Positions 1 to 62,613 of a stretch of 62,613 bases of DNA are shown one piece after another. Source of the DNA: Acidimicrobiia bacterium (GTDB lineage: Bacteria; Actinomycetota; Acidimicrobiia; Acidimicrobiales; Bin134). The notes below the pieces were generated by a model, which was not told the origin of the DNA, ran no database searches, and saw only the letters and a list, made by a program, of their open reading frames with translations. The stretch spans positions 1-62,613 of the forward strand of contig JAJEDQ010000130.1 of the NCBI GenBank assembly GCA_022821445.1, written 5' to 3'. A program made the position numbers and the translations under genes. Numbering within the stretch: the stretch's first letter is position 1; each line of letters starts with the position of its first letter.

Positions 1-258
1 AAAGCCCAACCCGCCCAAACAGGCGACACAACCCACCACAGAGTCCGACACGACCGAATCGACAAACCAGGAACCGCCACCCTGCGCCACAACGGCAAAC
101 TCCACCACATCGGCATCGGCCGAGCCCACAAACACACCCCCGTCACCCTCCTCGCCGCCAGCCTCGACACCCGCGTCATCGACACCCAAACCGGAGAACT
201 CCTCCGACACCTCACCCTCAACCCCAACACCGACTACCAACCCCGAAACAAACCCTGA
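1..258 (+). CDS. IS481-family transposase, C-terminal fragment (runs off window start)
   Basis: Frame 1 reads ...HHRVRHDRIDKPGTATLRHNGKLHHIGIGRAH...TGELLRHLTLNPNTDYQP*, the typical actinobacterial IS481 tail. Not in the ORF track. Confidence 0.85.
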   Translation, partial: KAQPAQTGDTTHHRVRHDRIDKPGTATLRHNGKLHHIGIGRAHKHTPVTLLAASLDTRVIDTQTGELLRHLTLNPNTDYQPRNKP

Positions 259-308
259 AAACCCGCCCCGCGCAGGTTCACAACGTTCCGATGTCTCGCG
301 ACATCACA
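1..308 (+). mobile_element. IS481-family insertion sequence, right end (partial)
   Basis: Transposase C-terminus followed by a terminal sequence ...GTTCCGATGTCTCGCGACATCACA ending in ACA at 308 (TGT...ACA ends are typical of IS481). Confidence 0.8.
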
Positions 309-312
309 GTTG

Positions 313-386
313 TGGAGCTGATGGGACTCGAACCCACGACCCCCTGCTTGCAAAGCAGGTGCTCTAGCCAGCTGAGCTACAGCCCC
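313..386 (-). tRNA. tRNA-Ala(TGC), CCA not encoded
   Basis: Reverse complement GGGGCTGTAGCTCAGCTGGCTAGAGCACCTGCTTTGCAAGCAGGGGGTCGTGGGTTCGAGTCCCATCAGCTCCA; cloverleaf, G3:U70. Confidence 0.97.
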
Positions 387-480
387 GGACCTCTCAATCG
401 TACCGGCCTCCCTGTTGGGGGAACGATCTAATACCCCGCTCAATGTGACCGGCTGGCGCTGTCGTGGTGGAATTGCCCCG

Positions 481-1605
481 GTGCGTTTCGATCTGAGCGA
501 CGATCAGGAGTTCTTCCGGGAAACCGCACGACGATTCATCGAAGCCGAGGTTCCGATCAGCGTGGTGCGGGAGTGGCACGACCACCCCGACGGCTACCCG
601 CAGAGCTGGTGGCAGGCTGCGGCTGAGTTGGGCTGGACGTCGCTGATGGTGCCCGAGTCGCTGGGCGGCGGCAGCATCTCCGGCCGCCCGATCGTGGACC
701 TCACGATAGTGGCCGACGAGATGGGCCGGGGGGTCACACCCGGGCCGTTCATGCCCACCAACGTGGTGGCCGACACCTTGGGCCGGTCGGGATCGCCCGA
801 CCAGCAGGCGCTGCTCGAGGGGGTTGTGGCCGGCGAGGTGGTGCTGGGGTGGGCGTTCTGCGAGCCCGGCGGCGACTGGACTGCCGACAGCGTAACCGCG
901 GCGGCCGTTCCGTCGAACGGCGGCCACGCGCTCACCGGCACCAAGGTGGGGGTAGAGGCTGGCGCGCAGGCCCACCATCTGCTGGTCACCGCCCGCACCC
1001 AAGACGGATTGGCCCAGTTCTTGGTGCCAGCCGATGCTCCGGGGCTGACCATCACCCCCCAGGAGTCGCTGGACTTGGGCCGCCGATTCGCCGAGGTGCG
1101 CCTCGTCGGAGTGCCTGTCGACCCCGAAGCCATGGTGGGGACACCGGGCACTGCCACCGAGGCCGACGTGGAGCGCCAGCGCCAGGTGATGGTGGTGCTC
1201 CAGTGCGCCGACAACGCCGGGTCGGCGGCCAAGGTGCTGGAGTTCACCGTTCAGTACGCCTTCGACCGCTACTCGTTTGGGCGGCCCCTGGCGTCGTACC
1301 AGGCCCTCAAGCACCGCTTCGCCGACATGAAGCTGTGGTCGGAGGCCTCCCAGGCCGCGGTGGACGGCGCGGCCGACGCGCTGGCCGACGGAGAGGACGA
1401 GGTTCGCATGATGAGCGTGGCCAAGTCGTATGTGGGCGACCACTCGGTGGAGCTCATGCACGACTGCGTGCAGATGCACGGCGGCATCGGCGTCACCTAC
1501 GAGCACGACCTGCACCTGTATCTGCGGCGGGCCACCGTGAACCGGGGGTTGTTCGGAACGCCGGGCGACCACCGGGTATGCCTGTCGAAGATGATGGGGT
1601 ACTAG
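481..1605 (+). CDS. Acyl-CoA dehydrogenase, FadE27-like (probable non-catalytic subunit of an a2b2 ACAD)
   Basis: FGRPLASYQALKHRFAD and QMHGGIGVTYEHDLHLYLRRA motifs; GTG start at 481 (RFDLSDDQ) preferred over 415. Confidence 0.88.
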   Translation: MRFDLSDDQEFFRETARRFIEAEVPISVVREWHDHPDGYPQSWWQAAAELGWTSLMVPESLGGGSISGRPIVDLTIVADEMGRGVTPGPFMPTNVVADTLGRSGSPDQQALLEGVVAGEVVLGWAFCEPGGDWTADSVTAAAVPSNGGHALTGTKVGVEAGAQAHHLLVTARTQDGLAQFLVPADAPGLTITPQESLDLGRRFAEVRLVGVPVDPEAMVGTPGTATEADVERQRQVMVVLQCADNAGSAAKVLEFTVQYAFDRYSFGRPLASYQALKHRFADMKLWSEASQAAVDGAADALADGEDEVRMMSVAKSYVGDHSVELMHDCVQMHGGIGVTYEHDLHLYLRRATVNRGLFGTPGDHRVCLSKMMGY

Positions 1606-1672
1606 TGTGCCAGCGCCTGCATCTGAGGATGACCGCGGCTGGTCGGGTCTGTCGGAGATGATGGGGTACTAG
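1582..1672 (+). repeat. 24-bp direct repeat of the ACAD 3' end (1582-1605 and 1649-1672)
   Basis: CTGTCGAAGATGATGGGGTACTAG versus CTGTCGGAGATGATGGGGTACTAG, 1 mismatch. Confidence 0.9.
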
Positions 1673-1680
1673 GGGGAGCG

Positions 1681-2934
1681 ATGGACGACTTTGTGTATGC
1701 CGATACCGATCCCGCCGAGTTGGCCCGATACCGGGAGGAGGTGCAGGCGTGGATGAACGAGAACATGCCCCGTCGCGATCCCGTCAATCCCTGGCACCCC
1801 ACCCAGGACGATGACGAGAGGAGCAGCCGCAATCGAGAGCTTCAGCGGCGGCTTTACGACGGGGGGTACGCCGCGGTGTGCTACCCCAGGGAGTACGGCG
1901 GCCAGAGCCTGACCGCTGCCCACCAGAAGATCATCGACGACGTGAGCATGGACTTCGACATGCCCATCTTGTTCAGTGTGCCCACCCTGTCGATCTGCGG
2001 GCCGGTGGTCTTGGAGTTCGGCACCGAGGAGCAGAAGCAGCGCTACATCCCGGCGTGGATCCGAGGCGACGAGCTGTGGGTGCAGTTCATTTCCGAGCCC
2101 AGCGGGGGCTCCGACATGGCCGGTGCCCTGACCCGGGCCGACCGGGACGGCGAGGAGTTCATCATCAACGGCTCGAAGATTTGGAGCACATTCGCCCAGC
2201 GCTCCGACTACGCCCTCATGCTGGCCCGCACCAACTGGGAGGTGCCCAAGCATCGGGGACTGACCATGTTCATCGTCCCCATCCACCATCCCGGCATCGA
2301 GATCCATCCCATTCAGATGGTGGACCGCTCCGAGGAGTTCTGCCAGGAGTTCTTCAACGACGTGGTCATCCCCGCCGAGAACGTGGTGGGCGAGGTGGAC
2401 GACGGGTGGACGGTGGCCAGCCGATTGCTATTCCACGAGCGGGCCGCGGTGGGCAACGCCTCCCCCTATACCCAGGGCCGCCACCGGAACCGCACCGCCG
2501 ACGGGGTGGAGGATTTGGCCGCCATCGCCCGGGACCACGGCGGCGCCGACATCGGCCGCCACCGCCAGCGGCTGGGATATATGGAGACGCTCAGCCGGGT
2601 GGAGGAACTGCTGTCGGCCCGGGTGGTGAGGGGCATCGAGGGCGGTTTTCTACCCGCGCCAGCCGGATCGCTGGTGCGCCTGTTCCACGGGCTGTCCCGC
2701 ACTGAGCGCCAGACGGTGGCCATGGAGGTGCAGGGCGACCGCGCCCTGGTGTGGAACGAAGGCGAGGATACTGGCGCCTTCGGTACGGAGTACGTGCAGC
2801 GCCAGCAGGCCTGCATCGGCGGCGGCACCACCGAGATGGCCCGCAACATCATCAGCGAACGCATCCTCGGCATGCCCCGCGAACCCGCCGCCGACCGCGA
2901 CCTCCCCTTCAACCAGGTCCCCCGCAGCGGCTAG
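1681..2934 (+). CDS. Acyl-CoA dehydrogenase, FadE26/29-like (probable catalytic subunit)
   Basis: WVQFISEPSGGSDMA, INGSKIWST, KHRGLTMF and IGGGTTEMARNIISERILGMP motifs. Confidence 0.9.
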   Translation: MDDFVYADTDPAELARYREEVQAWMNENMPRRDPVNPWHPTQDDDERSSRNRELQRRLYDGGYAAVCYPREYGGQSLTAAHQKIIDDVSMDFDMPILFSVPTLSICGPVVLEFGTEEQKQRYIPAWIRGDELWVQFISEPSGGSDMAGALTRADRDGEEFIINGSKIWSTFAQRSDYALMLARTNWEVPKHRGLTMFIVPIHHPGIEIHPIQMVDRSEEFCQEFFNDVVIPAENVVGEVDDGWTVASRLLFHERAAVGNASPYTQGRHRNRTADGVEDLAAIARDHGGADIGRHRQRLGYMETLSRVEELLSARVVRGIEGGFLPAPAGSLVRLFHGLSRTERQTVAMEVQGDRALVWNEGEDTGAFGTEYVQRQQACIGGGTTEMARNIISERILGMPREPAADRDLPFNQVPRSG

Positions 2935-2954
2935 CCGCCGCTTCAACTGCGGCG

Positions 2955-3842
2955 CTACGACGCGAGGGGGCGGCCGAAGAGGAGGGTTTCCTGCCAGGTG
3001 GAGAGGAAGCTCTCGGCCCGGTAGGCGGCGGCGAGGAACAGGCCGTCGGGGTGGTCGGCGATCTCCTCTAGGGAAGCGGTGATCTTGGCGGCGGCGTCGG
3101 CGGCGATGGCCTCGGGAGAGGAGTCGCCGGAGGGCCACCAGGCGAACAGGGCGCCTGCGGTGGAGATGAAGTCGGGGACCACGCTGGTGCCGGCTCGGCT
3201 CAGAATGGCCAGGGCCCGGGCGGTGACCGGGATCGGGCTGTAGGGCACGAGGGTGCACACTTGGAGCTGTTCAGCCATGGTGTGATTGATGGCTCCCATC
3301 TTGGAGCCGGCGAACAGCACGTCGGCTTGGCCGTTCATTTCCACCATCGTGGCGCCCCGATCCTCAACCGCGGCTTTCAGGGCGTCGCAGATCGGTCCCG
3401 TGCCCTCGATGGCCGCGGTGCGGCCGTCCAATCCGCCACTGGCCTGAGCGGCAGCGGCCACCACTCCGGCGACGGTCGCCTGGTCGGCCACATCGCCCAC
3501 CGCCGCTCGGGGATCGGCTTCGGCCAGTGATTCCAGCGCCGCCCTCGGCACCCGGGTTCCCGGCTCGGGCAGGAATCGGCCCGAGGCCACCATGGGGGCG
3601 ATCTCGGCGGTGAACTTGGCCACCGCGTCGGCCCGGTCGTCGTCGAGGGCGTTGATACCCGCCGAAGCTCCGCTGCGGCGCATCTCGAAGGTGGCGAAGG
3701 CGTAGGTGAGCGACCGGGCCAGGTCGCTGGCCCCGCCGGGCAGAATCTTGCGGGCCGAACGGACGAAGCCCACGGACTCGGGCGCGTCGGCCAGATCGAA
3801 GACGATGAAAGCGTCGACCGTTTCGAGTTTCTCAGTGGGCAT
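2955..3842 (-). CDS. Glu/Leu/Phe/Val dehydrogenase-fold protein, degenerate active site
   Basis: LARSLTYAFA..SGASAGIN aligns to GDH LAxxMTWK..GGAKGG; LDGRTAAIEGTG and VVPDFISTAG resemble GDH domain II. Confidence 0.6.
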   Translation of the reverse strand: MPTEKLETVDAFIVFDLADAPESVGFVRSARKILPGGASDLARSLTYAFATFEMRRSGASAGINALDDDRADAVAKFTAEIAPMVASGRFLPEPGTRVPRAALESLAEADPRAAVGDVADQATVAGVVAAAAQASGGLDGRTAAIEGTGPICDALKAAVEDRGATMVEMNGQADVLFAGSKMGAINHTMAEQLQVCTLVPYSPIPVTARALAILSRAGTSVVPDFISTAGALFAWWPSGDSSPEAIAADAAAKITASLEEIADHPDGLFLAAAYRAESFLSTWQETLLFGRPLAS

Positions 3843-4063
3843 TATTCGGACGGCTCGCCCTCACCGCCGTCCATTCCGGCCACGATCTCCTTCACCCGCA
3901 CCTCGGCGTCGTTGATCCGCCCCCGGCACACCCGGATGAGCTCCGCGGCCCGCTCCACCTTCACCGCCAGCACGTCGATGTCGATGTCCTCGGCCTCCAG
4001 CTCGCTGAGGATCTGTTGGAGTTCGCTCAGGGCATCGGCGTAGCCGATCTCTGGTGTGCTCAT
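3842..4063 (-). CDS. xseB: Exodeoxyribonuclease VII small subunit
   Basis: YADALSELQQILSELE..IDIDVL..VERAAELIRVCR; directly downstream of xseA. Confidence 0.92.
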   Translation of the reverse strand: MSTPEIGYADALSELQQILSELEAEDIDIDVLAVKVERAAELIRVCRGRINDAEVRVKEIVAGMDGGEGEPSE

Positions 4064-4076
4064 CTTCTCGTTCTCC

Positions 4077-5489
4077 TCATTGCCGCTCAGAAACGGTGCT
4101 GTGCAGTTCGCCCTCGGCCACGGTGGTTACCAGCTCATCACCGGCGGCCAGCGCCGCCGGGTCGCGCACAACTTTGCCGCTATGGCGGGTTATCGACCAA
4201 CCACGGGCCAAGATTTTCCGAGGATCGAGCAAGCGCACCCGGCTTTCCAGGTTGGCCAGCTCCTTGGCTGCGGCTCTCGGCCCCCGCTGGGCCTGGACCG
4301 CCACCCCCGACTTCTTCTGCTGCAACGTGCGCCGTCCTTCGACGATGGCCGCCGCAGCCCGGTGGCGCATGGTTCCCGCACAGTCGTCCACTTTGCGGGT
4401 CTCGCTTCGGGTCCGGGTCTCGGCCAGCGCTCGGATCCGCCCCGCCCGGCCTTCCAACCGGCTGCTGGCGCAATGCAGATGGCCCTCGGCGGCCCGGACA
4501 GTGGTCTGGCTCACCGTCGTCAGTCGCCGGTCGGCGTTATCGGCAAGCCGCTGGGCCCATTCGGCAATTGCCGCCCAGGCCAGCTCGGTTGCCTCCATAT
4601 GGGCCCGAGCGGCACCGACGATGAACACCGCTGCCGCCGTAGGCGTTTTCTGGGCCTCGTGGGCCACCTCGTCGATGATGGTCCGGTCGATTTCGTGGCC
4701 CACCCCGGTTACCACCGGCACGGGGGCATCGGCAACGGCTCGGGCCACCACCTCGCTGTCGAAGGCCACCAGATCGGTGCGGGCCCCGCCGCCTCTTACC
4801 ACCGCGATCATATCCACCCCGGTTCGGCCCACGGCGGCAATGGCCGCGGCGATGAGCGGGGGAGCGTCCACCCCCTGCACCGGGGTGTCGGCCAGCACCA
4901 CCTCCCAGGTCAGGCCGCTGTTCTCCAGCTCGTTGTGGAAGTCGTGGTGGGCGGCGCTCCCGTTGGAGGTGACCAGCCCAATCCGCAGCGGGGCCACCGG
5001 GAAGGGGACGGCCTGGTTCTTGGCCAACAGTCCCTCGTCGCTCAGCTTCTCCAACAACCGCAGCCGCTCGGCCTCCAGCTCGCCCAGTGTGAAGTTGGGG
5101 TCGATGCCCGACATGTAAAGCTGGAGCCGGCCCCCCGGGGGCCAGAAGTCCAGCTTGCCCTGGATGCGGACCTTCATCCCGTCTTCCATGGCCATGCCGC
5201 CCTGGCGGCGCAGCGTGTCCTCCACCCGCTCGCGGTTGAATCGGAAAAGCGCCACCGAAATTGACGCCTCGGGTTGTTTGCCCGCGCTGTTGCTCGGGTC
5301 GGGCTCGACCAAGTCAAAGTACATGTGCCCGCTACGGGCCCGGCTCAGATTGCGGATCTCGCCCTCCACCCACAGCTCGTCGCCGAAGGCGTCGCCCAGC
5401 ACCTGCTTGATCCGCTCGGCCAATTCGGCGACGGTGAACGTGGCCGGTCCGGCGACGGCGCCCGGCTCAGCCGAGTCGAACAGGCTCAT
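4077..5489 (-). CDS. xseA: Exodeoxyribonuclease VII large subunit
   Basis: WVEGEI..SGHMYF, RGGG, TGVGHEID, TPTAAA and LARGWSI motifs. Confidence 0.96.
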   Translation of the reverse strand: MSLFDSAEPGAVAGPATFTVAELAERIKQVLGDAFGDELWVEGEIRNLSRARSGHMYFDLVEPDPSNSAGKQPEASISVALFRFNRERVEDTLRRQGGMAMEDGMKVRIQGKLDFWPPGGRLQLYMSGIDPNFTLGELEAERLRLLEKLSDEGLLAKNQAVPFPVAPLRIGLVTSNGSAAHHDFHNELENSGLTWEVVLADTPVQGVDAPPLIAAAIAAVGRTGVDMIAVVRGGGARTDLVAFDSEVVARAVADAPVPVVTGVGHEIDRTIIDEVAHEAQKTPTAAAVFIVGAARAHMEATELAWAAIAEWAQRLADNADRRLTTVSQTTVRAAEGHLHCASSRLEGRAGRIRALAETRTRSETRKVDDCAGTMRHRAAAAIVEGRRTLQQKKSGVAVQAQRGPRAAAKELANLESRVRLLDPRKILARGWSITRHSGKVVRDPAALAAGDELVTTVAEGELHSTVSERQ

Positions 5490-7360
5490 AACGCGCTCCC
5501 CGCGGGAGACCGCTGCTCGTTGCGCAGCAAGGTGCGATAAAGCTCGGCATAAAGACCGTCGGCGGTCAGCAGATCATCGTGGCGCCCCGACTCCACCAGC
5601 TCTCCCCGGTCGAGCACCAGGATCAAATCGGCGTTGGTGACGGTGGACAGCCGATGGGCGATCACCACCGCGGTCCGTCCCTCCAGCGCGATACCCAAGG
5701 CCTGTTGAACCAGCGCCTCGTTCTCGCTGTCGAGGTGGCTGGTGGCCTCGTCCAGCACCACGATGGCCGGGTCTTTGAGCAGCACCCGGGCAATGGCCAG
5801 CCGCTGCTTCTCACCGCCCGACAGCCGGTAGCCCCGCTCGCCCACCACGGTGTTGTAGCCCTCGGGCAACGAGGCAATGAGGTTGTGGATGTGGGCCGAG
5901 CGGCAGGCTGATTCCATCTCCGCCGCGGTGGCGTCGGGCCGCACATAGCGCAGGTTGTCGGCCACCGTCTCGTGGAACAGATGGGGATCTTGGGGGACCA
6001 CTCCGATTGAAGCCCGCAGTGACTCCTGGGCCACATTCCGCACGTCGGTGCCGTCTATCAGCACCGCGCCATCGTCCACGTCGTAGAGACGGGTCAACAG
6101 GGCGGCCAACGTGGTTTTGCCCGCCCCCGATGGCCCCACCAGCGCCACCAACTGGCCTGGTTCGATCACCGCTGACACATGCCGCAGCACCGGTTGGCCG
6201 GTGGCCTCCGGTGCGGCGGTGTCGGTTTGCAGCGAGGCCAGCCGGTCGTCGCTAGGCGGATAGGTGAAGGTCACCTCGGCCAGCTCGATTCGCCCCTTGG
6301 GCTGTTGCAGCGTGACCGCGTTGGGCCGGTCGGCGATGGGATTGGGCGTGTCCAGCACCTCGAACACCCGCTCGAACGACACCAGCGCGGTCATCACGTC
6401 CACCCGGGCGTTGGTCAAGCTGGTGAGAGGGGTGTAGATCCGCACCACCATGAGCCCCATGGCGGCCAGGGTCCCAACGGTGATTGCCCCGGAGATCACC
6501 AATTGGCCGCCCACCCAGTACAACATGGCGGCCCCCACCGCCCCCACCAGGCTCAAGGCGATGAAGAACGTCCGCCCGTACATGGCGCTGCGCACCCCGA
6601 TGTCGCGCACTCGCCCGGCAGTGGCGCCAAATCCGTCGCGCTCTTGGTTGTGGCGTCCGAACAGCTTCACCAACAGCGCTCCCGACACGTTGAGCTTCTC
6701 GGTCATCACCGTGTTCATGGAAGCGTTGTGCTCCATCGACTCTCGGGTGAGGGCTTGGAGCCTCCTACCCACCCGCTTGGTGGGCAAGATGAACACCGGC
6801 AACAGGGCCAGTGCCATCAGCGTGAGCCGCCACTCCAGCAAGAACATGGCTACCAGCGTGGTGGCCAGCACGATGGTGTTGGACACCACCGACCCCAGCG
6901 TGCCGGTGAACGCCCGCTGGGCGCCGATCACGTCGTTGTTCATCCGGCTGATGAGCGATCCGGTCTGTACCCGGGTGAAGAACGCCATCGGCATCCGCTG
7001 CACGTGGTCGTACAGGCCCACCCGCAAGTCGTAGATCAGCCCCTCGCCGATGCGGGCCGACCAGTAGCGCTCGATGAACGACAGCGCCGCCTCGCCGAAG
7101 GCAGCCAGCACGATGATGCCGGCCAGCAGGTGTACCTGGCCCCGGTCACTGTTGGCGATGGCGTCGTCGATGATCGAGCGGAACAGCAGCGGCGGAACCA
7201 GCGATAGCAGCGCCCCTAGCAAAAGCACCACCACGAAACCGATGAGCATGCCCCGGTAGGGGCGCGCGAAGCCCGCCACCCGGCGGATCGTCTGCCCGGC
7301 TATCTGCTTGCCCTTGACCCCGGTTGGATCGTGGCCGATGGCGCCGTGGGCGCCGCCCAT
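5486..7360 (-). CDS. ABC exporter, fused permease/ATP-binding (MdlB-like)
   Basis: TM domain, GPSGAGKT, LSGGEKQRLAIAR, LDEATSHLD; start approximate. Confidence 0.92.
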   Translation of the reverse strand: MGGAHGAIGHDPTGVKGKQIAGQTIRRVAGFARPYRGMLIGFVVVLLLGALLSLVPPLLFRSIIDDAIANSDRGQVHLLAGIIVLAAFGEAALSFIERYWSARIGEGLIYDLRVGLYDHVQRMPMAFFTRVQTGSLISRMNNDVIGAQRAFTGTLGSVVSNTIVLATTLVAMFLLEWRLTLMALALLPVFILPTKRVGRRLQALTRESMEHNASMNTVMTEKLNVSGALLVKLFGRHNQERDGFGATAGRVRDIGVRSAMYGRTFFIALSLVGAVGAAMLYWVGGQLVISGAITVGTLAAMGLMVVRIYTPLTSLTNARVDVMTALVSFERVFEVLDTPNPIADRPNAVTLQQPKGRIELAEVTFTYPPSDDRLASLQTDTAAPEATGQPVLRHVSAVIEPGQLVALVGPSGAGKTTLAALLTRLYDVDDGAVLIDGTDVRNVAQESLRASIGVVPQDPHLFHETVADNLRYVRPDATAAEMESACRSAHIHNLIASLPEGYNTVVGERGYRLSGGEKQRLAIARVLLKDPAIVVLDEATSHLDSENEALVQQALGIALEGRTAVVIAHRLSTVTNADLILVLDRGELVESGRHDDLLTADGLYAELYRTLLRNEQRSPAGSAL

Positions 7361-7441
7361 CGCATGCACAAACTGCACGATACGCCCCGCCAGTGACAGT
7401 CGGCTGTTCGTAGGGGGCTCGGCGGGAAATAGTGTGGCGGT

Positions 7442-8050
7442 ATGAGGGCTCGGACCCGCAAGAGGGCCCAGAGGGCAGTGGCGCTGGTGGTGGCGATCGC
7501 CATCGTGCTGGCCCTGCTGTTCTCGCTGCTGGTGGTGTTCAGCGACACCGCCGCCGCCCATGCCGAAATGCGCCGGTCGGCTCCGAACCCGGGTCAAACG
7601 GTGGGCGGTTTGGTCGACCGGGTGGAGATGGAGTTCCGAGAGCCCATACGGCCCCACCAGTCCAACGGAGTGGCGCTGCAATACCCCGACGGCACCCGCG
7701 CTCTGACGAGGATTGAGGTGAACGGCCATCTGGTGCGGGGCCGCTTCAACACGCTCACTGAGCCCGGCACATACAAGGTGATCTGGGAGCTGTTGGACGA
7801 CTCCGATGGCGATTGGGCCTCCGAGGAGTTTGAGTTCACCTACGACCCGGCCGCCGCCCCACCCGAGTGGCTCCCCCCGTCGGCCGCAGAGGGATCAGGC
7901 GGCGATGGCGGCATCGGGGCCAGCACCATCGCGCTGATAGTGATCATCCCTGTGGCCGTGGTGCTGGCCGTGTGGCTCTTCTGGCCCCGCCGCCGCGGGG
8001 CAGACCGGGCCCAGCAGCGGAGGAAGTCCCGCGCCAAGAAGCGCCGCTAG
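7442..8050 (+). CDS. CopC-like copper resistance protein with C-terminal TM anchor
   Basis: Signal peptide ending AAA|HAEMRRSAP, PGTYKVIW, C-terminal hydrophobic helix plus basic tail. Confidence 0.8.
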   Translation: MRARTRKRAQRAVALVVAIAIVLALLFSLLVVFSDTAAAHAEMRRSAPNPGQTVGGLVDRVEMEFREPIRPHQSNGVALQYPDGTRALTRIEVNGHLVRGRFNTLTEPGTYKVIWELLDDSDGDWASEEFEFTYDPAAAPPEWLPPSAAEGSGGDGGIGASTIALIVIIPVAVVLAVWLFWPRRRGADRAQQRRKSRAKKRR

Positions 8051-8051
8051 C

Positions 8052-8501
8052 TCAGCGGCGCTCCGCGAAGAAGTCTCTGAGCAGGGCGGCGGACTCGTCT
8101 CGGCCGACGCCGGCCACCACGTCGAAGCTGTGGTTGAGCCGGGGGTCGGCCCCCAGGTTGTAGAGGGTTCCGCAGGCCCCGGCCTTGGGGTCCTCGGCGG
8201 CGAACACCACCCGGCCCACCCGGGCCATCACCGCCGCGCCGGCGCACATCGGACACGGCTCCAGCGTGGTGGCCAGCACCGCACCGTCGAGGCGGGATGT
8301 GCCCTGAGCCGCGGCCGCATCCCGCAGGGCCAGGATCTCGGCGTGGGCGGTGGGATCGTTGGTGCTCAACCGCTCGTTGTGGCGGGCGGCCAGCACTTCC
8401 CCGTCGATGGCCACCGCCGCGCCGATGGGTACCTCGCCGAGTTCAGCGGCCCGGCGGGCCTCGGCCATGGCCAGCTCCATGAGCGCGCCGTCATCGATCA
8501 C
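8052..8501 (-). CDS. tadA: tRNA adenosine(34) deaminase
   Basis: EVPIGA, DPTAHAE, LEPCPMCAGA, DPKAGA; adjacent to tRNA-Ser as is common in Actinobacteria. Confidence 0.95.
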   Translation of the reverse strand: MIDDGALMELAMAEARRAAELGEVPIGAAVAIDGEVLAARHNERLSTNDPTAHAEILALRDAAAAQGTSRLDGAVLATTLEPCPMCAGAAVMARVGRVVFAAEDPKAGACGTLYNLGADPRLNHSFDVVAGVGRDESAALLRDFFAERR

Positions 8502-8555
8502 AAGGTCAGGTTATGGGATGGGAGGCCGCCCACACCGCTCACTATCCTGAAGGGC

Positions 8556-8645
8556 GGAAGGTTGCCAGAGCGGACGAATGGGGCGGCCTCGAAAGCCGTT
8601 GTGGCCTCCGGGTCACCATGGGTTCGAATCCCATACCTTCCGCCA
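8556..8645 (+). tRNA. tRNA-Ser(CGA) with encoded CCA
   Basis: GGAAGGT/ACCTTCC acceptor stem, anticodon loop CTCGAAA, long variable arm, GGTTCGAATCC. Confidence 0.97.
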
Positions 8646-8775
8646 ATAGAGTTCCCCGATTGGCCAGGAACCTCGAGGACTAATCCCAGCACTTCGCGGA
8701 TTTGCCTGAGCCTCTTCAATTCCAGGTAGTCGGACCAACACATTCATCCACATTCATCCCAAGAGAGGCAGTTTC

Positions 8776-9318
8776 ATGAGCTTTACCGGACCTGTTCGCC
8801 GAATCATCACTGGCCACGACGACGGCGGCACTGCGATTATCGTCGCCGACGGCCCTACAAGCCGGATCTTTGATGCGCTTGGCGAGGAGGGCTTGGTTTT
8901 CCAGGAGATTTGGCACACCACCGAGACGCCTGCGTTGATCGACCGCGACCGACGCGAGGCCGAAGAGCCCGGACTGGTGCTCGCGCCGCCGACAAACGGG
9001 GTCCGCATTCGGGTGTTGGACATTCCGCCCGAAGCCGAGGGGGCGGACATGGACGCCGTGTTCGAGAACATCGGCGCGACCGATGCCAAGCTCGAATCCG
9101 ACCGCCACCGGTCCTTCCACCGCACCGAGACCATCGATTTCGGAATCGTATTATCCGGCGAGGTCGTGCTGTTGATGGACGAGGGCGAGGCGACCGTCTA
9201 CCCAGGCGACATCGTCGTACAACGCGGCACCAACCACGGCTGGATGAACAGAACCGAACAACCGTGCCGAGTCGCCTTCATTCTGATAGACGGCCTATAC
9301 ACCGATGGGCTCGGCTAG
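8776..9318 (+). CDS. Cupin domain protein (FdeH-like)
   Basis: VRRIITGHD, HRTETIDFGIVLSGE, GDIVVQRGTNHGW. Confidence 0.88.
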   Translation: MSFTGPVRRIITGHDDGGTAIIVADGPTSRIFDALGEEGLVFQEIWHTTETPALIDRDRREAEEPGLVLAPPTNGVRIRVLDIPPEAEGADMDAVFENIGATDAKLESDRHRSFHRTETIDFGIVLSGEVVLLMDEGEATVYPGDIVVQRGTNHGWMNRTEQPCRVAFILIDGLYTDGLG

Positions 9319-9353
9319 CTCAGGGTGCGGCACTCTCGAGGCACACTGCATCG

Positions 9354-10334
9354 TCATTCGTCGACGACGACAGGCTGGTAAATCTCACCGAAGATAGAAG
9401 TGCCATCGTCGTCAAGAACCTCCATCCGGACGGTTTCTCCATCGCCTAGGAACTGTGTTGACGGCGCCCCCGAGTCGATGATCTCGATCGCGCGGCGCTC
9501 AGCGATGCAGGCTGAGCCCACGGAGCGGTCTGCGCTGGACACCGTTCCCGAACCAATGATCGTTCCCGCAGACAACAGGCGGGTATAAGCAGAGTGGGCG
9601 ATGAGCTCTCCGAAGTGGAAAGTCATCTCGGATCCATGTGGGTGGCCGAACCACTCGCCGCTTCGCTCGACGCGCAATGGGAGGTTCACTCGGCCGTCGC
9701 GCCATGCGCCACCGAGTTCGTCTGGCGTCACCGCGACCGCTGCGAAAGCGGTGGACGGTTTCGCCTGGAGAAAGCCGAATCCAGCCGAGATTTCACGACC
9801 GGCGTAAGCCCGCAGGCTCACGTCATTGATCAACACCAGTAGTTTGACGTGGTCGAGGGCATCGGCGGCAGTGGTCCGCATGGGAACTTCATCGACTACC
9901 ACCCCAAATTCACCTTCAAAGTCGATGCCCTCGTCGAATCGGTATCCGCTGATCGCATCGGTCGGGCCACGCAGGTCGTCGGACGCACCCTGGTAGATGA
10001 ATGGGTAGTCGCTGGGCTCGTTGGGTCGCTCGGGGTGCAGCGCCTGCGACATGAGGTCTAGGTGTGTCTGGAACACCGAGCCGTCGAGCCACTGGGGCGC
10101 CCGCGGTAGCGGTGCCATCGCTTCGCCCGCCTTGAACGCCGCGGAACCGTCGTCGTTACCGGCTTCAATCTGATCAAATCGATCCTGGAGTGCCGGGGCC
10201 ACGTCGTCCCACCGTCTAATCGCCTCGAGCAGTGTTTCTGCGATGTCATCGACCGCCACGCAGTGTTTTAGATCCCGCGAGACCACCACCAAACGCCCGT
10301 TTTCGCTCGGACCAGGCAACGTTGCGAGTTTCAT
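9354..10334 (-). CDS. Fumarylacetoacetate hydrolase family protein (FdeI-like)
   Basis: MKLATL..NGRLVVVSRD, IDFEGE, NDVSLR, GTIIGSGTVS. Confidence 0.9.
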   Translation of the reverse strand: MKLATLPGPSENGRLVVVSRDLKHCVAVDDIAETLLEAIRRWDDVAPALQDRFDQIEAGNDDGSAAFKAGEAMAPLPRAPQWLDGSVFQTHLDLMSQALHPERPNEPSDYPFIYQGASDDLRGPTDAISGYRFDEGIDFEGEFGVVVDEVPMRTTAADALDHVKLLVLINDVSLRAYAGREISAGFGFLQAKPSTAFAAVAVTPDELGGAWRDGRVNLPLRVERSGEWFGHPHGSEMTFHFGELIAHSAYTRLLSAGTIIGSGTVSSADRSVGSACIAERRAIEIIDSGAPSTQFLGDGETVRMEVLDDDGTSIFGEIYQPVVVDE

Positions 10335-10362
10335 CGTGCATCTCCCTCAAAGAACTGCCCGC

Positions 10363-11523
10363 TCACACCGGCCCCGGCACCTCGTCAAACACCTCGGCAA
10401 TCCAGTCCGCAATGAAATGCACGCCGTAGGTCATATTGTCGACGCTGACGTGTTCGACGCCCATTGTTCGGTCGTCGAAGATCTTTAGCTCGCGCTTAGG
10501 GCTGTTTACGAGCTGGTCGTACGTCTGGTGGGCATACTCGAGTGGGATCTGGCGGTCGTTCTGGCCGTGGGTTACGAGGAATGGCACGGTCACCTTGTCC
10601 AGCAGTCCGTCGAGGGTGATCTGGGAGCACAAATCCAGGAACTCGTCCATGTCGGCGGCACCCCACACCCACCGCACGTGTTCCCAATAGTGGGGCACAG
10701 GGCGCTCGCCCTCGTTTTCCAAACGACGGCGCTGGACCTCGCCCCAATTGTGGTTCGCCCCCCAAATGGCACAGAGCGAGAACCGGGGTTCGGCAACGAG
10801 CAAGCGGGGAGCGTAGTAGCCGCCCAAAGAGATGCCAGCCACCCCGATGCGAGAGTTGTCTACGTCGGGACGCGCGCTGACGGCGTCGTAAACCACGCTG
10901 CCCCACTCGCAGGCGGGGGTGGCGAAGAGGCCATGAAGACGCAGCGCCTCACCAGTGCCTGGCTGATCGATGTTGAGGGTATTGATGCCACGTCTGGCGA
11001 GCTGGTCTCCAAGACAGCTCCAGTGGAGCATCTCCTTTGTGGAGTCGAGTCCGTTCACGTAGACCATCGTCGGCCTCGGGCCCTCTCCTCGGTCAGCGCT
11101 CCGGAACCAGGCCGGGATCGTACCGTGGAGGTAAGGAATCTCGACCCGCTCCATGTTTGCGCCGCCCAATTCGACGGAACGGGCGAAGGAGTCAAGCGCC
11201 TTCTGGTACACCGCGGCCCGCTCGGTGCTGCCTTGGGCTTGCATGCGCTCGGCTATTTGATAGTAGAGAGCCGCCCGGTTCAACTTGTCGGCGGCCGCAA
11301 ATCCATGCCCGGCGGCGGAGTCCTCGTCGGCGAGTCCCACCAGTTTGTCGGCCATGATGACCCAAGACTTGAGAAAGTCACCTGTGCCAGGGTTGTCGCC
11401 TTGGGCGGCCGCCTCCCGCAGCGGTGCGCACATCTCCTCGATTTCCCCGATTTGCGCACCGCTTTCCAAGGCGATGCAGACGGAGAGATTCCACACGTAA
11501 TTGCCGGGAAAATACGAGAACAT
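10363..11523 (-). CDS. Alpha/beta hydrolase (2,6-dihydroxypseudooxynicotine-hydrolase-like C-C hydrolase family)
   Basis: MFSYFPGNYVWNLSV N-terminus, NGLDSTKE, DQPGTGEALR, GISLGG nucleophile, HGQNDRQIP. Confidence 0.85.
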   Translation of the reverse strand: MFSYFPGNYVWNLSVCIALESGAQIGEIEEMCAPLREAAAQGDNPGTGDFLKSWVIMADKLVGLADEDSAAGHGFAAADKLNRAALYYQIAERMQAQGSTERAAVYQKALDSFARSVELGGANMERVEIPYLHGTIPAWFRSADRGEGPRPTMVYVNGLDSTKEMLHWSCLGDQLARRGINTLNIDQPGTGEALRLHGLFATPACEWGSVVYDAVSARPDVDNSRIGVAGISLGGYYAPRLLVAEPRFSLCAIWGANHNWGEVQRRRLENEGERPVPHYWEHVRWVWGAADMDEFLDLCSQITLDGLLDKVTVPFLVTHGQNDRQIPLEYAHQTYDQLVNSPKRELKIFDDRTMGVEHVSVDNMTYGVHFIADWIAEVFDEVPGPV

Positions 11524-11565
11524 CTCGGCCGTCACCCCCTCGGGCCGCAACGTATCAGCGACATC

Positions 11566-11594
11566 TTCATCGGCACAGCTGAATCCTCTGATAA
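11566..11594 (+). promoter_or_regulatory. Putative LysR operator, copy A (hydrolase/P450 divergent region)
   Basis: TTCATCGGCACAGCTGAATCCTCTGATAA; 21/27 identity to the reverse complement of 26708-26734; ATC-N9-GAA core. Confidence 0.6.
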
Positions 11595-11655
11595 CGGTCA
11601 TCTGTTGTGCTGATGCCATGGGAATCCGTATACGGTCGGCGCCGGAGGGAGGGCG

Positions 11656-12849
11656 ATGACCAGCCACACCGCATCAAGGGTCGATCCGTACAGCGACGAG
11701 TTTCTCGCAGAACCGTGGGACGACTTGACCTTGATCCGGGATGCCGGTCACGCGGTCTGGCTCGACCGATACGGAATCTGGGCGATCGCTCGACATGACG
11801 ACGTAGTCGCAGCGCTGCGCAATCACGAGAAGTTCTCGTCGAGTCGGGGCGTGGGGCTGGCCGACCTAGCGGTCGACCAATCATGGCGCCGACCGAGCAT
11901 TCTCGTCGAAGCAGACCCTCCCGAGCACACTCGCAACCGGAAGGTGGTAGCGGGCACGATGACCCCCAAGGCACTGCGATCACTCGAAAGCGCATTCGCT
12001 AAGGCAGCTGGCCGGATAGTCGACGAGTTGATCGATCGCAGGCAATTCGATGGCGTTCGAGACTTGGCCGAGGTGTTTCCCACAGAGGTGTTTCCGCGGG
12101 CTTTCGGGATTGAGGTAAACGACGAGACGCGACAACGGCTACTCGACTACGGATCCCTGGTCTTCAACGGCAACGGTGTCGAGAACCAACGCTTCCGCAC
12201 TGCCATGGCGAATGCAGAAGAGACGATCTCCTGGGTCACGGCGACATGTGCACGCGATGCGCTCCAGTCAGGAGGAATAGGCGCGGCGATCCACGATGCC
12301 GCCGAGGCGGCCGGTTTGACTCCTGATGATGGAGCGATGCTGGTGCGCTCGTTCCTGTCGGCAGGGGTCGATACCACGGTCAGCGGAATTGCATTTGCGC
12401 TCAACAACCTGGCGACGGAGCCCGACCAGTGGCTGCTCGTGCGTGAGAATCCTCTACTGGCACGCGCTGCTTTCGAGGAGACCATACGCCGCGATTGCCC
12501 GGTCATTGGGTTCTTCCGCACGACGACGGGGTCCACCACTGTTGGCGATTTGGAAATCGCCGGAGATCAGAAAGTGCTCATATTGTTCGCAGGTGCCAAC
12601 CGCGATCCACGTCGGTGGAACAACCCCGACGGATTCGATGTCACACGGCGGCTTACCGGGCACTTGGGCTACGGCATCGGAATTCACGCCTGCGTCGGCA
12701 TGGTTATCGCCCGCATGGAGGGGGAGGCCGTCTTCACAGCTCTTCGCGATCGCGTGCGATTGATTGAACCGAATGGGGAACCCATTCCGCGCCTCAACAA
12801 TTCACTGCGCGGGCTCGATTCCCTGCCCCTCAGCATCGAACCGGCATAG
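11656..12849 (+). CDS. Cytochrome P450, CYP199A-like (para-methoxybenzoate O-demethylase type)
   Basis: WRRPSILVEADPPEH, SFLSAGVDTTV, EETIR, HLGYGIGIHACVG, NNSLRGLDSLP all resemble CYP199A signatures. Confidence 0.85.
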   Translation: MTSHTASRVDPYSDEFLAEPWDDLTLIRDAGHAVWLDRYGIWAIARHDDVVAALRNHEKFSSSRGVGLADLAVDQSWRRPSILVEADPPEHTRNRKVVAGTMTPKALRSLESAFAKAAGRIVDELIDRRQFDGVRDLAEVFPTEVFPRAFGIEVNDETRQRLLDYGSLVFNGNGVENQRFRTAMANAEETISWVTATCARDALQSGGIGAAIHDAAEAAGLTPDDGAMLVRSFLSAGVDTTVSGIAFALNNLATEPDQWLLVRENPLLARAAFEETIRRDCPVIGFFRTTTGSTTVGDLEIAGDQKVLILFAGANRDPRRWNNPDGFDVTRRLTGHLGYGIGIHACVGMVIARMEGEAVFTALRDRVRLIEPNGEPIPRLNNSLRGLDSLPLSIEPA

Positions 12850-12869
12850 CGGGCGAGCCGTTCAGGCCT

Positions 12870-13805
12870 TCAGGTCGATTCGTCGAAGGTACGCCCGAGA
12901 CGTTTGCGAGCCGAATCAATTAGAAGGCGATCGCGTTCGGCCTCAAGCATTGGCACATCGCGACCAGCGGCTGCTGCTTGAACGCCAGCTACGAGAGCGG
13001 CCTTTGTTGACTGGTCGAGCGCTGGTTTACCGAGGTCTGCCCATCGACGCTCTTGGCTCGGCCCCAGGGCGTCAAGATAGGAGGCCAACCCACCGTCTCC
13101 CCCACCTAAGTGGTAACCCATGTGGACGCCGACCGCAGCCCAACGCAGTCCGGGTCCGTTGATGAGAGCAGTGTCGACGGCTTCGACGTCGGCAATCTCT
13201 TCCGCCACGATGTGAACTGCCTCCCGGTACAGGGCAGACGCCAATCGGTTTGCGATGTGCCCTACAGCGTCTTTTTTCAGCCGGACCGTGACACGATCTG
13301 TTGTTCGGTAGATTGCTTCGACTCGATCGCAGGTAGACGGGTCGATTCCATATATCTCAACGAGGGGTACGAGGTGCGGTGGGTGGAAGGGGTGTGCTGT
13401 GACGAATCGGTCCGAGACTCGAAGGCCAGGTGATAAGTCGCTCCACCGCAGCGATGAGGTCGACGATGCAATGATCGCCGTGTCGGTGACAACGGCCTCG
13501 ATGTCTTCGTACAGGTGCCTTTTGGTCTGGATGGATTCGGGTGCGTTCTCCTGGATTAGCGATGCACCCGACAAGGCTTCAGCAAAGTCATCGGCAAACT
13601 CGACAGAGCCGGCCTCGACGGCCGGGCAGATTTCGGCAAGCTGAGACCGTGCTCGCCTGATCCGTTTGTCTGCGATCTCGTACGTTTTGGTCACCGGATC
13701 CCACAAGGTGACGGCAGCCCCGTAATGAGCGAAGAGAGCCGACCAGCTGGCACCTATCTGCCCCCCTCCGACGACTGCAATTCGCTGTCCCGATAAAGCG
13801 CTCAC
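12870..13805 (-). CDS. 3-hydroxyacyl-CoA dehydrogenase family (carnitine dehydrogenase/lambda-crystallin-like)
   Basis: GGGQIGASW, QENAPE, SSTSS, HPFHPPHLVPLVE, GPGLRWA. Confidence 0.88.
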   Translation of the reverse strand: MSALSGQRIAVVGGGQIGASWSALFAHYGAAVTLWDPVTKTYEIADKRIRRARSQLAEICPAVEAGSVEFADDFAEALSGASLIQENAPESIQTKRHLYEDIEAVVTDTAIIASSTSSLRWSDLSPGLRVSDRFVTAHPFHPPHLVPLVEIYGIDPSTCDRVEAIYRTTDRVTVRLKKDAVGHIANRLASALYREAVHIVAEEIADVEAVDTALINGPGLRWAAVGVHMGYHLGGGDGGLASYLDALGPSQERRWADLGKPALDQSTKAALVAGVQAAAAGRDVPMLEAERDRLLIDSARKRLGRTFDEST

Positions 13806-14608
13806 GAAGAGTTGTCGATCAGAAAGTCGATCGAGGTATCCACCAGTTCTGACAAGCGATCGCGTTCGATCTCCTTGTAGAAGTGATCGCCACCTTCGAC
13901 CAGCACCAAAGTCGCCGATGTCCCCGTCTCTTCCAGCGCAGCGGCAAAGCGCTTGCTCTGCGCAACGGGCACATGAACATCGTTGGTGCCATGCACGAGC
14001 TCGAAGCGAGTCGACGTGGCTCGAATGTGATGGACGGGGCTTGCATTCCTGGCCGCATCGGGAAGCTCGTCCACCACACCCCCCAACAACTGAGCCTCAC
14101 GCGAGCCCGGTCCCCGGTCGACGGGCCCCCCCAGCGCTTCAAGATCATCTTGATGTCGAGCAATGTCTGAGGGGGCGGACCAACAGGTTACGGCGGCCAC
14201 CTCGACGTCGAGGCGTGGGTTGAGAGCAGCGAGTGCGGCCAGGTGGGCACCTGAGGACAGACCCCAGAGCGTGAGCGGAATCTCGGAGACCCCGTAAACA
14301 CCGAGATCGGAGGTGACAAAGCGACACGCAGCAATCACATCTTCGAGCTGGGCAGGAAATATGGCCTCGCCGCTTAGCCGATAGTCACAGGCAGCAACGG
14401 CAAGCTGGCGCTCCGCCATCCTCTCGAGGAACTCCTCACCGGGTCCGGTCATGTGCCCTGGCCCGTCGCGCCGCGACCCCCGGCGCCAGCCCCCGCCGTG
14501 CAGGTAGACGCAGACTGCTCGGGGCTCCTCTGGGACGTACAGGTCCAGCGCCAGCGGCCGAAAGCCCATGACTGATGCGTAGGTGATCGCATGGTGGACA
14601 GCGATCAT
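13802..14608 (-). CDS. Alpha/beta hydrolase (HSL-family esterase)
   Basis: HGGGWRRG, DYRLS, GLSSGAHLA, HGTND; start reassigned to ATG at 14608 to remove overlap. Confidence 0.85.
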   Translation of the reverse strand: MIAVHHAITYASVMGFRPLALDLYVPEEPRAVCVYLHGGGWRRGSRRDGPGHMTGPGEEFLERMAERQLAVAACDYRLSGEAIFPAQLEDVIAACRFVTSDLGVYGVSEIPLTLWGLSSGAHLAALAALNPRLDVEVAAVTCWSAPSDIARHQDDLEALGGPVDRGPGSREAQLLGGVVDELPDAARNASPVHHIRATSTRFELVHGTNDVHVPVAQSKRFAAALEETGTSATLVLVEGGDHFYKEIERDRLSELVDTSIDFLIDNSS

Positions 14609-14612
14609 GTCG

Positions 14613-15872
14613 CTAGCGCGCCGCGGGTTGCTTGTGGAATCGGCCGCCCTGCATGATCGCCACGATCCTCTTGGGTTCCTCGAGTACGGTGATGTCGGCG
14701 ATGGGGTCGCCTTCGACGACGAGCACGTCGGCCAAGTAGTTCTCGGCCAGCAATCCCAGTTCATCACCCATGCCCATCAGTTCGCCACCGAGCTTCGTCG
14801 CTGCTACCAGTGTCTCTGTTTCCGTGTAGCCGAGCTCGGTCACGAAGAGGGCCAGGTCGTGTGCGTTCTTGCCGATGGGGTTGTTTGGAAAGCCGTAGTC
14901 GCCACCGGGTAGCACCCTGATGCCACGGGCTCGCATTTTCGGATAGAGCTCACGCATGTGGTCGAGGCATGCCACTGAGCCCATCTGCTCTGCCATAGCC
15001 CGGTCGATCCCGTACTCCTCCCCGGCGTGGATGTTTGCCCAAATGATCCCCGGCGCCGGCGAGACGAACACCTCGTCTTTGGCCTCTTCGAGCATGTCGA
15101 GTGCCTCTTCGTCTGCATATGTGCAGTGGTAGATCGACCGAAAGCCGTGGCGGACGGCGAGCTTCACCGACTCTGCGGCCTGACAATGCGCGGCAAGCCA
15201 GACGCCGTACTCACGAGCAGTTTCTCCAGCGGCCTTCGCCTGGTCCTCAGAGTACTGGGTGATCTGGCTGCCGCCTTGGACGAAGACGTCGTCATTGCTG
15301 AGGAGCAGCTTGATCGAGTCGAACCCCTGCTCAGCGTGGGACCGAACCCAGTCTGCGAGCGCTGCCGGCTTATCCCAGTCCTCCGGCCTGTCGACTGGAC
15401 CTCGGGGCACGGCATCTCGCTCTGCCGCACAAGCCTTGAACCGCGGGCCGGGGATGACGCCGGCATCTAGCTTGTCTCGGAGGGCAACCTCGGTGGGCAT
15501 CGGAATGAGCGATCCCGCGGAGTAGGCGGATGTAAATCCGGCGTCGAGGAGAATGCCGGCGTTTCGCTCGGCGCGGGCGAGTTCCGAAGGAAATCCTTCG
15601 ATTTTCTCAAAGAAGGAGACATCGAGCGGAGGATTGAAAGATGGGTCTATATGGCCGACGGCTGACGGAAACGTGATATGAGCGTGCGATTCGACGAGCC
15701 CAGGCATGACGGTGCAGCCGGTTGCATCAACAATCTCGTGGCCGTCGTGGTGGTCTGGGTGGTGGCCGGATCGGACCTCGGTGATCCGGTCGCCATCAAT
15801 GACTATTTCACCCGGGGTCGCCGCCGATCCGGTCCCGTCGAATACTTGGCCTCCAGTGATGATGATGGACAT
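14613..15872 (-). CDS. Metal-dependent amidohydrolase
   Basis: MPGLVESHAH, AAHC, IYHCT, GGDYG, ADVLVVEGDP. Confidence 0.88.
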   Translation of the reverse strand: MSIIITGGQVFDGTGSAATPGEIVIDGDRITEVRSGHHPDHHDGHEIVDATGCTVMPGLVESHAHITFPSAVGHIDPSFNPPLDVSFFEKIEGFPSELARAERNAGILLDAGFTSAYSAGSLIPMPTEVALRDKLDAGVIPGPRFKACAAERDAVPRGPVDRPEDWDKPAALADWVRSHAEQGFDSIKLLLSNDDVFVQGGSQITQYSEDQAKAAGETAREYGVWLAAHCQAAESVKLAVRHGFRSIYHCTYADEEALDMLEEAKDEVFVSPAPGIIWANIHAGEEYGIDRAMAEQMGSVACLDHMRELYPKMRARGIRVLPGGDYGFPNNPIGKNAHDLALFVTELGYTETETLVAATKLGGELMGMGDELGLLAENYLADVLVVEGDPIADITVLEEPKRIVAIMQGGRFHKQPAAR

Positions 15873-15905
15873 GGGTTTGGTTCCATTCCTTGGTAGTCGA
15901 GTGTG

Positions 15906-16790
15906 TCAACTGTCGGTCGGTGCGTACAGGTCCATGGTGTATGGCTCTGTGTCGTGTGCTGCGCTCCACCGAACTACGTGATTGCGCAAGATGCCAACGG
16001 CTTCTATCTCGGCCTCGATCTGATCTCCGGGCCGGAGGTAGTAGTCGAAGGGATTGGGCTGCACGGCGGCGACGCCGGAGATCGTCCCCGTCGTGATGAT
16101 GTCGCCAGCTGAGTAACCCTGGGGCGAGTGGTAAGCGACGAGGTGGGGGATGTCGATGCGCATCTGTTTCGTATGGCCCTTCTGACGGACATCTCCGTTG
16201 ACGCGTAGTTCCATGGCCAGGTTCTGGGCGTCATCGATTTCGTCGGCGGTGACGATGTAGGGCCCAATGGGGCAGAACGTCTCGATCGCCTTTGAGAACG
16301 AGAAGACTCCAGACTCCATCTCTCGGCGCTGGATGTCACGAGCTGTGATGTCGTTGAACACCATGTACCCAGCGATGTGGTCAACAGCCTCCTCGGCGCT
16401 GAACCAACGTCCTTGCTTGCCGATGATGATGGCTAGTTCGAGCTCGTAGTCGACCTCATTGGTGAGACCCTCGGGATACACGATTGCATCGTCAGGTCCG
16501 ATGATCGCGTCGACATTTTGAAAAAAGACGATCCCTTTGTGGACGGGATGTGACCAGTCAACGGCAGCGAGCTCCTCGTGGTGGTCGAGGAAGTTGCCCG
16601 CGGTGTGGAAGAACTTCTTGGGCACGATCGGCGCTTCAAGGCGAACTTCGCTCATGGCGATGCGTTCGCCGGTCTCGCGAACGTCACCAGCTCGCTCGAA
16701 GTACTCGCGAGTTGTTCCGCATTCGAGTTCGACCATTAGATCATCCTCGATGCGGCCGACTCTTCCGTTGTTGAAAGTTGCGAGTTTCAT
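15906..16790 (-). CDS. Fumarylacetoacetate hydrolase family protein
   Basis: DYELELA, FNDITARD, GDIITTGT. Confidence 0.9.
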   Translation of the reverse strand: MKLATFNNGRVGRIEDDLMVELECGTTREYFERAGDVRETGERIAMSEVRLEAPIVPKKFFHTAGNFLDHHEELAAVDWSHPVHKGIVFFQNVDAIIGPDDAIVYPEGLTNEVDYELELAIIIGKQGRWFSAEEAVDHIAGYMVFNDITARDIQRREMESGVFSFSKAIETFCPIGPYIVTADEIDDAQNLAMELRVNGDVRQKGHTKQMRIDIPHLVAYHSPQGYSAGDIITTGTISGVAAVQPNPFDYYLRPGDQIEAEIEAVGILRNHVVRWSAAHDTEPYTMDLYAPTDS

Positions 16791-16806
16791 GGGAATCTCC
16801 GGCCTT

Positions 16807-17403
16807 TCAATTGGAACAATTCAAATCTTGGGGAAGTGCGACCCGGAGGACTCTAAGTTGCATGGCGAGGGTGGCGTAGTAGCCGACGAGGGTCATCAGC
16901 TCGAACAGCCCCGGGAGGCCGAGAGCAGCTACGACGCGGTCGTAGAGCTCGTCGTCGAAATCGCCACATTCGTGGAGCGAGCGCACTGCCTGAACCACCG
17001 TCCGGTCGTTTGCGTCGGGCCACACCGCTGTAGAGTCGTCGCCCTCACGGATCGCGGTGATCTCAGCATTTGTGACACCCGCTGCTCGTGCGATTGGCTC
17101 GTGCGCGTGCCGCTCGAACTCGGATTTCCATGCGGCTGCGACCACGAGTATGGCGAGCTCCCGGGTCCGATCGGTCAACTTTGTTTCGTAGCGGATCGCT
17201 GCGCCAACCGCTTGGAGGGCAGATCCAAGAGCCGGTTGGAGCAGGAAGGCATTGAAAGGTCCTTCCAATCCACCGTCAGCATTGACAATCGAGAAGTACT
17301 GCGGGTCGCGCGACCTTAAGCCGGTGGTGAGCTCGTCGTAGAGACGTTGCTGGGCTTCGTTGAGCTCGGCTGGTCGGAAACGTTCAATCGGGCGCGCGAT
17401 CAT
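16807..17403 (-). CDS. Carboxymuconolactone decarboxylase/AhpD-like protein
   Basis: GPFNAFL, RTRELAILVVA, FERHAH, ELMTLVGYY. Confidence 0.85.
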   Translation of the reverse strand: MIARPIERFRPAELNEAQQRLYDELTTGLRSRDPQYFSIVNADGGLEGPFNAFLLQPALGSALQAVGAAIRYETKLTDRTRELAILVVAAAWKSEFERHAHEPIARAAGVTNAEITAIREGDDSTAVWPDANDRTVVQAVRSLHECGDFDDELYDRVVAALGLPGLFELMTLVGYYATLAMQLRVLRVALPQDLNCSN

Positions 17404-18254
17404 GACTCCGACTCCATCTTGACCGCATTGCGCAGCGTACCCACGTGTGACACCGAGACTTCGACGATGTCACCCTCGCGGAGGTATCGAGGGGGGCTTT
17501 CGCGGTTTCCCACGCCCGCTGGTGTACCGGTGGCGATGACGTCGCCGGGTTCGAGCGTCACCCCGCGGGAGAGGTATTCCACTAGCTCGACAGCCGAGTA
17601 GATCATCTTGCTTGTTGAGGAGTGCTGTTTCCTGACACCGCTCACTACCGTTGTGACCTCGAGATCGTCAAGGTCAATGTCGGTGGAGTCGACGAGGCAT
17701 GGCCCCATGGGGGTGAAGGTGTCAAAGCTCTTGCCCAAGGTGAACTGCTTGAGGGGGGTCTCGAGTTGGGCCCGACGGCCCGAGACGTCGTTCACTGCCG
17801 TGATGGCTCCGATTGCTGTCCGTGCGCTGGCGGCGTTGGCGCGGTATGCCGATCGGCCGATCACAATACCCATCTCACCCTCCCAGTCGGGACGGGTCTC
17901 TTCTTGGGGCACGATGATGGTTTGTCCGTGCCCGATCACCGACGATGGGAATTTCGCGAACACAACTGGTTCTTCGGGTTCCTCGTTATTCGATTCTGCT
18001 GCGTGGTCGCGGTAGTTGATCCCAATGGCGAGGATCTTGGCTGGTCGGACTGGCGCGTCGAGCGCCACGTTGTCGAAGGGGTAATTCGGGCCATCGGCAC
18101 TGCGGAGCTGGTTCCAGGCCTCGGTGGTTGGAATGAAGCCGCGCTCGGAAGCCGGCCCCGCATCGACGACGGTATCGCCTTCGAGACGACCCACGCGACG
18201 GCTGCCGTCCACGGCGAACACGACCGCCCTTAGCGACCCGGGGGCACCAGTCAC
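17400..18254 (-). CDS. Fumarylacetoacetate hydrolase family protein
   Basis: GINYRDH, DWEGE, NDVSGR, GKSFDTF, GDVIATGTPAGVG. Confidence 0.92.
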   Translation of the reverse strand: MTGAPGSLRAVVFAVDGSRRVGRLEGDTVVDAGPASERGFIPTTEAWNQLRSADGPNYPFDNVALDAPVRPAKILAIGINYRDHAAESNNEEPEEPVVFAKFPSSVIGHGQTIIVPQEETRPDWEGEMGIVIGRSAYRANAASARTAIGAITAVNDVSGRRAQLETPLKQFTLGKSFDTFTPMGPCLVDSTDIDLDDLEVTTVVSGVRKQHSSTSKMIYSAVELVEYLSRGVTLEPGDVIATGTPAGVGNRESPPRYLREGDIVEVSVSHVGTLRNAVKMESES

Positions 18255-19052
18255 CTACGCACCCACCATGTTGAAGCCTCCATCAGCCAGCATGTACGCG
18301 CCCGTAATGTGGTTGGCGTCGTCGGTGGCGAGGAACAGCGCAGCCCCAGCAATCTCGGCTGGCCCTGGGATGTGGTTCATGGGGGTCATGGACCGCAGTT
18401 CCTCCGCTCGACCGCTCTTCCAGTCCTCTCGGCCGAGAGTTGCTTCGGTCTCGATGAAGCCCGGGGCGAAAGTGTTGATACGGACGGTGGGGGCAAACGC
18501 ATGGGCGTAGGACTTTGTGAGCCCGATCAAGGCATATTTGGCCGCGGCGTACTGCGGAGCTCGAGCGCTGCCGCGAACCACGACCGTCGACCCGATGTTG
18601 ACTATGTTGCCGTGGCCTTGTTCGAGCATCCGCGTACCAAACTCATGAATGCAGAACATCGTTCCCTTCACATCGACGTCGATGACGTGATCGATCGAGG
18701 CTTCAGTGACATCGCGCCAGGACATCTGCTCTCGGGCCACATCACCCACGTTGTTGACCAGGGTGTCGACGGTCTCGATCTCAGCAAAGGACTTCTCCGC
18801 CATGGCCCGAACCTGATTCCAATCCGAGATATCGGCTTGCAGGAGCAGCGCAGAACTGCCTGTCGCCTGTACCCGCTCAACGGTGCGCTTAGCGCCCTCC
18901 ATCGAGTTCCGGTAGTGCACGCCGACGACCCGGGCCCCCTCCTGGGCGGCCCGCACGGCAATCTCGGCACCGAAGCCGGTGCCTGCCCCCGTAACGAGAA
19001 CAGATCGACCTTCGAAGCGCTTGGGCATGGGAACTTGCGTGGGAGCCATCAA
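18255..19052 (-). CDS. Short-chain dehydrogenase/reductase
   Basis: TGAGTGFG, NNVG, YAAAK. Confidence 0.92.
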   Translation of the reverse strand: MMAPTQVPMPKRFEGRSVLVTGAGTGFGAEIAVRAAQEGARVVGVHYRNSMEGAKRTVERVQATGSSALLLQADISDWNQVRAMAEKSFAEIETVDTLVNNVGDVAREQMSWRDVTEASIDHVIDVDVKGTMFCIHEFGTRMLEQGHGNIVNIGSTVVVRGSARAPQYAAAKYALIGLTKSYAHAFAPTVRINTFAPGFIETEATLGREDWKSGRAEELRSMTPMNHIPGPAEIAGAALFLATDDANHITGAYMLADGGFNMVGA

Positions 19053-19118
19053 TTCCTTTCGATGGGGAATCTCGCAACTGAGAGGTCTGCACCATGCCGA
19101 AACTCGGAAAGGCGTTTG

Positions 19119-20057
19119 TCAGACTGGCGGAGGGACATAGAGCCCTCGGTCCGGGTCGTTGTGGCTCTTTTGCGCAATGTCGGGGCCCATTGGGTTGGCG
19201 GTTCCCCATTGGTCGGCGACCATGGGCTCGACTATCGGGTACTTGTGGGGTACCCAGGTGGCCTCGTCCACCAACTCGAGTTCGGTCGTGTACTCCATTG
19301 TGTTGCCAGCCGGATCGATGAAATAGTTGAACATGTTGTCGCCGGCCTTGTGCTTGCCGGGCCCCCAGATGCGCTCGATGCCGGCCCGCATCACCCGGCC
19401 CGTCGCCATCATGTTCTCCTCCACACCACGCATCTCGAATGAAAGGTGATGGAGAGACGCATGCGGGCCGCGGACGACCGCGAAGGTGTGATGCCAGGGG
19501 CTGCAACGCAGAAACCACATCAGGTCGCCCATGCCAGGCATCGTCAGCTGGTCGCTGATCGCCATTCCGAGGTGCTGCATGTACCAAGCGACCGTGCTCT
19601 CCGGATCGGCCGAGTTGATAACGACGTGTGACAGCGATCGCGGGATCGCCTCCATCGGCTCGATCTCGCGGGCTTCGTGCTCTTCGACTTCGCAGCAGAC
19701 CTCGAGCGTGCGTCCGTCACCGTCGAAGAATCGGAAGCCGTACCCGCCGCCGTAGGTCGTCAAATCCCTGGGCTCGGTCACCAGCTGAACATTGGCGCTG
19801 CCGAGCAAGGACGCGAGCCGGTCGACCGCGGCGCGATCTGCGGCGCCCAGGCTGATGAGGTCGATCCGCTTGTCGTCGGCCTCCCGCAGCCGCACGACAA
19901 AGGGTTCAGGTGAGCCTTCTGCGGCCATATAGGACAAGTTGCCGTCGGTGGCGACCTCGCTGAGGCCCCAGGTGTCGAGGTAGAAATTCCGCTGCTCCGC
20001 GTAGTTGGACACCGCGAGGTCGACGTGGCGGAGGTGGGTTATCAATCGTTCTGTCAT
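19119..20057 (-). CDS. VOC-family extradiol dioxygenase (FdeC-like)
   Basis: Two VOC domains; SHVVIN, HHLSFE, WGPGKH, NYFIDPAGNTMEY. Confidence 0.88.
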   Translation of the reverse strand: MTERLITHLRHVDLAVSNYAEQRNFYLDTWGLSEVATDGNLSYMAAEGSPEPFVVRLREADDKRIDLISLGAADRAAVDRLASLLGSANVQLVTEPRDLTTYGGGYGFRFFDGDGRTLEVCCEVEEHEAREIEPMEAIPRSLSHVVINSADPESTVAWYMQHLGMAISDQLTMPGMGDLMWFLRCSPWHHTFAVVRGPHASLHHLSFEMRGVEENMMATGRVMRAGIERIWGPGKHKAGDNMFNYFIDPAGNTMEYTTELELVDEATWVPHKYPIVEPMVADQWGTANPMGPDIAQKSHNDPDRGLYVPPPV

Positions 20058-20080
20058 AAGTACTTCCGGCTCCGAGATGG

Positions 20081-21205
20081 TCAGGCCGGCTCGCATAGCG
20101 CGCCGAGCGTTCGCATGAATAGTCCGGGGATGTCTGCGTCGGGGTCATCGTCGATCATCCACTGCCCCACTTGCACCGACGCATCCACCACGGTCTTGGC
20201 CCGGTCGTAACGGCGATCCATGAATGCGTCGAGCGCGGACGCGAGATCACTGTGGGCCAGCAAACTCTCGCCTAGGACTAACGCGTCCTCCATGGCCTGT
20301 GCGGCACCCTGCGCAATCGTCGGCGGGCAGGTATGGGCAGCATCGCCGATCAGGACTACGCGGCCGCGCCACCAGGGCGGTTCGAGGATCATTTTCTCGA
20401 ACCAGGTGTAGTGGACGGTCGCTGGGTCGATCATCAGCTCGCGAATGTCCTCCCACGGTCCTTGGTAGGCCCCGGAAAGCTCGCGCATATAGGCGAGCTG
20501 GTCTTCTGGCGGCATCTCTTCGCGATCTTGCATCGGTTCCACGATGTAGGCGTACAGGGAATCCTCACCAGTTGGGCAGTAGCCGGCGATGTAGGCGGGA
20601 CCCGCGTAACAGAGGTCGGTGCGCTCTACCGAGTCTGGTCGGCTCGTGAAGACTCGGAAGATTCCCATGCCGGTGGGCTCGGGCCTGGTAGTGATCCCGA
20701 TCATGTCCCGCACCGTCGACTTGACACCGTCGGCTCCGATTACAACGTCGTAGCGGCAGTTAGTCCCGTCGCTGAATGTCACATCAACCCCCGCGCCTTC
20801 GTCATCGAAGTTGGCTACCGTCATGCCGAAACTCAGCGTTGCGCCGGCTGCCGACGCGGTGTCGACGAGAATCTCAGCTAGGTGCCTCCGTTCCATTCCG
20901 AGGGTCGCCGGGAGATCCTGGCCACCAGTCTTGATGTCATCGAGTTCCGCCACAAGGGTGCCGTCGGGTATGCGGATCCCGGTGGTGTCGAATGCGTAGC
21001 CGGCGTCTGATGCTGCTTCCCAGGCACCGATCTCTCGGAGCACTCGCAATGCGTTGCCTTGGATGGTGATACCTGAGCCAAGTGCGGTCACGTCGTTTTG
21101 GATTTCCACTATGTCTACATCGACGCCGTCTCTGGCTAGGACTGCGGCGACGACACATCCTGCGCTGCCCGCGCCCACCACTAGGGCCGTTTCAACTGCT
21201 GCCAT
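20081..21205 (-). CDS. FAD-dependent aromatic monooxygenase (FdeE-like)
   Basis: GAGSAG, GADG, GDAAHTCPPTIAQGAAQAMED; start MAAVETALVV. Confidence 0.88.
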   Translation of the reverse strand: MAAVETALVVGAGSAGCVVAAVLARDGVDVDIVEIQNDVTALGSGITIQGNALRVLREIGAWEAASDAGYAFDTTGIRIPDGTLVAELDDIKTGGQDLPATLGMERRHLAEILVDTASAAGATLSFGMTVANFDDEGAGVDVTFSDGTNCRYDVVIGADGVKSTVRDMIGITTRPEPTGMGIFRVFTSRPDSVERTDLCYAGPAYIAGYCPTGEDSLYAYIVEPMQDREEMPPEDQLAYMRELSGAYQGPWEDIRELMIDPATVHYTWFEKMILEPPWWRGRVVLIGDAAHTCPPTIAQGAAQAMEDALVLGESLLAHSDLASALDAFMDRRYDRAKTVVDASVQVGQWMIDDDPDADIPGLFMRTLGALCEPA

Positions 21206-21375
21206 TCGACTTTCCCCTGCAAATGCGAAAACTGACTTGTCTTTGCTTGGCGAACAGTACTCAAGTGGCATTCATCAGCGAAGGTGAAACTGATAATACG
21301 TGCCATTGGTTTGAGCTATAGGGGAGGATTTCGGTGAGAACCGACGGAGGCAATGAGCCGGCCACCGATCTCAAC
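21176..21375 (+). repeat. 200-bp direct repeat, copy 1 (monooxygenase 5' end, divergent promoter, lysR 5' end)
   Basis: Ungapped match to 25562-25761 with 6 substitutions by manual comparison. Confidence 0.97.
21271..21296 (+). promoter_or_regulatory. Putative LysR operator, copy B (also present at 25657-25682 in the duplicate)
   Basis: TTCATCAGCGAAGGTGAAACTGATAA between divergent monooxygenase and lysR; ATC-N9-GAA. Confidence 0.65.
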
Positions 21376-21398
21376 CTACGGACAGCTCTTGCTGGGCC
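21334..21398 (+). pseudogene. lysR remnant with internal deletion
   Basis: First 14 codons of lysR joined directly to CTACGGACAGCTCTTGCTGGGCC, identical to lysR 26064-26086. Confidence 0.9.
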
Positions 21399-21494
21399 AG
21401 GCGCTGGCGCCAGACCCGCCGGTCCTCCGAAATGCTCCACCGGTGGAGATCGGCCAGACCGCCTCCCAGGGCGAGACGATCCTCGTCAGACCCT

Positions 21495-22631
21495 TCAGAC
21501 ACTGAGTTCCAGCATGTCCTCGCCGATGATCAGGCGCCCGGAGTAGCCGTCCTGAGCGGCGGCGAGCACATCCGCCGGGGTCGTCGACGGCACGATGTGG
21601 GACAACACCAGGTTGCGAACGCCGGCCGGCTCGGCGACGTCTCGACCAACCTGCTCGACGGTGGTGTGCGCAGTCAGCAGGTGTTCGCGCACTGCCGGAC
21701 CGACATCGGGCGGGAGAATCGACGCGAGCCGGTCGGCAAAGGCCGGATCAATGACCTCGTGCACCAAGTAGTCCGCCCCATGCGCGAGGTCGATCAGATT
21801 CTCCGAAACCGTCGTGTCACCGGAGACCACGATCGACCCGTCAGGAGTGTCGAACCGGAAGCCGTATGCAGGAGCCGTCGGGTGGTGATCGACGAGCGTC
21901 GCCGTCACGCGCACGTCGCCGTCCTCCCAAACCTCGATTGGGCCCGACAACCGGGGCGGGATGCCAGCCGGATCGACCGTCCAGTGTGGCGAGTGGTCGA
22001 TGTCGTGGACATCGAACCAGTCGTCGGGAATCTTGAAGTTGCTGTCTCGCGCCCGATCGTTGAAGTCTGCCGCGAATGCCTTTCGCAGATACCCGGTCAT
22101 GCCTTCGATCCCCGGCGTCGGGTCGTCCGGCTCGATCACCGAGGGTTCGGGCCGGTGCGGCGGGAACACTCGGGGGAGCGTGTCTCGGCGTCCAGGACCG
22201 AACACCTGAACTGGGTCGGTCGCTTTGTTCGCCATCATGGTCCCCGTGGCGTAGAGGGCCGGCCAGTCCACGCAGTGATCACTGTGCATGTGCGTGAAGA
22301 ACAGTGCCCGGAGCGACAGGAAGGTGTTGCTGGAATCGCCGCCGTTCTCACGCTGACCGAGTGCTGCCAAACGGTTGAGCGAGCCGACCCCGAGATCGAC
22401 GACATACATGCGGTCCGCATGGATGATTGCGGTGCAGACACCGACGCGGCTCGGATTGCTGATGACAGGCCCACCGGCCACACCGACCGTCACTAAACGG
22501 GTTCGTCCGCCGGCGCGGTCGCTCGGCGCCATCGCTTCGAACCCCGGGGCTATGCGTGGCGACGCTGAGGCGGCCACAGCAGCATCCTCCGCAAGCGCTG
22601 CCAGCACCTCTCCCCGTTCGCGCTCCGGCAT
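21495..22631 (-). CDS. MBL-fold metallo-hydrolase (RNase Z/arylsulfatase AtsA-like)
   Basis: THMHSDH, VVSGDT, LVHEVI, AHT, LVLSH; start uncertain (22532-22718). Confidence 0.85.
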   Translation of the reverse strand: MPERERGEVLAALAEDAAVAASASPRIAPGFEAMAPSDRAGGRTRLVTVGVAGGPVISNPSRVGVCTAIIHADRMYVVDLGVGSLNRLAALGQRENGGDSSNTFLSLRALFFTHMHSDHCVDWPALYATGTMMANKATDPVQVFGPGRRDTLPRVFPPHRPEPSVIEPDDPTPGIEGMTGYLRKAFAADFNDRARDSNFKIPDDWFDVHDIDHSPHWTVDPAGIPPRLSGPIEVWEDGDVRVTATLVDHHPTAPAYGFRFDTPDGSIVVSGDTTVSENLIDLAHGADYLVHEVIDPAFADRLASILPPDVGPAVREHLLTAHTTVEQVGRDVAEPAGVRNLVLSHIVPSTTPADVLAAAQDGYSGRLIIGEDMLELSV

Positions 22632-22698
22632 GCTGTTCACGGCCCGACTCACCACATCGCACATCGTCTTCGCATTTCGTCCTGACTGTTCCGCGCCT

Positions 22699-22788
22699 TC
22701 AGACCGAGCCCATGGCACCCAAGCACCCGATCGACTGCCCAGCGTGGTCGTCGGTCAAGACGACGACGATGTTCGGGCGCCGAGTCAT
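22699..22788 (-). pseudogene. 29-codon stub of a second sulfatase
   Basis: ATGA overlap with upstream sulfatase stop; reads MTRRPNIVVVLTDDHAGQSIGCLGAMGSV*, the canonical sulfatase N-terminal motif. Confidence 0.75.
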
Positions 22789-24254
22789 CCTGCCTCCATC
22801 GACCGGGAGCCCGCCGGCTGAGGCAGGTCGACCTGCGGAAATCGGGGATTGTCATCCCACGGCATCACGTCGGCGGTCGCGACCATCCACCGCAACAGCT
22901 CGGCGCTCAGCGTCGCTTCGAGCTCGGCGTGCTCGGGCTGGCCTGCGAGATTGTGCAGCTCCTGAGGGTCGGCGCGCCGGTCATAGAGCTCTGGCGGCTC
23001 GTACAGGCGCCACACATAGGTCCACTCCGTCGAGCGGATGGCCACCGCCTTGCCGACCGTCTCGGGTCGTTCGTGTTGCGCCTTGCCTTTGAGGTCGTAC
23101 GGAAAGCCCGGGTTCTCCAGCTGGCCGTGTTCTTCGACGAGGAAGCCGCCCTCGGTGAACGCGTACTCCCGGTGCCCGACGTCCGGATCTCGAAGCACCG
23201 GAACGAGGCTGCGCCCGAAATGGGTGTAGTCGGGCTCGAAACCAGCGAAATCGTAGAGCGTGGGGACAATGTCGATCAGCTCGACCATCGCGTCGACAGC
23301 GCGTCCTTCGGCGATGCCGGGTCCGGCCATCACCAGCGGATCTCGGGTGAGGCAGTCGTGCATGCCGGAGGGCCACTTCTCGATCAGGTCGTAGTCCCCC
23401 AGGTACTCGCCGTGGTCGCTGAAGAAGACCACCACGGTGCTCTCGAGGTCGTCTCCGGCCGCTGCGAGTATGCGGCCGAACTGTGAGTCGAGCCGGGAGA
23501 CCATGCCGTGATAGACCGCCGCGATCTCGCGCCACTCCTCGTCGGAGAGGCGGCCGAGCCCGTAGGTGTCGCGAACGTTCTGCATGAACGCCGGTTCGTG
23601 ACCCGACTGCACATGCCCCGCCCGCTGCGGCAGCGCGGCGCGGTCGTGCATCGAGTACCAAGGCTCAGTCGCCGCGAACGGGCAGTGCGGGAAGATCATG
23701 GGCACGTAGAGCAGCCACGGCCGGTCATGAGGTCGCTCGGCCAGCCACGCCTCGGCGGTTCGGGTGCACGCCTCGTCGAAGTCGTGGTCGTGCTCGTCGT
23801 CGACCTTGCCGATGTAGAACGCTCTCGACATCGGCCAGTCGGGATGCATCTGCCCCTTGGGGGCCATCATTGGGGTGTCCGGCGGCGTTGCCCAGCCGTA
23901 TTCGTGACAGCTCTCCTCGGTGGCGCCAGGTGCCCAGGTGTCGCCACGCTCACCGACATGGACGACGTGGTAGCCACGCTGCTTGAACGACTTCAAGACA
24001 TTCGGGTCGTCGGGGCGCAACAGATGGGTGAGGCTGCGGTGCCCCCGCGTGTGCGGATACCAACCGGTCAGAAACGACGCCCGGCTCGGCGAACACACGG
24101 GATGCTGGGTGAAGCAATTCGTGAAGCGGGTCCCTCGCTCTGCCAGGGCATCGATGTTCGGCGTACTGGCGAAGTCGGCACCGAACGCGCCGACTGCGTC
24201 GGCTCGTAGCTGGTCGGCCACGATCATCAACACGTTCGGCCGGTTGTTTGTCAT
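22785..24254 (-). CDS. Formylglycine-dependent sulfatase (S1)
   Basis: RPNVLMIVADQLR, CSPSRASFLTG, SDHGE, ELYD..DPQELHNLA. Confidence 0.93.
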   Translation of the reverse strand: MTNNRPNVLMIVADQLRADAVGAFGADFASTPNIDALAERGTRFTNCFTQHPVCSPSRASFLTGWYPHTRGHRSLTHLLRPDDPNVLKSFKQRGYHVVHVGERGDTWAPGATEESCHEYGWATPPDTPMMAPKGQMHPDWPMSRAFYIGKVDDEHDHDFDEACTRTAEAWLAERPHDRPWLLYVPMIFPHCPFAATEPWYSMHDRAALPQRAGHVQSGHEPAFMQNVRDTYGLGRLSDEEWREIAAVYHGMVSRLDSQFGRILAAAGDDLESTVVVFFSDHGEYLGDYDLIEKWPSGMHDCLTRDPLVMAGPGIAEGRAVDAMVELIDIVPTLYDFAGFEPDYTHFGRSLVPVLRDPDVGHREYAFTEGGFLVEEHGQLENPGFPYDLKGKAQHERPETVGKAVAIRSTEWTYVWRLYEPPELYDRRADPQELHNLAGQPEHAELEATLSAELLRWMVATADVMPWDDNPRFPQVDLPQPAGSRSMEAG

Positions 24255-24301
24255 GAGCCCGCCCCTTCGATGGAAGCCAGCAGGTCATCAGCTTCACCCC
24301 T

Positions 24302-24366
24302 GAAGCCGAGGGCGCGGACATGAACGCCGTCTTCGAGAACATCGGCGCCACCGACGCCAAGCTCGA
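24302..24366 (+). pseudogene. Internal fragment of a cupin paralog
   Basis: 60/65 identical to cupin 9031-9095 (EAEGADM[D/N]AVFENIGATDAKLE); 4 of 5 changes synonymous. Confidence 0.9.
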
Positions 24367-24378
24367 GCACCGTGCGCG

Positions 24379-25428
24379 TCACTTCGCTGTGGATGGTTCG
24401 GCTTCGAGCTGGCGTCCGATGACCCGTCGAGCTGCGAGCGCACCGGAATCGATCTTCAGGCTGACCTCGGTCACCACGTCGCTTTGCCCGAGTACCCGTT
24501 CGACGTGCGCTAGTGCTTCCACGTCCTGGAGAACCACCGTGCGCTGCATGTCGGCCATCGCCTCGTCGACCCCCTCGTCGTCAACCGAGAAGTTGCGACA
24601 CAACGCCCAGAAGTCGAGGGTGGTCCCTGCCGTGGACGGAGTGATGGCGTACAAGATCTTCAGATGAGCGGCATCGGGGTCGCTGCCGTCGAGGGCCGGG
24701 GCGACTCCCGCCGGTGCGATCCGAGAGTGCAGGACGTACTGGCAGATCGGGCGGTATTCGATGTCCTGCCAGCGATCGATCGGCGATGTCATTCCCGTGG
24801 TCTCGGAGTAGAACTTGGGACACTCGACCGCCGCCATGCGACGGCTGACCCTGACGGTCCCGGTCGCGTCATCGACCTCGGTCTCGATCGGCGTCGCTGC
24901 GACTTCGCGGGTTCCGATGTAGCCGGCATGGAGGAAGGTCTCGTGCGACAGATCGAGCAAGTTGTCAACCAACAGCCCGTAGCGAGCGGCGATCGGTTCC
25001 ATACCGTGGAGTACTGCCCAGCCAGGCTCACTGAGCCATGGAAGGACCGGCGGCGCTGCCACTCCTGGGTGCGTGGGATCCCCGATCCACACCCAGATCC
25101 ACGGCCCGGTCTGACAAAGGGGGTACGACGCAACTGAGGCGCTCGAGGGAATTCTCGACTGGTTCGGCGCCCAGACGCACGTGCCGGACGACGAGAACGT
25201 CAGTCCGTGGTAGCCGCATTGCAGCTGCCCATCGACGACCTGGCCTAGTGACAGGGGGTAATTCCGATGAGGGCATCGGTCGACGAGCGCCGCTAGCGTT
25301 CCCTCGGCGTCCCGGAACAAAACGATGTTCTCGCCGCACACGGTGCGTGCCAGCGGGCCGTCACCGAGCTCGTCGACGGAGGCGATGACGAACCACTGGT
25401 TGGTCGGGAGCTCGGTGGGCATGGTCAT
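24379..25428 (-). CDS. Rieske non-heme iron oxygenase, VanA-like O-demethylase
   Basis: DRCPHR..CGYHG Rieske motif; DNLLDLSHETFLH iron site. Confidence 0.88.
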   Translation of the reverse strand: MTMPTELPTNQWFVIASVDELGDGPLARTVCGENIVLFRDAEGTLAALVDRCPHRNYPLSLGQVVDGQLQCGYHGLTFSSSGTCVWAPNQSRIPSSASVASYPLCQTGPWIWVWIGDPTHPGVAAPPVLPWLSEPGWAVLHGMEPIAARYGLLVDNLLDLSHETFLHAGYIGTREVAATPIETEVDDATGTVRVSRRMAAVECPKFYSETTGMTSPIDRWQDIEYRPICQYVLHSRIAPAGVAPALDGSDPDAAHLKILYAITPSTAGTTLDFWALCRNFSVDDEGVDEAMADMQRTVVLQDVEALAHVERVLGQSDVVTEVSLKIDSGALAARRVIGRQLEAEPSTAK

Positions 25429-25468
25429 CGTTGTCCTCGATTCGCGATACATCGGTCGTTCGAAGTGA

Positions 25469-25591
25469 TCACAGGGCGGCGAGGAGCGACTCGAGTGCTG
25501 TCATGTACTGCTCGTGGCCGCCGAGTGCGTCGTGGATGCCGTGCGCCTGGCCGGTAGCGGTCACCACTAGGGCCGATTCAACTGCTGCCAT
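25469..25591 (-). pseudogene. Chimeric stub: first 10 codons of monooxygenase fused to an unrelated C-terminus
   Basis: MAAVESALVV|TATGQAHGIHDALGGHEQYMTALESLLAAL*; junction at the repeat edge 25562. Confidence 0.7.
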
Positions 25592-25761
25592 TCGACATTC
25601 CCCTGCAAATGCGGAAACTGACTTGTCTTTGCTTGGCGAACAGTACTCAAGAGGCATTCATCAGCGAAGGTGAAACTGATAATATGTGCCATTGGTTTGA
25701 GCTATAGGGGAGGATTTCGGTGAGAACCGACGAAGGCAATGAGCCGGCCACCGATCTCAAC
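25562..25761 (+). repeat. 200-bp direct repeat, copy 2
   Basis: Offset 4386 bp from 21176-21375. Confidence 0.97.
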
Positions 25762-26694
25762 GTCCTTGACCTCAATCTTCTCATCGCTTTGGACGCCCTG
25801 TTGCGTGAGCAGAGCGTGACCCGGGCCGCCGGCCGACTTCTGCGCAGCCAACCGGCTTTGTCCGGCTCACTTCAGCGGCTGCGCCGCCAGTTCGATGACG
25901 AGCTGCTTGTCCGGGTGGGAAATCGATACGAGTTGACCCCGTTGGCCGCCCAGCTCAAGACTCGCGTTGCGGTCCTGCTCGCCGACGTTGGACGTCTTTA
26001 CGAGACGCGTTCAACTTTTGACAGTGCCCGATCTACCCGGGAGTTCACAATTGCGGTGTCCGACTACGGACAGCTCTTGCTGGGCCGTGCAATCGCGGCT
26101 GAGCTGGAGTCAGCAGCCCCTCACGCTCGTCTCCGGTTCCGACCTTTGAACGACGAATTGATTGCCACCGCCGCAACGGCGGTGAGGAATGTGGATGGCT
26201 TTGTTCTTCCTGTGGGCCTCATCGAGGGCATTCCACACTTCAAGGCCTATGAGGATCGTTGGGTTCTTTTGGTAGACATCGACAACCCAAAGGTCGGAGA
26301 ACAGGTCACACTTGACGAACTAAGCGAATTGGAATGGGTAACGGCCTTTCACCGCGAGGACTCGCCGGTACCTCCAGTTCGCCAACTTCAATTGCTTGGT
26401 GTGGACATGAGGGTCAGAGTCGTAGTGGAGGGGTTCGTGCCCTTGCCGTTGTACGTTCAGGGAACCGATTCCATTGCCGTAATCCAAGAGGGCTTGGCCC
26501 GACAGATCGCCCCGGCTGAGCGGTTCCGATTCCTCGAGTGTCCATTCGATGTCGTTCCACTCGCTGAGTCATTCTGGTGGCATCCGTCACTTCAGAACGA
26601 TCCCGGTCACGCGTGGTTTCGAGAATTGATAGGTCAGGCTGGCCAACGCATAGAGAAAAAACTGCTCGAAATCAACTCCTCTTCCAATAACTAG
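25720..26694 (+). CDS. LysR-family regulator, NodD/FdeR-like
   Basis: LDLNLLIALDALLREQSVTRAA..SQPALSGSLQRLR..FDDELLVRVG..LTP; C-terminal DPGHAWFR. Confidence 0.92.
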   Translation: MRTDEGNEPATDLNVLDLNLLIALDALLREQSVTRAAGRLLRSQPALSGSLQRLRRQFDDELLVRVGNRYELTPLAAQLKTRVAVLLADVGRLYETRSTFDSARSTREFTIAVSDYGQLLLGRAIAAELESAAPHARLRFRPLNDELIATAATAVRNVDGFVLPVGLIEGIPHFKAYEDRWVLLVDIDNPKVGEQVTLDELSELEWVTAFHREDSPVPPVRQLQLLGVDMRVRVVVEGFVPLPLYVQGTDSIAVIQEGLARQIAPAERFRFLECPFDVVPLAESFWWHPSLQNDPGHAWFRELIGQAGQRIEKKLLEINSSSNN

Positions 26695-26707
26695 AGCCGA
26701 TATCGAG

Positions 26708-26734
26708 TATCAGCAGTTTCCGCTTTGCTGATGA
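26708..26734 (-). promoter_or_regulatory. Putative LysR operator, copy C (upstream of ABC operon)
   Basis: Reverse complement TCATCAGCAAAGCGGAAACTGCTGATA; same orientation relative to the regulated gene as copies A and B. Confidence 0.65.
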
Positions 26735-26823
26735 TGTAGGCGTTGGTATGTTCCCCCGTGGGGCGATGTGCGTCCCTTGACACGCCCGCATGTGCGGGTG
26801 GACTCTGAGGGGGTCGATACACG

Positions 26824-28452
26824 ATGAAACAATCCAGCCGACTTTTGAGGCTTCTGGCAGTCTTGCTCGCTCTCGTGCTGGTCACCGCCGCCTGTGGGGA
26901 TAATGACGACGATGCCAGCCCCGGGGCAGGGGACTCAGTTGCCGATTCCGGCGATGCGGCCCCGTCCGGCGACGACAGCGGCGATTCCGGCGATGCGGCC
27001 CCGTCCAGCGGAGGTTTAACGCTCACGGTGGCCCTTGAATCCGATTACTCGCCGGCGACATACAACCCTCAGGCCTACGCACTGCAACAATTCCCGTTCC
27101 ACAGTCTGCTGTACGACTCACTCTTTGTTACGACTAGCGACGGCGAGATCGTGCCGAACATCGTCACCGAGTTCGCGACCAACGAGGAGGCGACGCAGCT
27201 GACGTTTTCGCTTCGCGAAGACTTAGTCTTCGATGACGGCAGTCCTCTTGACGCAGAGCTGGTGAAGGCCAATTTGGATCGGCGGCTCGAGGAAGATCTG
27301 CGGTCGTATAGCCTCTTCGGAGAGGGCCAGGAAGGCGAGATCGCCGATGTCGTCGTCAGCGGGCCGTACGAAGTCACGATTCACTGGGCGTTCGAGCAAG
27401 GAATTGCAAACGGCCACGAATTCCTCGCCGACAACGTCGGTGCGATCGTCGGACCCAACGGTGCGGCCGACAGCACCACCCTCGAGACAGCTCCAGAAGG
27501 CTCTGGCCCGTACCGTCTCGACCTTGACGCGAGCACCCGTGGAGCCACCTATGTCCTCCGCAAGTGGGCTGACCACTGGAATGCCGATGCCTACGCCTAT
27601 GACACGATCATCTTCAACATCATCACCGACGCGCAGGCCCGGGCAAACGCAGTCCTCTCCGGGGAGGCCGACCTGGCGATCAAGATCGAACCAAACCAGA
27701 TCAACCAACTGGAGTCAGAAGGTGCCCTTGCCAAGATTGGGGGCACCGTCGCGGCTGTGAACGTGCTCGACAAGACTGGTGAGCGAGTGCCCGCCTTCGG
27801 ATTTGTCGAGACCCGCCACGCTCTGTCGCTGGCGATCGATCGTCAGACCATCGTTGATGCACTGCGGCCTGGCGCCCGGCCGACTGTGCAGTACTTCCCC
27901 GAGCAGGCTGTCGGATTCGACCCGACGTTGAATGAGCGGTACGCCTACGACCCCGACCGAGCCCGCGAGCTGTTGGCATCGGTCGGTCTCGAGGACGGCT
28001 TCGAAGTCGACAAGGTGGTGCTCGGCGAGCCGACCGATGTTGAGCTCGCCATCCAGCGGATGTGGCAGGAAGAGCTGGGGGTCACCCTGAACTTCCCGGC
28101 CGTCACCAACACCGGCGAGCTCTTCGCTTCCGTCAATACGACTGCCATCATCATCAACGAGTGGGGTCTCGGCCTCCGGCCCGCCGGATTCGTCGCAGGT
28201 CCTGTGACCAGTGGCTTCATGAACACCCAGGGCGCCGAGAGTGAGGCAATCAGCTCAGTGCTGGGCCCGGCGCTGGGTGGCAACCCAGAAGCCCTGGTAG
28301 CGCTGAACAACGCACTGGTCGACGAGGGCTGGTGGATTGGCCTCTACGAGACCTTCACATACGCTGGCTACAATCCCGACTCCATCCAGGGAGTGCCGTT
28401 CGGGGGCATCTCGGGCATCGTCGTCATGGCTGATGTCGAACCGGTGGGCTGA
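26824..28452 (+). CDS. ABC transporter substrate-binding lipoprotein (family 5, Dpp/Opp/Nik)
   Basis: Lipobox LVTAAC, LYDSL, LREDLVFDDGSPLDAELVKANL, GSGPY, AYDPDRARELL. Confidence 0.92.
   Translation: MKQSSRLLRLLAVLLALVLVTAACGDNDDDASPGAGDSVADSGDAAPSGDDSGDSGDAAPSSGGLTLTVALESDYSPATYNPQAYALQQFPFHSLLYDSLFVTTSDGEIVPNIVTEFATNEEATQLTFSLREDLVFDDGSPLDAELVKANLDRRLEEDLRSYSLFGEGQEGEIADVVVSGPYEVTIHWAFEQGIANGHEFLADNVGAIVGPNGAADSTTLETAPEGSGPYRLDLDASTRGATYVLRKWADHWNADAYAYDTIIFNIITDAQARANAVLSGEADLAIKIEPNQINQLESEGALAKIGGTVAAVNVLDKTGERVPAFGFVETRHALSLAIDRQTIVDALRPGARPTVQYFPEQAVGFDPTLNERYAYDPDRARELLASVGLEDGFEVDKVVLGEPTDVELAIQRMWQEELGVTLNFPAVTNTGELFASVNTTAIIINEWGLGLRPAGFVAGPVTSGFMNTQGAESEAISSVLGPALGGNPEALVALNNALVDEGWWIGLYETFTYAGYNPDSIQGVPFGGISGIVVMADVEPVG
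26943..27006 (+). repeat. In-frame duplication in SBP linker (25-bp unit, 39-bp period)
   Basis: CGATTCCGGCGATGCGGCCCCGTCC at 26943 and 26982 (DSGDAAPS twice). Confidence 0.9.
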
Positions 28453-28471
28453 TGCCTAAATTGAGCTGACG

Positions 28472-28509
28472 AGGAGGGGTTCGCCGGCAGAGGTCGGCGA
28501 GCCCCTCTT
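28472..28509 (+). terminator. GC-rich stem-loop after the SBP gene (mRNA stabiliser/partial terminator)
   Basis: AGGAGGGGTTCGCCG...CGGCGAGCCCCTCTT inverted repeat. Confidence 0.65.
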
Positions 28510-28558
28510 GCTCCATCCAGGCCGTTGGCCTGCTCAGAATATTGGGGGATCCGGAACC

Positions 28559-29500
28559 ATGCCGTTGTACATAGCAAAACGGCTTGCTATCGGCGTCGGA
28601 ACCATCTGGGCAGCCTTCACGCTTACATTCCTCCTCGTTCACAGTACCGACAACAGCCCCGGTGCCGTTCGACTCGGGATGGGGGCCACCCCCGAAGAGG
28701 TCGAGGTCGAAAACGAGCGCCTTGGCTGGAATCGACCCCTCCTGACTCAATACGCAGACGACCTAGGAAAGATGGTGCGGCTCGATTTCGGTCAGTCCCT
28801 CATCAACCGCGGAGATGTCAGGGACCAGCTCTCAGATCGGCTGCCGGTCACAGCTTCGATCTCGGTTCTGGCCACATTGCTCGCGGGCATCGTTGGCACC
28901 GCACTTGGGGTAGTAGCCGCAGTACGCGGCCGCGGTACGGCCAAGGCTGTCAACGCGTTTTCTGGTTTCTCGCTCTCAATTCCCTCGTTCTGGCTTGGTG
29001 TGGTGCTCGTCTACTTCTTCGCGATTCGGCTCGACCTTCTGCCAGCAACGGGATACAGCCGGTTCAGCGAGGGCGTCGGGAGTTGGCTACAGAGCCTCGC
29101 CCTCCCGGTTATCACTCTCGCGATCGGCGGTGCTGCCGTGGTGGCCCGAATGGCCGCGTCCGGAATGCGAGAGGCCTTGGCACGCGAGTACATAACAACC
29201 CTGCGGGCTATTGGCACACCAGAGTGGAGAATTCGCTACATACATGCCCTGCGGGCGGCGAGTCTGCCCGTGGTCGGCGCGCTTGGCGTCCAGTTCATCG
29301 TGCTTTTCGGTGGGTCGGTCATCATCGAAAACCTCTTCGCCCTTCCGGGGATCGGTCAAGCTGCTTTGTTTGGGGCAACAGGCAACGACTTCCCCATCCT
29401 CATCGGCGTGGTGGTCATGTCCACGGCCGTGGTGGTGATTACTAACCTCGTCCTAGACCTTCTCACCGCCGTACTCGATCCGAAGTTGCGGACCAGATGA
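28559..29500 (+). CDS. ABC transporter permease (DppB-like)
   Basis: DFGQSL, RLPVT, IPSFWLG, SVIIENLFALPGIG. Confidence 0.92.
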   Translation: MPLYIAKRLAIGVGTIWAAFTLTFLLVHSTDNSPGAVRLGMGATPEEVEVENERLGWNRPLLTQYADDLGKMVRLDFGQSLINRGDVRDQLSDRLPVTASISVLATLLAGIVGTALGVVAAVRGRGTAKAVNAFSGFSLSIPSFWLGVVLVYFFAIRLDLLPATGYSRFSEGVGSWLQSLALPVITLAIGGAAVVARMAASGMREALAREYITTLRAIGTPEWRIRYIHALRAASLPVVGALGVQFIVLFGGSVIIENLFALPGIGQAALFGATGNDFPILIGVVVMSTAVVVITNLVLDLLTAVLDPKLRTR

Positions 29501-31438
29501 GCAGCATTCGGCAAGCCAAACAGCAGCGCATTCCGGCGTTCCTGCGATCGTGGGGAGGAGTGTTCGGGGCCGGATGGCTGATCTTTATGTTTCTCGCCTC
29601 GATCACTGCTCGTTGGTGGCGCCCTTACGACGTCGCGGAGCAGGACCTGATCGCACGGCTGCAGGGGCCCTCAAGCGAGTATTGGCTCGGTACCGATGCT
29701 GTGGGCCGCGACCTGTTCAGCCGAGTCTTCACCGCCGGCGCCTTACCCCTTCAGGCGTCGGCGGTGATGGTTCTCGTCGCTTTCGGCATCGGTCTGCCGC
29801 TTATCCTCATCGCGGCGGAACGAGGCGGACGCGTCGAAGAGGCCATCGGTCGCTTCGCTGAGACAATCATGTCGCTGCCATCCACGGTGATCCTGTTGGC
29901 GGCAATCGGGGCTATCGGCAATCGCATCTATCCCGTCATGATGATCTTCGGCCTGTTGGTCTCAGCAGCGCTGTACCGGATACTGATCGGGGTTGCGAAG
30001 TCCAGCCGACAACATCTGTACATTGATGCTGCCCGAGTCGACGGCATGGGCTCCATTCGGGTCAACCTTGCCCATGTACTGCCCAGCATGGCCCGCCCGA
30101 TCGCCGTTCAGGCAGCCATTGTCTACGCGATCGGACTGCTGATCATCAATGGTCTGGCGTTTCTCGGGTTCGGGCCCGGAGAACCTCAGCCCAGCTGGGG
30201 ATTCATGATCAAAGACGCCTCCGACAACATTTTCAACTCCCCGTGGATGATGGTTCCCTCCCGGCGTCGCCCTCTCGCTCACGGTCATGGCGGCGAATGC
30301 GCTGGCCGATGCGCTGGCCGGACCCCTCGGCATCCCGGAGTACACCCCCCCTAAGCGTCGCCGAACTATCTCCGCTTCCCCAGCACAGCAGTCTGAGGGC
30401 ACAGACAACCTCGCCCTTTCGGTCCGCGATTTGTCGGTGGTTGTCGAGGGGGGACCGACCCTTGTAAGCGGGATATCCTTCGATCTCCGACAAGGTGAAG
30501 TTATGGGCCTGGTCGGTGAGTCTGGCTGCGGCAAGACGATGACCGCCAGATCGCTCCTCGGCTTGCTTCCCGCGGGCGTGGAAGTGAGTAGCGGTTCCAT
30601 CATCTGGCAGGGAAGGCAGATCGCCGGTCTGCCCGAACGGGATGCGATCAAGATCCGCGGGCGGGAGATCGCCATGATTTCCCAGGAACCCATGGTCGCG
30701 CTGGATCCGCTGTTCTCCGTAAAGTCGCAACTCACCCGTCCGCTTCGGCGGTTTCGCGGCGTGGGGAGACGCGAGGCCCGGCGAATCGCCCTTGAGCTTC
30801 TCCGACAGGTCGGCATAGTCGATGCCGAACGGGTGCTCAGGTGCTACCCGCATCAACTCTCGGGCGGCATGGCCCAGCGGGTCGCGATCGCGCTGGCGCT
30901 CACCGGCTCGCCGAAGCTCCTGATTGCCGATGAGACGACCACCGCCCTGGATGTGACTGTGCAGGCCGAGATTCTGAGCCTATTGCGGGCACTGGTTGCT
31001 GAAACGGGCATGTCAGTGTTGTTGGTCTCCCACGACCTCGGTGTGGTGGCCGATATCTGCGACCGGATCGCGGTTATGTACTCCGGACAAGTCGTAGAGG
31101 CCGGAACGGTGGCAGAAGTGCTCGAAGACCCGTATCACCCCTACACGATGGCGCTTCTCGGCGCGAACCCACATGTCGCCGACGATGCCCCTGAGCCCGA
31201 GCGGCTGGCTGCGATCTCCGGCAGCGTGCCGCCTCCGGGCAATTGGCCGGAGGGGTGCCGCTTTGCGGACCGCTGCCAGTTCGCGGCAAGCGAATGCAGT
31301 GTCGCCTTCGAGCCCGAGCCCGCCCACGTAGACGGCATGTCGCTGTGCATTCGAACTGGAGAACTCCGACGAACTGGCGCGCAGTGGGCGCCTGAGCACC
31401 GCGGCGCCGAACTGGCTGTGGAATCGGAGGCCCCATGA
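29497..31438 (+). pseudogene. Fused DppC permease/DppD ATPase interrupted by a +1 frameshift at ~30260-30262
   Basis: Removing one C from CCC TCC C GGC restores PWMMVPSGVALSLTVMAANALADAL and continues into GESGCGKT and YPHQLSGGMAQR. Confidence 0.8.
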
Positions 31439-32451
31439 CCACGACCGTCCAGTCGAATCCTCCGGCAATTGAGGTACGCGACCTCGTCGTCCGTTATGGC
31501 GGGGGTCGACGAGCCATGAAGACGCCTCCCGCGGTCGATGGTGTCTGCTTCGACATAGCGCCCGGTGAGACACTCGGACTCGTCGGCGAGTCGGGGTCGG
31601 GCAAGTCCACGATCGGAAAGGCGCTTCTGGGGTTGCAGCCGCCCACCGAAGGCACCATATGGCTGCACGGCAAGGACGTCACTACGGCATCATTGAAGGA
31701 GCGCCGGACCCTCGCATCCGAATTGCGCGTCGTTTTTCAAGACCCGTATTCGTCGCTTAATCCGGCCCGGCGAATCGGGCAAACCCTTGCTGAGTCGCTG
31801 CGCCTGATCGGGATAAAAGGTGACGCCGCTCGCGCCCGCGCCATCACAACCCTCGAATCCGTCGGGCTGCCCAGTGACAGCATTGACCGCTTCCCTTCGC
31901 AGTTCTCAGGTGGTCAGCGCCAGCGGATCGCCATCGCCCGCGCACTCGTTCGCGACCCCAACGTGCTCGTCCTCGACGAACCTGTGAGCGCCCTCGATCT
32001 ATCCACCCAGGCTCAAGTACTCAACCTGCTCGCCGATCTCCGCGACGAGCACAAGCTGGCGTACCTGTTCATTGCCCACGATCTCGGCGTCGTCCGCTTC
32101 CTCGCCCATCGAGTTGTGGTGCTGTACCGCGGCCAAGTCATGGAGTCCGGCCCGGTCGAGGATGTGACAAGCCGCCCCCGCCATCCGTACAGCGTGGCGC
32201 TGACCGCTGCGGCGCCGGTTCCTCGTCCGGCCGAGCAGATCGATCGTCGCGCCCACCGTGAGGCTCTCAGCGTAGGCTCGGCCAGCACCGCGCCCCCCGA
32301 CCCCAAAGGTTGCCCGTTCGCCTCTCGCTGCCCGTTGGCCGATGGGCAGTGTCATGCCGAGCGGCCGATGCTCCGACTGATCGGCGGTCAACGCGTCGCC
32401 TGTCACCACGCCGAACAAGTCGGTGTGACCTGGCCCCCACCCCCAAACTGA
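31435..32451 (+). CDS. ABC transporter ATP-binding protein (DppF-like)
   Basis: GESGSGKS, FSGGQRQRIAIARA, DEPVSALD. Confidence 0.94.
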   Translation: MTTTVQSNPPAIEVRDLVVRYGGGRRAMKTPPAVDGVCFDIAPGETLGLVGESGSGKSTIGKALLGLQPPTEGTIWLHGKDVTTASLKERRTLASELRVVFQDPYSSLNPARRIGQTLAESLRLIGIKGDAARARAITTLESVGLPSDSIDRFPSQFSGGQRQRIAIARALVRDPNVLVLDEPVSALDLSTQAQVLNLLADLRDEHKLAYLFIAHDLGVVRFLAHRVVVLYRGQVMESGPVEDVTSRPRHPYSVALTAAAPVPRPAEQIDRRAHREALSVGSASTAPPDPKGCPFASRCPLADGQCHAERPMLRLIGGQRVACHHAEQVGVTWPPPPN

Positions 32452-32476
32452 TCGGGCAGCTCGCCTAGGAGGAACC

Positions 32477-33718
32477 ATGACATATTCGACGAACCCGGCC
32501 TCATTCCTATGGGGCGCGGCCACCGCTGGCCACCAGATCGAAGGCAACAACACCAATAGCGACACATGGTTCCTCGAGCACGTTGAGCCGACGGTGTTCG
32601 CCGAACCGTCCGGGGCGGCGTGCAATTCGTTCGAACGGTGGGAGGACGACCTCGCGCTCGTCGCCGGAATGGGTTTGAACAGCTACCGGTTTTCGGTGGA
32701 GTGGGCCAGGATCGAGCCGAACCCGGGAGAGTTCAGCACCGCCGCCCTCGACCACTATGAGCGGATCGTCGACGGCTGTCTTGAGCGGGACCTCGCTCCG
32801 GTCGTTACCTACAATCACTTCACCGCCCCGCACTGGTTTGGAGCTCGGGGCGGCTTCTTGGATGCCGATGCGCCGATGCGGTTCGCCACCTACTGCGCCA
32901 GGGTCACAGAGGCATTCGGTGACCGCATCGCTTACGGACTCACCCTCAACGAGCCCCAGTTGCATCGCTTGCTGGCGTGGATCCCGCTTCCCGACTTCGT
33001 GTACGAGGCGAACAAAGCGACTCTTGCCGCGGCGTCAAAGGCCGCGGGCGTCGATCGGTACCGGGTGGCCAATGTCTGGATTCCAGCTGAGTTCGAGGAG
33101 TTTGACGATGGATTCGCAGCAGGACATGAGGCGGCCCGCGCCGCTATCAAGGCGGCCGTACCTGATCTTCCAATTGGCCTCAGCATCGCCATGTGCGACG
33201 ACTGCGTTGTCGGCGACGACACGACCGTGCGTGATCGCAAGCGGGCGGAGTGCTACGACCGCTGGCTGGACATAGCTGCCAACGACGACTTCATCGGCGT
33301 ACAGAACTATGAGCGACGCTGGTACGACGGCGACGGAGCCGTTGAGGTCGACTCGTCACTGCCATTGAACGACATGGGCTCGGCCGTCGAACCCGGTTCA
33401 CTGGCCGGGGCGGCGGCCTACGCGTACGAGCGCTCCGGCGTCCCAGTTCTGGTAACCGAGCACGGGGTGGCGACCGACGACGACACCCTGCGAGCTGGCC
33501 TAATTCCACCCGCCCTCGACCAACTGATGGATCTTCGTGACGGTGGTGTCCCCCTGCTCGGGTACTTCCATTGGTCGCTCCTCGACAATTTCGAGTGGGT
33601 GTCCGGCTACAACCATCACCTCGGGCTGCACGAGGTGGACTTCAAGACCTTTTTGCGCACACCAAAGCCGAGTGCCCGGGTCTACGCCGATGTCGTTGCC
33701 CGCCACCACGCAGGCTGA
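32477..33718 (+). CDS. Glycoside hydrolase family 1 (beta-glucosidase)
   Basis: FLWGAATAGHQIEG, YRFSVEWARIEP, NEP acid/base, TEHG nucleophile, WSLLDNFEW. Confidence 0.95.
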   Translation: MTYSTNPASFLWGAATAGHQIEGNNTNSDTWFLEHVEPTVFAEPSGAACNSFERWEDDLALVAGMGLNSYRFSVEWARIEPNPGEFSTAALDHYERIVDGCLERDLAPVVTYNHFTAPHWFGARGGFLDADAPMRFATYCARVTEAFGDRIAYGLTLNEPQLHRLLAWIPLPDFVYEANKATLAAASKAAGVDRYRVANVWIPAEFEEFDDGFAAGHEAARAAIKAAVPDLPIGLSIAMCDDCVVGDDTTVRDRKRAECYDRWLDIAANDDFIGVQNYERRWYDGDGAVEVDSSLPLNDMGSAVEPGSLAGAAAYAYERSGVPVLVTEHGVATDDDTLRAGLIPPALDQLMDLRDGGVPLLGYFHWSLLDNFEWVSGYNHHLGLHEVDFKTFLRTPKPSARVYADVVARHHAG

Positions 33719-33723
33719 CCGGT

Positions 33724-34836
33724 TCAACGCCACACGTCATTTGCAACCGCGACGACATGTCGGAGCTTGGCCCACTGCTGGTCCTCGGTCATGACGTTGC
33801 CGTGAACCGTCGAAGAAAACCCGCACTGCGGGCTGAGACAGAGCTGGTCAATTGCGACATAGCCACTGGCGTCATCGATCCTTGACTTGAGGTCGTCAGG
33901 ATCCTCGAGCTCGGGGAACTTGGAGGTCACCAGCCCGAGCACAACGGTCTTATCTTCGGGAACAAATCGCAACGGAGCGAAGTCGCCGGAACGCTCGTCG
34001 TCGTATTCCAGGAAGTAGGCGTCGACGTCGAGTTCGCTGAACAACACTTCAGCCACCGGTTCGTACCCACCGCTAGCAAAATAGGTGCTGCGAAAGTTGC
34101 CACGACAGAGGTGAATACAGACCGTGAGATCGTCGGGGCAACCTTCAAGGGCCGCATTGATCAGCGCCGCATAGGTTTGAGGGAGCGCATTGGGGTCGTC
34201 CCCTCGATCGATGGCGCCTTGACGCATGCCAGGATCGCAAAGGTACGCCAGGTTGGTATCGTCGAGTTGCACATAGCGACATCCGGCGGCGTAGAGCGCG
34301 GCGAGTTCGTCCCGATATACCTTCGCGAGATCCTCGAAAAACGAATCGAGGTAGGGGTACGACACGATGTCTATTCCGGCGCGTCCTCCCCGGAAATGCG
34401 CCATCGTCGGCGACGGGATAGTGACTTTGGTGAGGCAGCCCGCCGGTGTGTGACTGGAGACGAATTCATAGTCGGCGACCTGAATCGGATGGTCGTGAGT
34501 GAGTCTGCCGGTCACTGTGATCCGCGGAGGCGCCTGATGAACGGTCTCTTCCGAGTCGGATGTCGCCGCGATCATGCCCTCGACTGTGATACCGCCGAGC
34601 TGCTGGAGGAAGTCCAGGTGGAACCACTCTCTGCGAAACTCACCGTCGGTGATGCTACGGATACCAGTCTCGGCCAGACGATTGACCAAAGCAGCGATCT
34701 CGGTGTCTTCAACTACGCGCAGCCCAGCTGCATCGATCTGCCCAGCTTGGTGGTTCACCCGAGCTTGGAGGATTGTCGGCGTGCGCAGCAGGCTACCGAC
34801 ATGATCGGCTCGAAATGGGGGGTTGGTCTTGGACAT
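33724..34836 (-). CDS. Cobalamin-independent methionine synthase II-like (single-barrel MetE C-terminal family)
   Basis: DHVGSLLR, TDGEFRR, HLCRGN, FLEYD, LSPQCGFSS zinc ligands. Confidence 0.85.
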   Translation of the reverse strand: MSKTNPPFRADHVGSLLRTPTILQARVNHQAGQIDAAGLRVVEDTEIAALVNRLAETGIRSITDGEFRREWFHLDFLQQLGGITVEGMIAATSDSEETVHQAPPRITVTGRLTHDHPIQVADYEFVSSHTPAGCLTKVTIPSPTMAHFRGGRAGIDIVSYPYLDSFFEDLAKVYRDELAALYAAGCRYVQLDDTNLAYLCDPGMRQGAIDRGDDPNALPQTYAALINAALEGCPDDLTVCIHLCRGNFRSTYFASGGYEPVAEVLFSELDVDAYFLEYDDERSGDFAPLRFVPEDKTVVLGLVTSKFPELEDPDDLKSRIDDASGYVAIDQLCLSPQCGFSSTVHGNVMTEDQQWAKLRHVVAVANDVWR

Positions 34837-34865
34837 TGACGCATTCCTTGCGTGGTCGGTTCAGC

Positions 34866-35810
34866 TCAGCTCCGAAGCTGCTGCTCAAGCTTGTGGAGCC
34901 ACTTGTAGCAACTCATGACTTGGCGGACGGAGCTATTGGGCTCGCGGCCCTCGCGGATGGCGGCAATGAACTCACGGTCTTGGAGCTCGATGCCGTTCAT
35001 GGAAACGTCGACATGAGACACGTCGATGGGTTCGTCGCGCCCCGTGAAGAGGTCGTCGTAGCGGGCAATGTAGGTGCCGGAATCGCCGATGTAGCGGAAA
35101 AATGTGCCGAACGGTCCGTCGTTATTGAACGAAAGTGAGAGCGTGAGGATCGAACCACCGCTGGTCTTCATCTGGATCGACATGTCCATGGCGATGCCGA
35201 GTTCGGGATGGTGGGGGCCTTCGAGCACATTGGCCGCTACGATCTCCTCACCGACCTGGTAGGCGAATAGGTCCACCGTGTGGGCGGCGTGGTGCCAAAG
35301 CAGGTGATCGGTCCATGAACGAGGTTTTCCCAGGGCGTTGGTGTTGGTGCGCCTAAAGAAGTATGTCTGCACGTCCATCTGCTGGATGTTGAGCTCGCCA
35401 GCCTGGAGCTTGCTGCGCAGCCACTGATGCGACGGGTTGAAGCGCCGGGTGTGACCGACCATGGCCACAAGGCCCGAACGCTCCTGTGTAGCGAGCACGG
35501 CTTCCGCCTCGGCAAGCGAATCGGCGAGCGGGATCTCGACTTCGACGTGCTTGCCAGCCTCCATGCAGGCAATCGACTGGCGAGCGTGCATCGGAGTGGG
35601 GGTGGCCAGGATTACGGCGTCCACCTCGTCAACGTTCAGAGCCTCGTCGAGTTCGGTTCCCCAGTGGGTTATGCCGAATTCTTCGGCGACCTCGCGGGCG
35701 GTGTTGGACACGGGGTCGATGACCGATATGACTTCGGCACCATCGATGGCGTCTATTCCCTCTAGGTGTTTGCGACCAAAGGCACCGGCACCAGCAAGGG
35801 CAAGCTTCAT
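34866..35810 (-). CDS. ligC: 4-carboxy-2-hydroxymuconate-6-semialdehyde dehydrogenase
   Basis: GAGAFG, TPTPMH, GHTRRFNPSHQ, RSWTDHLLWHHAAH, SMNGIELQDREF. Confidence 0.9.
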   Translation of the reverse strand: MKLALAGAGAFGRKHLEGIDAIDGAEVISVIDPVSNTAREVAEEFGITHWGTELDEALNVDEVDAVILATPTPMHARQSIACMEAGKHVEVEIPLADSLAEAEAVLATQERSGLVAMVGHTRRFNPSHQWLRSKLQAGELNIQQMDVQTYFFRRTNTNALGKPRSWTDHLLWHHAAHTVDLFAYQVGEEIVAANVLEGPHHPELGIAMDMSIQMKTSGGSILTLSLSFNNDGPFGTFFRYIGDSGTYIARYDDLFTGRDEPIDVSHVDVSMNGIELQDREFIAAIREGREPNSSVRQVMSCYKWLHKLEQQLRS

Positions 35811-35865
35811 CGTAGATCCTCTCGGCTTCCACTCGTGCAGATGATCTTGCCACCTGCCCGCCAGG

Positions 35866-35889
35866 AATGTCGACAATCTTGTTGACATT
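35866..35889. promoter_or_regulatory. Palindromic GntR-type operator between ligC and ligU
   Basis: AATGTCGACAA-TC-TTGTTGACATT near-perfect inverted repeat; shares TGTCGACAATC with 41080-41090. Confidence 0.7.
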
Positions 35890-35904
35890 TGCGAAACTCG
35901 TCCA

Positions 35905-36978
35905 ATGGAAGGCGGCATTCCTTGCATGATCATGCGCGGTGGATCGTCCAAGGGGGCCTACTTCCTGCAAGAAGACTTGCCCACTGGTGCCGATGAGCGT
36001 GCTTCCCTGCTTCGTCGGATCATGGGCTCACCAGACCCTCGCCAGATCGACGGGATTGGGGGGGCCCACCCACTAACGTCGAAGGTGGCAATTGTCGCGC
36101 CGTCTCCCGACGGAGAGGCCGATGTCGACTATCTATTCCTCCAGGTCAACGTTGAAGACGACATAGTTTCCGACCGGCAGAACTGTGGCAACCTGCTTGC
36201 CGGCGTCGCCCCGTTTGCAATCGAACGAGGCGTCATCGATGCTCCCAGCGATGGCGAGGCGACGGTGAGGATCCGCATGCTCAACACCGACTCGATTGCC
36301 ACTGCGCGGCTCGAAGTGCGCGACGGCACCCCGGTCTACGACGGCGATATGACGATTTCGGGCGTGCCAGGAACCGCCGCAGCGATCTCTCTGGAGTTCG
36401 AGGAAATTGCCGGGAGCTCGGCCGCTGCGCTACTCCCGACCGGCAAGCCGTTTGATGAAGTCGAGGGCATCGCCTGCACGATGGTTGACAATGGCATGCC
36501 GGTGGTCGTGATGGCGGCGGCCGACCTCGGTGTCACCGGCTATGAGCCATGCGCCGTCCTCGAAGGCAACGAGGCCCTGCGCACGAAACTCGAAGCGATC
36601 CGCGTCCAAGCGGGATACCGAATGGGCCTCGGTGACGTCAGCGCAACGACAGTGCCGAAGCTCACGTTCGTCGCCCCACCGCAGGCGGGTGGAAATCTCT
36701 GTACTCGCACCTTCATTCCCCACCGGTGCCACGACGCTATAGGTGTGTTTGGTGCGGTGGCGGTCGCCACCGCCGCACTGCTTCGCGGGTCGCCGGCGCA
36801 CGAACTGCTCACTCCACCCGACGACAGCGTGGTCCGGCTCGAGCACCCCACCGGCCATTTTGACGCAGTCATAGAGATCAGCACCGATGCCGACGGCACG
36901 ATCGAGGTTCCCCGCGTCGGGATAATTCGAACCACCCGAAAGCTAATGGACGGCACCGTCTTCCCTCGTCCGGAGTAG
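35905..36978 (+). CDS. ligU: 4-oxalomesaconate tautomerase (PrpF/GalD family)
   Basis: MRGGSSKG, MGSPDPRQIDGIGG..LTSKVAIV, QNCGN, FIPHRCH. Confidence 0.9.
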   Translation: MEGGIPCMIMRGGSSKGAYFLQEDLPTGADERASLLRRIMGSPDPRQIDGIGGAHPLTSKVAIVAPSPDGEADVDYLFLQVNVEDDIVSDRQNCGNLLAGVAPFAIERGVIDAPSDGEATVRIRMLNTDSIATARLEVRDGTPVYDGDMTISGVPGTAAAISLEFEEIAGSSAAALLPTGKPFDEVEGIACTMVDNGMPVVVMAAADLGVTGYEPCAVLEGNEALRTKLEAIRVQAGYRMGLGDVSATTVPKLTFVAPPQAGGNLCTRTFIPHRCHDAIGVFGAVAVATAALLRGSPAHELLTPPDDSVVRLEHPTGHFDAVIEISTDADGTIEVPRVGIIRTTRKLMDGTVFPRPE

Positions 36979-36980
36979 CA

Positions 36981-37886
36981 ATGGCTACTCGTAATCCTCC
37001 CCACACGTTCCCGCTTGAACGAACCGTGGCTGGCCCCCGACCCGAGATCAGTCCGCCGGTGGCGTTCACCCCTCCGCCGCTAGCGTGCGACGCCCACTGC
37101 CACGTCTTCGGCCCGGCCGCGGCGTTCCCGTTCTCCCCCAACCGTACCTACACGCCGCCCGACTCCGGGATCGACGACTTTCTACGCCTTCAGGACCGTC
37201 TCGGTCTCTCGCGTGCAGTGTTCGTGCAGGCCAGCTGCCACGGCTCGGACAACACTGCGATGGTCGACGCAATCAAGCGTGGTGGGGGGAGATTTGCCGG
37301 TGTGGCGATGATCGATCAGTCGTATACCGACGACGACTTAATCGAGTTGCACGAAAACCGAGTGCGGGGCATCCGATTCAACTTTGTCGCCCATCTCGGC
37401 GGTGCCCCCGACCTCGACGAGTTCTGGGAGCTTGTGTACCGGGTCGCCAAGTTCGATTGGCACATTGTCCTGCACTTCGACGCAAAGGACTTCGCCACAT
37501 ACACCGACGTCCTCGATGCCATACCAGTCCCGTACATCATCGATCACATGGCCCGCGTCCCCGCCGCGCACGGTATCCATCAGGAGCCGTTCCAGCGACT
37601 GCTCGAACGCATCTCCACCGACGATCGCTGCTGGGTGAAGATCAGTTGCGCCGAACGTCTCACAGAAGGACAGGTAGCACCATTCGACGATGTCATTCCA
37701 TTGGCTCGGGCGCTCGTCGAAGCAGCCCCTGATCGACTCCTGTGGGGCACCGACTGGCCCCATCCGAACCTCAATGTCATGCCCGACGAAGGCGAGCTTC
37801 TCGATCTCCTTGCAGCCTTCGCTCCCGACGAATCCGTACGAAACCGCATTCTGGTGGACAATCCCCAGGTGCTGTATACCTTCTAG
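36981..37886 (+). CDS. ligI: 2-pyrone-4,6-dicarboxylate lactonase
   Basis: DAHCHVFGP, VQASCHGSDN, IDHM, WGTDWPHPN. Confidence 0.85.
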   Translation: MATRNPPHTFPLERTVAGPRPEISPPVAFTPPPLACDAHCHVFGPAAAFPFSPNRTYTPPDSGIDDFLRLQDRLGLSRAVFVQASCHGSDNTAMVDAIKRGGGRFAGVAMIDQSYTDDDLIELHENRVRGIRFNFVAHLGGAPDLDEFWELVYRVAKFDWHIVLHFDAKDFATYTDVLDAIPVPYIIDHMARVPAAHGIHQEPFQRLLERISTDDRCWVKISCAERLTEGQVAPFDDVIPLARALVEAAPDRLLWGTDWPHPNLNVMPDEGELLDLLAAFAPDESVRNRILVDNPQVLYTF

Positions 37887-37891
37887 TTGCT

Positions 37892-38530
37892 ATGAGCCGC
37901 GCTGATTCCGTCACCGACACCCTTCGGCAGGCCATCCTGAAGGGCCGATTCGAGCCGGGAGATCGCCTCCTGGAAGTGGCGCTTGCCGAGGAGTACGCGG
38001 TGGGCCGGGCCGCGATTCGGTCTGCGCTCTTGGAGCTGACGTCCGGGGGACTCGTGAAGCGAGAGGCCAACCGTGGCGCGACTGTGCGGCGGATTTCGAT
38101 CGCCGAGGCGATCCAGATCACCGAAGCACGCGCCGTTCTCGAGAGTCTCATCGCCGCCAGGGCGGCCCGCAATGCGTCAGCCGAATGCCACTCAGAACTC
38201 CGCCAGATCATCGCCGAAATGGAAGAAGCTGTCAGCGACGGCCAGAGCCAGGCCTATTCCGAGCTCAATGGACACATGCACTGCCGCCTAAGGGAAATGA
38301 GCGGCCACCATATTGCCTCGCAGCTGGTCGCTAATCTGCGCGATCGCGCCGCCCATCACCAGTACCGGCTCGCATTGATGCCGGGCCGCCCAATCGAGTC
38401 CCTGGAGGAGCATCGGGCAATTGTCGAAGCAGTCGTCGCTGGCGAAGAGGACACGGCTGCGCAGGCAATGCAAAACCACCTCCACTCGGTGATCGACGTG
38501 TTGACACGATGGGGCGACGCTCCCCGCTGA
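37892..38530 (+). CDS. GntR/FCD family transcriptional regulator
   Basis: LRQAILKGRFEPGDRLLE..VGRAAIRSAL, EEHRAIV. Confidence 0.92.
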   Translation: MSRADSVTDTLRQAILKGRFEPGDRLLEVALAEEYAVGRAAIRSALLELTSGGLVKREANRGATVRRISIAEAIQITEARAVLESLIAARAARNASAECHSELRQIIAEMEEAVSDGQSQAYSELNGHMHCRLREMSGHHIASQLVANLRDRAAHHQYRLALMPGRPIESLEEHRAIVEAVVAGEEDTAAQAMQNHLHSVIDVLTRWGDAPR

Positions 38531-38569
38531 AGGCTTGACGTCCTGGTACGGGGCTCAATTTGACGGGGA

Positions 38570-39361
38570 TCAGATGTCGGGGAGATCTGGCAGACCTTCG
38601 GCAAGAACCGATTCGAGAATTTGCATCGTGGCTTGAGTCATAGTGGATGCCACAACGAGTTCGTCGAGGAGGTCGACGGCGGCCGCCATCTCATCGAGAC
38701 GTCGCTTGGCGTGGAGGCCAGTTCCTTCTACGAGACGGCGGATAAACTGCTCGTCGGCATCGGCCAGCTGTCCCATCACGCTCTGCCAGGTCTCGACGGC
38801 GAGATCGGCCTTTCGGGCGCCCCTCAAGGACTCGATCAAAACGGCGGCAACGCCTTTGATCACGACGCTGCGCAGCAGCTTTCGGGTGGCGGCCTCACCC
38901 GGTTCGGTGCCTACGACCTCGACCGTGGCACCGAGAGGGGTGACGGCAGCGAGGAACTCGGCGGCGGCGGGGCCGGAGGCGAGCATCGGCGTGCGCAGGC
39001 CACGATCCGGAACGGTGGTCATAAGTGCGATGTCGGTGAACCGGAGGCTTGCGCCTGCCGCCATAGTTGCGAGCTCTCGTTTCTTTGCCGGTGACGATGT
39101 CGACAAGTCGGCATAGACGGCACCCGTGGGAATCGTGTGGAGGGCTTGGGTCAGCGCGTCCAAAGCATCAGCGCCCGCCGTGATGGCGAGTACGAACTCG
39201 GCGTCGACCACCGCAGACGCAGGATCCGTCACACGCATGACACCGGTTGGCGTGTCAACGTCAGCCGGATCAAATCCGATGACCTCGGCCCTGGCGGCGG
39301 CGAGGTCTCGGCTGATCTCCGATCCCGCTTCGCCTAGGCCGAAGACTGCGATGCGCATCAT
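38570..39361 (-). CDS. NAD(P)-dependent oxidoreductase (6PGD-like N-terminus, DUF1932-type C-terminus)
   Basis: GLGEAG, KLLRSVVIKG, HAKRRLDEM; commonly coupled to ligK. Confidence 0.8.
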   Translation of the reverse strand: MMRIAVFGLGEAGSEISRDLAAARAEVIGFDPADVDTPTGVMRVTDPASAVVDAEFVLAITAGADALDALTQALHTIPTGAVYADLSTSSPAKKRELATMAAGASLRFTDIALMTTVPDRGLRTPMLASGPAAAEFLAAVTPLGATVEVVGTEPGEAATRKLLRSVVIKGVAAVLIESLRGARKADLAVETWQSVMGQLADADEQFIRRLVEGTGLHAKRRLDEMAAAVDLLDELVVASTMTQATMQILESVLAEGLPDLPDI

Positions 39362-40062
39362 TCGAGTGACTCGACCCACTCGACGCCCATAGCGGCGAGC
39401 TCGGCGCGCAGCCCGTAGAAGTCGAGTCCAAGCTCGCCAGCTTCGAGCCTTGCTCGAGTGCCTGCCTCCTTGGCAAGCCGCGCATTCGATTGCTCAAGCG
39501 CCCAGGCCGCTTCTCCGCGAGCTACGACCACAACTCCATCATCGTCGGCGCATATCACATCGCCGGGATGGACGATCTGCTCGCCGATGCGAATCGGTAC
39601 GTTGACCGAACCGGCGGTGTTCTTTACCGTGCCTTGGCAAGAGACATGGCGACTCCAAACGGGGAAGCCCATTTCTCGCAGTTCAGCGGTGTCGCGAACA
39701 CCTGCGTCCGTGACAAGGGCCCGCACGCCCCGGGCCATTACCGACGTGCCGAGTAGATCCCCGAATCCGCCGTGGGTCGACGGTGCGGTGGTGGTGACAA
39801 CCAGGATGTCGCCAGAGCCGCACTGTTCGACGGCAGCGTGGATCATTCCGTTGTCGCCTGGATGACAGAGGACGGTGACTGCGGTGCCGGCGACGCGGGC
39901 ACCAGTCTGTATCGGCGTGATCTCGGCGCCGAAATAACCACGACGGCCGATGGCCTCGTGCACAGTGGCCGTGCCCATCGAGGCAAGGGAGTCAACGGTG
40001 TCGAGCGGCGCTCGCTCGATTGAAGTGACGACGACGTGGCGTGGTCCATGGATATTGGTCAT
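39358..40062 (-). CDS. ligK: 4-carboxy-4-hydroxy-2-oxoadipate aldolase
   Basis: ATVHEAIGR, PGDNGMIH, FGDLL, GVRDT, DDDGVVVV. Confidence 0.9.
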   Translation of the reverse strand: MTNIHGPRHVVVTSIERAPLDTVDSLASMGTATVHEAIGRRGYFGAEITPIQTGARVAGTAVTVLCHPGDNGMIHAAVEQCGSGDILVVTTTAPSTHGGFGDLLGTSVMARGVRALVTDAGVRDTAELREMGFPVWSRHVSCQGTVKNTAGSVNVPIRIGEQIVHPGDVICADDDGVVVVARGEAAWALEQSNARLAKEAGTRARLEAGELGLDFYGLRAELAAMGVEWVESLE

Positions 40063-40063
40063 T

Positions 40064-41065
40064 TCAGGCTCCGAGACGGGGGTAGACGCGGCGAATATTT
40101 GATTCGTAGATCGCCGCCCGATCGGCATCGGTGATGTTCGCAGCGTCGATATAGACCTTTGTGTCATCGAAGTAATTCCCGGTGTCAGGATCGATGCCGC
40201 GCACGGCACCGACCATCTCCGATGCGAATAGGACGTTTTCCATCGGAACGACGTCGACGAGCAGATCGATTCCAGGCTGGTGGTACACGCAGGTATCGAA
40301 CCAGATGTGATCCATGAGCCCGTCGAAGTCCCAGCCTTTGTCTTGGGCAAGGCCTTTGAAGCGACCCCAGTGGTACGGGACAGCGCCTCCGCCGTGGGGT
40401 ATCACCCAGCGCAGTCCGGGGAAGCTACTCATGAACCCGGACGTGAGCGCTTGGACGAATGCTGTTGTATCGGCGCCGAGATAATGGGAACCGGTGGTTA
40501 AGAAGTGCTCATTGCACGATGTGGAGACATGGATCATTCCGGGTACGTCGAGTTCCTGCATGGCCTCCCAAAGGGGCCACCAGTAGCGGTTCCAGAGCGG
40601 CGGCCCGTTCCAGAGGCCACCGGATGGATCGGGATTCACGTTGCAGCCGATGAAGCCCATCTCCTGGACACAGCGGCGCAGCTCATGCACCGACGAGTCG
40701 ATAGCCACTCCGGGTGATTGCGGCAGTTGGCATACTGGGGCGAAATTCTCGGGAAAAAGGTCGCAGCAACGTCGAATCAACTCGTTCTGGTGTTCGGTCC
40801 AGAATAGTGACGTGTATTCGTTGCCCAAATGGTGACCCATCCAACTGGCTCGCGGCGAGAAGATCGTGAGATCGGTGCCCCGCTCCCTCTGGAACTTCAG
40901 CTGGGCGCCCTCGAGCGACTCGCGGATTTGGTCGTCGCTGACATTGATGACCCCTTTCTCTCCCACGTGGAGCGGATCAGCCTCGACTTCAGCAGTTTGA
41001 GCCTTTCGCCACTCGCCAACCGACGGCGGTGTAGTGGTGTAATGGCCATGGCAATCTATGACCAA
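40064..41065 (-). CDS. ligJ: 4-oxalomesaconate hydratase
   Basis: IDCHGHYTT, FSPRAS, HGGGAVPYHWGR, DTCVYHQPG, FASEMVGAVRG; TTG start. Confidence 0.93.
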   Translation of the reverse strand: MVIDCHGHYTTTPPSVGEWRKAQTAEVEADPLHVGEKGVINVSDDQIRESLEGAQLKFQRERGTDLTIFSPRASWMGHHLGNEYTSLFWTEHQNELIRRCCDLFPENFAPVCQLPQSPGVAIDSSVHELRRCVQEMGFIGCNVNPDPSGGLWNGPPLWNRYWWPLWEAMQELDVPGMIHVSTSCNEHFLTTGSHYLGADTTAFVQALTSGFMSSFPGLRWVIPHGGGAVPYHWGRFKGLAQDKGWDFDGLMDHIWFDTCVYHQPGIDLLVDVVPMENVLFASEMVGAVRGIDPDTGNYFDDTKVYIDAANITDADRAAIYESNIRRVYPRLGA

Positions 41066-41077
41066 CGGGCCCCCTGG

Positions 41078-41099
41078 ATTGTCGACAATCGTGTAAACA
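41078..41099. promoter_or_regulatory. GntR-type operator between ligJ and ligA
   Basis: Perfect palindrome ATTGTCGACAAT followed by TGTAAACA. Confidence 0.7.
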
Positions 41100-41155
41100 G
41101 TTTGCCATACTGCGCACGCGCAACAACGGGGCCTACAACTCACCGAGGAGATCCA

Positions 41156-41554
41156 ATGGCTATCGAAAAGCCCTACCTCGACATTCCCGGCACGATCGTC
41201 TTTGATGCCGACCAGGCTCGTCTGGGGTATCACCTCAACCAGTTCGCAATGTCGCTCATGAACGCCGACAACCGCAAGCGGTTCAAAGCCGACGAGGATG
41301 CCTACCTCGACGAGTGGGGTATGACCCACGAGCAGAAGCAAGCAGTTGTCGACCGCGATTTCAACCGTCTCCTCGCCCTTGGTGGCAACATCTACTTCCT
41401 GGCCAAAATCGGTGCGACCGACGGTCTCAGTTACGTCCAGATTGTGTCCTCGATGACCGAGAACGACGCCGACCAGCATGCCGCGATGATGATCGCCGGC
41501 GGTCGGTCGGTTGATGGCAACCGGTATCTGCATGAGTGGGAGGATCGCCCGTGA
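41156..41554 (+). CDS. ligA: Protocatechuate 4,5-dioxygenase alpha subunit
   Basis: KPYLDIPGT, GYHLNQFAMSL, GGNIYFLAK. Confidence 0.95.
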   Translation: MAIEKPYLDIPGTIVFDADQARLGYHLNQFAMSLMNADNRKRFKADEDAYLDEWGMTHEQKQAVVDRDFNRLLALGGNIYFLAKIGATDGLSYVQIVSSMTENDADQHAAMMIAGGRSVDGNRYLHEWEDRP

Positions 41555-42420
41555 GCGCCCGCATCGCTGCGGCCTTGTTCATGTCGCATGTCCCCGCCAT
41601 TGGTGTCGCTTCTGACTTGGGCAAGACCGAGGAGCCCTATTGGAAGCCACTATTCGACGGCATGCAGCCGGCGCGCGACTGGATAGCGGCCAATCCGCCC
41701 GACGTTGTGATCCTGGTGTACAACGACCATGGCAATGCGTTTTCCCTCCAGATGATCCCGACGTTCGCGCTCGGCATGGCCCCGTTCTACGAACCCGCCG
41801 ACGAGGGCTGGGGGCCACGGCCGGTACCCACAGTCGAAGGGCACCCGGCGTTGTCGGCACATATCGCCCAAAGTGTTATCCCAGCCGGTTTTGACCTCAC
41901 CCTCGTCAATGAGATGACCGTTGACCACGGTCTCACCGTTCCGCTCACCATGATGTTTGACAAGCCCGATGCGTGGCCGTGCAAGGTGGTGCCGCTTGCG
42001 GTCAACGTGGTACAGCATCCGACACCCTCTGGGCGACGATGCCTCGAGCTCGGCAAGGCTTTGCGAACCGCCGTCGAGACCTTCGATGACGACATCATCG
42101 TCCAGATCTGGGGGACCGGCGGTATGAGTCACCAACTTCAGGGTGCCCGGGCCGGATTGATCAACGCGGAGTTCGACAATCGATTCATGGACGACATGAT
42201 CAACGACCCCGAAGTCCTCGCCGAAGTGCCGCCGGTCGAGTACTTGCGTGAAGCAGGCAGTGAGGGGATCGAGCTGGTTATGTGGCTGATCGCCCGTGGC
42301 TCCATGTCCGACTTGGCCGGCGGAGGTAGTCCAGGGGAGGTGCATCGCCTGTATCACGTGCCCGCGAGCAACACCGCGGTCGGACAGCTGGTTCTTGAGA
42401 ACGGCACGGTTACTGCGTGA
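41551..42420 (+). CDS. ligB: Protocatechuate 4,5-dioxygenase beta subunit
   Basis: SHVPAIG, YNDH, VDHGLTVPL, GTGGMSHQL, EAGSEGIEL. Confidence 0.95.
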   Translation: MSARIAAALFMSHVPAIGVASDLGKTEEPYWKPLFDGMQPARDWIAANPPDVVILVYNDHGNAFSLQMIPTFALGMAPFYEPADEGWGPRPVPTVEGHPALSAHIAQSVIPAGFDLTLVNEMTVDHGLTVPLTMMFDKPDAWPCKVVPLAVNVVQHPTPSGRRCLELGKALRTAVETFDDDIIVQIWGTGGMSHQLQGARAGLINAEFDNRFMDDMINDPEVLAEVPPVEYLREAGSEGIELVMWLIARGSMSDLAGGGSPGEVHRLYHVPASNTAVGQLVLENGTVTA

Positions 42421-43601
42421 GGAGGCAAGTGGTCATTGTTGGCGGGGGACCGGCCGGATCGCTGCTGCTGCACATCCTTCACAACGCTGGAATCGACGCG
42501 ATCGTCCTAGAACGACAAACCCGCGACTACGTTTTGGGCCGCATCCGCGCTGGTGTGCTCGAGTGGGGCACTGTCGAAGTTCTGCGGGCCAACGGACTTG
42601 GGCGCAACATGGATGCCGAGGGACATGTCCACGACACGATCAACATCGCATGGCGCGGATCCGAACTGCTAACCGTCGACACCAACCTCCAAATGGGCCG
42701 TCAAATGATGGGTTATGGCCAAACCCGCATCCAAAAGGACCTCTACGATGCGAGTGACGCGGTCGGAAGCGAGATCGTCTTTGAAGCGGATGACGTAGCC
42801 ATACACGACATTGAGACAGAAGCGCCATGGGTTACCTACTGCCACAACGGGGTCAACGAACGCATTGACTGCGACTACGTGGTTGGCTGCGACGGTTTCC
42901 ACGGCATCAGCCGCCAAACCATACCGAAGTCGATCCGCACCGAGTACCTCAAGGAATACCCATTCGGCTGGCTGGGCATCCTCGCCGAGACCCCTCCAGT
43001 CCCGTACCTCCTGTACGCCAACCATCATCGCGGCTTCGCCCTTTGCTCCAGCCGCAATCCGATGCTGGCACGCTTCTACGTGCAGTGTGAGCTGACCGAT
43101 TCCGTCGATGACTGGTCAGATGACCGCTTCTACGAGGAGTTAACGGCCCGCCTCCCTGCTGATCAGGTCGCGCTCATCTCGCCAGCTCCATCGATTGAGA
43201 AGTCAATAGCGCCGCTTCGCAGCTATGTAGCGGAGCCGCTACGCCACGGGCGCCTGTTTCTCGCCGGCGACGCCGCCCACATCGTGCCGCCTACTGGGGC
43301 CAAGGGCCTCAATCTGGCGGTGGCCGACGTTCACTATCTGTCGCAAGCGCTGATGGCCGTCTATGCCGGGAACACGTCCGGCATCAACCGCTATTCCGAC
43401 GTGGCATTGCGCCGTGTATGGAGCGCGGTCCGGTTTAGCTTCTGGATGACGAACCTGCTCCATCGGTTCCCCGGCCAAACGGCTTTCGAGCAGCGCACTC
43501 AGGAACAGGAGCTGCGCTACATCTCCAGCTCCCCGGCAGCTCAGCAGTCGCTAGCAGAGCAATACACCGGTCTTCCGTTCGAGACCCTTGGCGCCGACTA
43601 A
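42417..43601 (+). CDS. pobA: 4-hydroxybenzoate 3-monooxygenase
   Basis: YVLGRIRAGVL, GCDGFHG, YPFGWLGIL, GDAAHIVPPTGAKGLNLA. Confidence 0.96.
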   Translation: MRRQVVIVGGGPAGSLLLHILHNAGIDAIVLERQTRDYVLGRIRAGVLEWGTVEVLRANGLGRNMDAEGHVHDTINIAWRGSELLTVDTNLQMGRQMMGYGQTRIQKDLYDASDAVGSEIVFEADDVAIHDIETEAPWVTYCHNGVNERIDCDYVVGCDGFHGISRQTIPKSIRTEYLKEYPFGWLGILAETPPVPYLLYANHHRGFALCSSRNPMLARFYVQCELTDSVDDWSDDRFYEELTARLPADQVALISPAPSIEKSIAPLRSYVAEPLRHGRLFLAGDAAHIVPPTGAKGLNLAVADVHYLSQALMAVYAGNTSGINRYSDVALRRVWSAVRFSFWMTNLLHRFPGQTAFEQRTQEQELRYISSSPAAQQSLAEQYTGLPFETLGAD

Positions 43602-43654
43602 AGCACCGAGACAAGGCAGGCAACTCGGGGCGGTCAGCGGGAAACGAATGCATC

Positions 43655-43701
43655 CAACCAATGAAGTACTTTCGAGGACCATGGCGAGCATGATCCGGCG
43701 G
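43655..43701 (+). repeat. 47-bp direct repeat, copy 1 (Dabb-gene leader and start); copy 2 at 45370-45416
   Basis: 39/47 identity including GAGGACCATGGCGA.CATGATCCG.CGG; copy 2 encodes only MANMIRRTPAG*. Confidence 0.85.
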
Positions 43702-44664
43702 TTTTACATCCTTCCTGTGAATCCCGGGGTTCCCGACGCGACGGTGCAGGAGATGATCGGCGTGCTGGGCGCTGCTGATCGGTTCATTCCGGGTTTGTTG
43801 GACTCCTCGGCCGGCGTTGATTTCGACTCGCGCACGGTGCTGTGGGAGAACACTTTTGTCGACGAGGCGAGCTACTCCGGGCCCTACATGGTGCACCCGT
43901 ACCACATCGGGGCCATCGACAACTACGTCATGCCCGACAGCCCCGAGTGCATCACTGACAACACCTACGCCACGCGCTACACGACGCCCGACGCCACCCA
44001 GAAGGTACGAGGCGGGATCCGCCGGGTGCTGCTGTTGAACGCGAGCACTGAGTCCGACGCGTCGGCGATCGAGGCCCTCGCCGCGCAGCCCCCGGAAATG
44101 GCGGCCTCGGTGTTCGGCGCCGACGACGTGGGGTGGGTGTCGGCCAAGGGTCGGGCTTGGACCCATGTCTGGGAGCAGGCCTTCACCGACATGGCCCAGC
44201 TCAAGCGCCACCTCGCCACGGACGAGGGCATGGCCTGTTCCAGTGTCGAGGGTTTCGCCAGCCTCGGCATCGGCCTGGGTTCGCTGAAGATCTTCACCTG
44301 CCCGTTCGAGCTCTCACCCGCTGAGCACCAGTCGCCGCCCGAGACGCCGCCGGACACCGCTCCCGTGCTGTACACCATCACCGCTCGCACTGCCGCGGCC
44401 GACGCAGACGCCTACGTGGAGCTGCTCGAACGCTGCTATGACCCGTTCATGGCCGAGAACGGCACCACCCTTCTAGAGCGCTGGCGCACCGTCGATCAGG
44501 GCTACCTAGAGGCCGAGGTCCACTCCACCTGGCAGATCGACTCCCTTGCCGCCTACTGCGACCTCCGGGCCAAAACCATTTCCGACCCGCAATGGACCGC
44601 CTACGCCAAAGACGCCATGCCCCTAGTGCAAGGCGGATCACGACGCTTCCACCGAGCGGTTTGA
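43681..44664 (+). CDS. Dabb/stress-responsive alpha-beta barrel protein with NIPSNAP-like C-terminal domain
   Basis: YMVHPYH and WTHVWEQAF barrel motifs; C-terminal YDPFM..WRT..W pattern. Confidence 0.55.
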   Translation: MASMIRRFYILPVNPGVPDATVQEMIGVLGAADRFIPGLLDSSAGVDFDSRTVLWENTFVDEASYSGPYMVHPYHIGAIDNYVMPDSPECITDNTYATRYTTPDATQKVRGGIRRVLLLNASTESDASAIEALAAQPPEMAASVFGADDVGWVSAKGRAWTHVWEQAFTDMAQLKRHLATDEGMACSSVEGFASLGIGLGSLKIFTCPFELSPAEHQSPPETPPDTAPVLYTITARTAAADADAYVELLERCYDPFMAENGTTLLERWRTVDQGYLEAEVHSTWQIDSLAAYCDLRAKTISDPQWTAYAKDAMPLVQGGSRRFHRAV

Positions 44665-44698
44665 ACGCCATTTTCCACGGCGGACAGTTCTTGGGGGT

Positions 44699-45100
44699 TC
44701 AGTTCATTTGAATGTGGTGGACGGTGATGTCGAGGCCGGTTGACCTGGCCAGTCGACCGTCGGCGGTCAACAGTGGGACCCCAGTGGCGCGGGCGGCGGC
44801 GATGTAGAAGGCGTCATAGGCGCTGACGTTGCTGTAGTACTCCCAGGCCGACAAGGCGAGCGTTCGATGCGAGATGCGGTCGATTGGCCAGATGGCGAGA
44901 TCGCCCAGGGCCATCACGGCCCTGTCTTCATCTAGGCGTCCGGTAAGCACGGCGCGGCGCAGTACCGACATCACTTCTGGGTCGAGCAGCTCAGGGGCGG
45001 CCAGTGATGCGTTTTCGACCGTGTCGGCAAGCGTGATCCCTAACGGGGTTCGCAATAGGTACTCGACTGCCACTGAGGCGTCGATCACATAGCCGGTCAT
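44699..45100 (-). CDS. vapC: VapC PIN-domain toxin
   Basis: VIDASV, APELLDPEV, SAYDAFYIAAA, LLTADGRL. Confidence 0.9.
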   Translation of the reverse strand: MTGYVIDASVAVEYLLRTPLGITLADTVENASLAAPELLDPEVMSVLRRAVLTGRLDEDRAVMALGDLAIWPIDRISHRTLALSAWEYYSNVSAYDAFYIAAARATGVPLLTADGRLARSTGLDITVHHIQMN

Positions 45101-45330
45101 TCAAGCTCTGCGTCGCGAGATGCCCGCACCTCGGCGATCAGGGAGGCAACTTCAATCCCGAGGTCTGTGGTCGGGCGAGTGTCAAGGTGCTTGCTCCACT
45201 CCCACCGGGCAAGCTCCCTCTCGATCGCATCCAGCACCGCCGCGCTCATGGTGCAATTCCGCTCCAGGGCATGCTGGCGCAGCCGCTCGTGAAGAACATC
45301 AGGCATGTTCCGAACCTGAAGATTGGCCAT
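45097..45330 (-). CDS. FitA/VapB-like RHH antitoxin
   Basis: MANLQVRNMPDVLHERLRQHA..MS; ATGA-coupled to vapC. Confidence 0.88.
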   Translation of the reverse strand: MANLQVRNMPDVLHERLRQHALERNCTMSAAVLDAIERELARWEWSKHLDTRPTTDLGIEVASLIAEVRASRDAELE

Positions 45331-45331
45331 A

Positions 45332-45358
45332 GCATGACACTAGCATGAAAAATTCATG
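45332..45358. promoter_or_regulatory. Probable TA autorepression operator
   Basis: GCATGA-N5-GCATGA..TTCATG, with CATG cores conserved in the second copy at 46929-46955. Confidence 0.55.
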
Positions 45359-45437
45359 TAACTTACCTTCAACCAATGCCTTATGTTTGAGGACCATGGC
45401 GAACATGATCCGACGGACGCCGGCCGGCTGATGTTCA

Positions 45438-45453
45438 CCACACCTTCCGCCAA
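45438..45453 (+). repeat. attR-like copy of the tRNA-Ser 3' end
   Basis: CCACACCTTCCGCCAA, 15/16 to 8631-8646. Confidence 0.7.
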
Positions 45454-45482
45454 GATCTGGCTTGTCATTGTGAGGAGACAAA

Positions 45483-46586
45483 ATGGCTGAGCAAGACCCT
45501 TCAGTTGCGGCTTGGCGGGCGTATTGCCAGTCGATTGCCGACGCCGGGGAGATGGTGTTCGCGCCCGGGGCGCCCGATGATCCCGATGTGCGGGCGGAGG
45601 GAATCCGGGCGCTGAGCCGGTACATGGCCTTCGGACTGGAGCAGTGCCTGGAGCGGGCCGACCCGGCTCGCCCTGAGTTCGTGGATGTGCAGACCACCAT
45701 CCGCAAGTTCATGGGCGACAACCCCGACCAGACCTACTTCTCGGCTGCCGTGAGAGGCGACCGGTCGTATCGGATCAACGCCACCATGGCCGGCGCAGTG
45801 GCGGTGGAGATCGGGGTGTACGCCGGCAATTTCGGCAGTGACGGCGGTCGCCGGCTGGTGGACGCGGTGGAGGACACCACGCTGCGGGTGGATGCCGACG
45901 GCAGCTACGAGCTGCTGCTCACCCCCGATCCCGAGCCCGACAACCCCAACCAGCTCCGCCTCGATCCCGACTCCAGTTCGGTGCTCATCCGCACCTACTT
46001 CACCGACCTGGCGGTGCGGCTGGCCCATCCCCGCCCCACCATCGAGGCCATCCCACCGGCCGGAGGAGCCCCCATGCTCACCCCCGATCAGCTCAAGCGG
46101 GGGTTGGAGCTGGCCGCCCTGCACACCGCCGGATCATTCGGCTGGTGGGTCAATCACAAGCTGGAGAAGCTGAGCGGTACGCCCATCAACACTTTCCCGC
46201 CCCTGGTGGATGAGGGCGACATGCACACCCCGCAGAATGTGCGCTACCTATCCGGCGAATGGCGCCTGGCGCCCGACGAAGCGCTGCTGGTGGACTTCGA
46301 CCCGTCGGGCGGGGCCGACTACTGGGCGTGGGTGCTGTTGAACCACTGGGGCGAGACGGTGGACTGGCGTACCCGCACCACGGTCATCAACGGCGACCGT
46401 GCCGTGCGCCGCGACGACGGCTCCGTGCGGCTGGTGGTGGCCCACCAAGACCCCGGCCTGCCCAACTGGATGGACACCGCCGGCCACCCCGCCGGATCGC
46501 TAAGCCTCCGCTGGTTCCGCTCCTCCGCCCCGCTTCCCACCGCGGAAACCCAAGTAGTCCCCTTCACCCAACTCCCGAATTCCTGA
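45483..46586 (+). CDS. DUF1214-family protein
   Basis: GDNPDQTY, DADGSYELLL, VVAHQDPGLPNWMDTAGH..LRW; RBS GAGGAG. Confidence 0.75.
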   Translation: MAEQDPSVAAWRAYCQSIADAGEMVFAPGAPDDPDVRAEGIRALSRYMAFGLEQCLERADPARPEFVDVQTTIRKFMGDNPDQTYFSAAVRGDRSYRINATMAGAVAVEIGVYAGNFGSDGGRRLVDAVEDTTLRVDADGSYELLLTPDPEPDNPNQLRLDPDSSSVLIRTYFTDLAVRLAHPRPTIEAIPPAGGAPMLTPDQLKRGLELAALHTAGSFGWWVNHKLEKLSGTPINTFPPLVDEGDMHTPQNVRYLSGEWRLAPDEALLVDFDPSGGADYWAWVLLNHWGETVDWRTRTTVINGDRAVRRDDGSVRLVVAHQDPGLPNWMDTAGHPAGSLSLRWFRSSAPLPTAETQVVPFTQLPNS

Positions 46587-46773
46587 CCCTGCCTTCGAGC
46601 CAACCCATCTCGTCTTCAGTGAGTCGACCCCTCAGTTCAGCTCCGATCTCGTCTTGCCGTAGTCGCCGAACCGCCAGCGCAATCGTGTCACCCACTGTTG
46701 TGCCGAGAGATGCCGCGAGCCTCTTCAATTCCTGATGAGTCGCCATATCGATATGCACAATGGCGCTTTGCAT
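46564..46773 (-). CDS. Orphan RHH-type antitoxin-like protein (no toxin)
   Basis: VHIDMATHQELKRLAASLGTTVGDTIALAVRRL pattern; tail overlaps the convergent DUF1214 gene. Confidence 0.5.
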   Translation of the reverse strand: MQSAIVHIDMATHQELKRLAASLGTTVGDTIALAVRRLRQDEIGAELRGRLTEDEMGWLEGRVRNSGVG

Positions 46774-46807
46774 GTATTCATGTTTCCAGATTTGTATACA
46801 TTCGCAA

Positions 46808-46927
46808 TCACTGCGTTGCCGCTGCATCCAGCACCGCCGCGCTCATGGTGCAATTCCGCTCAAGAGCGTGCTGGCGCAACCGCTCGTGAAGAACATCAGG
46901 CATGTTCCGAACCTGAAGATTGGCCAC
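46808..46927 (-). pseudogene. Truncated second copy of the FitA-like antitoxin (39 aa, RHH only)
   Basis: 46824-46927 matches 45227-45330 with 4 synonymous changes plus ATG to GTG; ends ...VLDAAATQ*. Confidence 0.85.
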
Positions 46928-47010
46928 AGCATGATTTTGGCATGAGATATTCATGCATCTTCGTAGCTGTTCGCTTATTGGACATAATGTCTACTTGGTA
47001 GACTAATGGC

Positions 47011-47175
47011 GTGCAGATAACGCTGGAGCTCGACGAAGCAGAGCTTGCCCATACCCTGGAGGCGCTCGGTGGTGTTGTCGAGATCCTTGAACGCCGGAGC
47101 GATGAACTGGTTGCGGCCATCATCCTCCGCGACGTGACCGCCAAAATCTTGCGAGCAATTGAGGAGTCAAGATGA
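47011..47175 (+). CDS. Small hypothetical protein (54 aa), possibly leaderless
   Basis: VQITLELDEAELAHTLEALGGVVEILERRSDELVAAIILRDVTAKILRAIEESR*; ATGA-coupled to the next ORF; TAGACT 6 nt upstream. Not in the ORF track. Confidence 0.5.
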   Translation: MQITLELDEAELAHTLEALGGVVEILERRSDELVAAIILRDVTAKILRAIEESR

Positions 47176-47399
47176 GCACTGTGAAATCACGCTGGGACCT
47201 CTCCGAGGTAGAGGTTTCCAAGAGCGCTGAGGATGCGGCATTGAAAGTCGTCCAACGCCTGACCCGCCAAAAGGAAGACCTTGCGTTGCAGTGGGCCACT
47301 GCGATCCGCCTCGCCCAAGCGAACGGAGCGTCGCTGCGCGACATCGCTGCCGTTGCCGATGCCTCCCCTCAGACTATCGCCAAGATCTGCAAGGGATAA
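47172..47399 (+). CDS. Small helix-turn-helix protein
   Basis: AIRLAQANGASLRDIAAVADASPQTIAKI; RBS GAGGAG. Confidence 0.65.
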   Translation: MSTVKSRWDLSEVEVSKSAEDAALKVVQRLTRQKEDLALQWATAIRLAQANGASLRDIAAVADASPQTIAKICKG

Positions 47400-47470
47400 T
47401 GGAGCCGCGTCGCCCAAGCCTGTGAAGGCCCCGTCGAAGTCCGCCCCCTGCAAGGCGAGTAGTAGATGCC

Positions 47471-47848
47471 TTAGCCTTTGTCTCCGAGCGGAAGGTGCCT
47501 GACCCTTATGCGGTCGTCAGTTATCACCAAGATGGCACCTTGGTCTAGATCCTCGGTGACGTCTTCTAGGTGGCGCAAGATGACAGCGGCCTGCTGTTCA
47601 GCGCGGGGCATACTACGAGCTCGAAACAAGATTACTGACGGCAAAGTGGCTCTTAGAACGGCCAGCAGCGCCCCGAAGTCGGTGTCGCCCGAAACCACTA
47701 TGCGTCCTTCTTCGGCAGCCAGCAAGAGCAGTTCGCGATCCTCCGCACGCTCTAGCCCTAGTTCGGAAGTATGCACTGCATCGTGACCGGAGTCGCGGAG
47801 CAACTCCGCTAAGTGGGGTGATCGGTTGTGATCGATCAGGAACTTCAC
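47471..47848 (-). CDS. DUF5615 PIN-like toxin (VapC45-like)
   Basis: MKFLIDHN, GHDAVH, SGDTDFG, PSVILFR. Confidence 0.85.
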   Translation of the reverse strand: MKFLIDHNRSPHLAELLRDSGHDAVHTSELGLERAEDRELLLLAAEEGRIVVSGDTDFGALLAVLRATLPSVILFRARSMPRAEQQAAVILRHLEDVTEDLDQGAILVITDDRIRVRHLPLGDKG

Positions 47849-48069
47849 GCCGTGGGTTGCAGCAGAATCTCACGATCAGAGACGGTGTCCGCAGCGAACC
47901 GAAGTGCCGCAGCCACGTCTTCGAGCTCGAGAGGGGGCAGTTCGGCAATGACCTCGTCGGGGGTCATTCCATTGGCGATCATGTTGACCACGGTCGCCAC
48001 CGGAATTCGCATGCCCCTTACACAAGGTACTCCCCCCATTTGATTGGGATTCACGGTAATCCGGTTCAC
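47845..48069 (-). CDS. DUF433 antitoxin (VapB45-like)
   Basis: RITVNPNQMGGVPCVRGMRIPV..LELEDVAAALRFAA. Confidence 0.9.
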   Translation of the reverse strand: MNRITVNPNQMGGVPCVRGMRIPVATVVNMIANGMTPDEVIAELPPLELEDVAAALRFAADTVSDREILLQPTA

Positions 48070-48135
48070 AGTTTCAGCGTACCCCTAAACCGAGTCGCCC
48101 CGGTTCTCAGTTTTGGAATCCACCGGCCCAGCTTG

Positions 48136-50457
48136 TCAGCCGAGGGCTTGGCCGATTTGTCGCAGGACTTCTAGGTGGAGGAAGGGGGCGTCGGGGGCTA
48201 TGGGGCCGGGGGTGAAGGTGGCGGAGCGGAGGGTTCCGGTGTAGGGGAACGGGCCTTGGCGCTGGTAGAGGTCCCAGGAGACCGGTGAGGCCCGGTCGAT
48301 GCCGATGTCGATGCCGTGGGCGGGTGCGATCACAGCTAGGGCGACGAGATCGTCGCGCTGGGCCGCTACGTTGCCGTCGACTTCGACGGTGACAGTCCAG
48401 CGCCAGCCCTCCGTCGCGGTGACGGCGAGGCGGACGCTTTCAGTGCCGTCGGGCATGGGGCCGGCGTCGACGCGCGTCATCTGGCCGTAGCCGTTGTGCT
48501 CGAAGCGGAGCTCGCCGTTTTCCACGTAGAGGATGTAGCCGCCGCCTTGGTCGCCGTGGCTCAACAGCACGCCCTCATCGCCGTCGGCGTGGGCCATGTC
48601 GAGGGTCGCCTCGAAGCTGCGCAGGCGGGTGAGCAGGCGGGCGAACGCGCCGTCGAGCGAGCCCGCCTCGCGGTAGACGGTGAGCGGCTGGGCGATCTCG
48701 TCCTCGCGGGGCGACCGCTGCAAGAAGATGAACCCGAGGCCCTCGTCCAGCGGGTACACGTTGTTGGCCCAGGCGGCGCGCCCCCAGCCTTCGGCCATCT
48801 CCTTGACCCGCTCCGGTTGGTCGGGCGCGAGATCGCGCATCTGAGTCGGGTCGCCGTGCAGGTCGAAGAGCTGCCACTCGTGGTCGCCGAAGGGGGTGCG
48901 CGGCTCGTGGTAGGTGAGGAGGTCGAATCCGTCGGAGTAGAAGCCGCGATGGCCCATGATCTGGTAGTACTGCGACTCGTGCTCGACCGGCGCCTCCGGG
49001 TCGGCGAGCGACGCCGCGAAGCTCACGCCGTTCATGGGGAGCAAGTTGATCCCGTGGCGCTGGTCGGGCCGCTCGATGCCGACCAGCTCCAAGAGCGTCG
49101 GCATCAGATCGGTGCCGTGGGCGTACTGGCGGCGCAGCTGCCCGGCCTTATCGGCGAGGAGTGCGGGCCAGGAGATGATCAGCGGGCTGCGGACTCCGCC
49201 GGCAAACGTGGTGCCCTTGTAGAGGCGGAACGGCGTCGACGACGCCATCGCCCAGCCTGTCGGATAGTGGCTCAGCGCCTGCGGGCCGCCGATGAGGTGG
49301 CGCCGGGCCCAGTCCTTCTCGAAGCGGGCCGCCTCGCTGGCCTCGTCAGGCTGGCCCCGCATGATCTCGGTGAGCAGGTCTAGATACGACGTGGTGCCCT
49401 GGTCGCCCCCCTCCTTGGATGCGCCGTTGTCCGACGCGAACACGATGATCGTGCTGTCGATCTCACCCATCTCCTCCAGCGACTCCAAGAGGCGCCCCAG
49501 GTTCTGGTCGAGGTTGTCGACCATCCCCGCGTAGCACTCCATGTAGCGCTGGTAGATCTCCTGGCGCCGCTCGTCGAGCTCGGCCCAGGCTCCCACGTCG
49601 GAACCGGCCTCAGAGTTGCGGGGCGGCAACTCGGTGTCGGCGTCGAACAGGCCTAGGGCCTTTTGCCGCTCGAAGCGCTCCTCGCGCACCGCGTCCCAGC
49701 CCGCCTCGTAGCGCCCCCGGTACTTGGCCATGTCAGCCGCCGGGGCCTGAAGCGGGGCGTGCGGGGCCGAGTGGGAGAAGTACAAGAAGAACGGCTGGGT
49801 GGGGTCGGCCGACTTCGTCTCGCGGATCATCTCGATGGCGTGGTCGGTGAGGTCGTCGGCGTAGAAGTAGTCGTCGGGGAACCGGTCCACGTGGCGCACG
49901 TGGTTGTCGACGTAGATCTCGTCGGGCTGAAACGAACTGAGCACGTTCGACATGCTGCCGTACCAGCGGTCGAACCCCCGCTGGAGCGGCCACCCGTGTC
50001 GGGGGCCGATGGCCGAATGGTCGGTCTCTTTCACCAGGTGCCACTTGCCCACCATCAGCGTCGTGTAGTGGCGGTCTCTCAATACCTCCGCGATGGTCAT
50101 CACCTCGGCGGAGAGCTCCATGGAGTAGCCCGGAAATCCGGGGTCGTTGAGCACGAACCCAACACCGGCGGCATGCGCATTCACCCCGGTGAGCAGCGAC
50201 GCCCTGCTCGGCGAGCAGACCGGGTTGACGTGGAAGTTCGTGTAGCGCAGGCCGCTGTCGGCCAGGCGGTCGATGTTGGGCGTGTCGATCTCGCCCCCAA
50301 AGCACCCCGGATCAGACCACCCCATATCGTCTGCCAGCACGAAAACGATGTTGGGCGACCCCGCTGGTGCCCGGTTCGCCGTGGGCCACCACGGCGTGGA
50401 GTGCGCGAACGTCGTCGCAATCTCGCCCTCGAACGGAGGAGTCGGACCCTGAGTCAT
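48136..50457 (-). CDS. Arylsulfatase (AtsA/AtsB-type with C-terminal LamG-like domain)
   Basis: PNIVFVLADDMG, CSPSRASLLTG, GKWHL, SDNGAS; start MTQGPTPPFEG. Confidence 0.93.
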   Translation of the reverse strand: MTQGPTPPFEGEIATTFAHSTPWWPTANRAPAGSPNIVFVLADDMGWSDPGCFGGEIDTPNIDRLADSGLRYTNFHVNPVCSPSRASLLTGVNAHAAGVGFVLNDPGFPGYSMELSAEVMTIAEVLRDRHYTTLMVGKWHLVKETDHSAIGPRHGWPLQRGFDRWYGSMSNVLSSFQPDEIYVDNHVRHVDRFPDDYFYADDLTDHAIEMIRETKSADPTQPFFLYFSHSAPHAPLQAPAADMAKYRGRYEAGWDAVREERFERQKALGLFDADTELPPRNSEAGSDVGAWAELDERRQEIYQRYMECYAGMVDNLDQNLGRLLESLEEMGEIDSTIIVFASDNGASKEGGDQGTTSYLDLLTEIMRGQPDEASEAARFEKDWARRHLIGGPQALSHYPTGWAMASSTPFRLYKGTTFAGGVRSPLIISWPALLADKAGQLRRQYAHGTDLMPTLLELVGIERPDQRHGINLLPMNGVSFAASLADPEAPVEHESQYYQIMGHRGFYSDGFDLLTYHEPRTPFGDHEWQLFDLHGDPTQMRDLAPDQPERVKEMAEGWGRAAWANNVYPLDEGLGFIFLQRSPREDEIAQPLTVYREAGSLDGAFARLLTRLRSFEATLDMAHADGDEGVLLSHGDQGGGYILYVENGELRFEHNGYGQMTRVDAGPMPDGTESVRLAVTATEGWRWTVTVEVDGNVAAQRDDLVALAVIAPAHGIDIGIDRASPVSWDLYQRQGPFPYTGTLRSATFTPGPIAPDAPFLHLEVLRQIGQALG

Positions 50458-50641
50458 GCAAGCAACATAGTTGCGCGCCTCACCCTTGGGCTCGCTGCTG
50501 ATGCCGGCGGCTCCGGCGATGCCAAGGCCTCCCAAGCCCCATCGCTTGTGACAACAACCGACGAGGTGGAGGGTTCCGGTTGCGGTGTATGGGTAGCCTC
50601 GTCAGCATGGTCGTGACCCCCGATGAGCAAAGACGCGTTCT

Positions 50642-51115
50642 GTGACCATCGCTGAATCCGAGTTGGCGGCGGCTCGAAGTGCTTGGGGGGTCGGCCTGGT
50701 CTCGATTGCTCAGGCCTATGAAGCAGACGGGATCGACGGTGCCCGTGGGGTGGCCGCTCGCGTTCTGGATGACATCTATGGGTACGACATGGGGCCGGTG
50801 CTGTTCAAGCCGACCATGGCCAGTGGCGAGCAGACGTTCCGGCCCACCAAACGGGGAGCGCTGTCCTACTTTGTGGGCCACGACCCGGAGTTTCCTCTCG
50901 ACAGCGGGTTCGGGCTCAAGGGCTGGCGAGACGTCAAGTCAGAAACCGCGGCAAGCTTCGTCGAGGGCCACGTAGCCATGTGGATGGGGTGGGTAACGAT
51001 GGCCGACAAGGACGGTCAAGTCACCAAGGTCGACAAGAGCTTCGGCTACAAGAAGGATGCCGACGGCGTGCTGCGCATCGTGCTCCATCACTCGTCGCTG
51101 CCCTACCAGCCGTGA
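50642..51115 (+). CDS. Iota-class carbonic anhydrase (COG4875, NTF2-like fold), no signal peptide
   Basis: VLFKPT, GALSYFVG, DSGF and C-terminal LRIVLHHSSLPY motif. Confidence 0.75.
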   Translation: MTIAESELAAARSAWGVGLVSIAQAYEADGIDGARGVAARVLDDIYGYDMGPVLFKPTMASGEQTFRPTKRGALSYFVGHDPEFPLDSGFGLKGWRDVKSETAASFVEGHVAMWMGWVTMADKDGQVTKVDKSFGYKKDADGVLRIVLHHSSLPYQP

Positions 51116-51132
51116 GGCCGAGACCCCGCGAT

Positions 51133-52788
51133 TCAGACGGTCGCTGAGTTACCGGCCGGTTGGAAGACGAAGCCCTTGTAGCCGTTGGCGGCGATTTCTT
51201 CGCAGATCTCGCGGTAGGTGTGGGTGCCGCCGAGGTAGAAGGTGACCCCTCGGGGCTTGCCCTCGATGTTGGCGCCGGTCCACCAGGAGTCGGTCTTGCC
51301 GACGATGGTCTGGGCCGCGATCTCGTGGACTTGCCGGGTCCATTCGGCCTCGGCCTCGGGATCGGAGTCGATGCGGTCGAGATTGTTTTCGAGCATGTGG
51401 GCCAGGCAGTCGGTGATCCAGTCGACGTGCTGTTCGATGGAGAAGATCACGTTGCTGAACACCGCGGGGCTGCCCGGACCCGTGATCATGAACAGGTTGG
51501 GAAATCCCGACGCCACCAGGCCGAGATAGGTGCCAGCCCCATCAGACCATTTGGCCCGGAGCGGCAATCCGCCGACTCCCTGGATGTCCATGGCCAAAAG
51601 GGCACCGGTCATGCCGTCGAATCCAGTGGCATAGACGATCAGGTCGAGGTCGTAGGAGTCCTCGGTGGTCCGCAAACCCCGAGGTGTGATCTCCTCAATT
51701 GGGGCGGCTGCCACATCCACCAGGGTCACGTTGGGACGGTTGTAAGTCTCGAAGTAGTCGATTTCCACGATCAGCCGCCGGGCGCCGAGGGGGTGGTCGA
51801 TGGCCAGGAGGCTCTCGGCCACCGCCGAGTCTTCGACTTTCTCCCTGATCTTGTCCTGAACGAACTCCGACGTGAGCTGGTTCGAATCGGCGTTGGTCAT
51901 CACGTCGTCGAAGGTTCGGGCGAAGCCCGGCCCCCCGAGCGCCCACGAGTCCTCCAGGATCCTCGTCCGGGTGGCCTCGTCCACCTCCAGGGCCGACGAG
52001 ACCTCGGGAGGCCGGCGCCCCATCCCCACCGGACTCGCCTTCTTGAGCTCCCACCGCTCGCGATAGTTGTGCTTCAGCTCCTCAAGCGCGTCGTCGTCGA
52101 TTGGCCGATTGCGGGCCGGGATGGCGAACTGCGGGGTGCGCTGGAACACGAACAGGTGCTCGGCCTGTTTGGCCAGCTGCGGGATCGCCTGCACGCCAGT
52201 GGAACCGGTGCCGATCACCCCGACCCGCATGCCGGTCACGTTGATGCCGCCCTTCGGCCAGCGGGCAGTGTGGATCTGCTGGCCCTCGAACGTCTCGGCC
52301 CCCTCGAACCGGGGCGTGTTCACCTCCGACAAGCAGCCCGCGGCCGACACCACAAACCGGGCCGACACCGTGACGTCACTGGACGTGCGGATGATCCAGC
52401 GGTTCCGGTCGTCGTCGAAGCGGGCCTGATCCACCCGGGTGTCGAACTCGATGTCCCGGCGCAGGTCGAAGCGGTCGGCGACGTGGTTGAAGTAGCGCTC
52501 TAGCTCCGGCTGGGTGGGAAACCGCTCGGTCCACTCCCACTCCTGCTCAAGTTCTTCGGAGAACGTATAGCAGTAGTCCCAGCTCTCCACATCGCACCGG
52601 GCACCGGGGTACCGGTTCCAGAACCAGGTTCCGCCGACCCCGTCGCCTTTCTCGAAGACCCTGGCCGACAAGCCGAGCCCACGCATCCGATGGAGGGCGT
52701 ACAGCCCCGCGGCACCGGCGCCGATGATGACGACGTCGAATTCCTGCGGGGTCGTTGGATCTTCGATAAGGCAAGCATCGCGGATCAC
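51133..52788 (-). CDS. Baeyer-Villiger monooxygenase (PAMO/CHMO-like)
   Basis: GGTWFWNRYPGARCD, FEGQQIHTARWP fingerprint, GTGSTG, ATGFD. Confidence 0.95.
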   Translation of the reverse strand: MIRDACLIEDPTTPQEFDVVIIGAGAAGLYALHRMRGLGLSARVFEKGDGVGGTWFWNRYPGARCDVESWDYCYTFSEELEQEWEWTERFPTQPELERYFNHVADRFDLRRDIEFDTRVDQARFDDDRNRWIIRTSSDVTVSARFVVSAAGCLSEVNTPRFEGAETFEGQQIHTARWPKGGINVTGMRVGVIGTGSTGVQAIPQLAKQAEHLFVFQRTPQFAIPARNRPIDDDALEELKHNYRERWELKKASPVGMGRRPPEVSSALEVDEATRTRILEDSWALGGPGFARTFDDVMTNADSNQLTSEFVQDKIREKVEDSAVAESLLAIDHPLGARRLIVEIDYFETYNRPNVTLVDVAAAPIEEITPRGLRTTEDSYDLDLIVYATGFDGMTGALLAMDIQGVGGLPLRAKWSDGAGTYLGLVASGFPNLFMITGPGSPAVFSNVIFSIEQHVDWITDCLAHMLENNLDRIDSDPEAEAEWTRQVHEIAAQTIVGKTDSWWTGANIEGKPRGVTFYLGGTHTYREICEEIAANGYKGFVFQPAGNSATV

Positions 52789-52900
52789 TCTCTCCCTGCG
52801 GAAGTAGTAGCCGGGTTATGGGTGACGCACTTGAACCGAGACCCCCGTCAGGGGTGGCGGGAGTAGGCTGAGAGCGTTGTCAATCGGGAAGGGGGCGGAT

Positions 52901-53716
52901 ATGAGCGACGAAGAAGACGTCGGAATGCTGGGCTCACTCGAGATCCCCTCCACCAATCGGCTCCTCGTCAGACTCAGCGGGCTGGTCATGGCGATTTCCA
53001 CGCTGTTCAGCTGGTTGGTGGGAGGGCCGGACAGCTTCCCCAACATTGCCGGTGTCGGGCAGTCAACGTTTGGCGTCGGCCTCGCGGTATTTCTTGTGGG
53101 GTTGCTGCTCTTGCTGAAGCGGATGTCCGTTGGGGTCACCCTGGGTGCAGCCTTGGGTGCACTTGGAATCACACTGATCTTTGTCTCGCTCATGAGGCCG
53201 AACGACATAGAGTTCGGAGTTGGGGTTTGGATCGGGATGGGTGCGTCAGCCGCCGCCGTGTTGGGGGCGCTAATGCTGGCATTCGAATCAGACGACGAAC
53301 CCATTTTGGAGGCTCAGCCCATGCCGCTTGCGCTGGGAGCGGCCCTCGCCGTCGTGGCCTCGTTCTGGCTTGACTGGTCCAGCTTTGCCTATTTCAGCCC
53401 CCACATCGGCTTTACTGATTCTGGTCCCCGCAACGGGCTGGAAGAAGACCTGCTCTTCGGCTATCCGATTCTCATTGCGGGCGTGATTGCCTTGGTGGTC
53501 GCAGTTGAATTGATGACGAATCCACCCCAGATTCAAGAGCGAAGACATCAGATCCTCCTTCTGGTGGCGCGGGTAGCAGGCGTCATTGCCATTGTGACTG
53601 CTGGCTCGAATGTGTTGGCCATGTCGGTGCTGGGTTTCACCGCTGTATTCAGTTCCGGTCCGCTGGTGGCCCTGGCCGGAGGGGTCATTGTGACCCGCTC
53701 GATACGACACACCTGA
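52901..53716 (+). CDS. Polytopic membrane protein, unknown function
   Basis: About 8 hydrophobic segments in two similar halves (LFSW versus WLDW). Confidence 0.65.
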   Translation: MSDEEDVGMLGSLEIPSTNRLLVRLSGLVMAISTLFSWLVGGPDSFPNIAGVGQSTFGVGLAVFLVGLLLLLKRMSVGVTLGAALGALGITLIFVSLMRPNDIEFGVGVWIGMGASAAAVLGALMLAFESDDEPILEAQPMPLALGAALAVVASFWLDWSSFAYFSPHIGFTDSGPRNGLEEDLLFGYPILIAGVIALVVAVELMTNPPQIQERRHQILLLVARVAGVIAIVTAGSNVLAMSVLGFTAVFSSGPLVALAGGVIVTRSIRHT

Positions 53717-53772
53717 TCGCGCCAATCCAGTGGCAACCAGGGCCAAGGCGCCGGGTACACTGGCTGCTGCCC

Positions 53773-53850
53773 GCGCTTGTAGCTCAGTTGGATTAGAGCG
53801 TCTGACTACGGATCAGAAGGCCGGGGGTTCGAGTCCCTCCAAGCGCGCCA
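53773..53850 (+). tRNA. tRNA-Arg(ACG) with encoded CCA
   Basis: GCGCTTG/CAAGCGC stem, anticodon loop CTACGGA, GGTTCGAGTCC. Confidence 0.97.
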
Positions 53851-53922
53851 CGCAGACCGAAGCAGCAGCCGGCCTCAAATGCTTTGCCTCGCAAATGCCG
53901 CATGCCCCGAATCGGGGGCCGG

Positions 53923-54258
53923 TCACAGTCGGGGCTCGGCCACCATGGTGAGGTCGGCGGCGCCGCTGTCGGGCACTCTCGGCTGGCGCCAGACCTCCAC
54001 CGGCAGCGATGCCTCGCACAGTGAGAACAGCAAGAACATCAGGTTTCGCACCTCGTCGGGCAGATCGGCCAGGTCATGGCGGTCGCAGTAGGAGAGGATC
54101 TCTTCGAATCGCGGAGTGATGGCGTCATAGAGGGCCTGCATCTCATCGACCGTCGACGCCAAGCGTTTTTCGTACCGCTCCCGCCACGTTTCGAGGGCCC
54201 AGTCTTCGAACTGGGCCAAGTCTGCGAACTCCTCGGGCAGAGCCAAGGGGGCGCTCAT
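53923..54258 (-). CDS. Small helical hypothetical protein (111 aa) coupled to the Rieske gene
   Basis: LPEEFADLAQFEDWAL..ERYEKRLAST..MQALYDA; ATGA overlap. Confidence 0.75.
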   Translation of the reverse strand: MSAPLALPEEFADLAQFEDWALETWRERYEKRLASTVDEMQALYDAITPRFEEILSYCDRHDLADLPDEVRNLMFLLFSLCEASLPVEVWRQPRVPDSGAADLTMVAEPRL

Positions 54259-55556
54259 GCGGACACCTCCGCCGGCATCCAGGGATAGGAGTCGGGACGC
54301 CGACCGGCCGCCACCTGCTCTCGCGCCGCGGCGTGATGGTGGCGGCACAGCACCTCTTGATCGTTCAGAACGAATGTGTCCACCACGCCGGTCTCGATCA
54401 TCGACTGGGTGGCTTCGAGCGTGTTCGCGTCCTGGAGGGCGAACTCCTTGAACACCGAGAAGGCGTATTCCTGTGCCACCCGCTGCGAGGAGGTCTCGGG
54501 CGGCACGAAGTACAGCGAGGACTCAAAGGTGTGCGAGCTCGGGCTGTCGGGCCAGTACGAGTAGGTGAGGTACCAGCCCGTCTCCCAAATCAGGATCATG
54601 AAGTTGGGCCACAGCAGGAACGAGTCGATGCCCCAGGCTCGGTGCCCCGACGGATTGACCAGGGGCGGCAGGTTCTCGTTGTTGTTGACAACGGCCGGTT
54701 TGTCCCACGGTCCGAACAGCCCGCTGCGGAGGAAGTTCTCCATCGGCTTGACCATGCGCGGGTCGGCCGGCGGTGACATGCCGCCCCACGACGACACCAT
54801 GGAGTGGGGGCTGAACAGCTCGTAGTGGAGCCCTTCGAACCCGACAGCGGCGAGTTTCTGGCCCTCCTCGGAAGTCGACTGCTGCTGGTGGAGGACTGGG
54901 GCGTGGTAGAACTCGACGAACGCGTCGATGAACAGCTTCCAGTTGCTGTTGATCTTCGAAGTCACGCTGTAGCGCTGGGTCATCTCACCGTAGGGGTAGC
55001 CGGCCAGGCCGGTCGCCAGGTCGCCCAGCGCCTCGGTCAGGGTTTGGGACGGCTGGGGGTCGAGGTTCACGAAGATGAACCCCTCCCACACGTCGCACGC
55101 CACGCTCACCAGGCCGAGGGTCTCCTTGTCGAGGTCGAAGAACTCCTCCTCCTGCTGCACAAACACCAGTGATCCGTCGAGGGCGTAGCGCCAGGCGTGG
55201 TACTTGCACGAGAACTGGCGGCAGTAGCCCGAGGTCTCCTGCCCCGGATAGTCGTGCCAGACGAGCTTGTTGCCGCGGTGACGGCAGATGTTGTGGAACG
55301 CCCGGACGATTTCGCCCTGATCCTTGACGATGACGAGGCTGCGGTTGGCCCAGGCGAACTCTTTGGTGAAATAGCTGCCGACTCGAGAGAGCTGCTCGAC
55401 ACGTCCTACGCACAGCCATTCCTTGGTGAAGATGCTGTCTATCTCTTGTTGCCAGATGTCGGGATCGAACGAGTCGCGATACGAGATCGGCCCGGTGCCC
55501 AGCCCCGGATAGTGCTGGGTCCAACTGCCTTCCGCTGGTTTCGGGAAATGAGCCAT
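54255..55556 (-). CDS. Rieske aromatic ring-hydroxylating oxygenase alpha subunit
   Basis: NICRHRGN..CKYHAW, NWK..DAFVEFYHAPVLH, QD; start MAHFPKPAEG. Confidence 0.92.
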   Translation of the reverse strand: MAHFPKPAEGSWTQHYPGLGTGPISYRDSFDPDIWQQEIDSIFTKEWLCVGRVEQLSRVGSYFTKEFAWANRSLVIVKDQGEIVRAFHNICRHRGNKLVWHDYPGQETSGYCRQFSCKYHAWRYALDGSLVFVQQEEEFFDLDKETLGLVSVACDVWEGFIFVNLDPQPSQTLTEALGDLATGLAGYPYGEMTQRYSVTSKINSNWKLFIDAFVEFYHAPVLHQQQSTSEEGQKLAAVGFEGLHYELFSPHSMVSSWGGMSPPADPRMVKPMENFLRSGLFGPWDKPAVVNNNENLPPLVNPSGHRAWGIDSFLLWPNFMILIWETGWYLTYSYWPDSPSSHTFESSLYFVPPETSSQRVAQEYAFSVFKEFALQDANTLEATQSMIETGVVDTFVLNDQEVLCRHHHAAAREQVAAGRRPDSYPWMPAEVSA

Positions 55557-55573
55557 GGGGTCTCCTCTTGCCG

Positions 55574-56803
55574 TTACGGCTGCTTGTGGACGCGTCCGTC
55601 TTTCATCACGAAAGCCATGCGCCGGGTAACGGAGATGTCTTCGAGCGGGTTGCCGGGCACGCCGACGATGTCGGCCAGCATCTCCGGGGCGAGTCGCCCA
55701 AGATCGGGCCGGTCGATGAGCTGGGCCGCCACCGTTGTCGCCGCTCGAATGGCCCCGAGGGGGGTCATGCCCCGCTTCACCAGCACTTCGAGCTCCTCCG
55801 CGTTGCGACCGTGGAAGATCGCAGGGGCGTCGGTGCCGCATGCGATCTTCACCCCGGCCTCGATGGCGGCGGTAATCGAGGCCTTGGCCTTGGGGAACAC
55901 CTCACCCGCCTTGGCTTGGAGAGCCGGCGGCTGGTTCGAGACGTCCCAGTTCTCGGCGAGCGCCGTGGTCGACACCAAGAACGTGTCGGTCTCCAGCAGG
56001 CGCTCGATGGTGGGGGCGGTGATCATGAAGCCGTGTTCAATGCAATCGATGCCGGCATCGAGGGCGGCGTTGACCGCGGTGTCGCCGTGAGCGTGAGCGG
56101 CCACCTTCAGGCCTCGCCTGTGGGCCTCGTCGGCGATGGCCGCGAACTCCTCGGCCGAGTACTGCTGGGCCCCTGACGGGCCGGTGGGGGTCATTACCCC
56201 GCCCGATGCACAGCACTTGATGAGCTGGGCGCCGTGGCGAATCTGGTAGCGCACCGCTTTGCGCACCTCGTCGACCCCGTCGGCCACCCCCTCCTCGACG
56301 GTGAGCGGCATGATGCCCGGCGCCAGCCCCGACTGGGCGCTCGGATCGAGATGGCCTCCAGTGGGGACGATGGCGTGTCCGGCGGGTACCACACGCGGAC
56401 CCTCGATCCAACCGGCGTCGATGGCCTCGCTGAGCGCCACATCGAGCAGATAGCCCCCCGTTTTCACGAACAGCCCGAGGTTGCGCACCGTGGTGAACCC
56501 GGCCCGCAGCGTTCGCCGGGCGTTTGCTGCGGCCCGCAGCGTCATCTTCACCGGGTCGACTCGAACGGGGTCGCTCAGCCCCGCGCCGGGACCCCCGATT
56601 ACGAGGTCCACCTCCATGTCCATCAGCCCGGGCATCAGGGTGATCTCGGGGAGGTCGATCACCTCGTGGGCATCGGCATCGACGTCTCCGATCCCGGCGA
56701 TGCGGTTGCCCTCGACACGGATGGCGGCGCCCGCGAGCACCTCGCCGCTGTCAACATCGAGGACTCCGGCGGGGCGGAGCACCGTGACGGTGGGGTCGGC
56801 CAT
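55574..56803 (-). CDS. Amidohydrolase (Xaa-Pro dipeptidase-like), HxH replaced by DMEVD
   Basis: AGFTTVR, IKCCASGGV, AAHAHG, IEHG, GTDA. Confidence 0.85.
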   Translation of the reverse strand: MADPTVTVLRPAGVLDVDSGEVLAGAAIRVEGNRIAGIGDVDADAHEVIDLPEITLMPGLMDMEVDLVIGGPGAGLSDPVRVDPVKMTLRAAANARRTLRAGFTTVRNLGLFVKTGGYLLDVALSEAIDAGWIEGPRVVPAGHAIVPTGGHLDPSAQSGLAPGIMPLTVEEGVADGVDEVRKAVRYQIRHGAQLIKCCASGGVMTPTGPSGAQQYSAEEFAAIADEAHRRGLKVAAHAHGDTAVNAALDAGIDCIEHGFMITAPTIERLLETDTFLVSTTALAENWDVSNQPPALQAKAGEVFPKAKASITAAIEAGVKIACGTDAPAIFHGRNAEELEVLVKRGMTPLGAIRAATTVAAQLIDRPDLGRLAPEMLADIVGVPGNPLEDISVTRRMAFVMKDGRVHKQP

Positions 56804-56814
56804 GGTTCGTCCTT

Positions 56815-58125
56815 TCAGCTCGCGATGCCGGCTTCAATGGCGGCGCGAGCGCGCTTGCGGAACTGCTCGATCTTCTGATCGGGGGCGATCTGTCGATTGC
56901 TCCGCGGCTTGATGGAGATGTCGTGATCAGACACCGATGCCCGCAGCGCACCCACCGTGGCGCTGGCCCGGTCGATGTGGGAGAACGGGTCGAAGTTGTA
57001 CCAGCGCATCGCGGTCTCATGGGTCATCGCCGTGATGTCGTCGTCTCCCACGTCGCAGCGCACGAACTGCTCCATCAGATGTTCGGGGGCGGTGGGCCAG
57101 GTGGAGTCGCTGTGGGGGTAGTCGCATTCCCACGCCATGTTCTCCACGCCGATGCGGTGGCGCAGCTCGATGCCGAGGTCGTCGACGATAAAGCACGTGA
57201 GGAAGTTCCGTCGGAACACCTCGCTCGGCAACAGGCCGTCGAAGTCTTGGAGCGTCCACGGGCTGTGCAGTTCGTACACGCGGTCGATGCGCTCGAGGAA
57301 GTACGGAATCCACCCGGTGCCCCCCTCGGACAGGGCCACCTTGATGCCGGGGTACTCCTTGGTCACCCGCGACCAGATGAGATCGGCCGCCGCCGACTGG
57401 ATGTTCATCGGTTGCAGGGTCATCATCACGTCGGCGGGGGAGTCGAGGGCGGGGATCGACAGCCGGCCCGAGGAGCCGAGGTGGATCGACAACACGGTGT
57501 CGGTGTCGCACAGCGCCCGCCACAGCGGATCCCAGAACTCGCTGTGGAAGCTCGGGTAGCCGAGGGCGGCGGGGTTCTCGGTGAACGTGAGCGAGTGGCA
57601 TCCCTTTGCGGCCACCCGCCGCACCTCTTCGGCGCACAGTTCGGCGCTCCATATCATCGGCAGCGCCATGGGAATGAAGCGGCCCGGATGGCTCGCGCAC
57701 CACTCGTCAATGTGCCAGTCGTTGTAGGCCCGCACGAGCGCCAAAGAGAAGTCCTCGTCGTCGGTGGCAAACAGCCGGGCGGCGAAACCGGGAAACGACG
57801 GGAAGTTCATCGAGGCCAGCACCCCGCCCGCGCTCATGTCCTTCACCCGCTCTTTGACGTCGTAGCAACCCGGGCGGATCTCATCGAGCCCCTGGGGCTC
57901 GAGGCCGAACTCCTCCTTGGGCCGCCCGGCGATGGCGTTCAGTGCCGAGTTCTCGACACGCCGTCCCCCGAACTCCCACACGTCGGTGCCCTCGTCGGTG
58001 CGCACCAGTTGCGGGGCCTGCTTCAAGTAATCGGGAGCAATGTGGCCCACGAACAGGTCGGGCGGCTCGATGATGTGGTCGTCGACGCTGACCAGAATGA
58101 GGTCTTCGGTTCGGGTGGTCGGCAT
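56815..58125 (-). CDS. Amidohydrolase_2 family protein
   Basis: SVDDHIIEP, AYNDW, IHLGS, SEGGTGW, DYPHSD. Confidence 0.88.
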   Translation of the reverse strand: MPTTRTEDLILVSVDDHIIEPPDLFVGHIAPDYLKQAPQLVRTDEGTDVWEFGGRRVENSALNAIAGRPKEEFGLEPQGLDEIRPGCYDVKERVKDMSAGGVLASMNFPSFPGFAARLFATDDEDFSLALVRAYNDWHIDEWCASHPGRFIPMALPMIWSAELCAEEVRRVAAKGCHSLTFTENPAALGYPSFHSEFWDPLWRALCDTDTVLSIHLGSSGRLSIPALDSPADVMMTLQPMNIQSAAADLIWSRVTKEYPGIKVALSEGGTGWIPYFLERIDRVYELHSPWTLQDFDGLLPSEVFRRNFLTCFIVDDLGIELRHRIGVENMAWECDYPHSDSTWPTAPEHLMEQFVRCDVGDDDITAMTHETAMRWYNFDPFSHIDRASATVGALRASVSDHDISIKPRSNRQIAPDQKIEQFRKRARAAIEAGIAS

Positions 58126-58174
58126 GGAAGCGCTCCTCGGTCAGCAGTCCTCGTACTCTACGTTCGGGCCCAAA

Positions 58175-59395
58175 TCACGTCACTGCGCTCTGGATCTTGA
58201 GGTCGATGATCGCCTCGTCGTCAAGGCCCAAGACGTCGCGGAGGATCTCGTCGCCGTGCTCGTTGAAGCCGGGGGCACGACGGGGCGACGGTGCGGCCCC
58301 GTCGTAGTGCACCGGCGGGGAAACCAGTCGGTAGGGCGCCCCGGCGACGTCGGTGTAGGCCTGCACGTACTCGTTGGCCACCGCCTGTGGGTCGTCGGCC
58401 ACCTGAAGGGCGTCCTGCACCGGGGCCCATTGCCCGGCGAAGTCGCCGAGCACCTCGATCCACTCCTCGTAGGTCTGGGTGGCGAAGATCTCCGCCAGGA
58501 TCTCGGCCGCAGCCGGCGCGTTGGCGGTGATCGACGCGGTGTCGGCGAACCTCTCGTCGGCGGCCAGATCCGGCCGGCTGAGCACTCGGCACATCTCCGG
58601 CCAGTACTTTGCCGCTTGCAGGCAAGTGAGCGCGATGGCCCGGCCGTCGCTGGTGAGGTAGTAGCCGGTGAGCGGGTTGCGAATGGCGGTGCCCGGCGGG
58701 CGGCCTCGCCAGGCGGCGCCGGACTGGAGCGACAGGGCGATGGCGGCGGCCATCGACCACATGCCGACGCCGAGCAGCGAGACATCCACCACTGTGGCCT
58801 CTCCGGTGCGCTCGCGGTGGAACAGTGCCCCCATGATGCCGCCGGCGATGGTCATCCCGCCGATGGAGTCGCCGAACGCGGGCGCCGGGGGCGGGGGCAC
58901 CTCCTCGCTGCCGACGGGCATCTGGCCGGCGGCGATGCCGGCCCGGGCCCAATAGGCCAGCGAGTCGTATGAGCCCTTGCCCGCTTCGGGGCCGCGCGCT
59001 CCCTGCCCGCTGCCGCGCACGTAGATGATGTGGGGATTGCGGCCCCTGATCTCGTCGACGTCGATCCGCAGCTTGGCCCGAACGTCGGGCAGCTTGTTGG
59101 TGAGGAACACATCGCTCACCGCGGCCAGGCGGTACAGCACGTCGAGCCCGGCTTCGGTGGTTAGGTCGATCCCGATGCTCTTCTTCCCCCGATTCGAGTG
59201 CTCGAGCAGCACGTGGGCCCCATCGCCGATGGAGACGGTGCCGCTCGAGGCCAGACCTCGCATGGCGTCGCCGCGTTCGTGGTGCTCCACCTTGATTACC
59301 TCCGCACCCCACTCGGCGAGAAGGGCCGATGCGGCGGGGACGAAGGTGTGTTCAGCCACCTCGAGGATCCGGACGCCGTGCATCGGTAGGGTCAT
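58175..59395 (-). CDS. CaiB/BaiF family CoA transferase
   Basis: GAEVIKVE..GDAMR, NRGKKSI, FGDSIGG. Confidence 0.92.
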   Translation of the reverse strand: MTLPMHGVRILEVAEHTFVPAASALLAEWGAEVIKVEHHERGDAMRGLASSGTVSIGDGAHVLLEHSNRGKKSIGIDLTTEAGLDVLYRLAAVSDVFLTNKLPDVRAKLRIDVDEIRGRNPHIIYVRGSGQGARGPEAGKGSYDSLAYWARAGIAAGQMPVGSEEVPPPPAPAFGDSIGGMTIAGGIMGALFHRERTGEATVVDVSLLGVGMWSMAAAIALSLQSGAAWRGRPPGTAIRNPLTGYYLTSDGRAIALTCLQAAKYWPEMCRVLSRPDLAADERFADTASITANAPAAAEILAEIFATQTYEEWIEVLGDFAGQWAPVQDALQVADDPQAVANEYVQAYTDVAGAPYRLVSPPVHYDGAAPSPRRAPGFNEHGDEILRDVLGLDDEAIIDLKIQSAVT

Positions 59396-59582
59396 CGCCT
59401 GCTCCTCGGTATTGCCGCTGCGTCGGTACTCTTGGTGGGTGGAAATCTAGTTTCCGTTGTCTGATAATGCCACTATTCGCCGGGGCGAAACCGGGTCGAC
59501 GAACCCTGCTTGACGATCGGGAAAACGAGCTTTACCACCTGCGGTAGCCGCATTTTCGGGGACTGGAGTACCCTGGGCGGCT

Positions 59583-60263
59583 ATGGCGGGAGCATCGAAT
59601 GCGCTGACAGAAGCCGCGAGCGGCGAATCGGCGTGGCGAAGCCGGGTGATCGAACGCTCCACCCGGGTGGCGCGGGAGCGAGCATCGGAACGAGCACAGC
59701 ATTTCCTCGATGCCGCCCGGGCCGTGATGAACGAGAAGGGCTCCACCGAGTTCACGGTGCAGGAGGTGGTGGACCGAGCGCCTCATTCCCTGCGGAGCTT
59801 CTACCAGTACTTCGATGGCAAGTACGAGCTCCTTTTGACGCTGTTCGAAGAAGAAATGGGCCTGGCCGTCGACGGCCTCATCGCCGCATCGTCTGAGGGG
59901 GAGCCGCTGGATCGCCTGGAGCGAGTTATTCGCGACCTGTACGACCTGTGCGCCCCCAGCCGGGTGTCCAGGCAGCCGCTGTTCTCGGAATTCGCCTTCC
60001 GCCTCCTCGTCGACCATCCCGAGGAAGTGGCGGCGGCTTTCGCTCCGCTGATCAATTACATCAGCGAGGTGGTTGGGGCCGCCGCCGATGCGGGGCTGTT
60101 GCGCCCGGGCCGCCCTCGTCGGATGGCCGCGCTCCTGGTGCAAACGGCAACGTTCACCGCTGGTCGCAACGTCGGCGCCCGTCAACCCATCACGGGCGAC
60201 GAAGTCTGGGAGTTCTGCCTCCGCGCCATCGTCCCCGACCACGTTGCAAACCAGCGCCTTTAG
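59583..60263 (+). CDS. TetR family transcriptional regulator
   Basis: FLDAA..EFTVQEVV..SLRSFYQYFDGKYELL. Confidence 0.92.
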   Translation: MAGASNALTEAASGESAWRSRVIERSTRVARERASERAQHFLDAARAVMNEKGSTEFTVQEVVDRAPHSLRSFYQYFDGKYELLLTLFEEEMGLAVDGLIAASSEGEPLDRLERVIRDLYDLCAPSRVSRQPLFSEFAFRLLVDHPEEVAAAFAPLINYISEVVGAAADAGLLRPGRPRRMAALLVQTATFTAGRNVGARQPITGDEVWEFCLRAIVPDHVANQRL

Positions 60264-60268
60264 CGCGC

Positions 60269-61039
60269 TCAGACGATGACGCGGCCTCCGTTGACGCCGA
60301 ACAACTGCCCCGTAACGTAATCAGCCTCGTCGCGCACCAAATGGGCCACTGCGGCGGCGATGTCCTCCGGCCTGCCCACTCGCCGGACGGGGGTGGTGGG
60401 GATGTGCTGGTCGATCCCAGTTCCGAGGTTGCCGCTCTCGGCCGCGGCGTGCAGCGAGGGGGTTTCGATGAAGCTGGGCGAGACGGTGTTGACCGTTATG
60501 CCCTTGCGGCCGAGCTCTTTGGCCAGTGAGCGCGTGAGCGAGATCAGCCCGCCCTTCGACGCGGAGTAATGGGTTTGGCGGGCATTGCCGGTTTGCGCGC
60601 TCGACGACGAGATGTTCACGATGCGACCCCATTGCGCCTCGGTCATGTCGGGCACCACTGCTTGGCAGCATTGGAAAGGCCCGCGGAGGTTGACGGCCAT
60701 CACCTGGTCGAACGCGTCGCCATCGATGTCGAGGAACTTCTCAAATGGGCTGATTCCCGCGTTGTTAATGAGAATCGCAATGGGGCCGAACGCGGCCCGC
60801 ACCTCGTTCATTCCCTCCTCAATTGAGGCCGAGTCGCTCACGTCCATTGCGACGGCAACGGCGGAACCTCCGGTCTCGACAATGGCCGAGGCCACCGAGG
60901 CGGCGGTATCGGGGTTCACATCGGTCACCCCCATGTGGGCGCCTTCGGCGGCCAGGCGGTGAGCGATAGCGGTACCCAGGCCGGAGCCGGCACCGGTGAC
61001 CACAGCGGTGCGAGGTCGGTCCCAGGCCGGCAGGGTCAC
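60269..61039 (-). CDS. Short-chain dehydrogenase/reductase
   Basis: TGAGSGLG, NNAG, YSASK; GTG start overlapping upstream stop. Confidence 0.92.
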   Translation of the reverse strand: MTLPAWDRPRTAVVTGAGSGLGTAIAHRLAAEGAHMGVTDVNPDTAASVASAIVETGGSAVAVAMDVSDSASIEEGMNEVRAAFGPIAILINNAGISPFEKFLDIDGDAFDQVMAVNLRGPFQCCQAVVPDMTEAQWGRIVNISSSSAQTGNARQTHYSASKGGLISLTRSLAKELGRKGITVNTVSPSFIETPSLHAAAESGNLGTGIDQHIPTTPVRRVGRPEDIAAAVAHLVRDEADYVTGQLFGVNGGRVIV

Positions 61040-61485
61040 GCATCGCCTCCCGGGGTCGGGCGCGCGGGGTCGTGGGGCCGCCCGGAGTCGCGGGCGCCGC
61101 TGCGGCGAAGGAAGGTCATGGACCGCGAGGCCAGCCGCCAACCGGCATCGGTCCGTCGGTACTGGTCGGTGTACCAGCCGATGCGGAGGTGGTGGTCTTC
61201 TTGGGCGACGAAACAAAGGGGTTGGGTGCCGGTGGCCTCGTCGCCATCAAGATCGATGGCCGGTGCTCCGCAGAGGAACAGCCCGTCGGGGGCCGCTTCA
61301 ACGAGGGCGGGGAAGTCGCTGAGCGTGTACGACTCGCCGAAGGCGCTGTAGGTGCCGTCGGCGGTGAACACTGCCATCACCTCATCGATGCTGGTGCGGG
61401 TCATCGCCGACGCATAGCGGGCCAGAAGCTGCTCGATCTCGACGATGTCGCAGAGGTCGCGCTCGGACAGGCCTGCTGATTCCAT
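61036..61485 (-). CDS. SnoaL/NTF2-like protein
   Basis: EIEQLLARY..VFTADG..YTDQYRRTDAGWRLASR. Confidence 0.85.
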   Translation of the reverse strand: MESAGLSERDLCDIVEIEQLLARYASAMTRTSIDEVMAVFTADGTYSAFGESYTLSDFPALVEAAPDGLFLCGAPAIDLDGDEATGTQPLCFVAQEDHHLRIGWYTDQYRRTDAGWRLASRSMTFLRRSGARDSGRPHDPARPTPGGDA

Positions 61486-61560
61486 GCTCTCCCTCACTAT
61501 TGGCCCTCCGCTGCTGGCCCCGGTGTCATTCACGCCAGAAACGTGATCCTTGGAGGCATG

Positions 61561-61788
61561 CTACTGAACCCGGATTGCCCTTGTCGGGCAGCGGATTTCA
61601 GCCTCCCGCACCGCGGCATTGTGCTCAACGGGCACTTCTTCCACCACGGCCCGGGCGTAGCCGGCCTCTTCCAGCACGAACACCTCGCCGCAGAGCATCA
61701 CGCACACCCCGTGGCCGCCGCACACGTCGTCGTCCACCGACACCCTCATTGGGCCGCCGCACACGTCGTCGTCCACCGACACCCTCAT
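61561..61788 (-). CDS. [3Fe-4S] ferredoxin with duplicated N-terminus
   Basis: CGGHGVC...CPTRAI; ATGA-coupled to P450. Confidence 0.9.
   Translation of the reverse strand: MRVSVDDDVCGGPMRVSVDDDVCGGHGVCVMLCGEVFVLEEAGYARAVVEEVPVEHNAAVREAEIRCPTRAIRVQ
61713..61788. repeat. Perfect 37-bp tandem duplication (39-bp period)
   Basis: GGCCGCCGCACACGTCGTCGTCCACCGACACCCTCAT at 61713 and 61752. Confidence 0.97.
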
Positions 61789-62613
61789 AGGGAATCGGCG
61801 CCTGCCGGGGCGAACTCGAGGCCCAGGAAGGCCAGGCCCCTCAGTATGTGGGTGGGCACGTAGACAAAGCGCCGCTCGTCGGGTGGGCCGTGGACATCCT
61901 CGGAGATGGCGATGTCGGCCATTCGGTCGAGGATGCGGTTGAGGCTCACCCGGGCCTCGGCCCGGGCCAGAGGGGCGCCGGGGCAGGTGTGGATGCCCCG
62001 GCCGAAGGCCAGGTGCGAGCGGGCGTTGTCGCGCTCGATGTCGAGAGTGTGCGGGTTTGGGAACTGCTCGGGGTCGCGGTTGGCCGCCCCGTTGAGCAGC
62101 ATGACCGTGGTGCCCGCGGCCAGATCCACTCCGCCGACGGTCACCGGACGCTGGGCCAGGCGGAAGTCGCCCTTGATGGGGCTCTCCACGCGCAGCGCCT
62201 CCTCCACGAAGTTGTCGATCAGCGAGCGGTCGTTGCGGATTCGCTTCTGGAGCTCGGGATCCTCGGCCAAGAAGAACAGCATGGTGCTGAGCAGCCGCAC
62301 GGTGGTCTCGGTGCCGGCGGCAAACAGGTTGGCGGCGATGCGCACCGCGTCGAGCACCTCGGGGGTGGAGCCGTCTGGGAAGGTGGCGGTGGCCAGCCCG
62401 GTGAGCACGTCGTCGCGGGGGTTGGCCCGGCGGTCCTCGATGTAGGCGCTGAACTGGCTGTAGAGGAACTCGAGGGGGTTGTGGGCCATGGCGTGCTCGT
62501 CGGTGGAGCCGATTCCGTGGTCGTCGGGCCGGTGCAGGAGTTGCTGGGTGAAGTTGGCCCGGTCGTCGTCGGGCACCCCCAGCAGGTCGGCCACCACCAG
62601 CAGGGCGAACGGC
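61785..62613 (-). CDS. Cytochrome P450 (partial, 5' end beyond window)
   Basis: AAGTETT, EEALR, HLAFGRGIHTCPG. Confidence 0.95.
   Translation of the reverse strand, partial: PFALLVVADLLGVPDDDRANFTQQLLHRPDDHGIGSTDEHAMAHNPLEFLYSQFSAYIEDRRANPRDDVLTGLATATFPDGSTPEVLDAVRIAANLFAAGTETTVRLLSTMLFFLAEDPELQKRIRNDRSLIDNFVEEALRVESPIKGDFRLAQRPVTVGGVDLAAGTTVMLLNGAANRDPEQFPNPHTLDIERDNARSHLAFGRGIHTCPGAPLARAEARVSLNRILDRMADIAISEDVHGPPDERRFVYVPTHILRGLAFLGLEFAPAGADSL

What the first reader, a model, noticed from the sequence alone, without database searches (positions are those of the whole stretch)
8776..43601. Candidate complete pathway for degrading conjugated flavonoids/polyphenols (glycoside, sulfate, methyl ether) on one island
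Seen: one island holds an ABC importer, a GH1 glycosidase, an S1 sulfatase and MBL hydrolase, CYP199A-like and VanA-like oxygenases, FAD monooxygenase, VOC dioxygenase, alpha/beta hydrolase, cupin, three FAH genes and a NodD-like LysR, then pobA and ligABCIJKU. Known: a LysR + FAD monooxygenase + VOC dioxygenase + hydrolase + cupin + FAH set is the architecture of the fde naringenin A-ring meta-cleavage cluster of Herbaspirillum; CYP199A gives 4-hydroxybenzoate, VanA and PobA give protocatechuate, and Lig takes it to pyruvate and oxaloacetate. Inference: import, deconjugation, A-ring cleavage and B-ring mineralisation are all encoded together in a probable Acidimicrobiia. I know of no description of that combination. 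Substrate identity is not established; coumarins, xanthones or halophenols are alternatives.
Basis: partly seen in the sequence, partly recalled or inferred. Interest (0 to 1): 0.85.

Follow-up and report, generated by a model that had tools for sequence, protein, structure and literature searches.

The report
Flavonoid-type aromatic catabolic island, sponge actinobacterium
A sponge-associated actinobacterium carries a 45-kb accessory island that joins a relative of the known bacterial flavonoid ring-cleavage gene cluster to a full protocatechuate breakdown pathway, but its real substrate is not yet known.

Summary

The fde link survives a direct test. Six proteins of a Herbaspirillum fde-type locus (LysR, alpha/beta hydrolase, VOC dioxygenase, FAD monooxygenase, cupin, FAH) have their best hit in the whole 3.4-Mb genome inside window 8776-26694. 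The monooxygenase and LysR are reciprocal best hits. The monooxygenase passes the same NCBIfam subfamily cut-off as the FdeE ortholog.

Three qualifications:
- The VOC belongs to another lineage than FdeC.
- There is no FdeD or FdeG homolog.
- The monooxygenase sits in a separate actinobacterial clade.

The same module lies beside pobA/lig/vanA-like genes in several unrelated lineages. GH1, the family-5 binding protein and the sulfatase accompany it in 0 of 80 loci.

The island spans 8646-53772 between two tRNA genes and is missing from a same-genus genome. The DNA occurs in sponge metagenomes.

Verdict: a new variant of a known kind. The "conjugated flavonoid" substrate is plausible but unproven.

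The parts
8556..8645 (+). tRNA-Ser (CGA); left border of the island
   Evidence: ARAGORN. It is 98% identical to G701:C1:2898841-2898928, 100 bp from the tRNA-Arg copy there.
8776..9318 (+). Cupin, FdeH/IfcD-type
   Evidence: Cupin_2. 44% identical to the Herbaspirillum-locus cupin and 60% to the Sphingobium pKN1 cupin. Best solved structure 3es1.
9354..10334 (-). FAH with N-terminal domain 2, FdeI-type
   Evidence: FAA_hydro_N_2 plus FAA_hydrolase. 55% identical to the Herbaspirillum-locus FAH, and the only hit of that protein in the genome.
10363..11523 (-). C-C hydrolase-like alpha/beta hydrolase, FdeB/IfcC-type (ORF open to 11667; start at M49 by alignment)
   Evidence: Best solved structure 2jbw, 2,6-dihydroxy-pseudo-oxynicotine hydrolase. 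54-59% identical to homologs in Herbaspirillum, Massilia, Sphingobium and Deinococcus.
11656..12849 (+). CYP199A-like cytochrome P450
   Evidence: 366 bits, E 1e-108, residues 8-397 aligned to CYP199A4. P450 homologs lie near the module in 7 of 80 loci.
12870..19052 (-). Accessory genes: 3-hydroxyacyl-CoA-DH-like 12870-13805, BD-FAE esterase 13802-14767, amidohydrolase 14613-15872, FAH 15906-16790, CMD 16807-17403, FAH 17400-18254, SDR 18255-19052
   Evidence: Pfam and NCBIfam, all below the equivalog cut-offs. Conserved at 98-99% in L074, L076 and L077. The amidohydrolase homolog (49%) is embedded in the module in L060.
19119..20057 (-). Two-domain VOC extradiol dioxygenase, 3b59-type (not FdeC-type)
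   Evidence: Solved structure 3b59, E 1e-66. 39% to the Sphingobium cluster VOC and 56% to a Rhodococcus VOC. Only 35% over 145 aa to the FdeC-position VOC.
20081..21205 (-). Group A FAD monooxygenase, FdeE subfamily
   Evidence: NF005313 415 bits against a cut-off of 372. The FdeE ortholog scores 535. Reciprocal best hit with the Herbaspirillum fde-locus enzyme at 34%. Falls in an actinobacterial clade.
21495..22718 (-). MBL-fold hydrolase, function open
   Evidence: Lactamase_B_2. Atlas gives only generic MBL clusters. Weak homologs (26-27%) lie near the module in L060 and L073.
22785..24254 (-). Cytoplasmic S1 sulfatase
   Evidence: Sulfatase plus SGSH_C. CSPSR motif at residue 54 and no signal peptide. 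FGE genes lie elsewhere in the genome.
24379..25452 (-). VanA/DdmC-family Rieske monooxygenase
   Evidence: VanA_C plus Rieske. Best solved structure DdmC, 165 bits. Homologs at 33-36% lie near the module in 5 of 80 loci.
25720..26694 (+). LysR regulator, FdeR-type, between the two divergent gene sets
   Evidence: HTH_1 plus LysR_substrate. It is the only hit of the FdeR-position LysR in the genome. Its best hit in G209 is that LysR, 132.9 against 100.8 bits.
26824..32451 (+). Opp/Dpp-type ABC importer: lipoprotein SBP 26824-28452, permeases 28508-29500 and 29497-30354, ATPases 30287-31438 and 31435-32451
   Evidence: Pfam. Lipobox in the SBP.
32477..33718 (+). Cytoplasmic GH1 beta-glycosidase
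   Evidence: Glyco_hydro_1 193.6 bits. NEP and TEHG motifs present, no signal peptide.
33724..34836 (-). MetE-C-terminal-like protein, role open
   Evidence: NF005085 468 bits against a cut-off of 313.
34866..43601 (.). Protocatechuate 4,5-cleavage set and pobA: LigC 34866-35951(-), LigU 35905-36978(+), LigI-like 36981-37886(+), GntR 37742-38530(+), NAD_binding_2 protein 38570-39379(-), LigK 39358-40350(-), LigJ-like 40064-41533(-), LigA 41156-41554(+), LigB 41536-42420(+), PobA 42417-43601(+)
   Evidence: Above cut-off: NF033377, NF006731, NF009903, TIGR02360. LigA PF07746. LigC OxRdtase_C. LigI and LigJ are assigned only by Amidohydro_2 and by synteny with L041, L073 and L083.
44699..48069 (-). 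Two PIN-type toxin genes (44699-45100 and 47471-47848), each with a small unidentified upstream ORF
   Evidence: PIN, and DUF5615/PIN_10. The small upstream ORFs are and are not identified.
48136..52788 (-). Second sulfatase 48136-50535 and FMO/BVMO-like flavoprotein 51133-52788, inside the island
   Evidence: Pfam.
53773..53850 (+). tRNA-Arg (ACG); right border of the island
   Evidence: ARAGORN. 92% identical to G701:C1:2899029-2899106.

Best explanation
Window 8646-53772 is an accessory catabolic island of a sponge-associated Acidimicrobiia.

Its core is an actinobacterial variant of the fde/ifc-type pathway. Inferred steps:
1. An FdeR-type LysR senses the substrate.
2. An FdeE-subfamily FAD monooxygenase hydroxylates a phenolic ring next to an existing hydroxyl. 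In flavonoids this is C8 of the A ring.
3. A VOC extradiol dioxygenase opens that ring.
4. A DHPON-hydrolase-like alpha/beta hydrolase cuts a C-C bond of the fission product.
5. A cupin and FAH enzymes trim the remainder to a one-ring acid.
6. The CYP199A-like P450 and the VanA-like oxygenase demethylate methoxybenzoates, and PobA hydroxylates 4-hydroxybenzoate.
7. LigAB, C, I, U, J and K take protocatechuate to pyruvate and oxaloacetate.

The ABC importer, GH1 and the cytoplasmic sulfatase beside the LysR may supply aglycone from conjugates.

Shown: homology, synteny, island borders, habitat label. Inferred: every reaction and the substrate. The substrate is most likely a flavonoid-like 7-hydroxy-benzopyranone.
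For: - Six fde-locus proteins have their best genome-wide hit inside 8776-26694: ABH 54%, FAH 55%, cupin 44%, monooxygenase 34%, LysR 31%, VOC 35% (partial).
- Reciprocal best hits hold for the monooxygenase and the LysR.
- NF005313 scores: window 415, FdeE ortholog 535, Sphingobium 475, Massilia 500, Deinococcus 455; cut-off 372.
- The reference locus has the published fde features. FdeA is phenol-degradation-like, FdeC is a glyoxalase, FdeD is a Rieske protein and FdeE is a FAD monooxygenase. Its monooxygenase is 92-95% identical to proteins named Herbaspirillum.
- Of the 80 loci kept, each holding an ABH homolog, 64 also hold the monooxygenase, 58 the FAH and 52 the LysR.
- The module abuts vanA-like/pobA/lig genes in L073, L083, L041 and L037.
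- In Deinococcus aetherius pDAETH-1 it lies beside a GH3, a sugar ABC transporter and a sugar-phosphate isomerase/DUF6379/GMC oxidoreductase trio. I recall that trio as the C-glycoside deglycosylation system.
- The ABH's best solved relatives are C-C hydrolases.
- In the alignment the window protein keeps Arg and Ser at the CYP199A4 positions that I recall as carboxylate binders.
- The lig and pobA genes pass curated cut-offs.
Against: - Identity to the FdeE ortholog is only 34%. A Herbaspirillum paralog scores almost as well, 185.6 against 194.6 bits.
- The monooxygenase is in an actinobacterial clade separate from the proteobacterial clade that holds FdeE. The rooting is unresolved.
- IfcA is 36% identical to FdeE and has a different substrate range, so specificity cannot be read at this distance.
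- The VOC is of another lineage than FdeC.
- There is no FdeD, FdeG, FdeA or FdeF homolog in the genome.
- No ferredoxin or reductase lies on the contig.
- GH1, SBP5 and the sulfatase accompany the module in 0 of 80 loci.
- The lower pathway has its own GntR regulator.
- The DNA is found in sponge metagenomes, a habitat where I know of no flavonoid source (recalled).
Confidence: 0.55

Rival explanations
1. Same chemistry, other substrate. The module degrades a non-flavonoid phenolic that offers a hydroxylated ring fused or ketone-linked to a second unit. Candidates are chromones, coumarins, xanthones, naphthopyrone-type aromatic polyketides, or sponge- or alga-derived (possibly sulfated or halogenated) phenolics. 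The benzoate funnel then takes the remainder.
For: - The habitat label is sponge metagenome in 7 runs holding at least half of the words, from 3 studies (P1-P3); a run of a fourth study (X8, P4) held 0.31 and was confirmed by laying. Long near-identical contigs occur in X1, X6 and X8.
- The ABH is also related to Ayg1-type polyketide-shortening hydrolases, 8qd7 at 66.9 bits.
- The monooxygenase clade is distinct from that of FdeE.
- The VOC lineage differs from FdeC and occurs with a Rieske dioxygenase in Rhodococcus.
- The island holds two sulfatases.
Against: - The only experimentally tied relatives of this gene set act on flavonoids.
- The Deinococcus locus context points to plant glycosides.
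- No dehalogenase family was seen in the island.
Confidence: 0.25
2. A mosaic without single-substrate logic. The island gathers independent modules: a beta-glucoside or oligosaccharide uptake system with GH1, sulfatases for sulfated glycans of the host, a methoxy/hydroxybenzoate-to-protocatechuate funnel, and an fde-like module. Each has its own substrate and regulator.
For: - GH1, SBP5 and the sulfatase are near the module in 0 of 80 loci.
- The sulfatase carries an SGSH_C domain. I recall this domain as typical of carbohydrate sulfatases.
- Family-5 binding proteins bind many ligand classes, as the NCBIfam hits to nickel, glutathione and peptide binders show.
- A separate GntR sits in the lig block.
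- PIN-type toxin genes and a second sulfatase lie in the island.
Against: - The LysR of FdeR type sits directly between the VanA-like/sulfatase/MBL/monooxygenase gene string and the ABC/GH1 string, with short gaps inside each string.
- The module-to-lig/pobA/vanA-like adjacency recurs in unrelated lineages.
- GH1 and the sulfatase lack signal peptides, so they act on imported small molecules.
Confidence: 0.2

Closest known systems
fde (flavonoid degradation) cluster of Herbaspirillum seropedicae SmR1
   Same: Homologs of the LysR (FdeR position), alpha/beta hydrolase, FAD monooxygenase (FdeE), cupin and FAH. All are best genome-wide hits, and the monooxygenase falls in the same NCBIfam subfamily. 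A VOC dioxygenase lies next to the monooxygenase. Published function: naringenin 8-hydroxylation, then A-ring fission (passages read).
   Different: The VOC is of another lineage. There is no Rieske FdeD, cyclase FdeG, outer-membrane FdeA or MFS FdeF. The genes are split over 18 kb with accessory genes between them. An ABC importer replaces the MFS. The host is an Acidimicrobiia from sponges rather than a plant-associated betaproteobacterium.
ifc (isoflavone catabolism) cluster of Variovorax sp. V35
   Same: The same four enzyme types with demonstrated order: IfcA hydroxylase, IfcB VOC dioxygenase, IfcC hydrolase related to DHPON hydrolase, and IfcD cupins (sections read). The window ABH also has DHPON hydrolase as its best solved relative.
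   Different: No Ifc sequence was available, so no direct comparison was made. The paper reports IfcA homologs only in Proteobacteria. IfcA is specific for isoflavones.
fde-like clusters joined to pobA/lig genes in other genomes (L073 Gammaproteobacteria MAG, L083 Sphingomonas MAG, L041 Niveispirillum, L037 Ilumatobacteraceae MAG)
   Same: LysR, monooxygenase, (VOC), ABH and FAH lie directly beside the protocatechuate 4,5-cleavage genes. In L073 and L083 they also lie beside vanA-like and/or pobA.
   Different: None of them has the GH1, family-5 ABC importer or sulfatase within 10 kb. They are uncharacterised, and I found no paper on them.
CYP199A4 / CYP199A2 4-methoxybenzoate demethylases of Rhodopseudomonas palustris
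   Same: Full-length alignment at 361-367 bits. Arg and Ser are kept at the aligned positions of the carboxylate-binding motifs. The residue roles are recalled, not from a call.
   Different: No adjacent ferredoxin or reductase. Percent identity was not computed. The substrate is untested.
Protocatechuate 4,5-cleavage (lig) pathway as in Sphingobium sp. SYK-6
   Same: LigA, LigB, LigC, LigU and LigK are identified by family models. LigI- and LigJ-like amidohydrolases and PobA are also present.
   Different: LigI and LigJ are assigned by superfamily and synteny only. The regulator is GntR-type. The comparison with SYK-6 itself is recalled, not tested.

Membership tests
fde/ifc-type flavonoid A-ring cleavage cluster | FdeE/IfcA-type group A FAD monooxygenase | tested here: met
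   NF005313 415 bits (cut-off 372); the FdeE ortholog scores 535. Reciprocal best hits. However, it is a separate actinobacterial clade and only 34% identical.
fde/ifc-type flavonoid A-ring cleavage cluster | FdeC/IfcB-type VOC dioxygenase | tested here: not met
   A VOC lies next to the monooxygenase, but only 145 of 312 residues align to the FdeC-position protein, at 35%. It groups with 3b59-type VOCs. Among the 80 loci the slot is FdeC-type in 35, 3b59-type in 27, C23O-type in 7 and empty in 11.
fde/ifc-type flavonoid A-ring cleavage cluster | DHPON-hydrolase-like alpha/beta hydrolase (IfcC type) | tested here: met
   54.5% identical to the Herbaspirillum-locus enzyme. Best solved structure 2jbw.
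fde/ifc-type flavonoid A-ring cleavage cluster | Cupin (IfcD/FdeH type) and FAH (FdeI type) | tested here: met
   Cupin 44% and FAH 55% to the Herbaspirillum locus; both are best genome-wide hits.
fde/ifc-type flavonoid A-ring cleavage cluster | LysR regulator of FdeR type | tested here: met
   Reciprocal best hits at 31-33%. Ligand not testable.
fde/ifc-type flavonoid A-ring cleavage cluster | Rieske partner FdeD and cyclase FdeG | tested here: not met
   No hit at E<1e-6 in the 92.7%-complete genome. They are also missing from many relatives: present in 28 and 26 of 80 loci.
fde/ifc-type flavonoid A-ring cleavage cluster | Turnover of a flavonoid | not testable with these tools
   Needs enzyme assays.
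CYP199A | Close full-length similarity to CYP199A members and conserved benzoate-carboxylate binding residues | tested here: met
   366 bits over residues 8-397. Arg/Ser are kept in the aligned motifs. Percent identity was not computed and the residue roles are recalled.
Protocatechuate 4,5-cleavage pathway | LigA, LigB, LigC, LigI, LigU, LigJ, LigK all present | tested here: met
   LigA PF07746. LigB NF009903 483 against 317, LigU NF033377 475 against 440, LigK NF006731 312 against 179. LigC OxRdtase_C 308 bits. LigI and LigJ rest on Amidohydro_2 and synteny only.
PobA (4-hydroxybenzoate 3-monooxygenase) | Equivalog model above cut-off | tested here: met
   TIGR02360 561 bits against 538.7.
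S1 formylglycine sulfatase | Sulfatase domain, C-x-P-x-R motif, maturation enzyme in the genome | tested here: met
   PF00884 146.5 bits. CSPSR at residue 54. FGE-sulfatase hits on C72 and C256. No NCBIfam equivalog cut-off is reached.
VanA (vanillate O-demethylase oxygenase) | VanA_C plus Rieske domains together with a VanB-type reductase | tested here: inconclusive
   The domains are present and the best solved structure is DdmC. No Fer2-domain reductase lies on the contig. Substrate unknown.

The most novel reading that the evidence does not exclude
A sponge symbiont of the Acidimicrobiia uses one tRNA-flanked accessory island to import, deglycosylate, desulfate and fully mineralise conjugated flavones of marine plant origin. 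Sulfated flavone glycosides of seagrasses are the example I recall. A structurally analogous marine phenolic is the alternative. Sponge holobionts would then be a sink for polyphenolic dissolved organic matter, using an actinobacterial version of the A-ring cleavage pathway known so far only from plant-associated Proteobacteria.
Probability: 0.15. Interest if true: 0.75.

Novelty: new variant of a known kind. Interest (0 to 1): 0.55.

Why it matters
Bacterial A-ring cleavage of flavonoids has been tied to genes only in Herbaspirillum (fde) and Variovorax (ifc). The ifc paper reports IfcA homologs only in Proteobacteria.

This window, with the 80 related loci, shows three things:
- The hydrolase/monooxygenase/FAH/LysR core is spread over many phyla.
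- Its dioxygenase slot is filled by at least three VOC lineages.
- It is repeatedly wired to the protocatechuate 4,5-cleavage funnel.

An actinobacterial version on an accessory island of a sponge symbiont gives a concrete set of genes to test. The questions are what this chemistry is used for outside the rhizosphere, and whether sponge microbiomes degrade polyphenols.

Tried and rejected
- Vitamin B6 degradation reading. It was suggested by weak hits to FHMPC dehydrogenase (131 bits, cut-off 500), MHPC oxygenase structures (about 85 bits) and an MBL. Rejected: the monooxygenase scores 415 bits on the FdeE-type model instead.
- Carnitine catabolism for the 3HCDH-like gene. All scores are below cut-off; not pursued.
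- Mobility marks of the island. No direct repeat of 10 bp or more between the two borders. No integrase among the ORFs scanned.
- LysR box. I read a 5-bp inverted repeat with an 11-bp spacer by eye in the sequence, upstream of the LysR. The repeat finder with seed 6 did not list it. It is within chance and is not used.
- MBL function. The Atlas gave only generic MBL clusters.
- Cupin structure 8x0u. No paper holds that code.
- Variovorax RA8 plasmid hit (35% ABH). It is not an ifc-like cluster.
- Herbaspirillum and Variovorax did not appear among the 80 loci kept by the search for related loci.
- RNA. Contigs of the one RNA library (X10, share 0.06) lie on parts of 9163-9468, 10224-10421, 15015-15887 and 26143-28608. 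The tool warns that DNA carry-over is possible. Parts without cover say nothing, so I draw no conclusion on expression or operons.
- Not used: the search of protein representatives, structure prediction, fold search, complex prediction.
- Supplements of the ifc paper (fde-ifc similarity figure, IfcA tree and distribution) were not seen. They may bear on whether actinobacterial homologs were noticed.

Full report
**What is there**

On the minus strand, from 25452 down to 12870, lie in order:
- a VanA_C/Rieske oxygenase
- an S1 sulfatase
- an MBL-fold hydrolase
- a FAD monooxygenase
- a two-domain VOC dioxygenase
- an SDR, an FAH, a CMD-family protein and a second FAH
- an amidohydrolase, a BD-FAE esterase and a 3-hydroxyacyl-CoA-dehydrogenase-like protein

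A P450 (11656-12849, plus strand) is divergent from an alpha/beta hydrolase (10363-11523) and a third FAH (9354-10334). A cupin (8776-9318) closes the left end.

A LysR gene (25720-26694) points away from the minus-strand string. It is followed by a family-5 binding protein, two permeases, two ATPases and a GH1 (26824-33718).

From 34866 to 43601 lie LigC, LigU, a LigI-like and a LigJ-like amidohydrolase, a GntR regulator, LigK, LigA (41156-41554, PF07746), LigB and PobA. Models above their curated cut-offs are NF033377 (LigU), NF006731 (LigK), NF009903 (LigB) and TIGR02360 (PobA).

**Test of the fde idea**

The literature gives the reference (as sections; as passages):
- In Herbaspirillum seropedicae, FdeE (FAD monooxygenase) with FdeD (Rieske protein) hydroxylates naringenin at C8. 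FdeC is a glyoxalase-type dioxygenase. FdeA resembles a phenol-degradation protein.
- In Variovorax, IfcA, IfcB, IfcC (related to DHPON hydrolase) and the IfcD cupins act in that order on isoflavones.

No tool delivers those sequences by name, so I reached a reference locus indirectly.
- The window hydrolase found plasmid loci with the same gene set in Sphingobium, Massilia and Deinococcus.
- An alignment of four hydrolases found 594 relatives in species genomes, of which 80 were kept.
- From a Collimonas locus I obtained a genome handle and sampled 301 genomes of its family; 11 had the monooxygenase.
- One of them, G209, encodes a monooxygenase 92-95% identical to proteins named Herbaspirillum sp. 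or H. seropedicae.
- Its locus reads: LysR (divergent), Phenol_MetA_deg, alpha/beta hydrolase, VOC, Rieske, FAD monooxygenase, MFS, cyclase, cupin, FAH, NAD-epimerase. This matches the published features of fde.

**Result**

Six of the eleven proteins of that locus have their best hit in the whole 3.4-Mb genome inside window 8776-26694:

| fde-locus protein | identity to window gene | other hits in the genome |
|---|---|---|
| alpha/beta hydrolase | 54% | one, far weaker |
| FAH | 55% | none |
| cupin | 44% | two, weaker |
| FAD monooxygenase | 34%, near full length | none |
| LysR | 31% | none |
| VOC | 35%, over 145 residues only | none |

- FdeA-, FdeD-, FdeF- and FdeG-type proteins have no hit at E<1e-6. 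The FdeJ type has only a weak hit on another contig.
- In the other direction, the window monooxygenase's best hit in G209 is the fde-locus gene: 194.6 bits, against a paralog at 185.6.
- The window LysR's best hit there is the fde-locus LysR: 132.9 against 100.8 bits.
- The window monooxygenase passes NCBIfam subfamily NF005313 (415 bits, cut-off 372). So do the G209 enzyme (535) and the cluster enzymes of Sphingobium (475), Massilia (500) and Deinococcus (455).
- Its best solved relatives reach only about 96 bits.

**Where it departs from fde**

- The VOC belongs to the lineage of solved structure 3b59 (E 1e-66). It is 39% identical to the VOC of the Sphingobium cluster and 56% to a Rhodococcus VOC that sits with a Rieske dioxygenase. 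It aligns to the FdeC-position protein only in the C-terminal domain.
- Among the 80 loci the nearest VOC type is FdeC-like in 35, 3b59-like in 27, catechol-2,3-dioxygenase-like in 7 and none in 11. The dioxygenase slot is therefore variable across this family of clusters.
- A quick maximum-likelihood tree was built from translated matches (87 rows, LG+G4, SH-aLRT only). It puts the window enzyme in an 11-row actinobacterial clade (support 100) with Ilumatobacteraceae, Kineococcus and Cellulosimicrobium. This clade lies outside a 73-row clade, almost all Proteobacteria, that holds the G209 enzyme (support 93). The branching order of the two clades and the outgroups is unresolved.
- The rows were chosen by linkage to the hydrolase, and few outgroups were available. 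The tree shows separateness, not the position among all group A monooxygenases.

**Conservation of the context**

Window proteins were searched against the 80 loci, each spanning up to 10 kb on either side of the hydrolase:

| window protein | loci with a homolog (of 80) |
|---|---|
| FAD monooxygenase | 64 |
| FdeI-type FAH | 58 |
| LysR | 52 |
| cupin | 29 |
| window-type VOC | 28 |
| SDR | 27 |
| P450 | 7 |
| amidohydrolase | 6 |
| VanA-like | 5 |
| LigC | 5 |
| LigB | 4 |
| PobA | 3 |
| MBL | 1 |
| sulfatase, GH1, SBP5 | 0 |

- Three Acidimicrobiia MAG loci (L074, L076, L077) are 97-100% identical over cupin to monooxygenase.
- In L073 the order is LysR, monooxygenase, hydrolase, FAH, then VanA-like, PobA, LigC, LigB, LigA, LigJ, LigK, LigU. 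L083, L041 and L037 are similar.
The link to glycosidase, importer and sulfatase is peculiar to this lineage.
- In Deinococcus aetherius the module lies beside a GH3, a sugar ABC system and a sugar-phosphate isomerase/DUF6379/GMC-oxidoreductase trio. I recall that trio as the C-glycoside-cleaving system. This is a recalled lead in favour of plant glycosides.

**Peripheral enzymes**

- The P450 aligns over residues 8-397 with CYP199A4 at 366 bits. It keeps Arg and Ser at the positions that I recall as carboxylate binders.
- The Rieske oxygenase is closest to dicamba demethylase DdmC.
- No Fer2-domain protein lies on the window's contig. Redox partners must come from elsewhere, so 'complete' is too strong.
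- The sulfatase has CSPSR at residue 54 and no signal peptide. GH1 keeps NEP and TEHG and has no signal peptide. The binding protein has a lipobox. FGE genes exist on other contigs.
- This fits import followed by cytoplasmic deconjugation, but fits other imported glycosides equally well.

**Island and habitat**

- A complete same-genus genome (G701) is colinear with window 312-8497 at 78-81% identity.
- It carries the tRNA-Ser copy (98%) only 100 bp from the tRNA-Arg copy (92%). In the window these two tRNAs are 45.1 kb apart (8556-8645 and 53773-53850).
- The hydrolase was found in 2 of 401 sampled genomes of the class, G000 included. It was not found in the two same-genus genomes.
- G+C is 0.59-0.66 across 8-48 kb, against 0.66-0.69 to the left and 0.67 at the right end.
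- The island also holds two PIN-type toxin genes, a second sulfatase and an FMO-like flavoprotein.
- No integrase or border repeats were found.
- The DNA is held by runs labelled sponge metagenome. Seven runs from three studies (P1-P3) hold at least half of the sampled words, and a run of a fourth study (X8, P4) holds 0.31. Long near-identical contigs were laid from X1, X6 and X8. X1 may be the source sample.

**Reading**

The best-supported explanation is an actinobacterial variant of the fde/ifc A-ring cleavage pathway, wired to a benzoate-to-protocatechuate 4,5-cleavage funnel, on an accessory island. The reactions are inferred from homologs. The substrate class is the weakest point, for four reasons:
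- 34% identity to the FdeE ortholog
- a distinct monooxygenase clade
- a different dioxygenase lineage
- a sponge habitat

My odds are about 0.55 for a flavonoid-like substrate handled as proposed, 0.25 for the same chemistry on another phenolic class, and 0.2 for a mosaic without one substrate.

My literature searches found no description of such a cluster in Acidimicrobiia or in sponge symbionts. These searches cover open-access texts only.

Noticed in passing
window 8556-8645 and 53773-53850: tRNA-Ser and tRNA-Arg bound a 45.1-kb segment. In the same-genus genome G701 the two tRNA copies are 100 bp apart. No integrase or border repeats were found, so insertion here and deletion there cannot be told apart.
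   Followed up: yes
window 44699-45100 and 47471-47848: Two PIN-type toxin genes (PIN; DUF5615/PIN_10), each with a small upstream ORF, sit in the middle of the island between the lig/pobA block and a second sulfatase.
   Followed up: partly
   Followed up: partly
window 54255-61216: Beyond the tRNA-Arg lie a Rieske ring-hydroxylating alpha subunit, two amidohydrolases, a family III CoA-transferase and an SDR. Parts of this stretch map to a distant place (about 1.02 Mb) in G701, so the right flank is rearranged between the two genomes.
   Followed up: partly
window 33724-34836: A MetE-C-terminal-like protein (NF005085 above cut-off) sits between GH1 and LigC. A role in handling methyl groups from O-demethylation is only a guess.
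   Followed up: no
window about 8749: A contig of run X6 matches the window from 8749 onward, but its first 286 letters do not match the window's left flank. In that sample the island's left edge may adjoin other sequence.
   Followed up: no
L004 (Deinococcus aetherius pDAETH-1) 6037-8955 beside 9090-16524: A sugar-phosphate isomerase/DUF6379/GMC oxidoreductase trio with GH3 and a sugar ABC system lies directly beside an fde-like module that uses a catechol-2,3-dioxygenase-type VOC and two FAD oxidoreductases.
   Followed up: partly
L001 (Rhodococcus sp. USK13 plasmid) 6621-12939: The closest named relative of the window VOC (56%) sits with a two-subunit Rieske dioxygenase, ferredoxin, reductase, SDR and a hydrolase. 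This VOC lineage therefore also serves pathways that start with a dioxygenase rather than an FdeE-type monooxygenase.
   Followed up: no
window 25470-25591, minus strand: A possible ORF of about 40 codons lies between the VanA-like gene and the LysR gene. I read it by eye from the sequence and did not search it.
   Followed up: no
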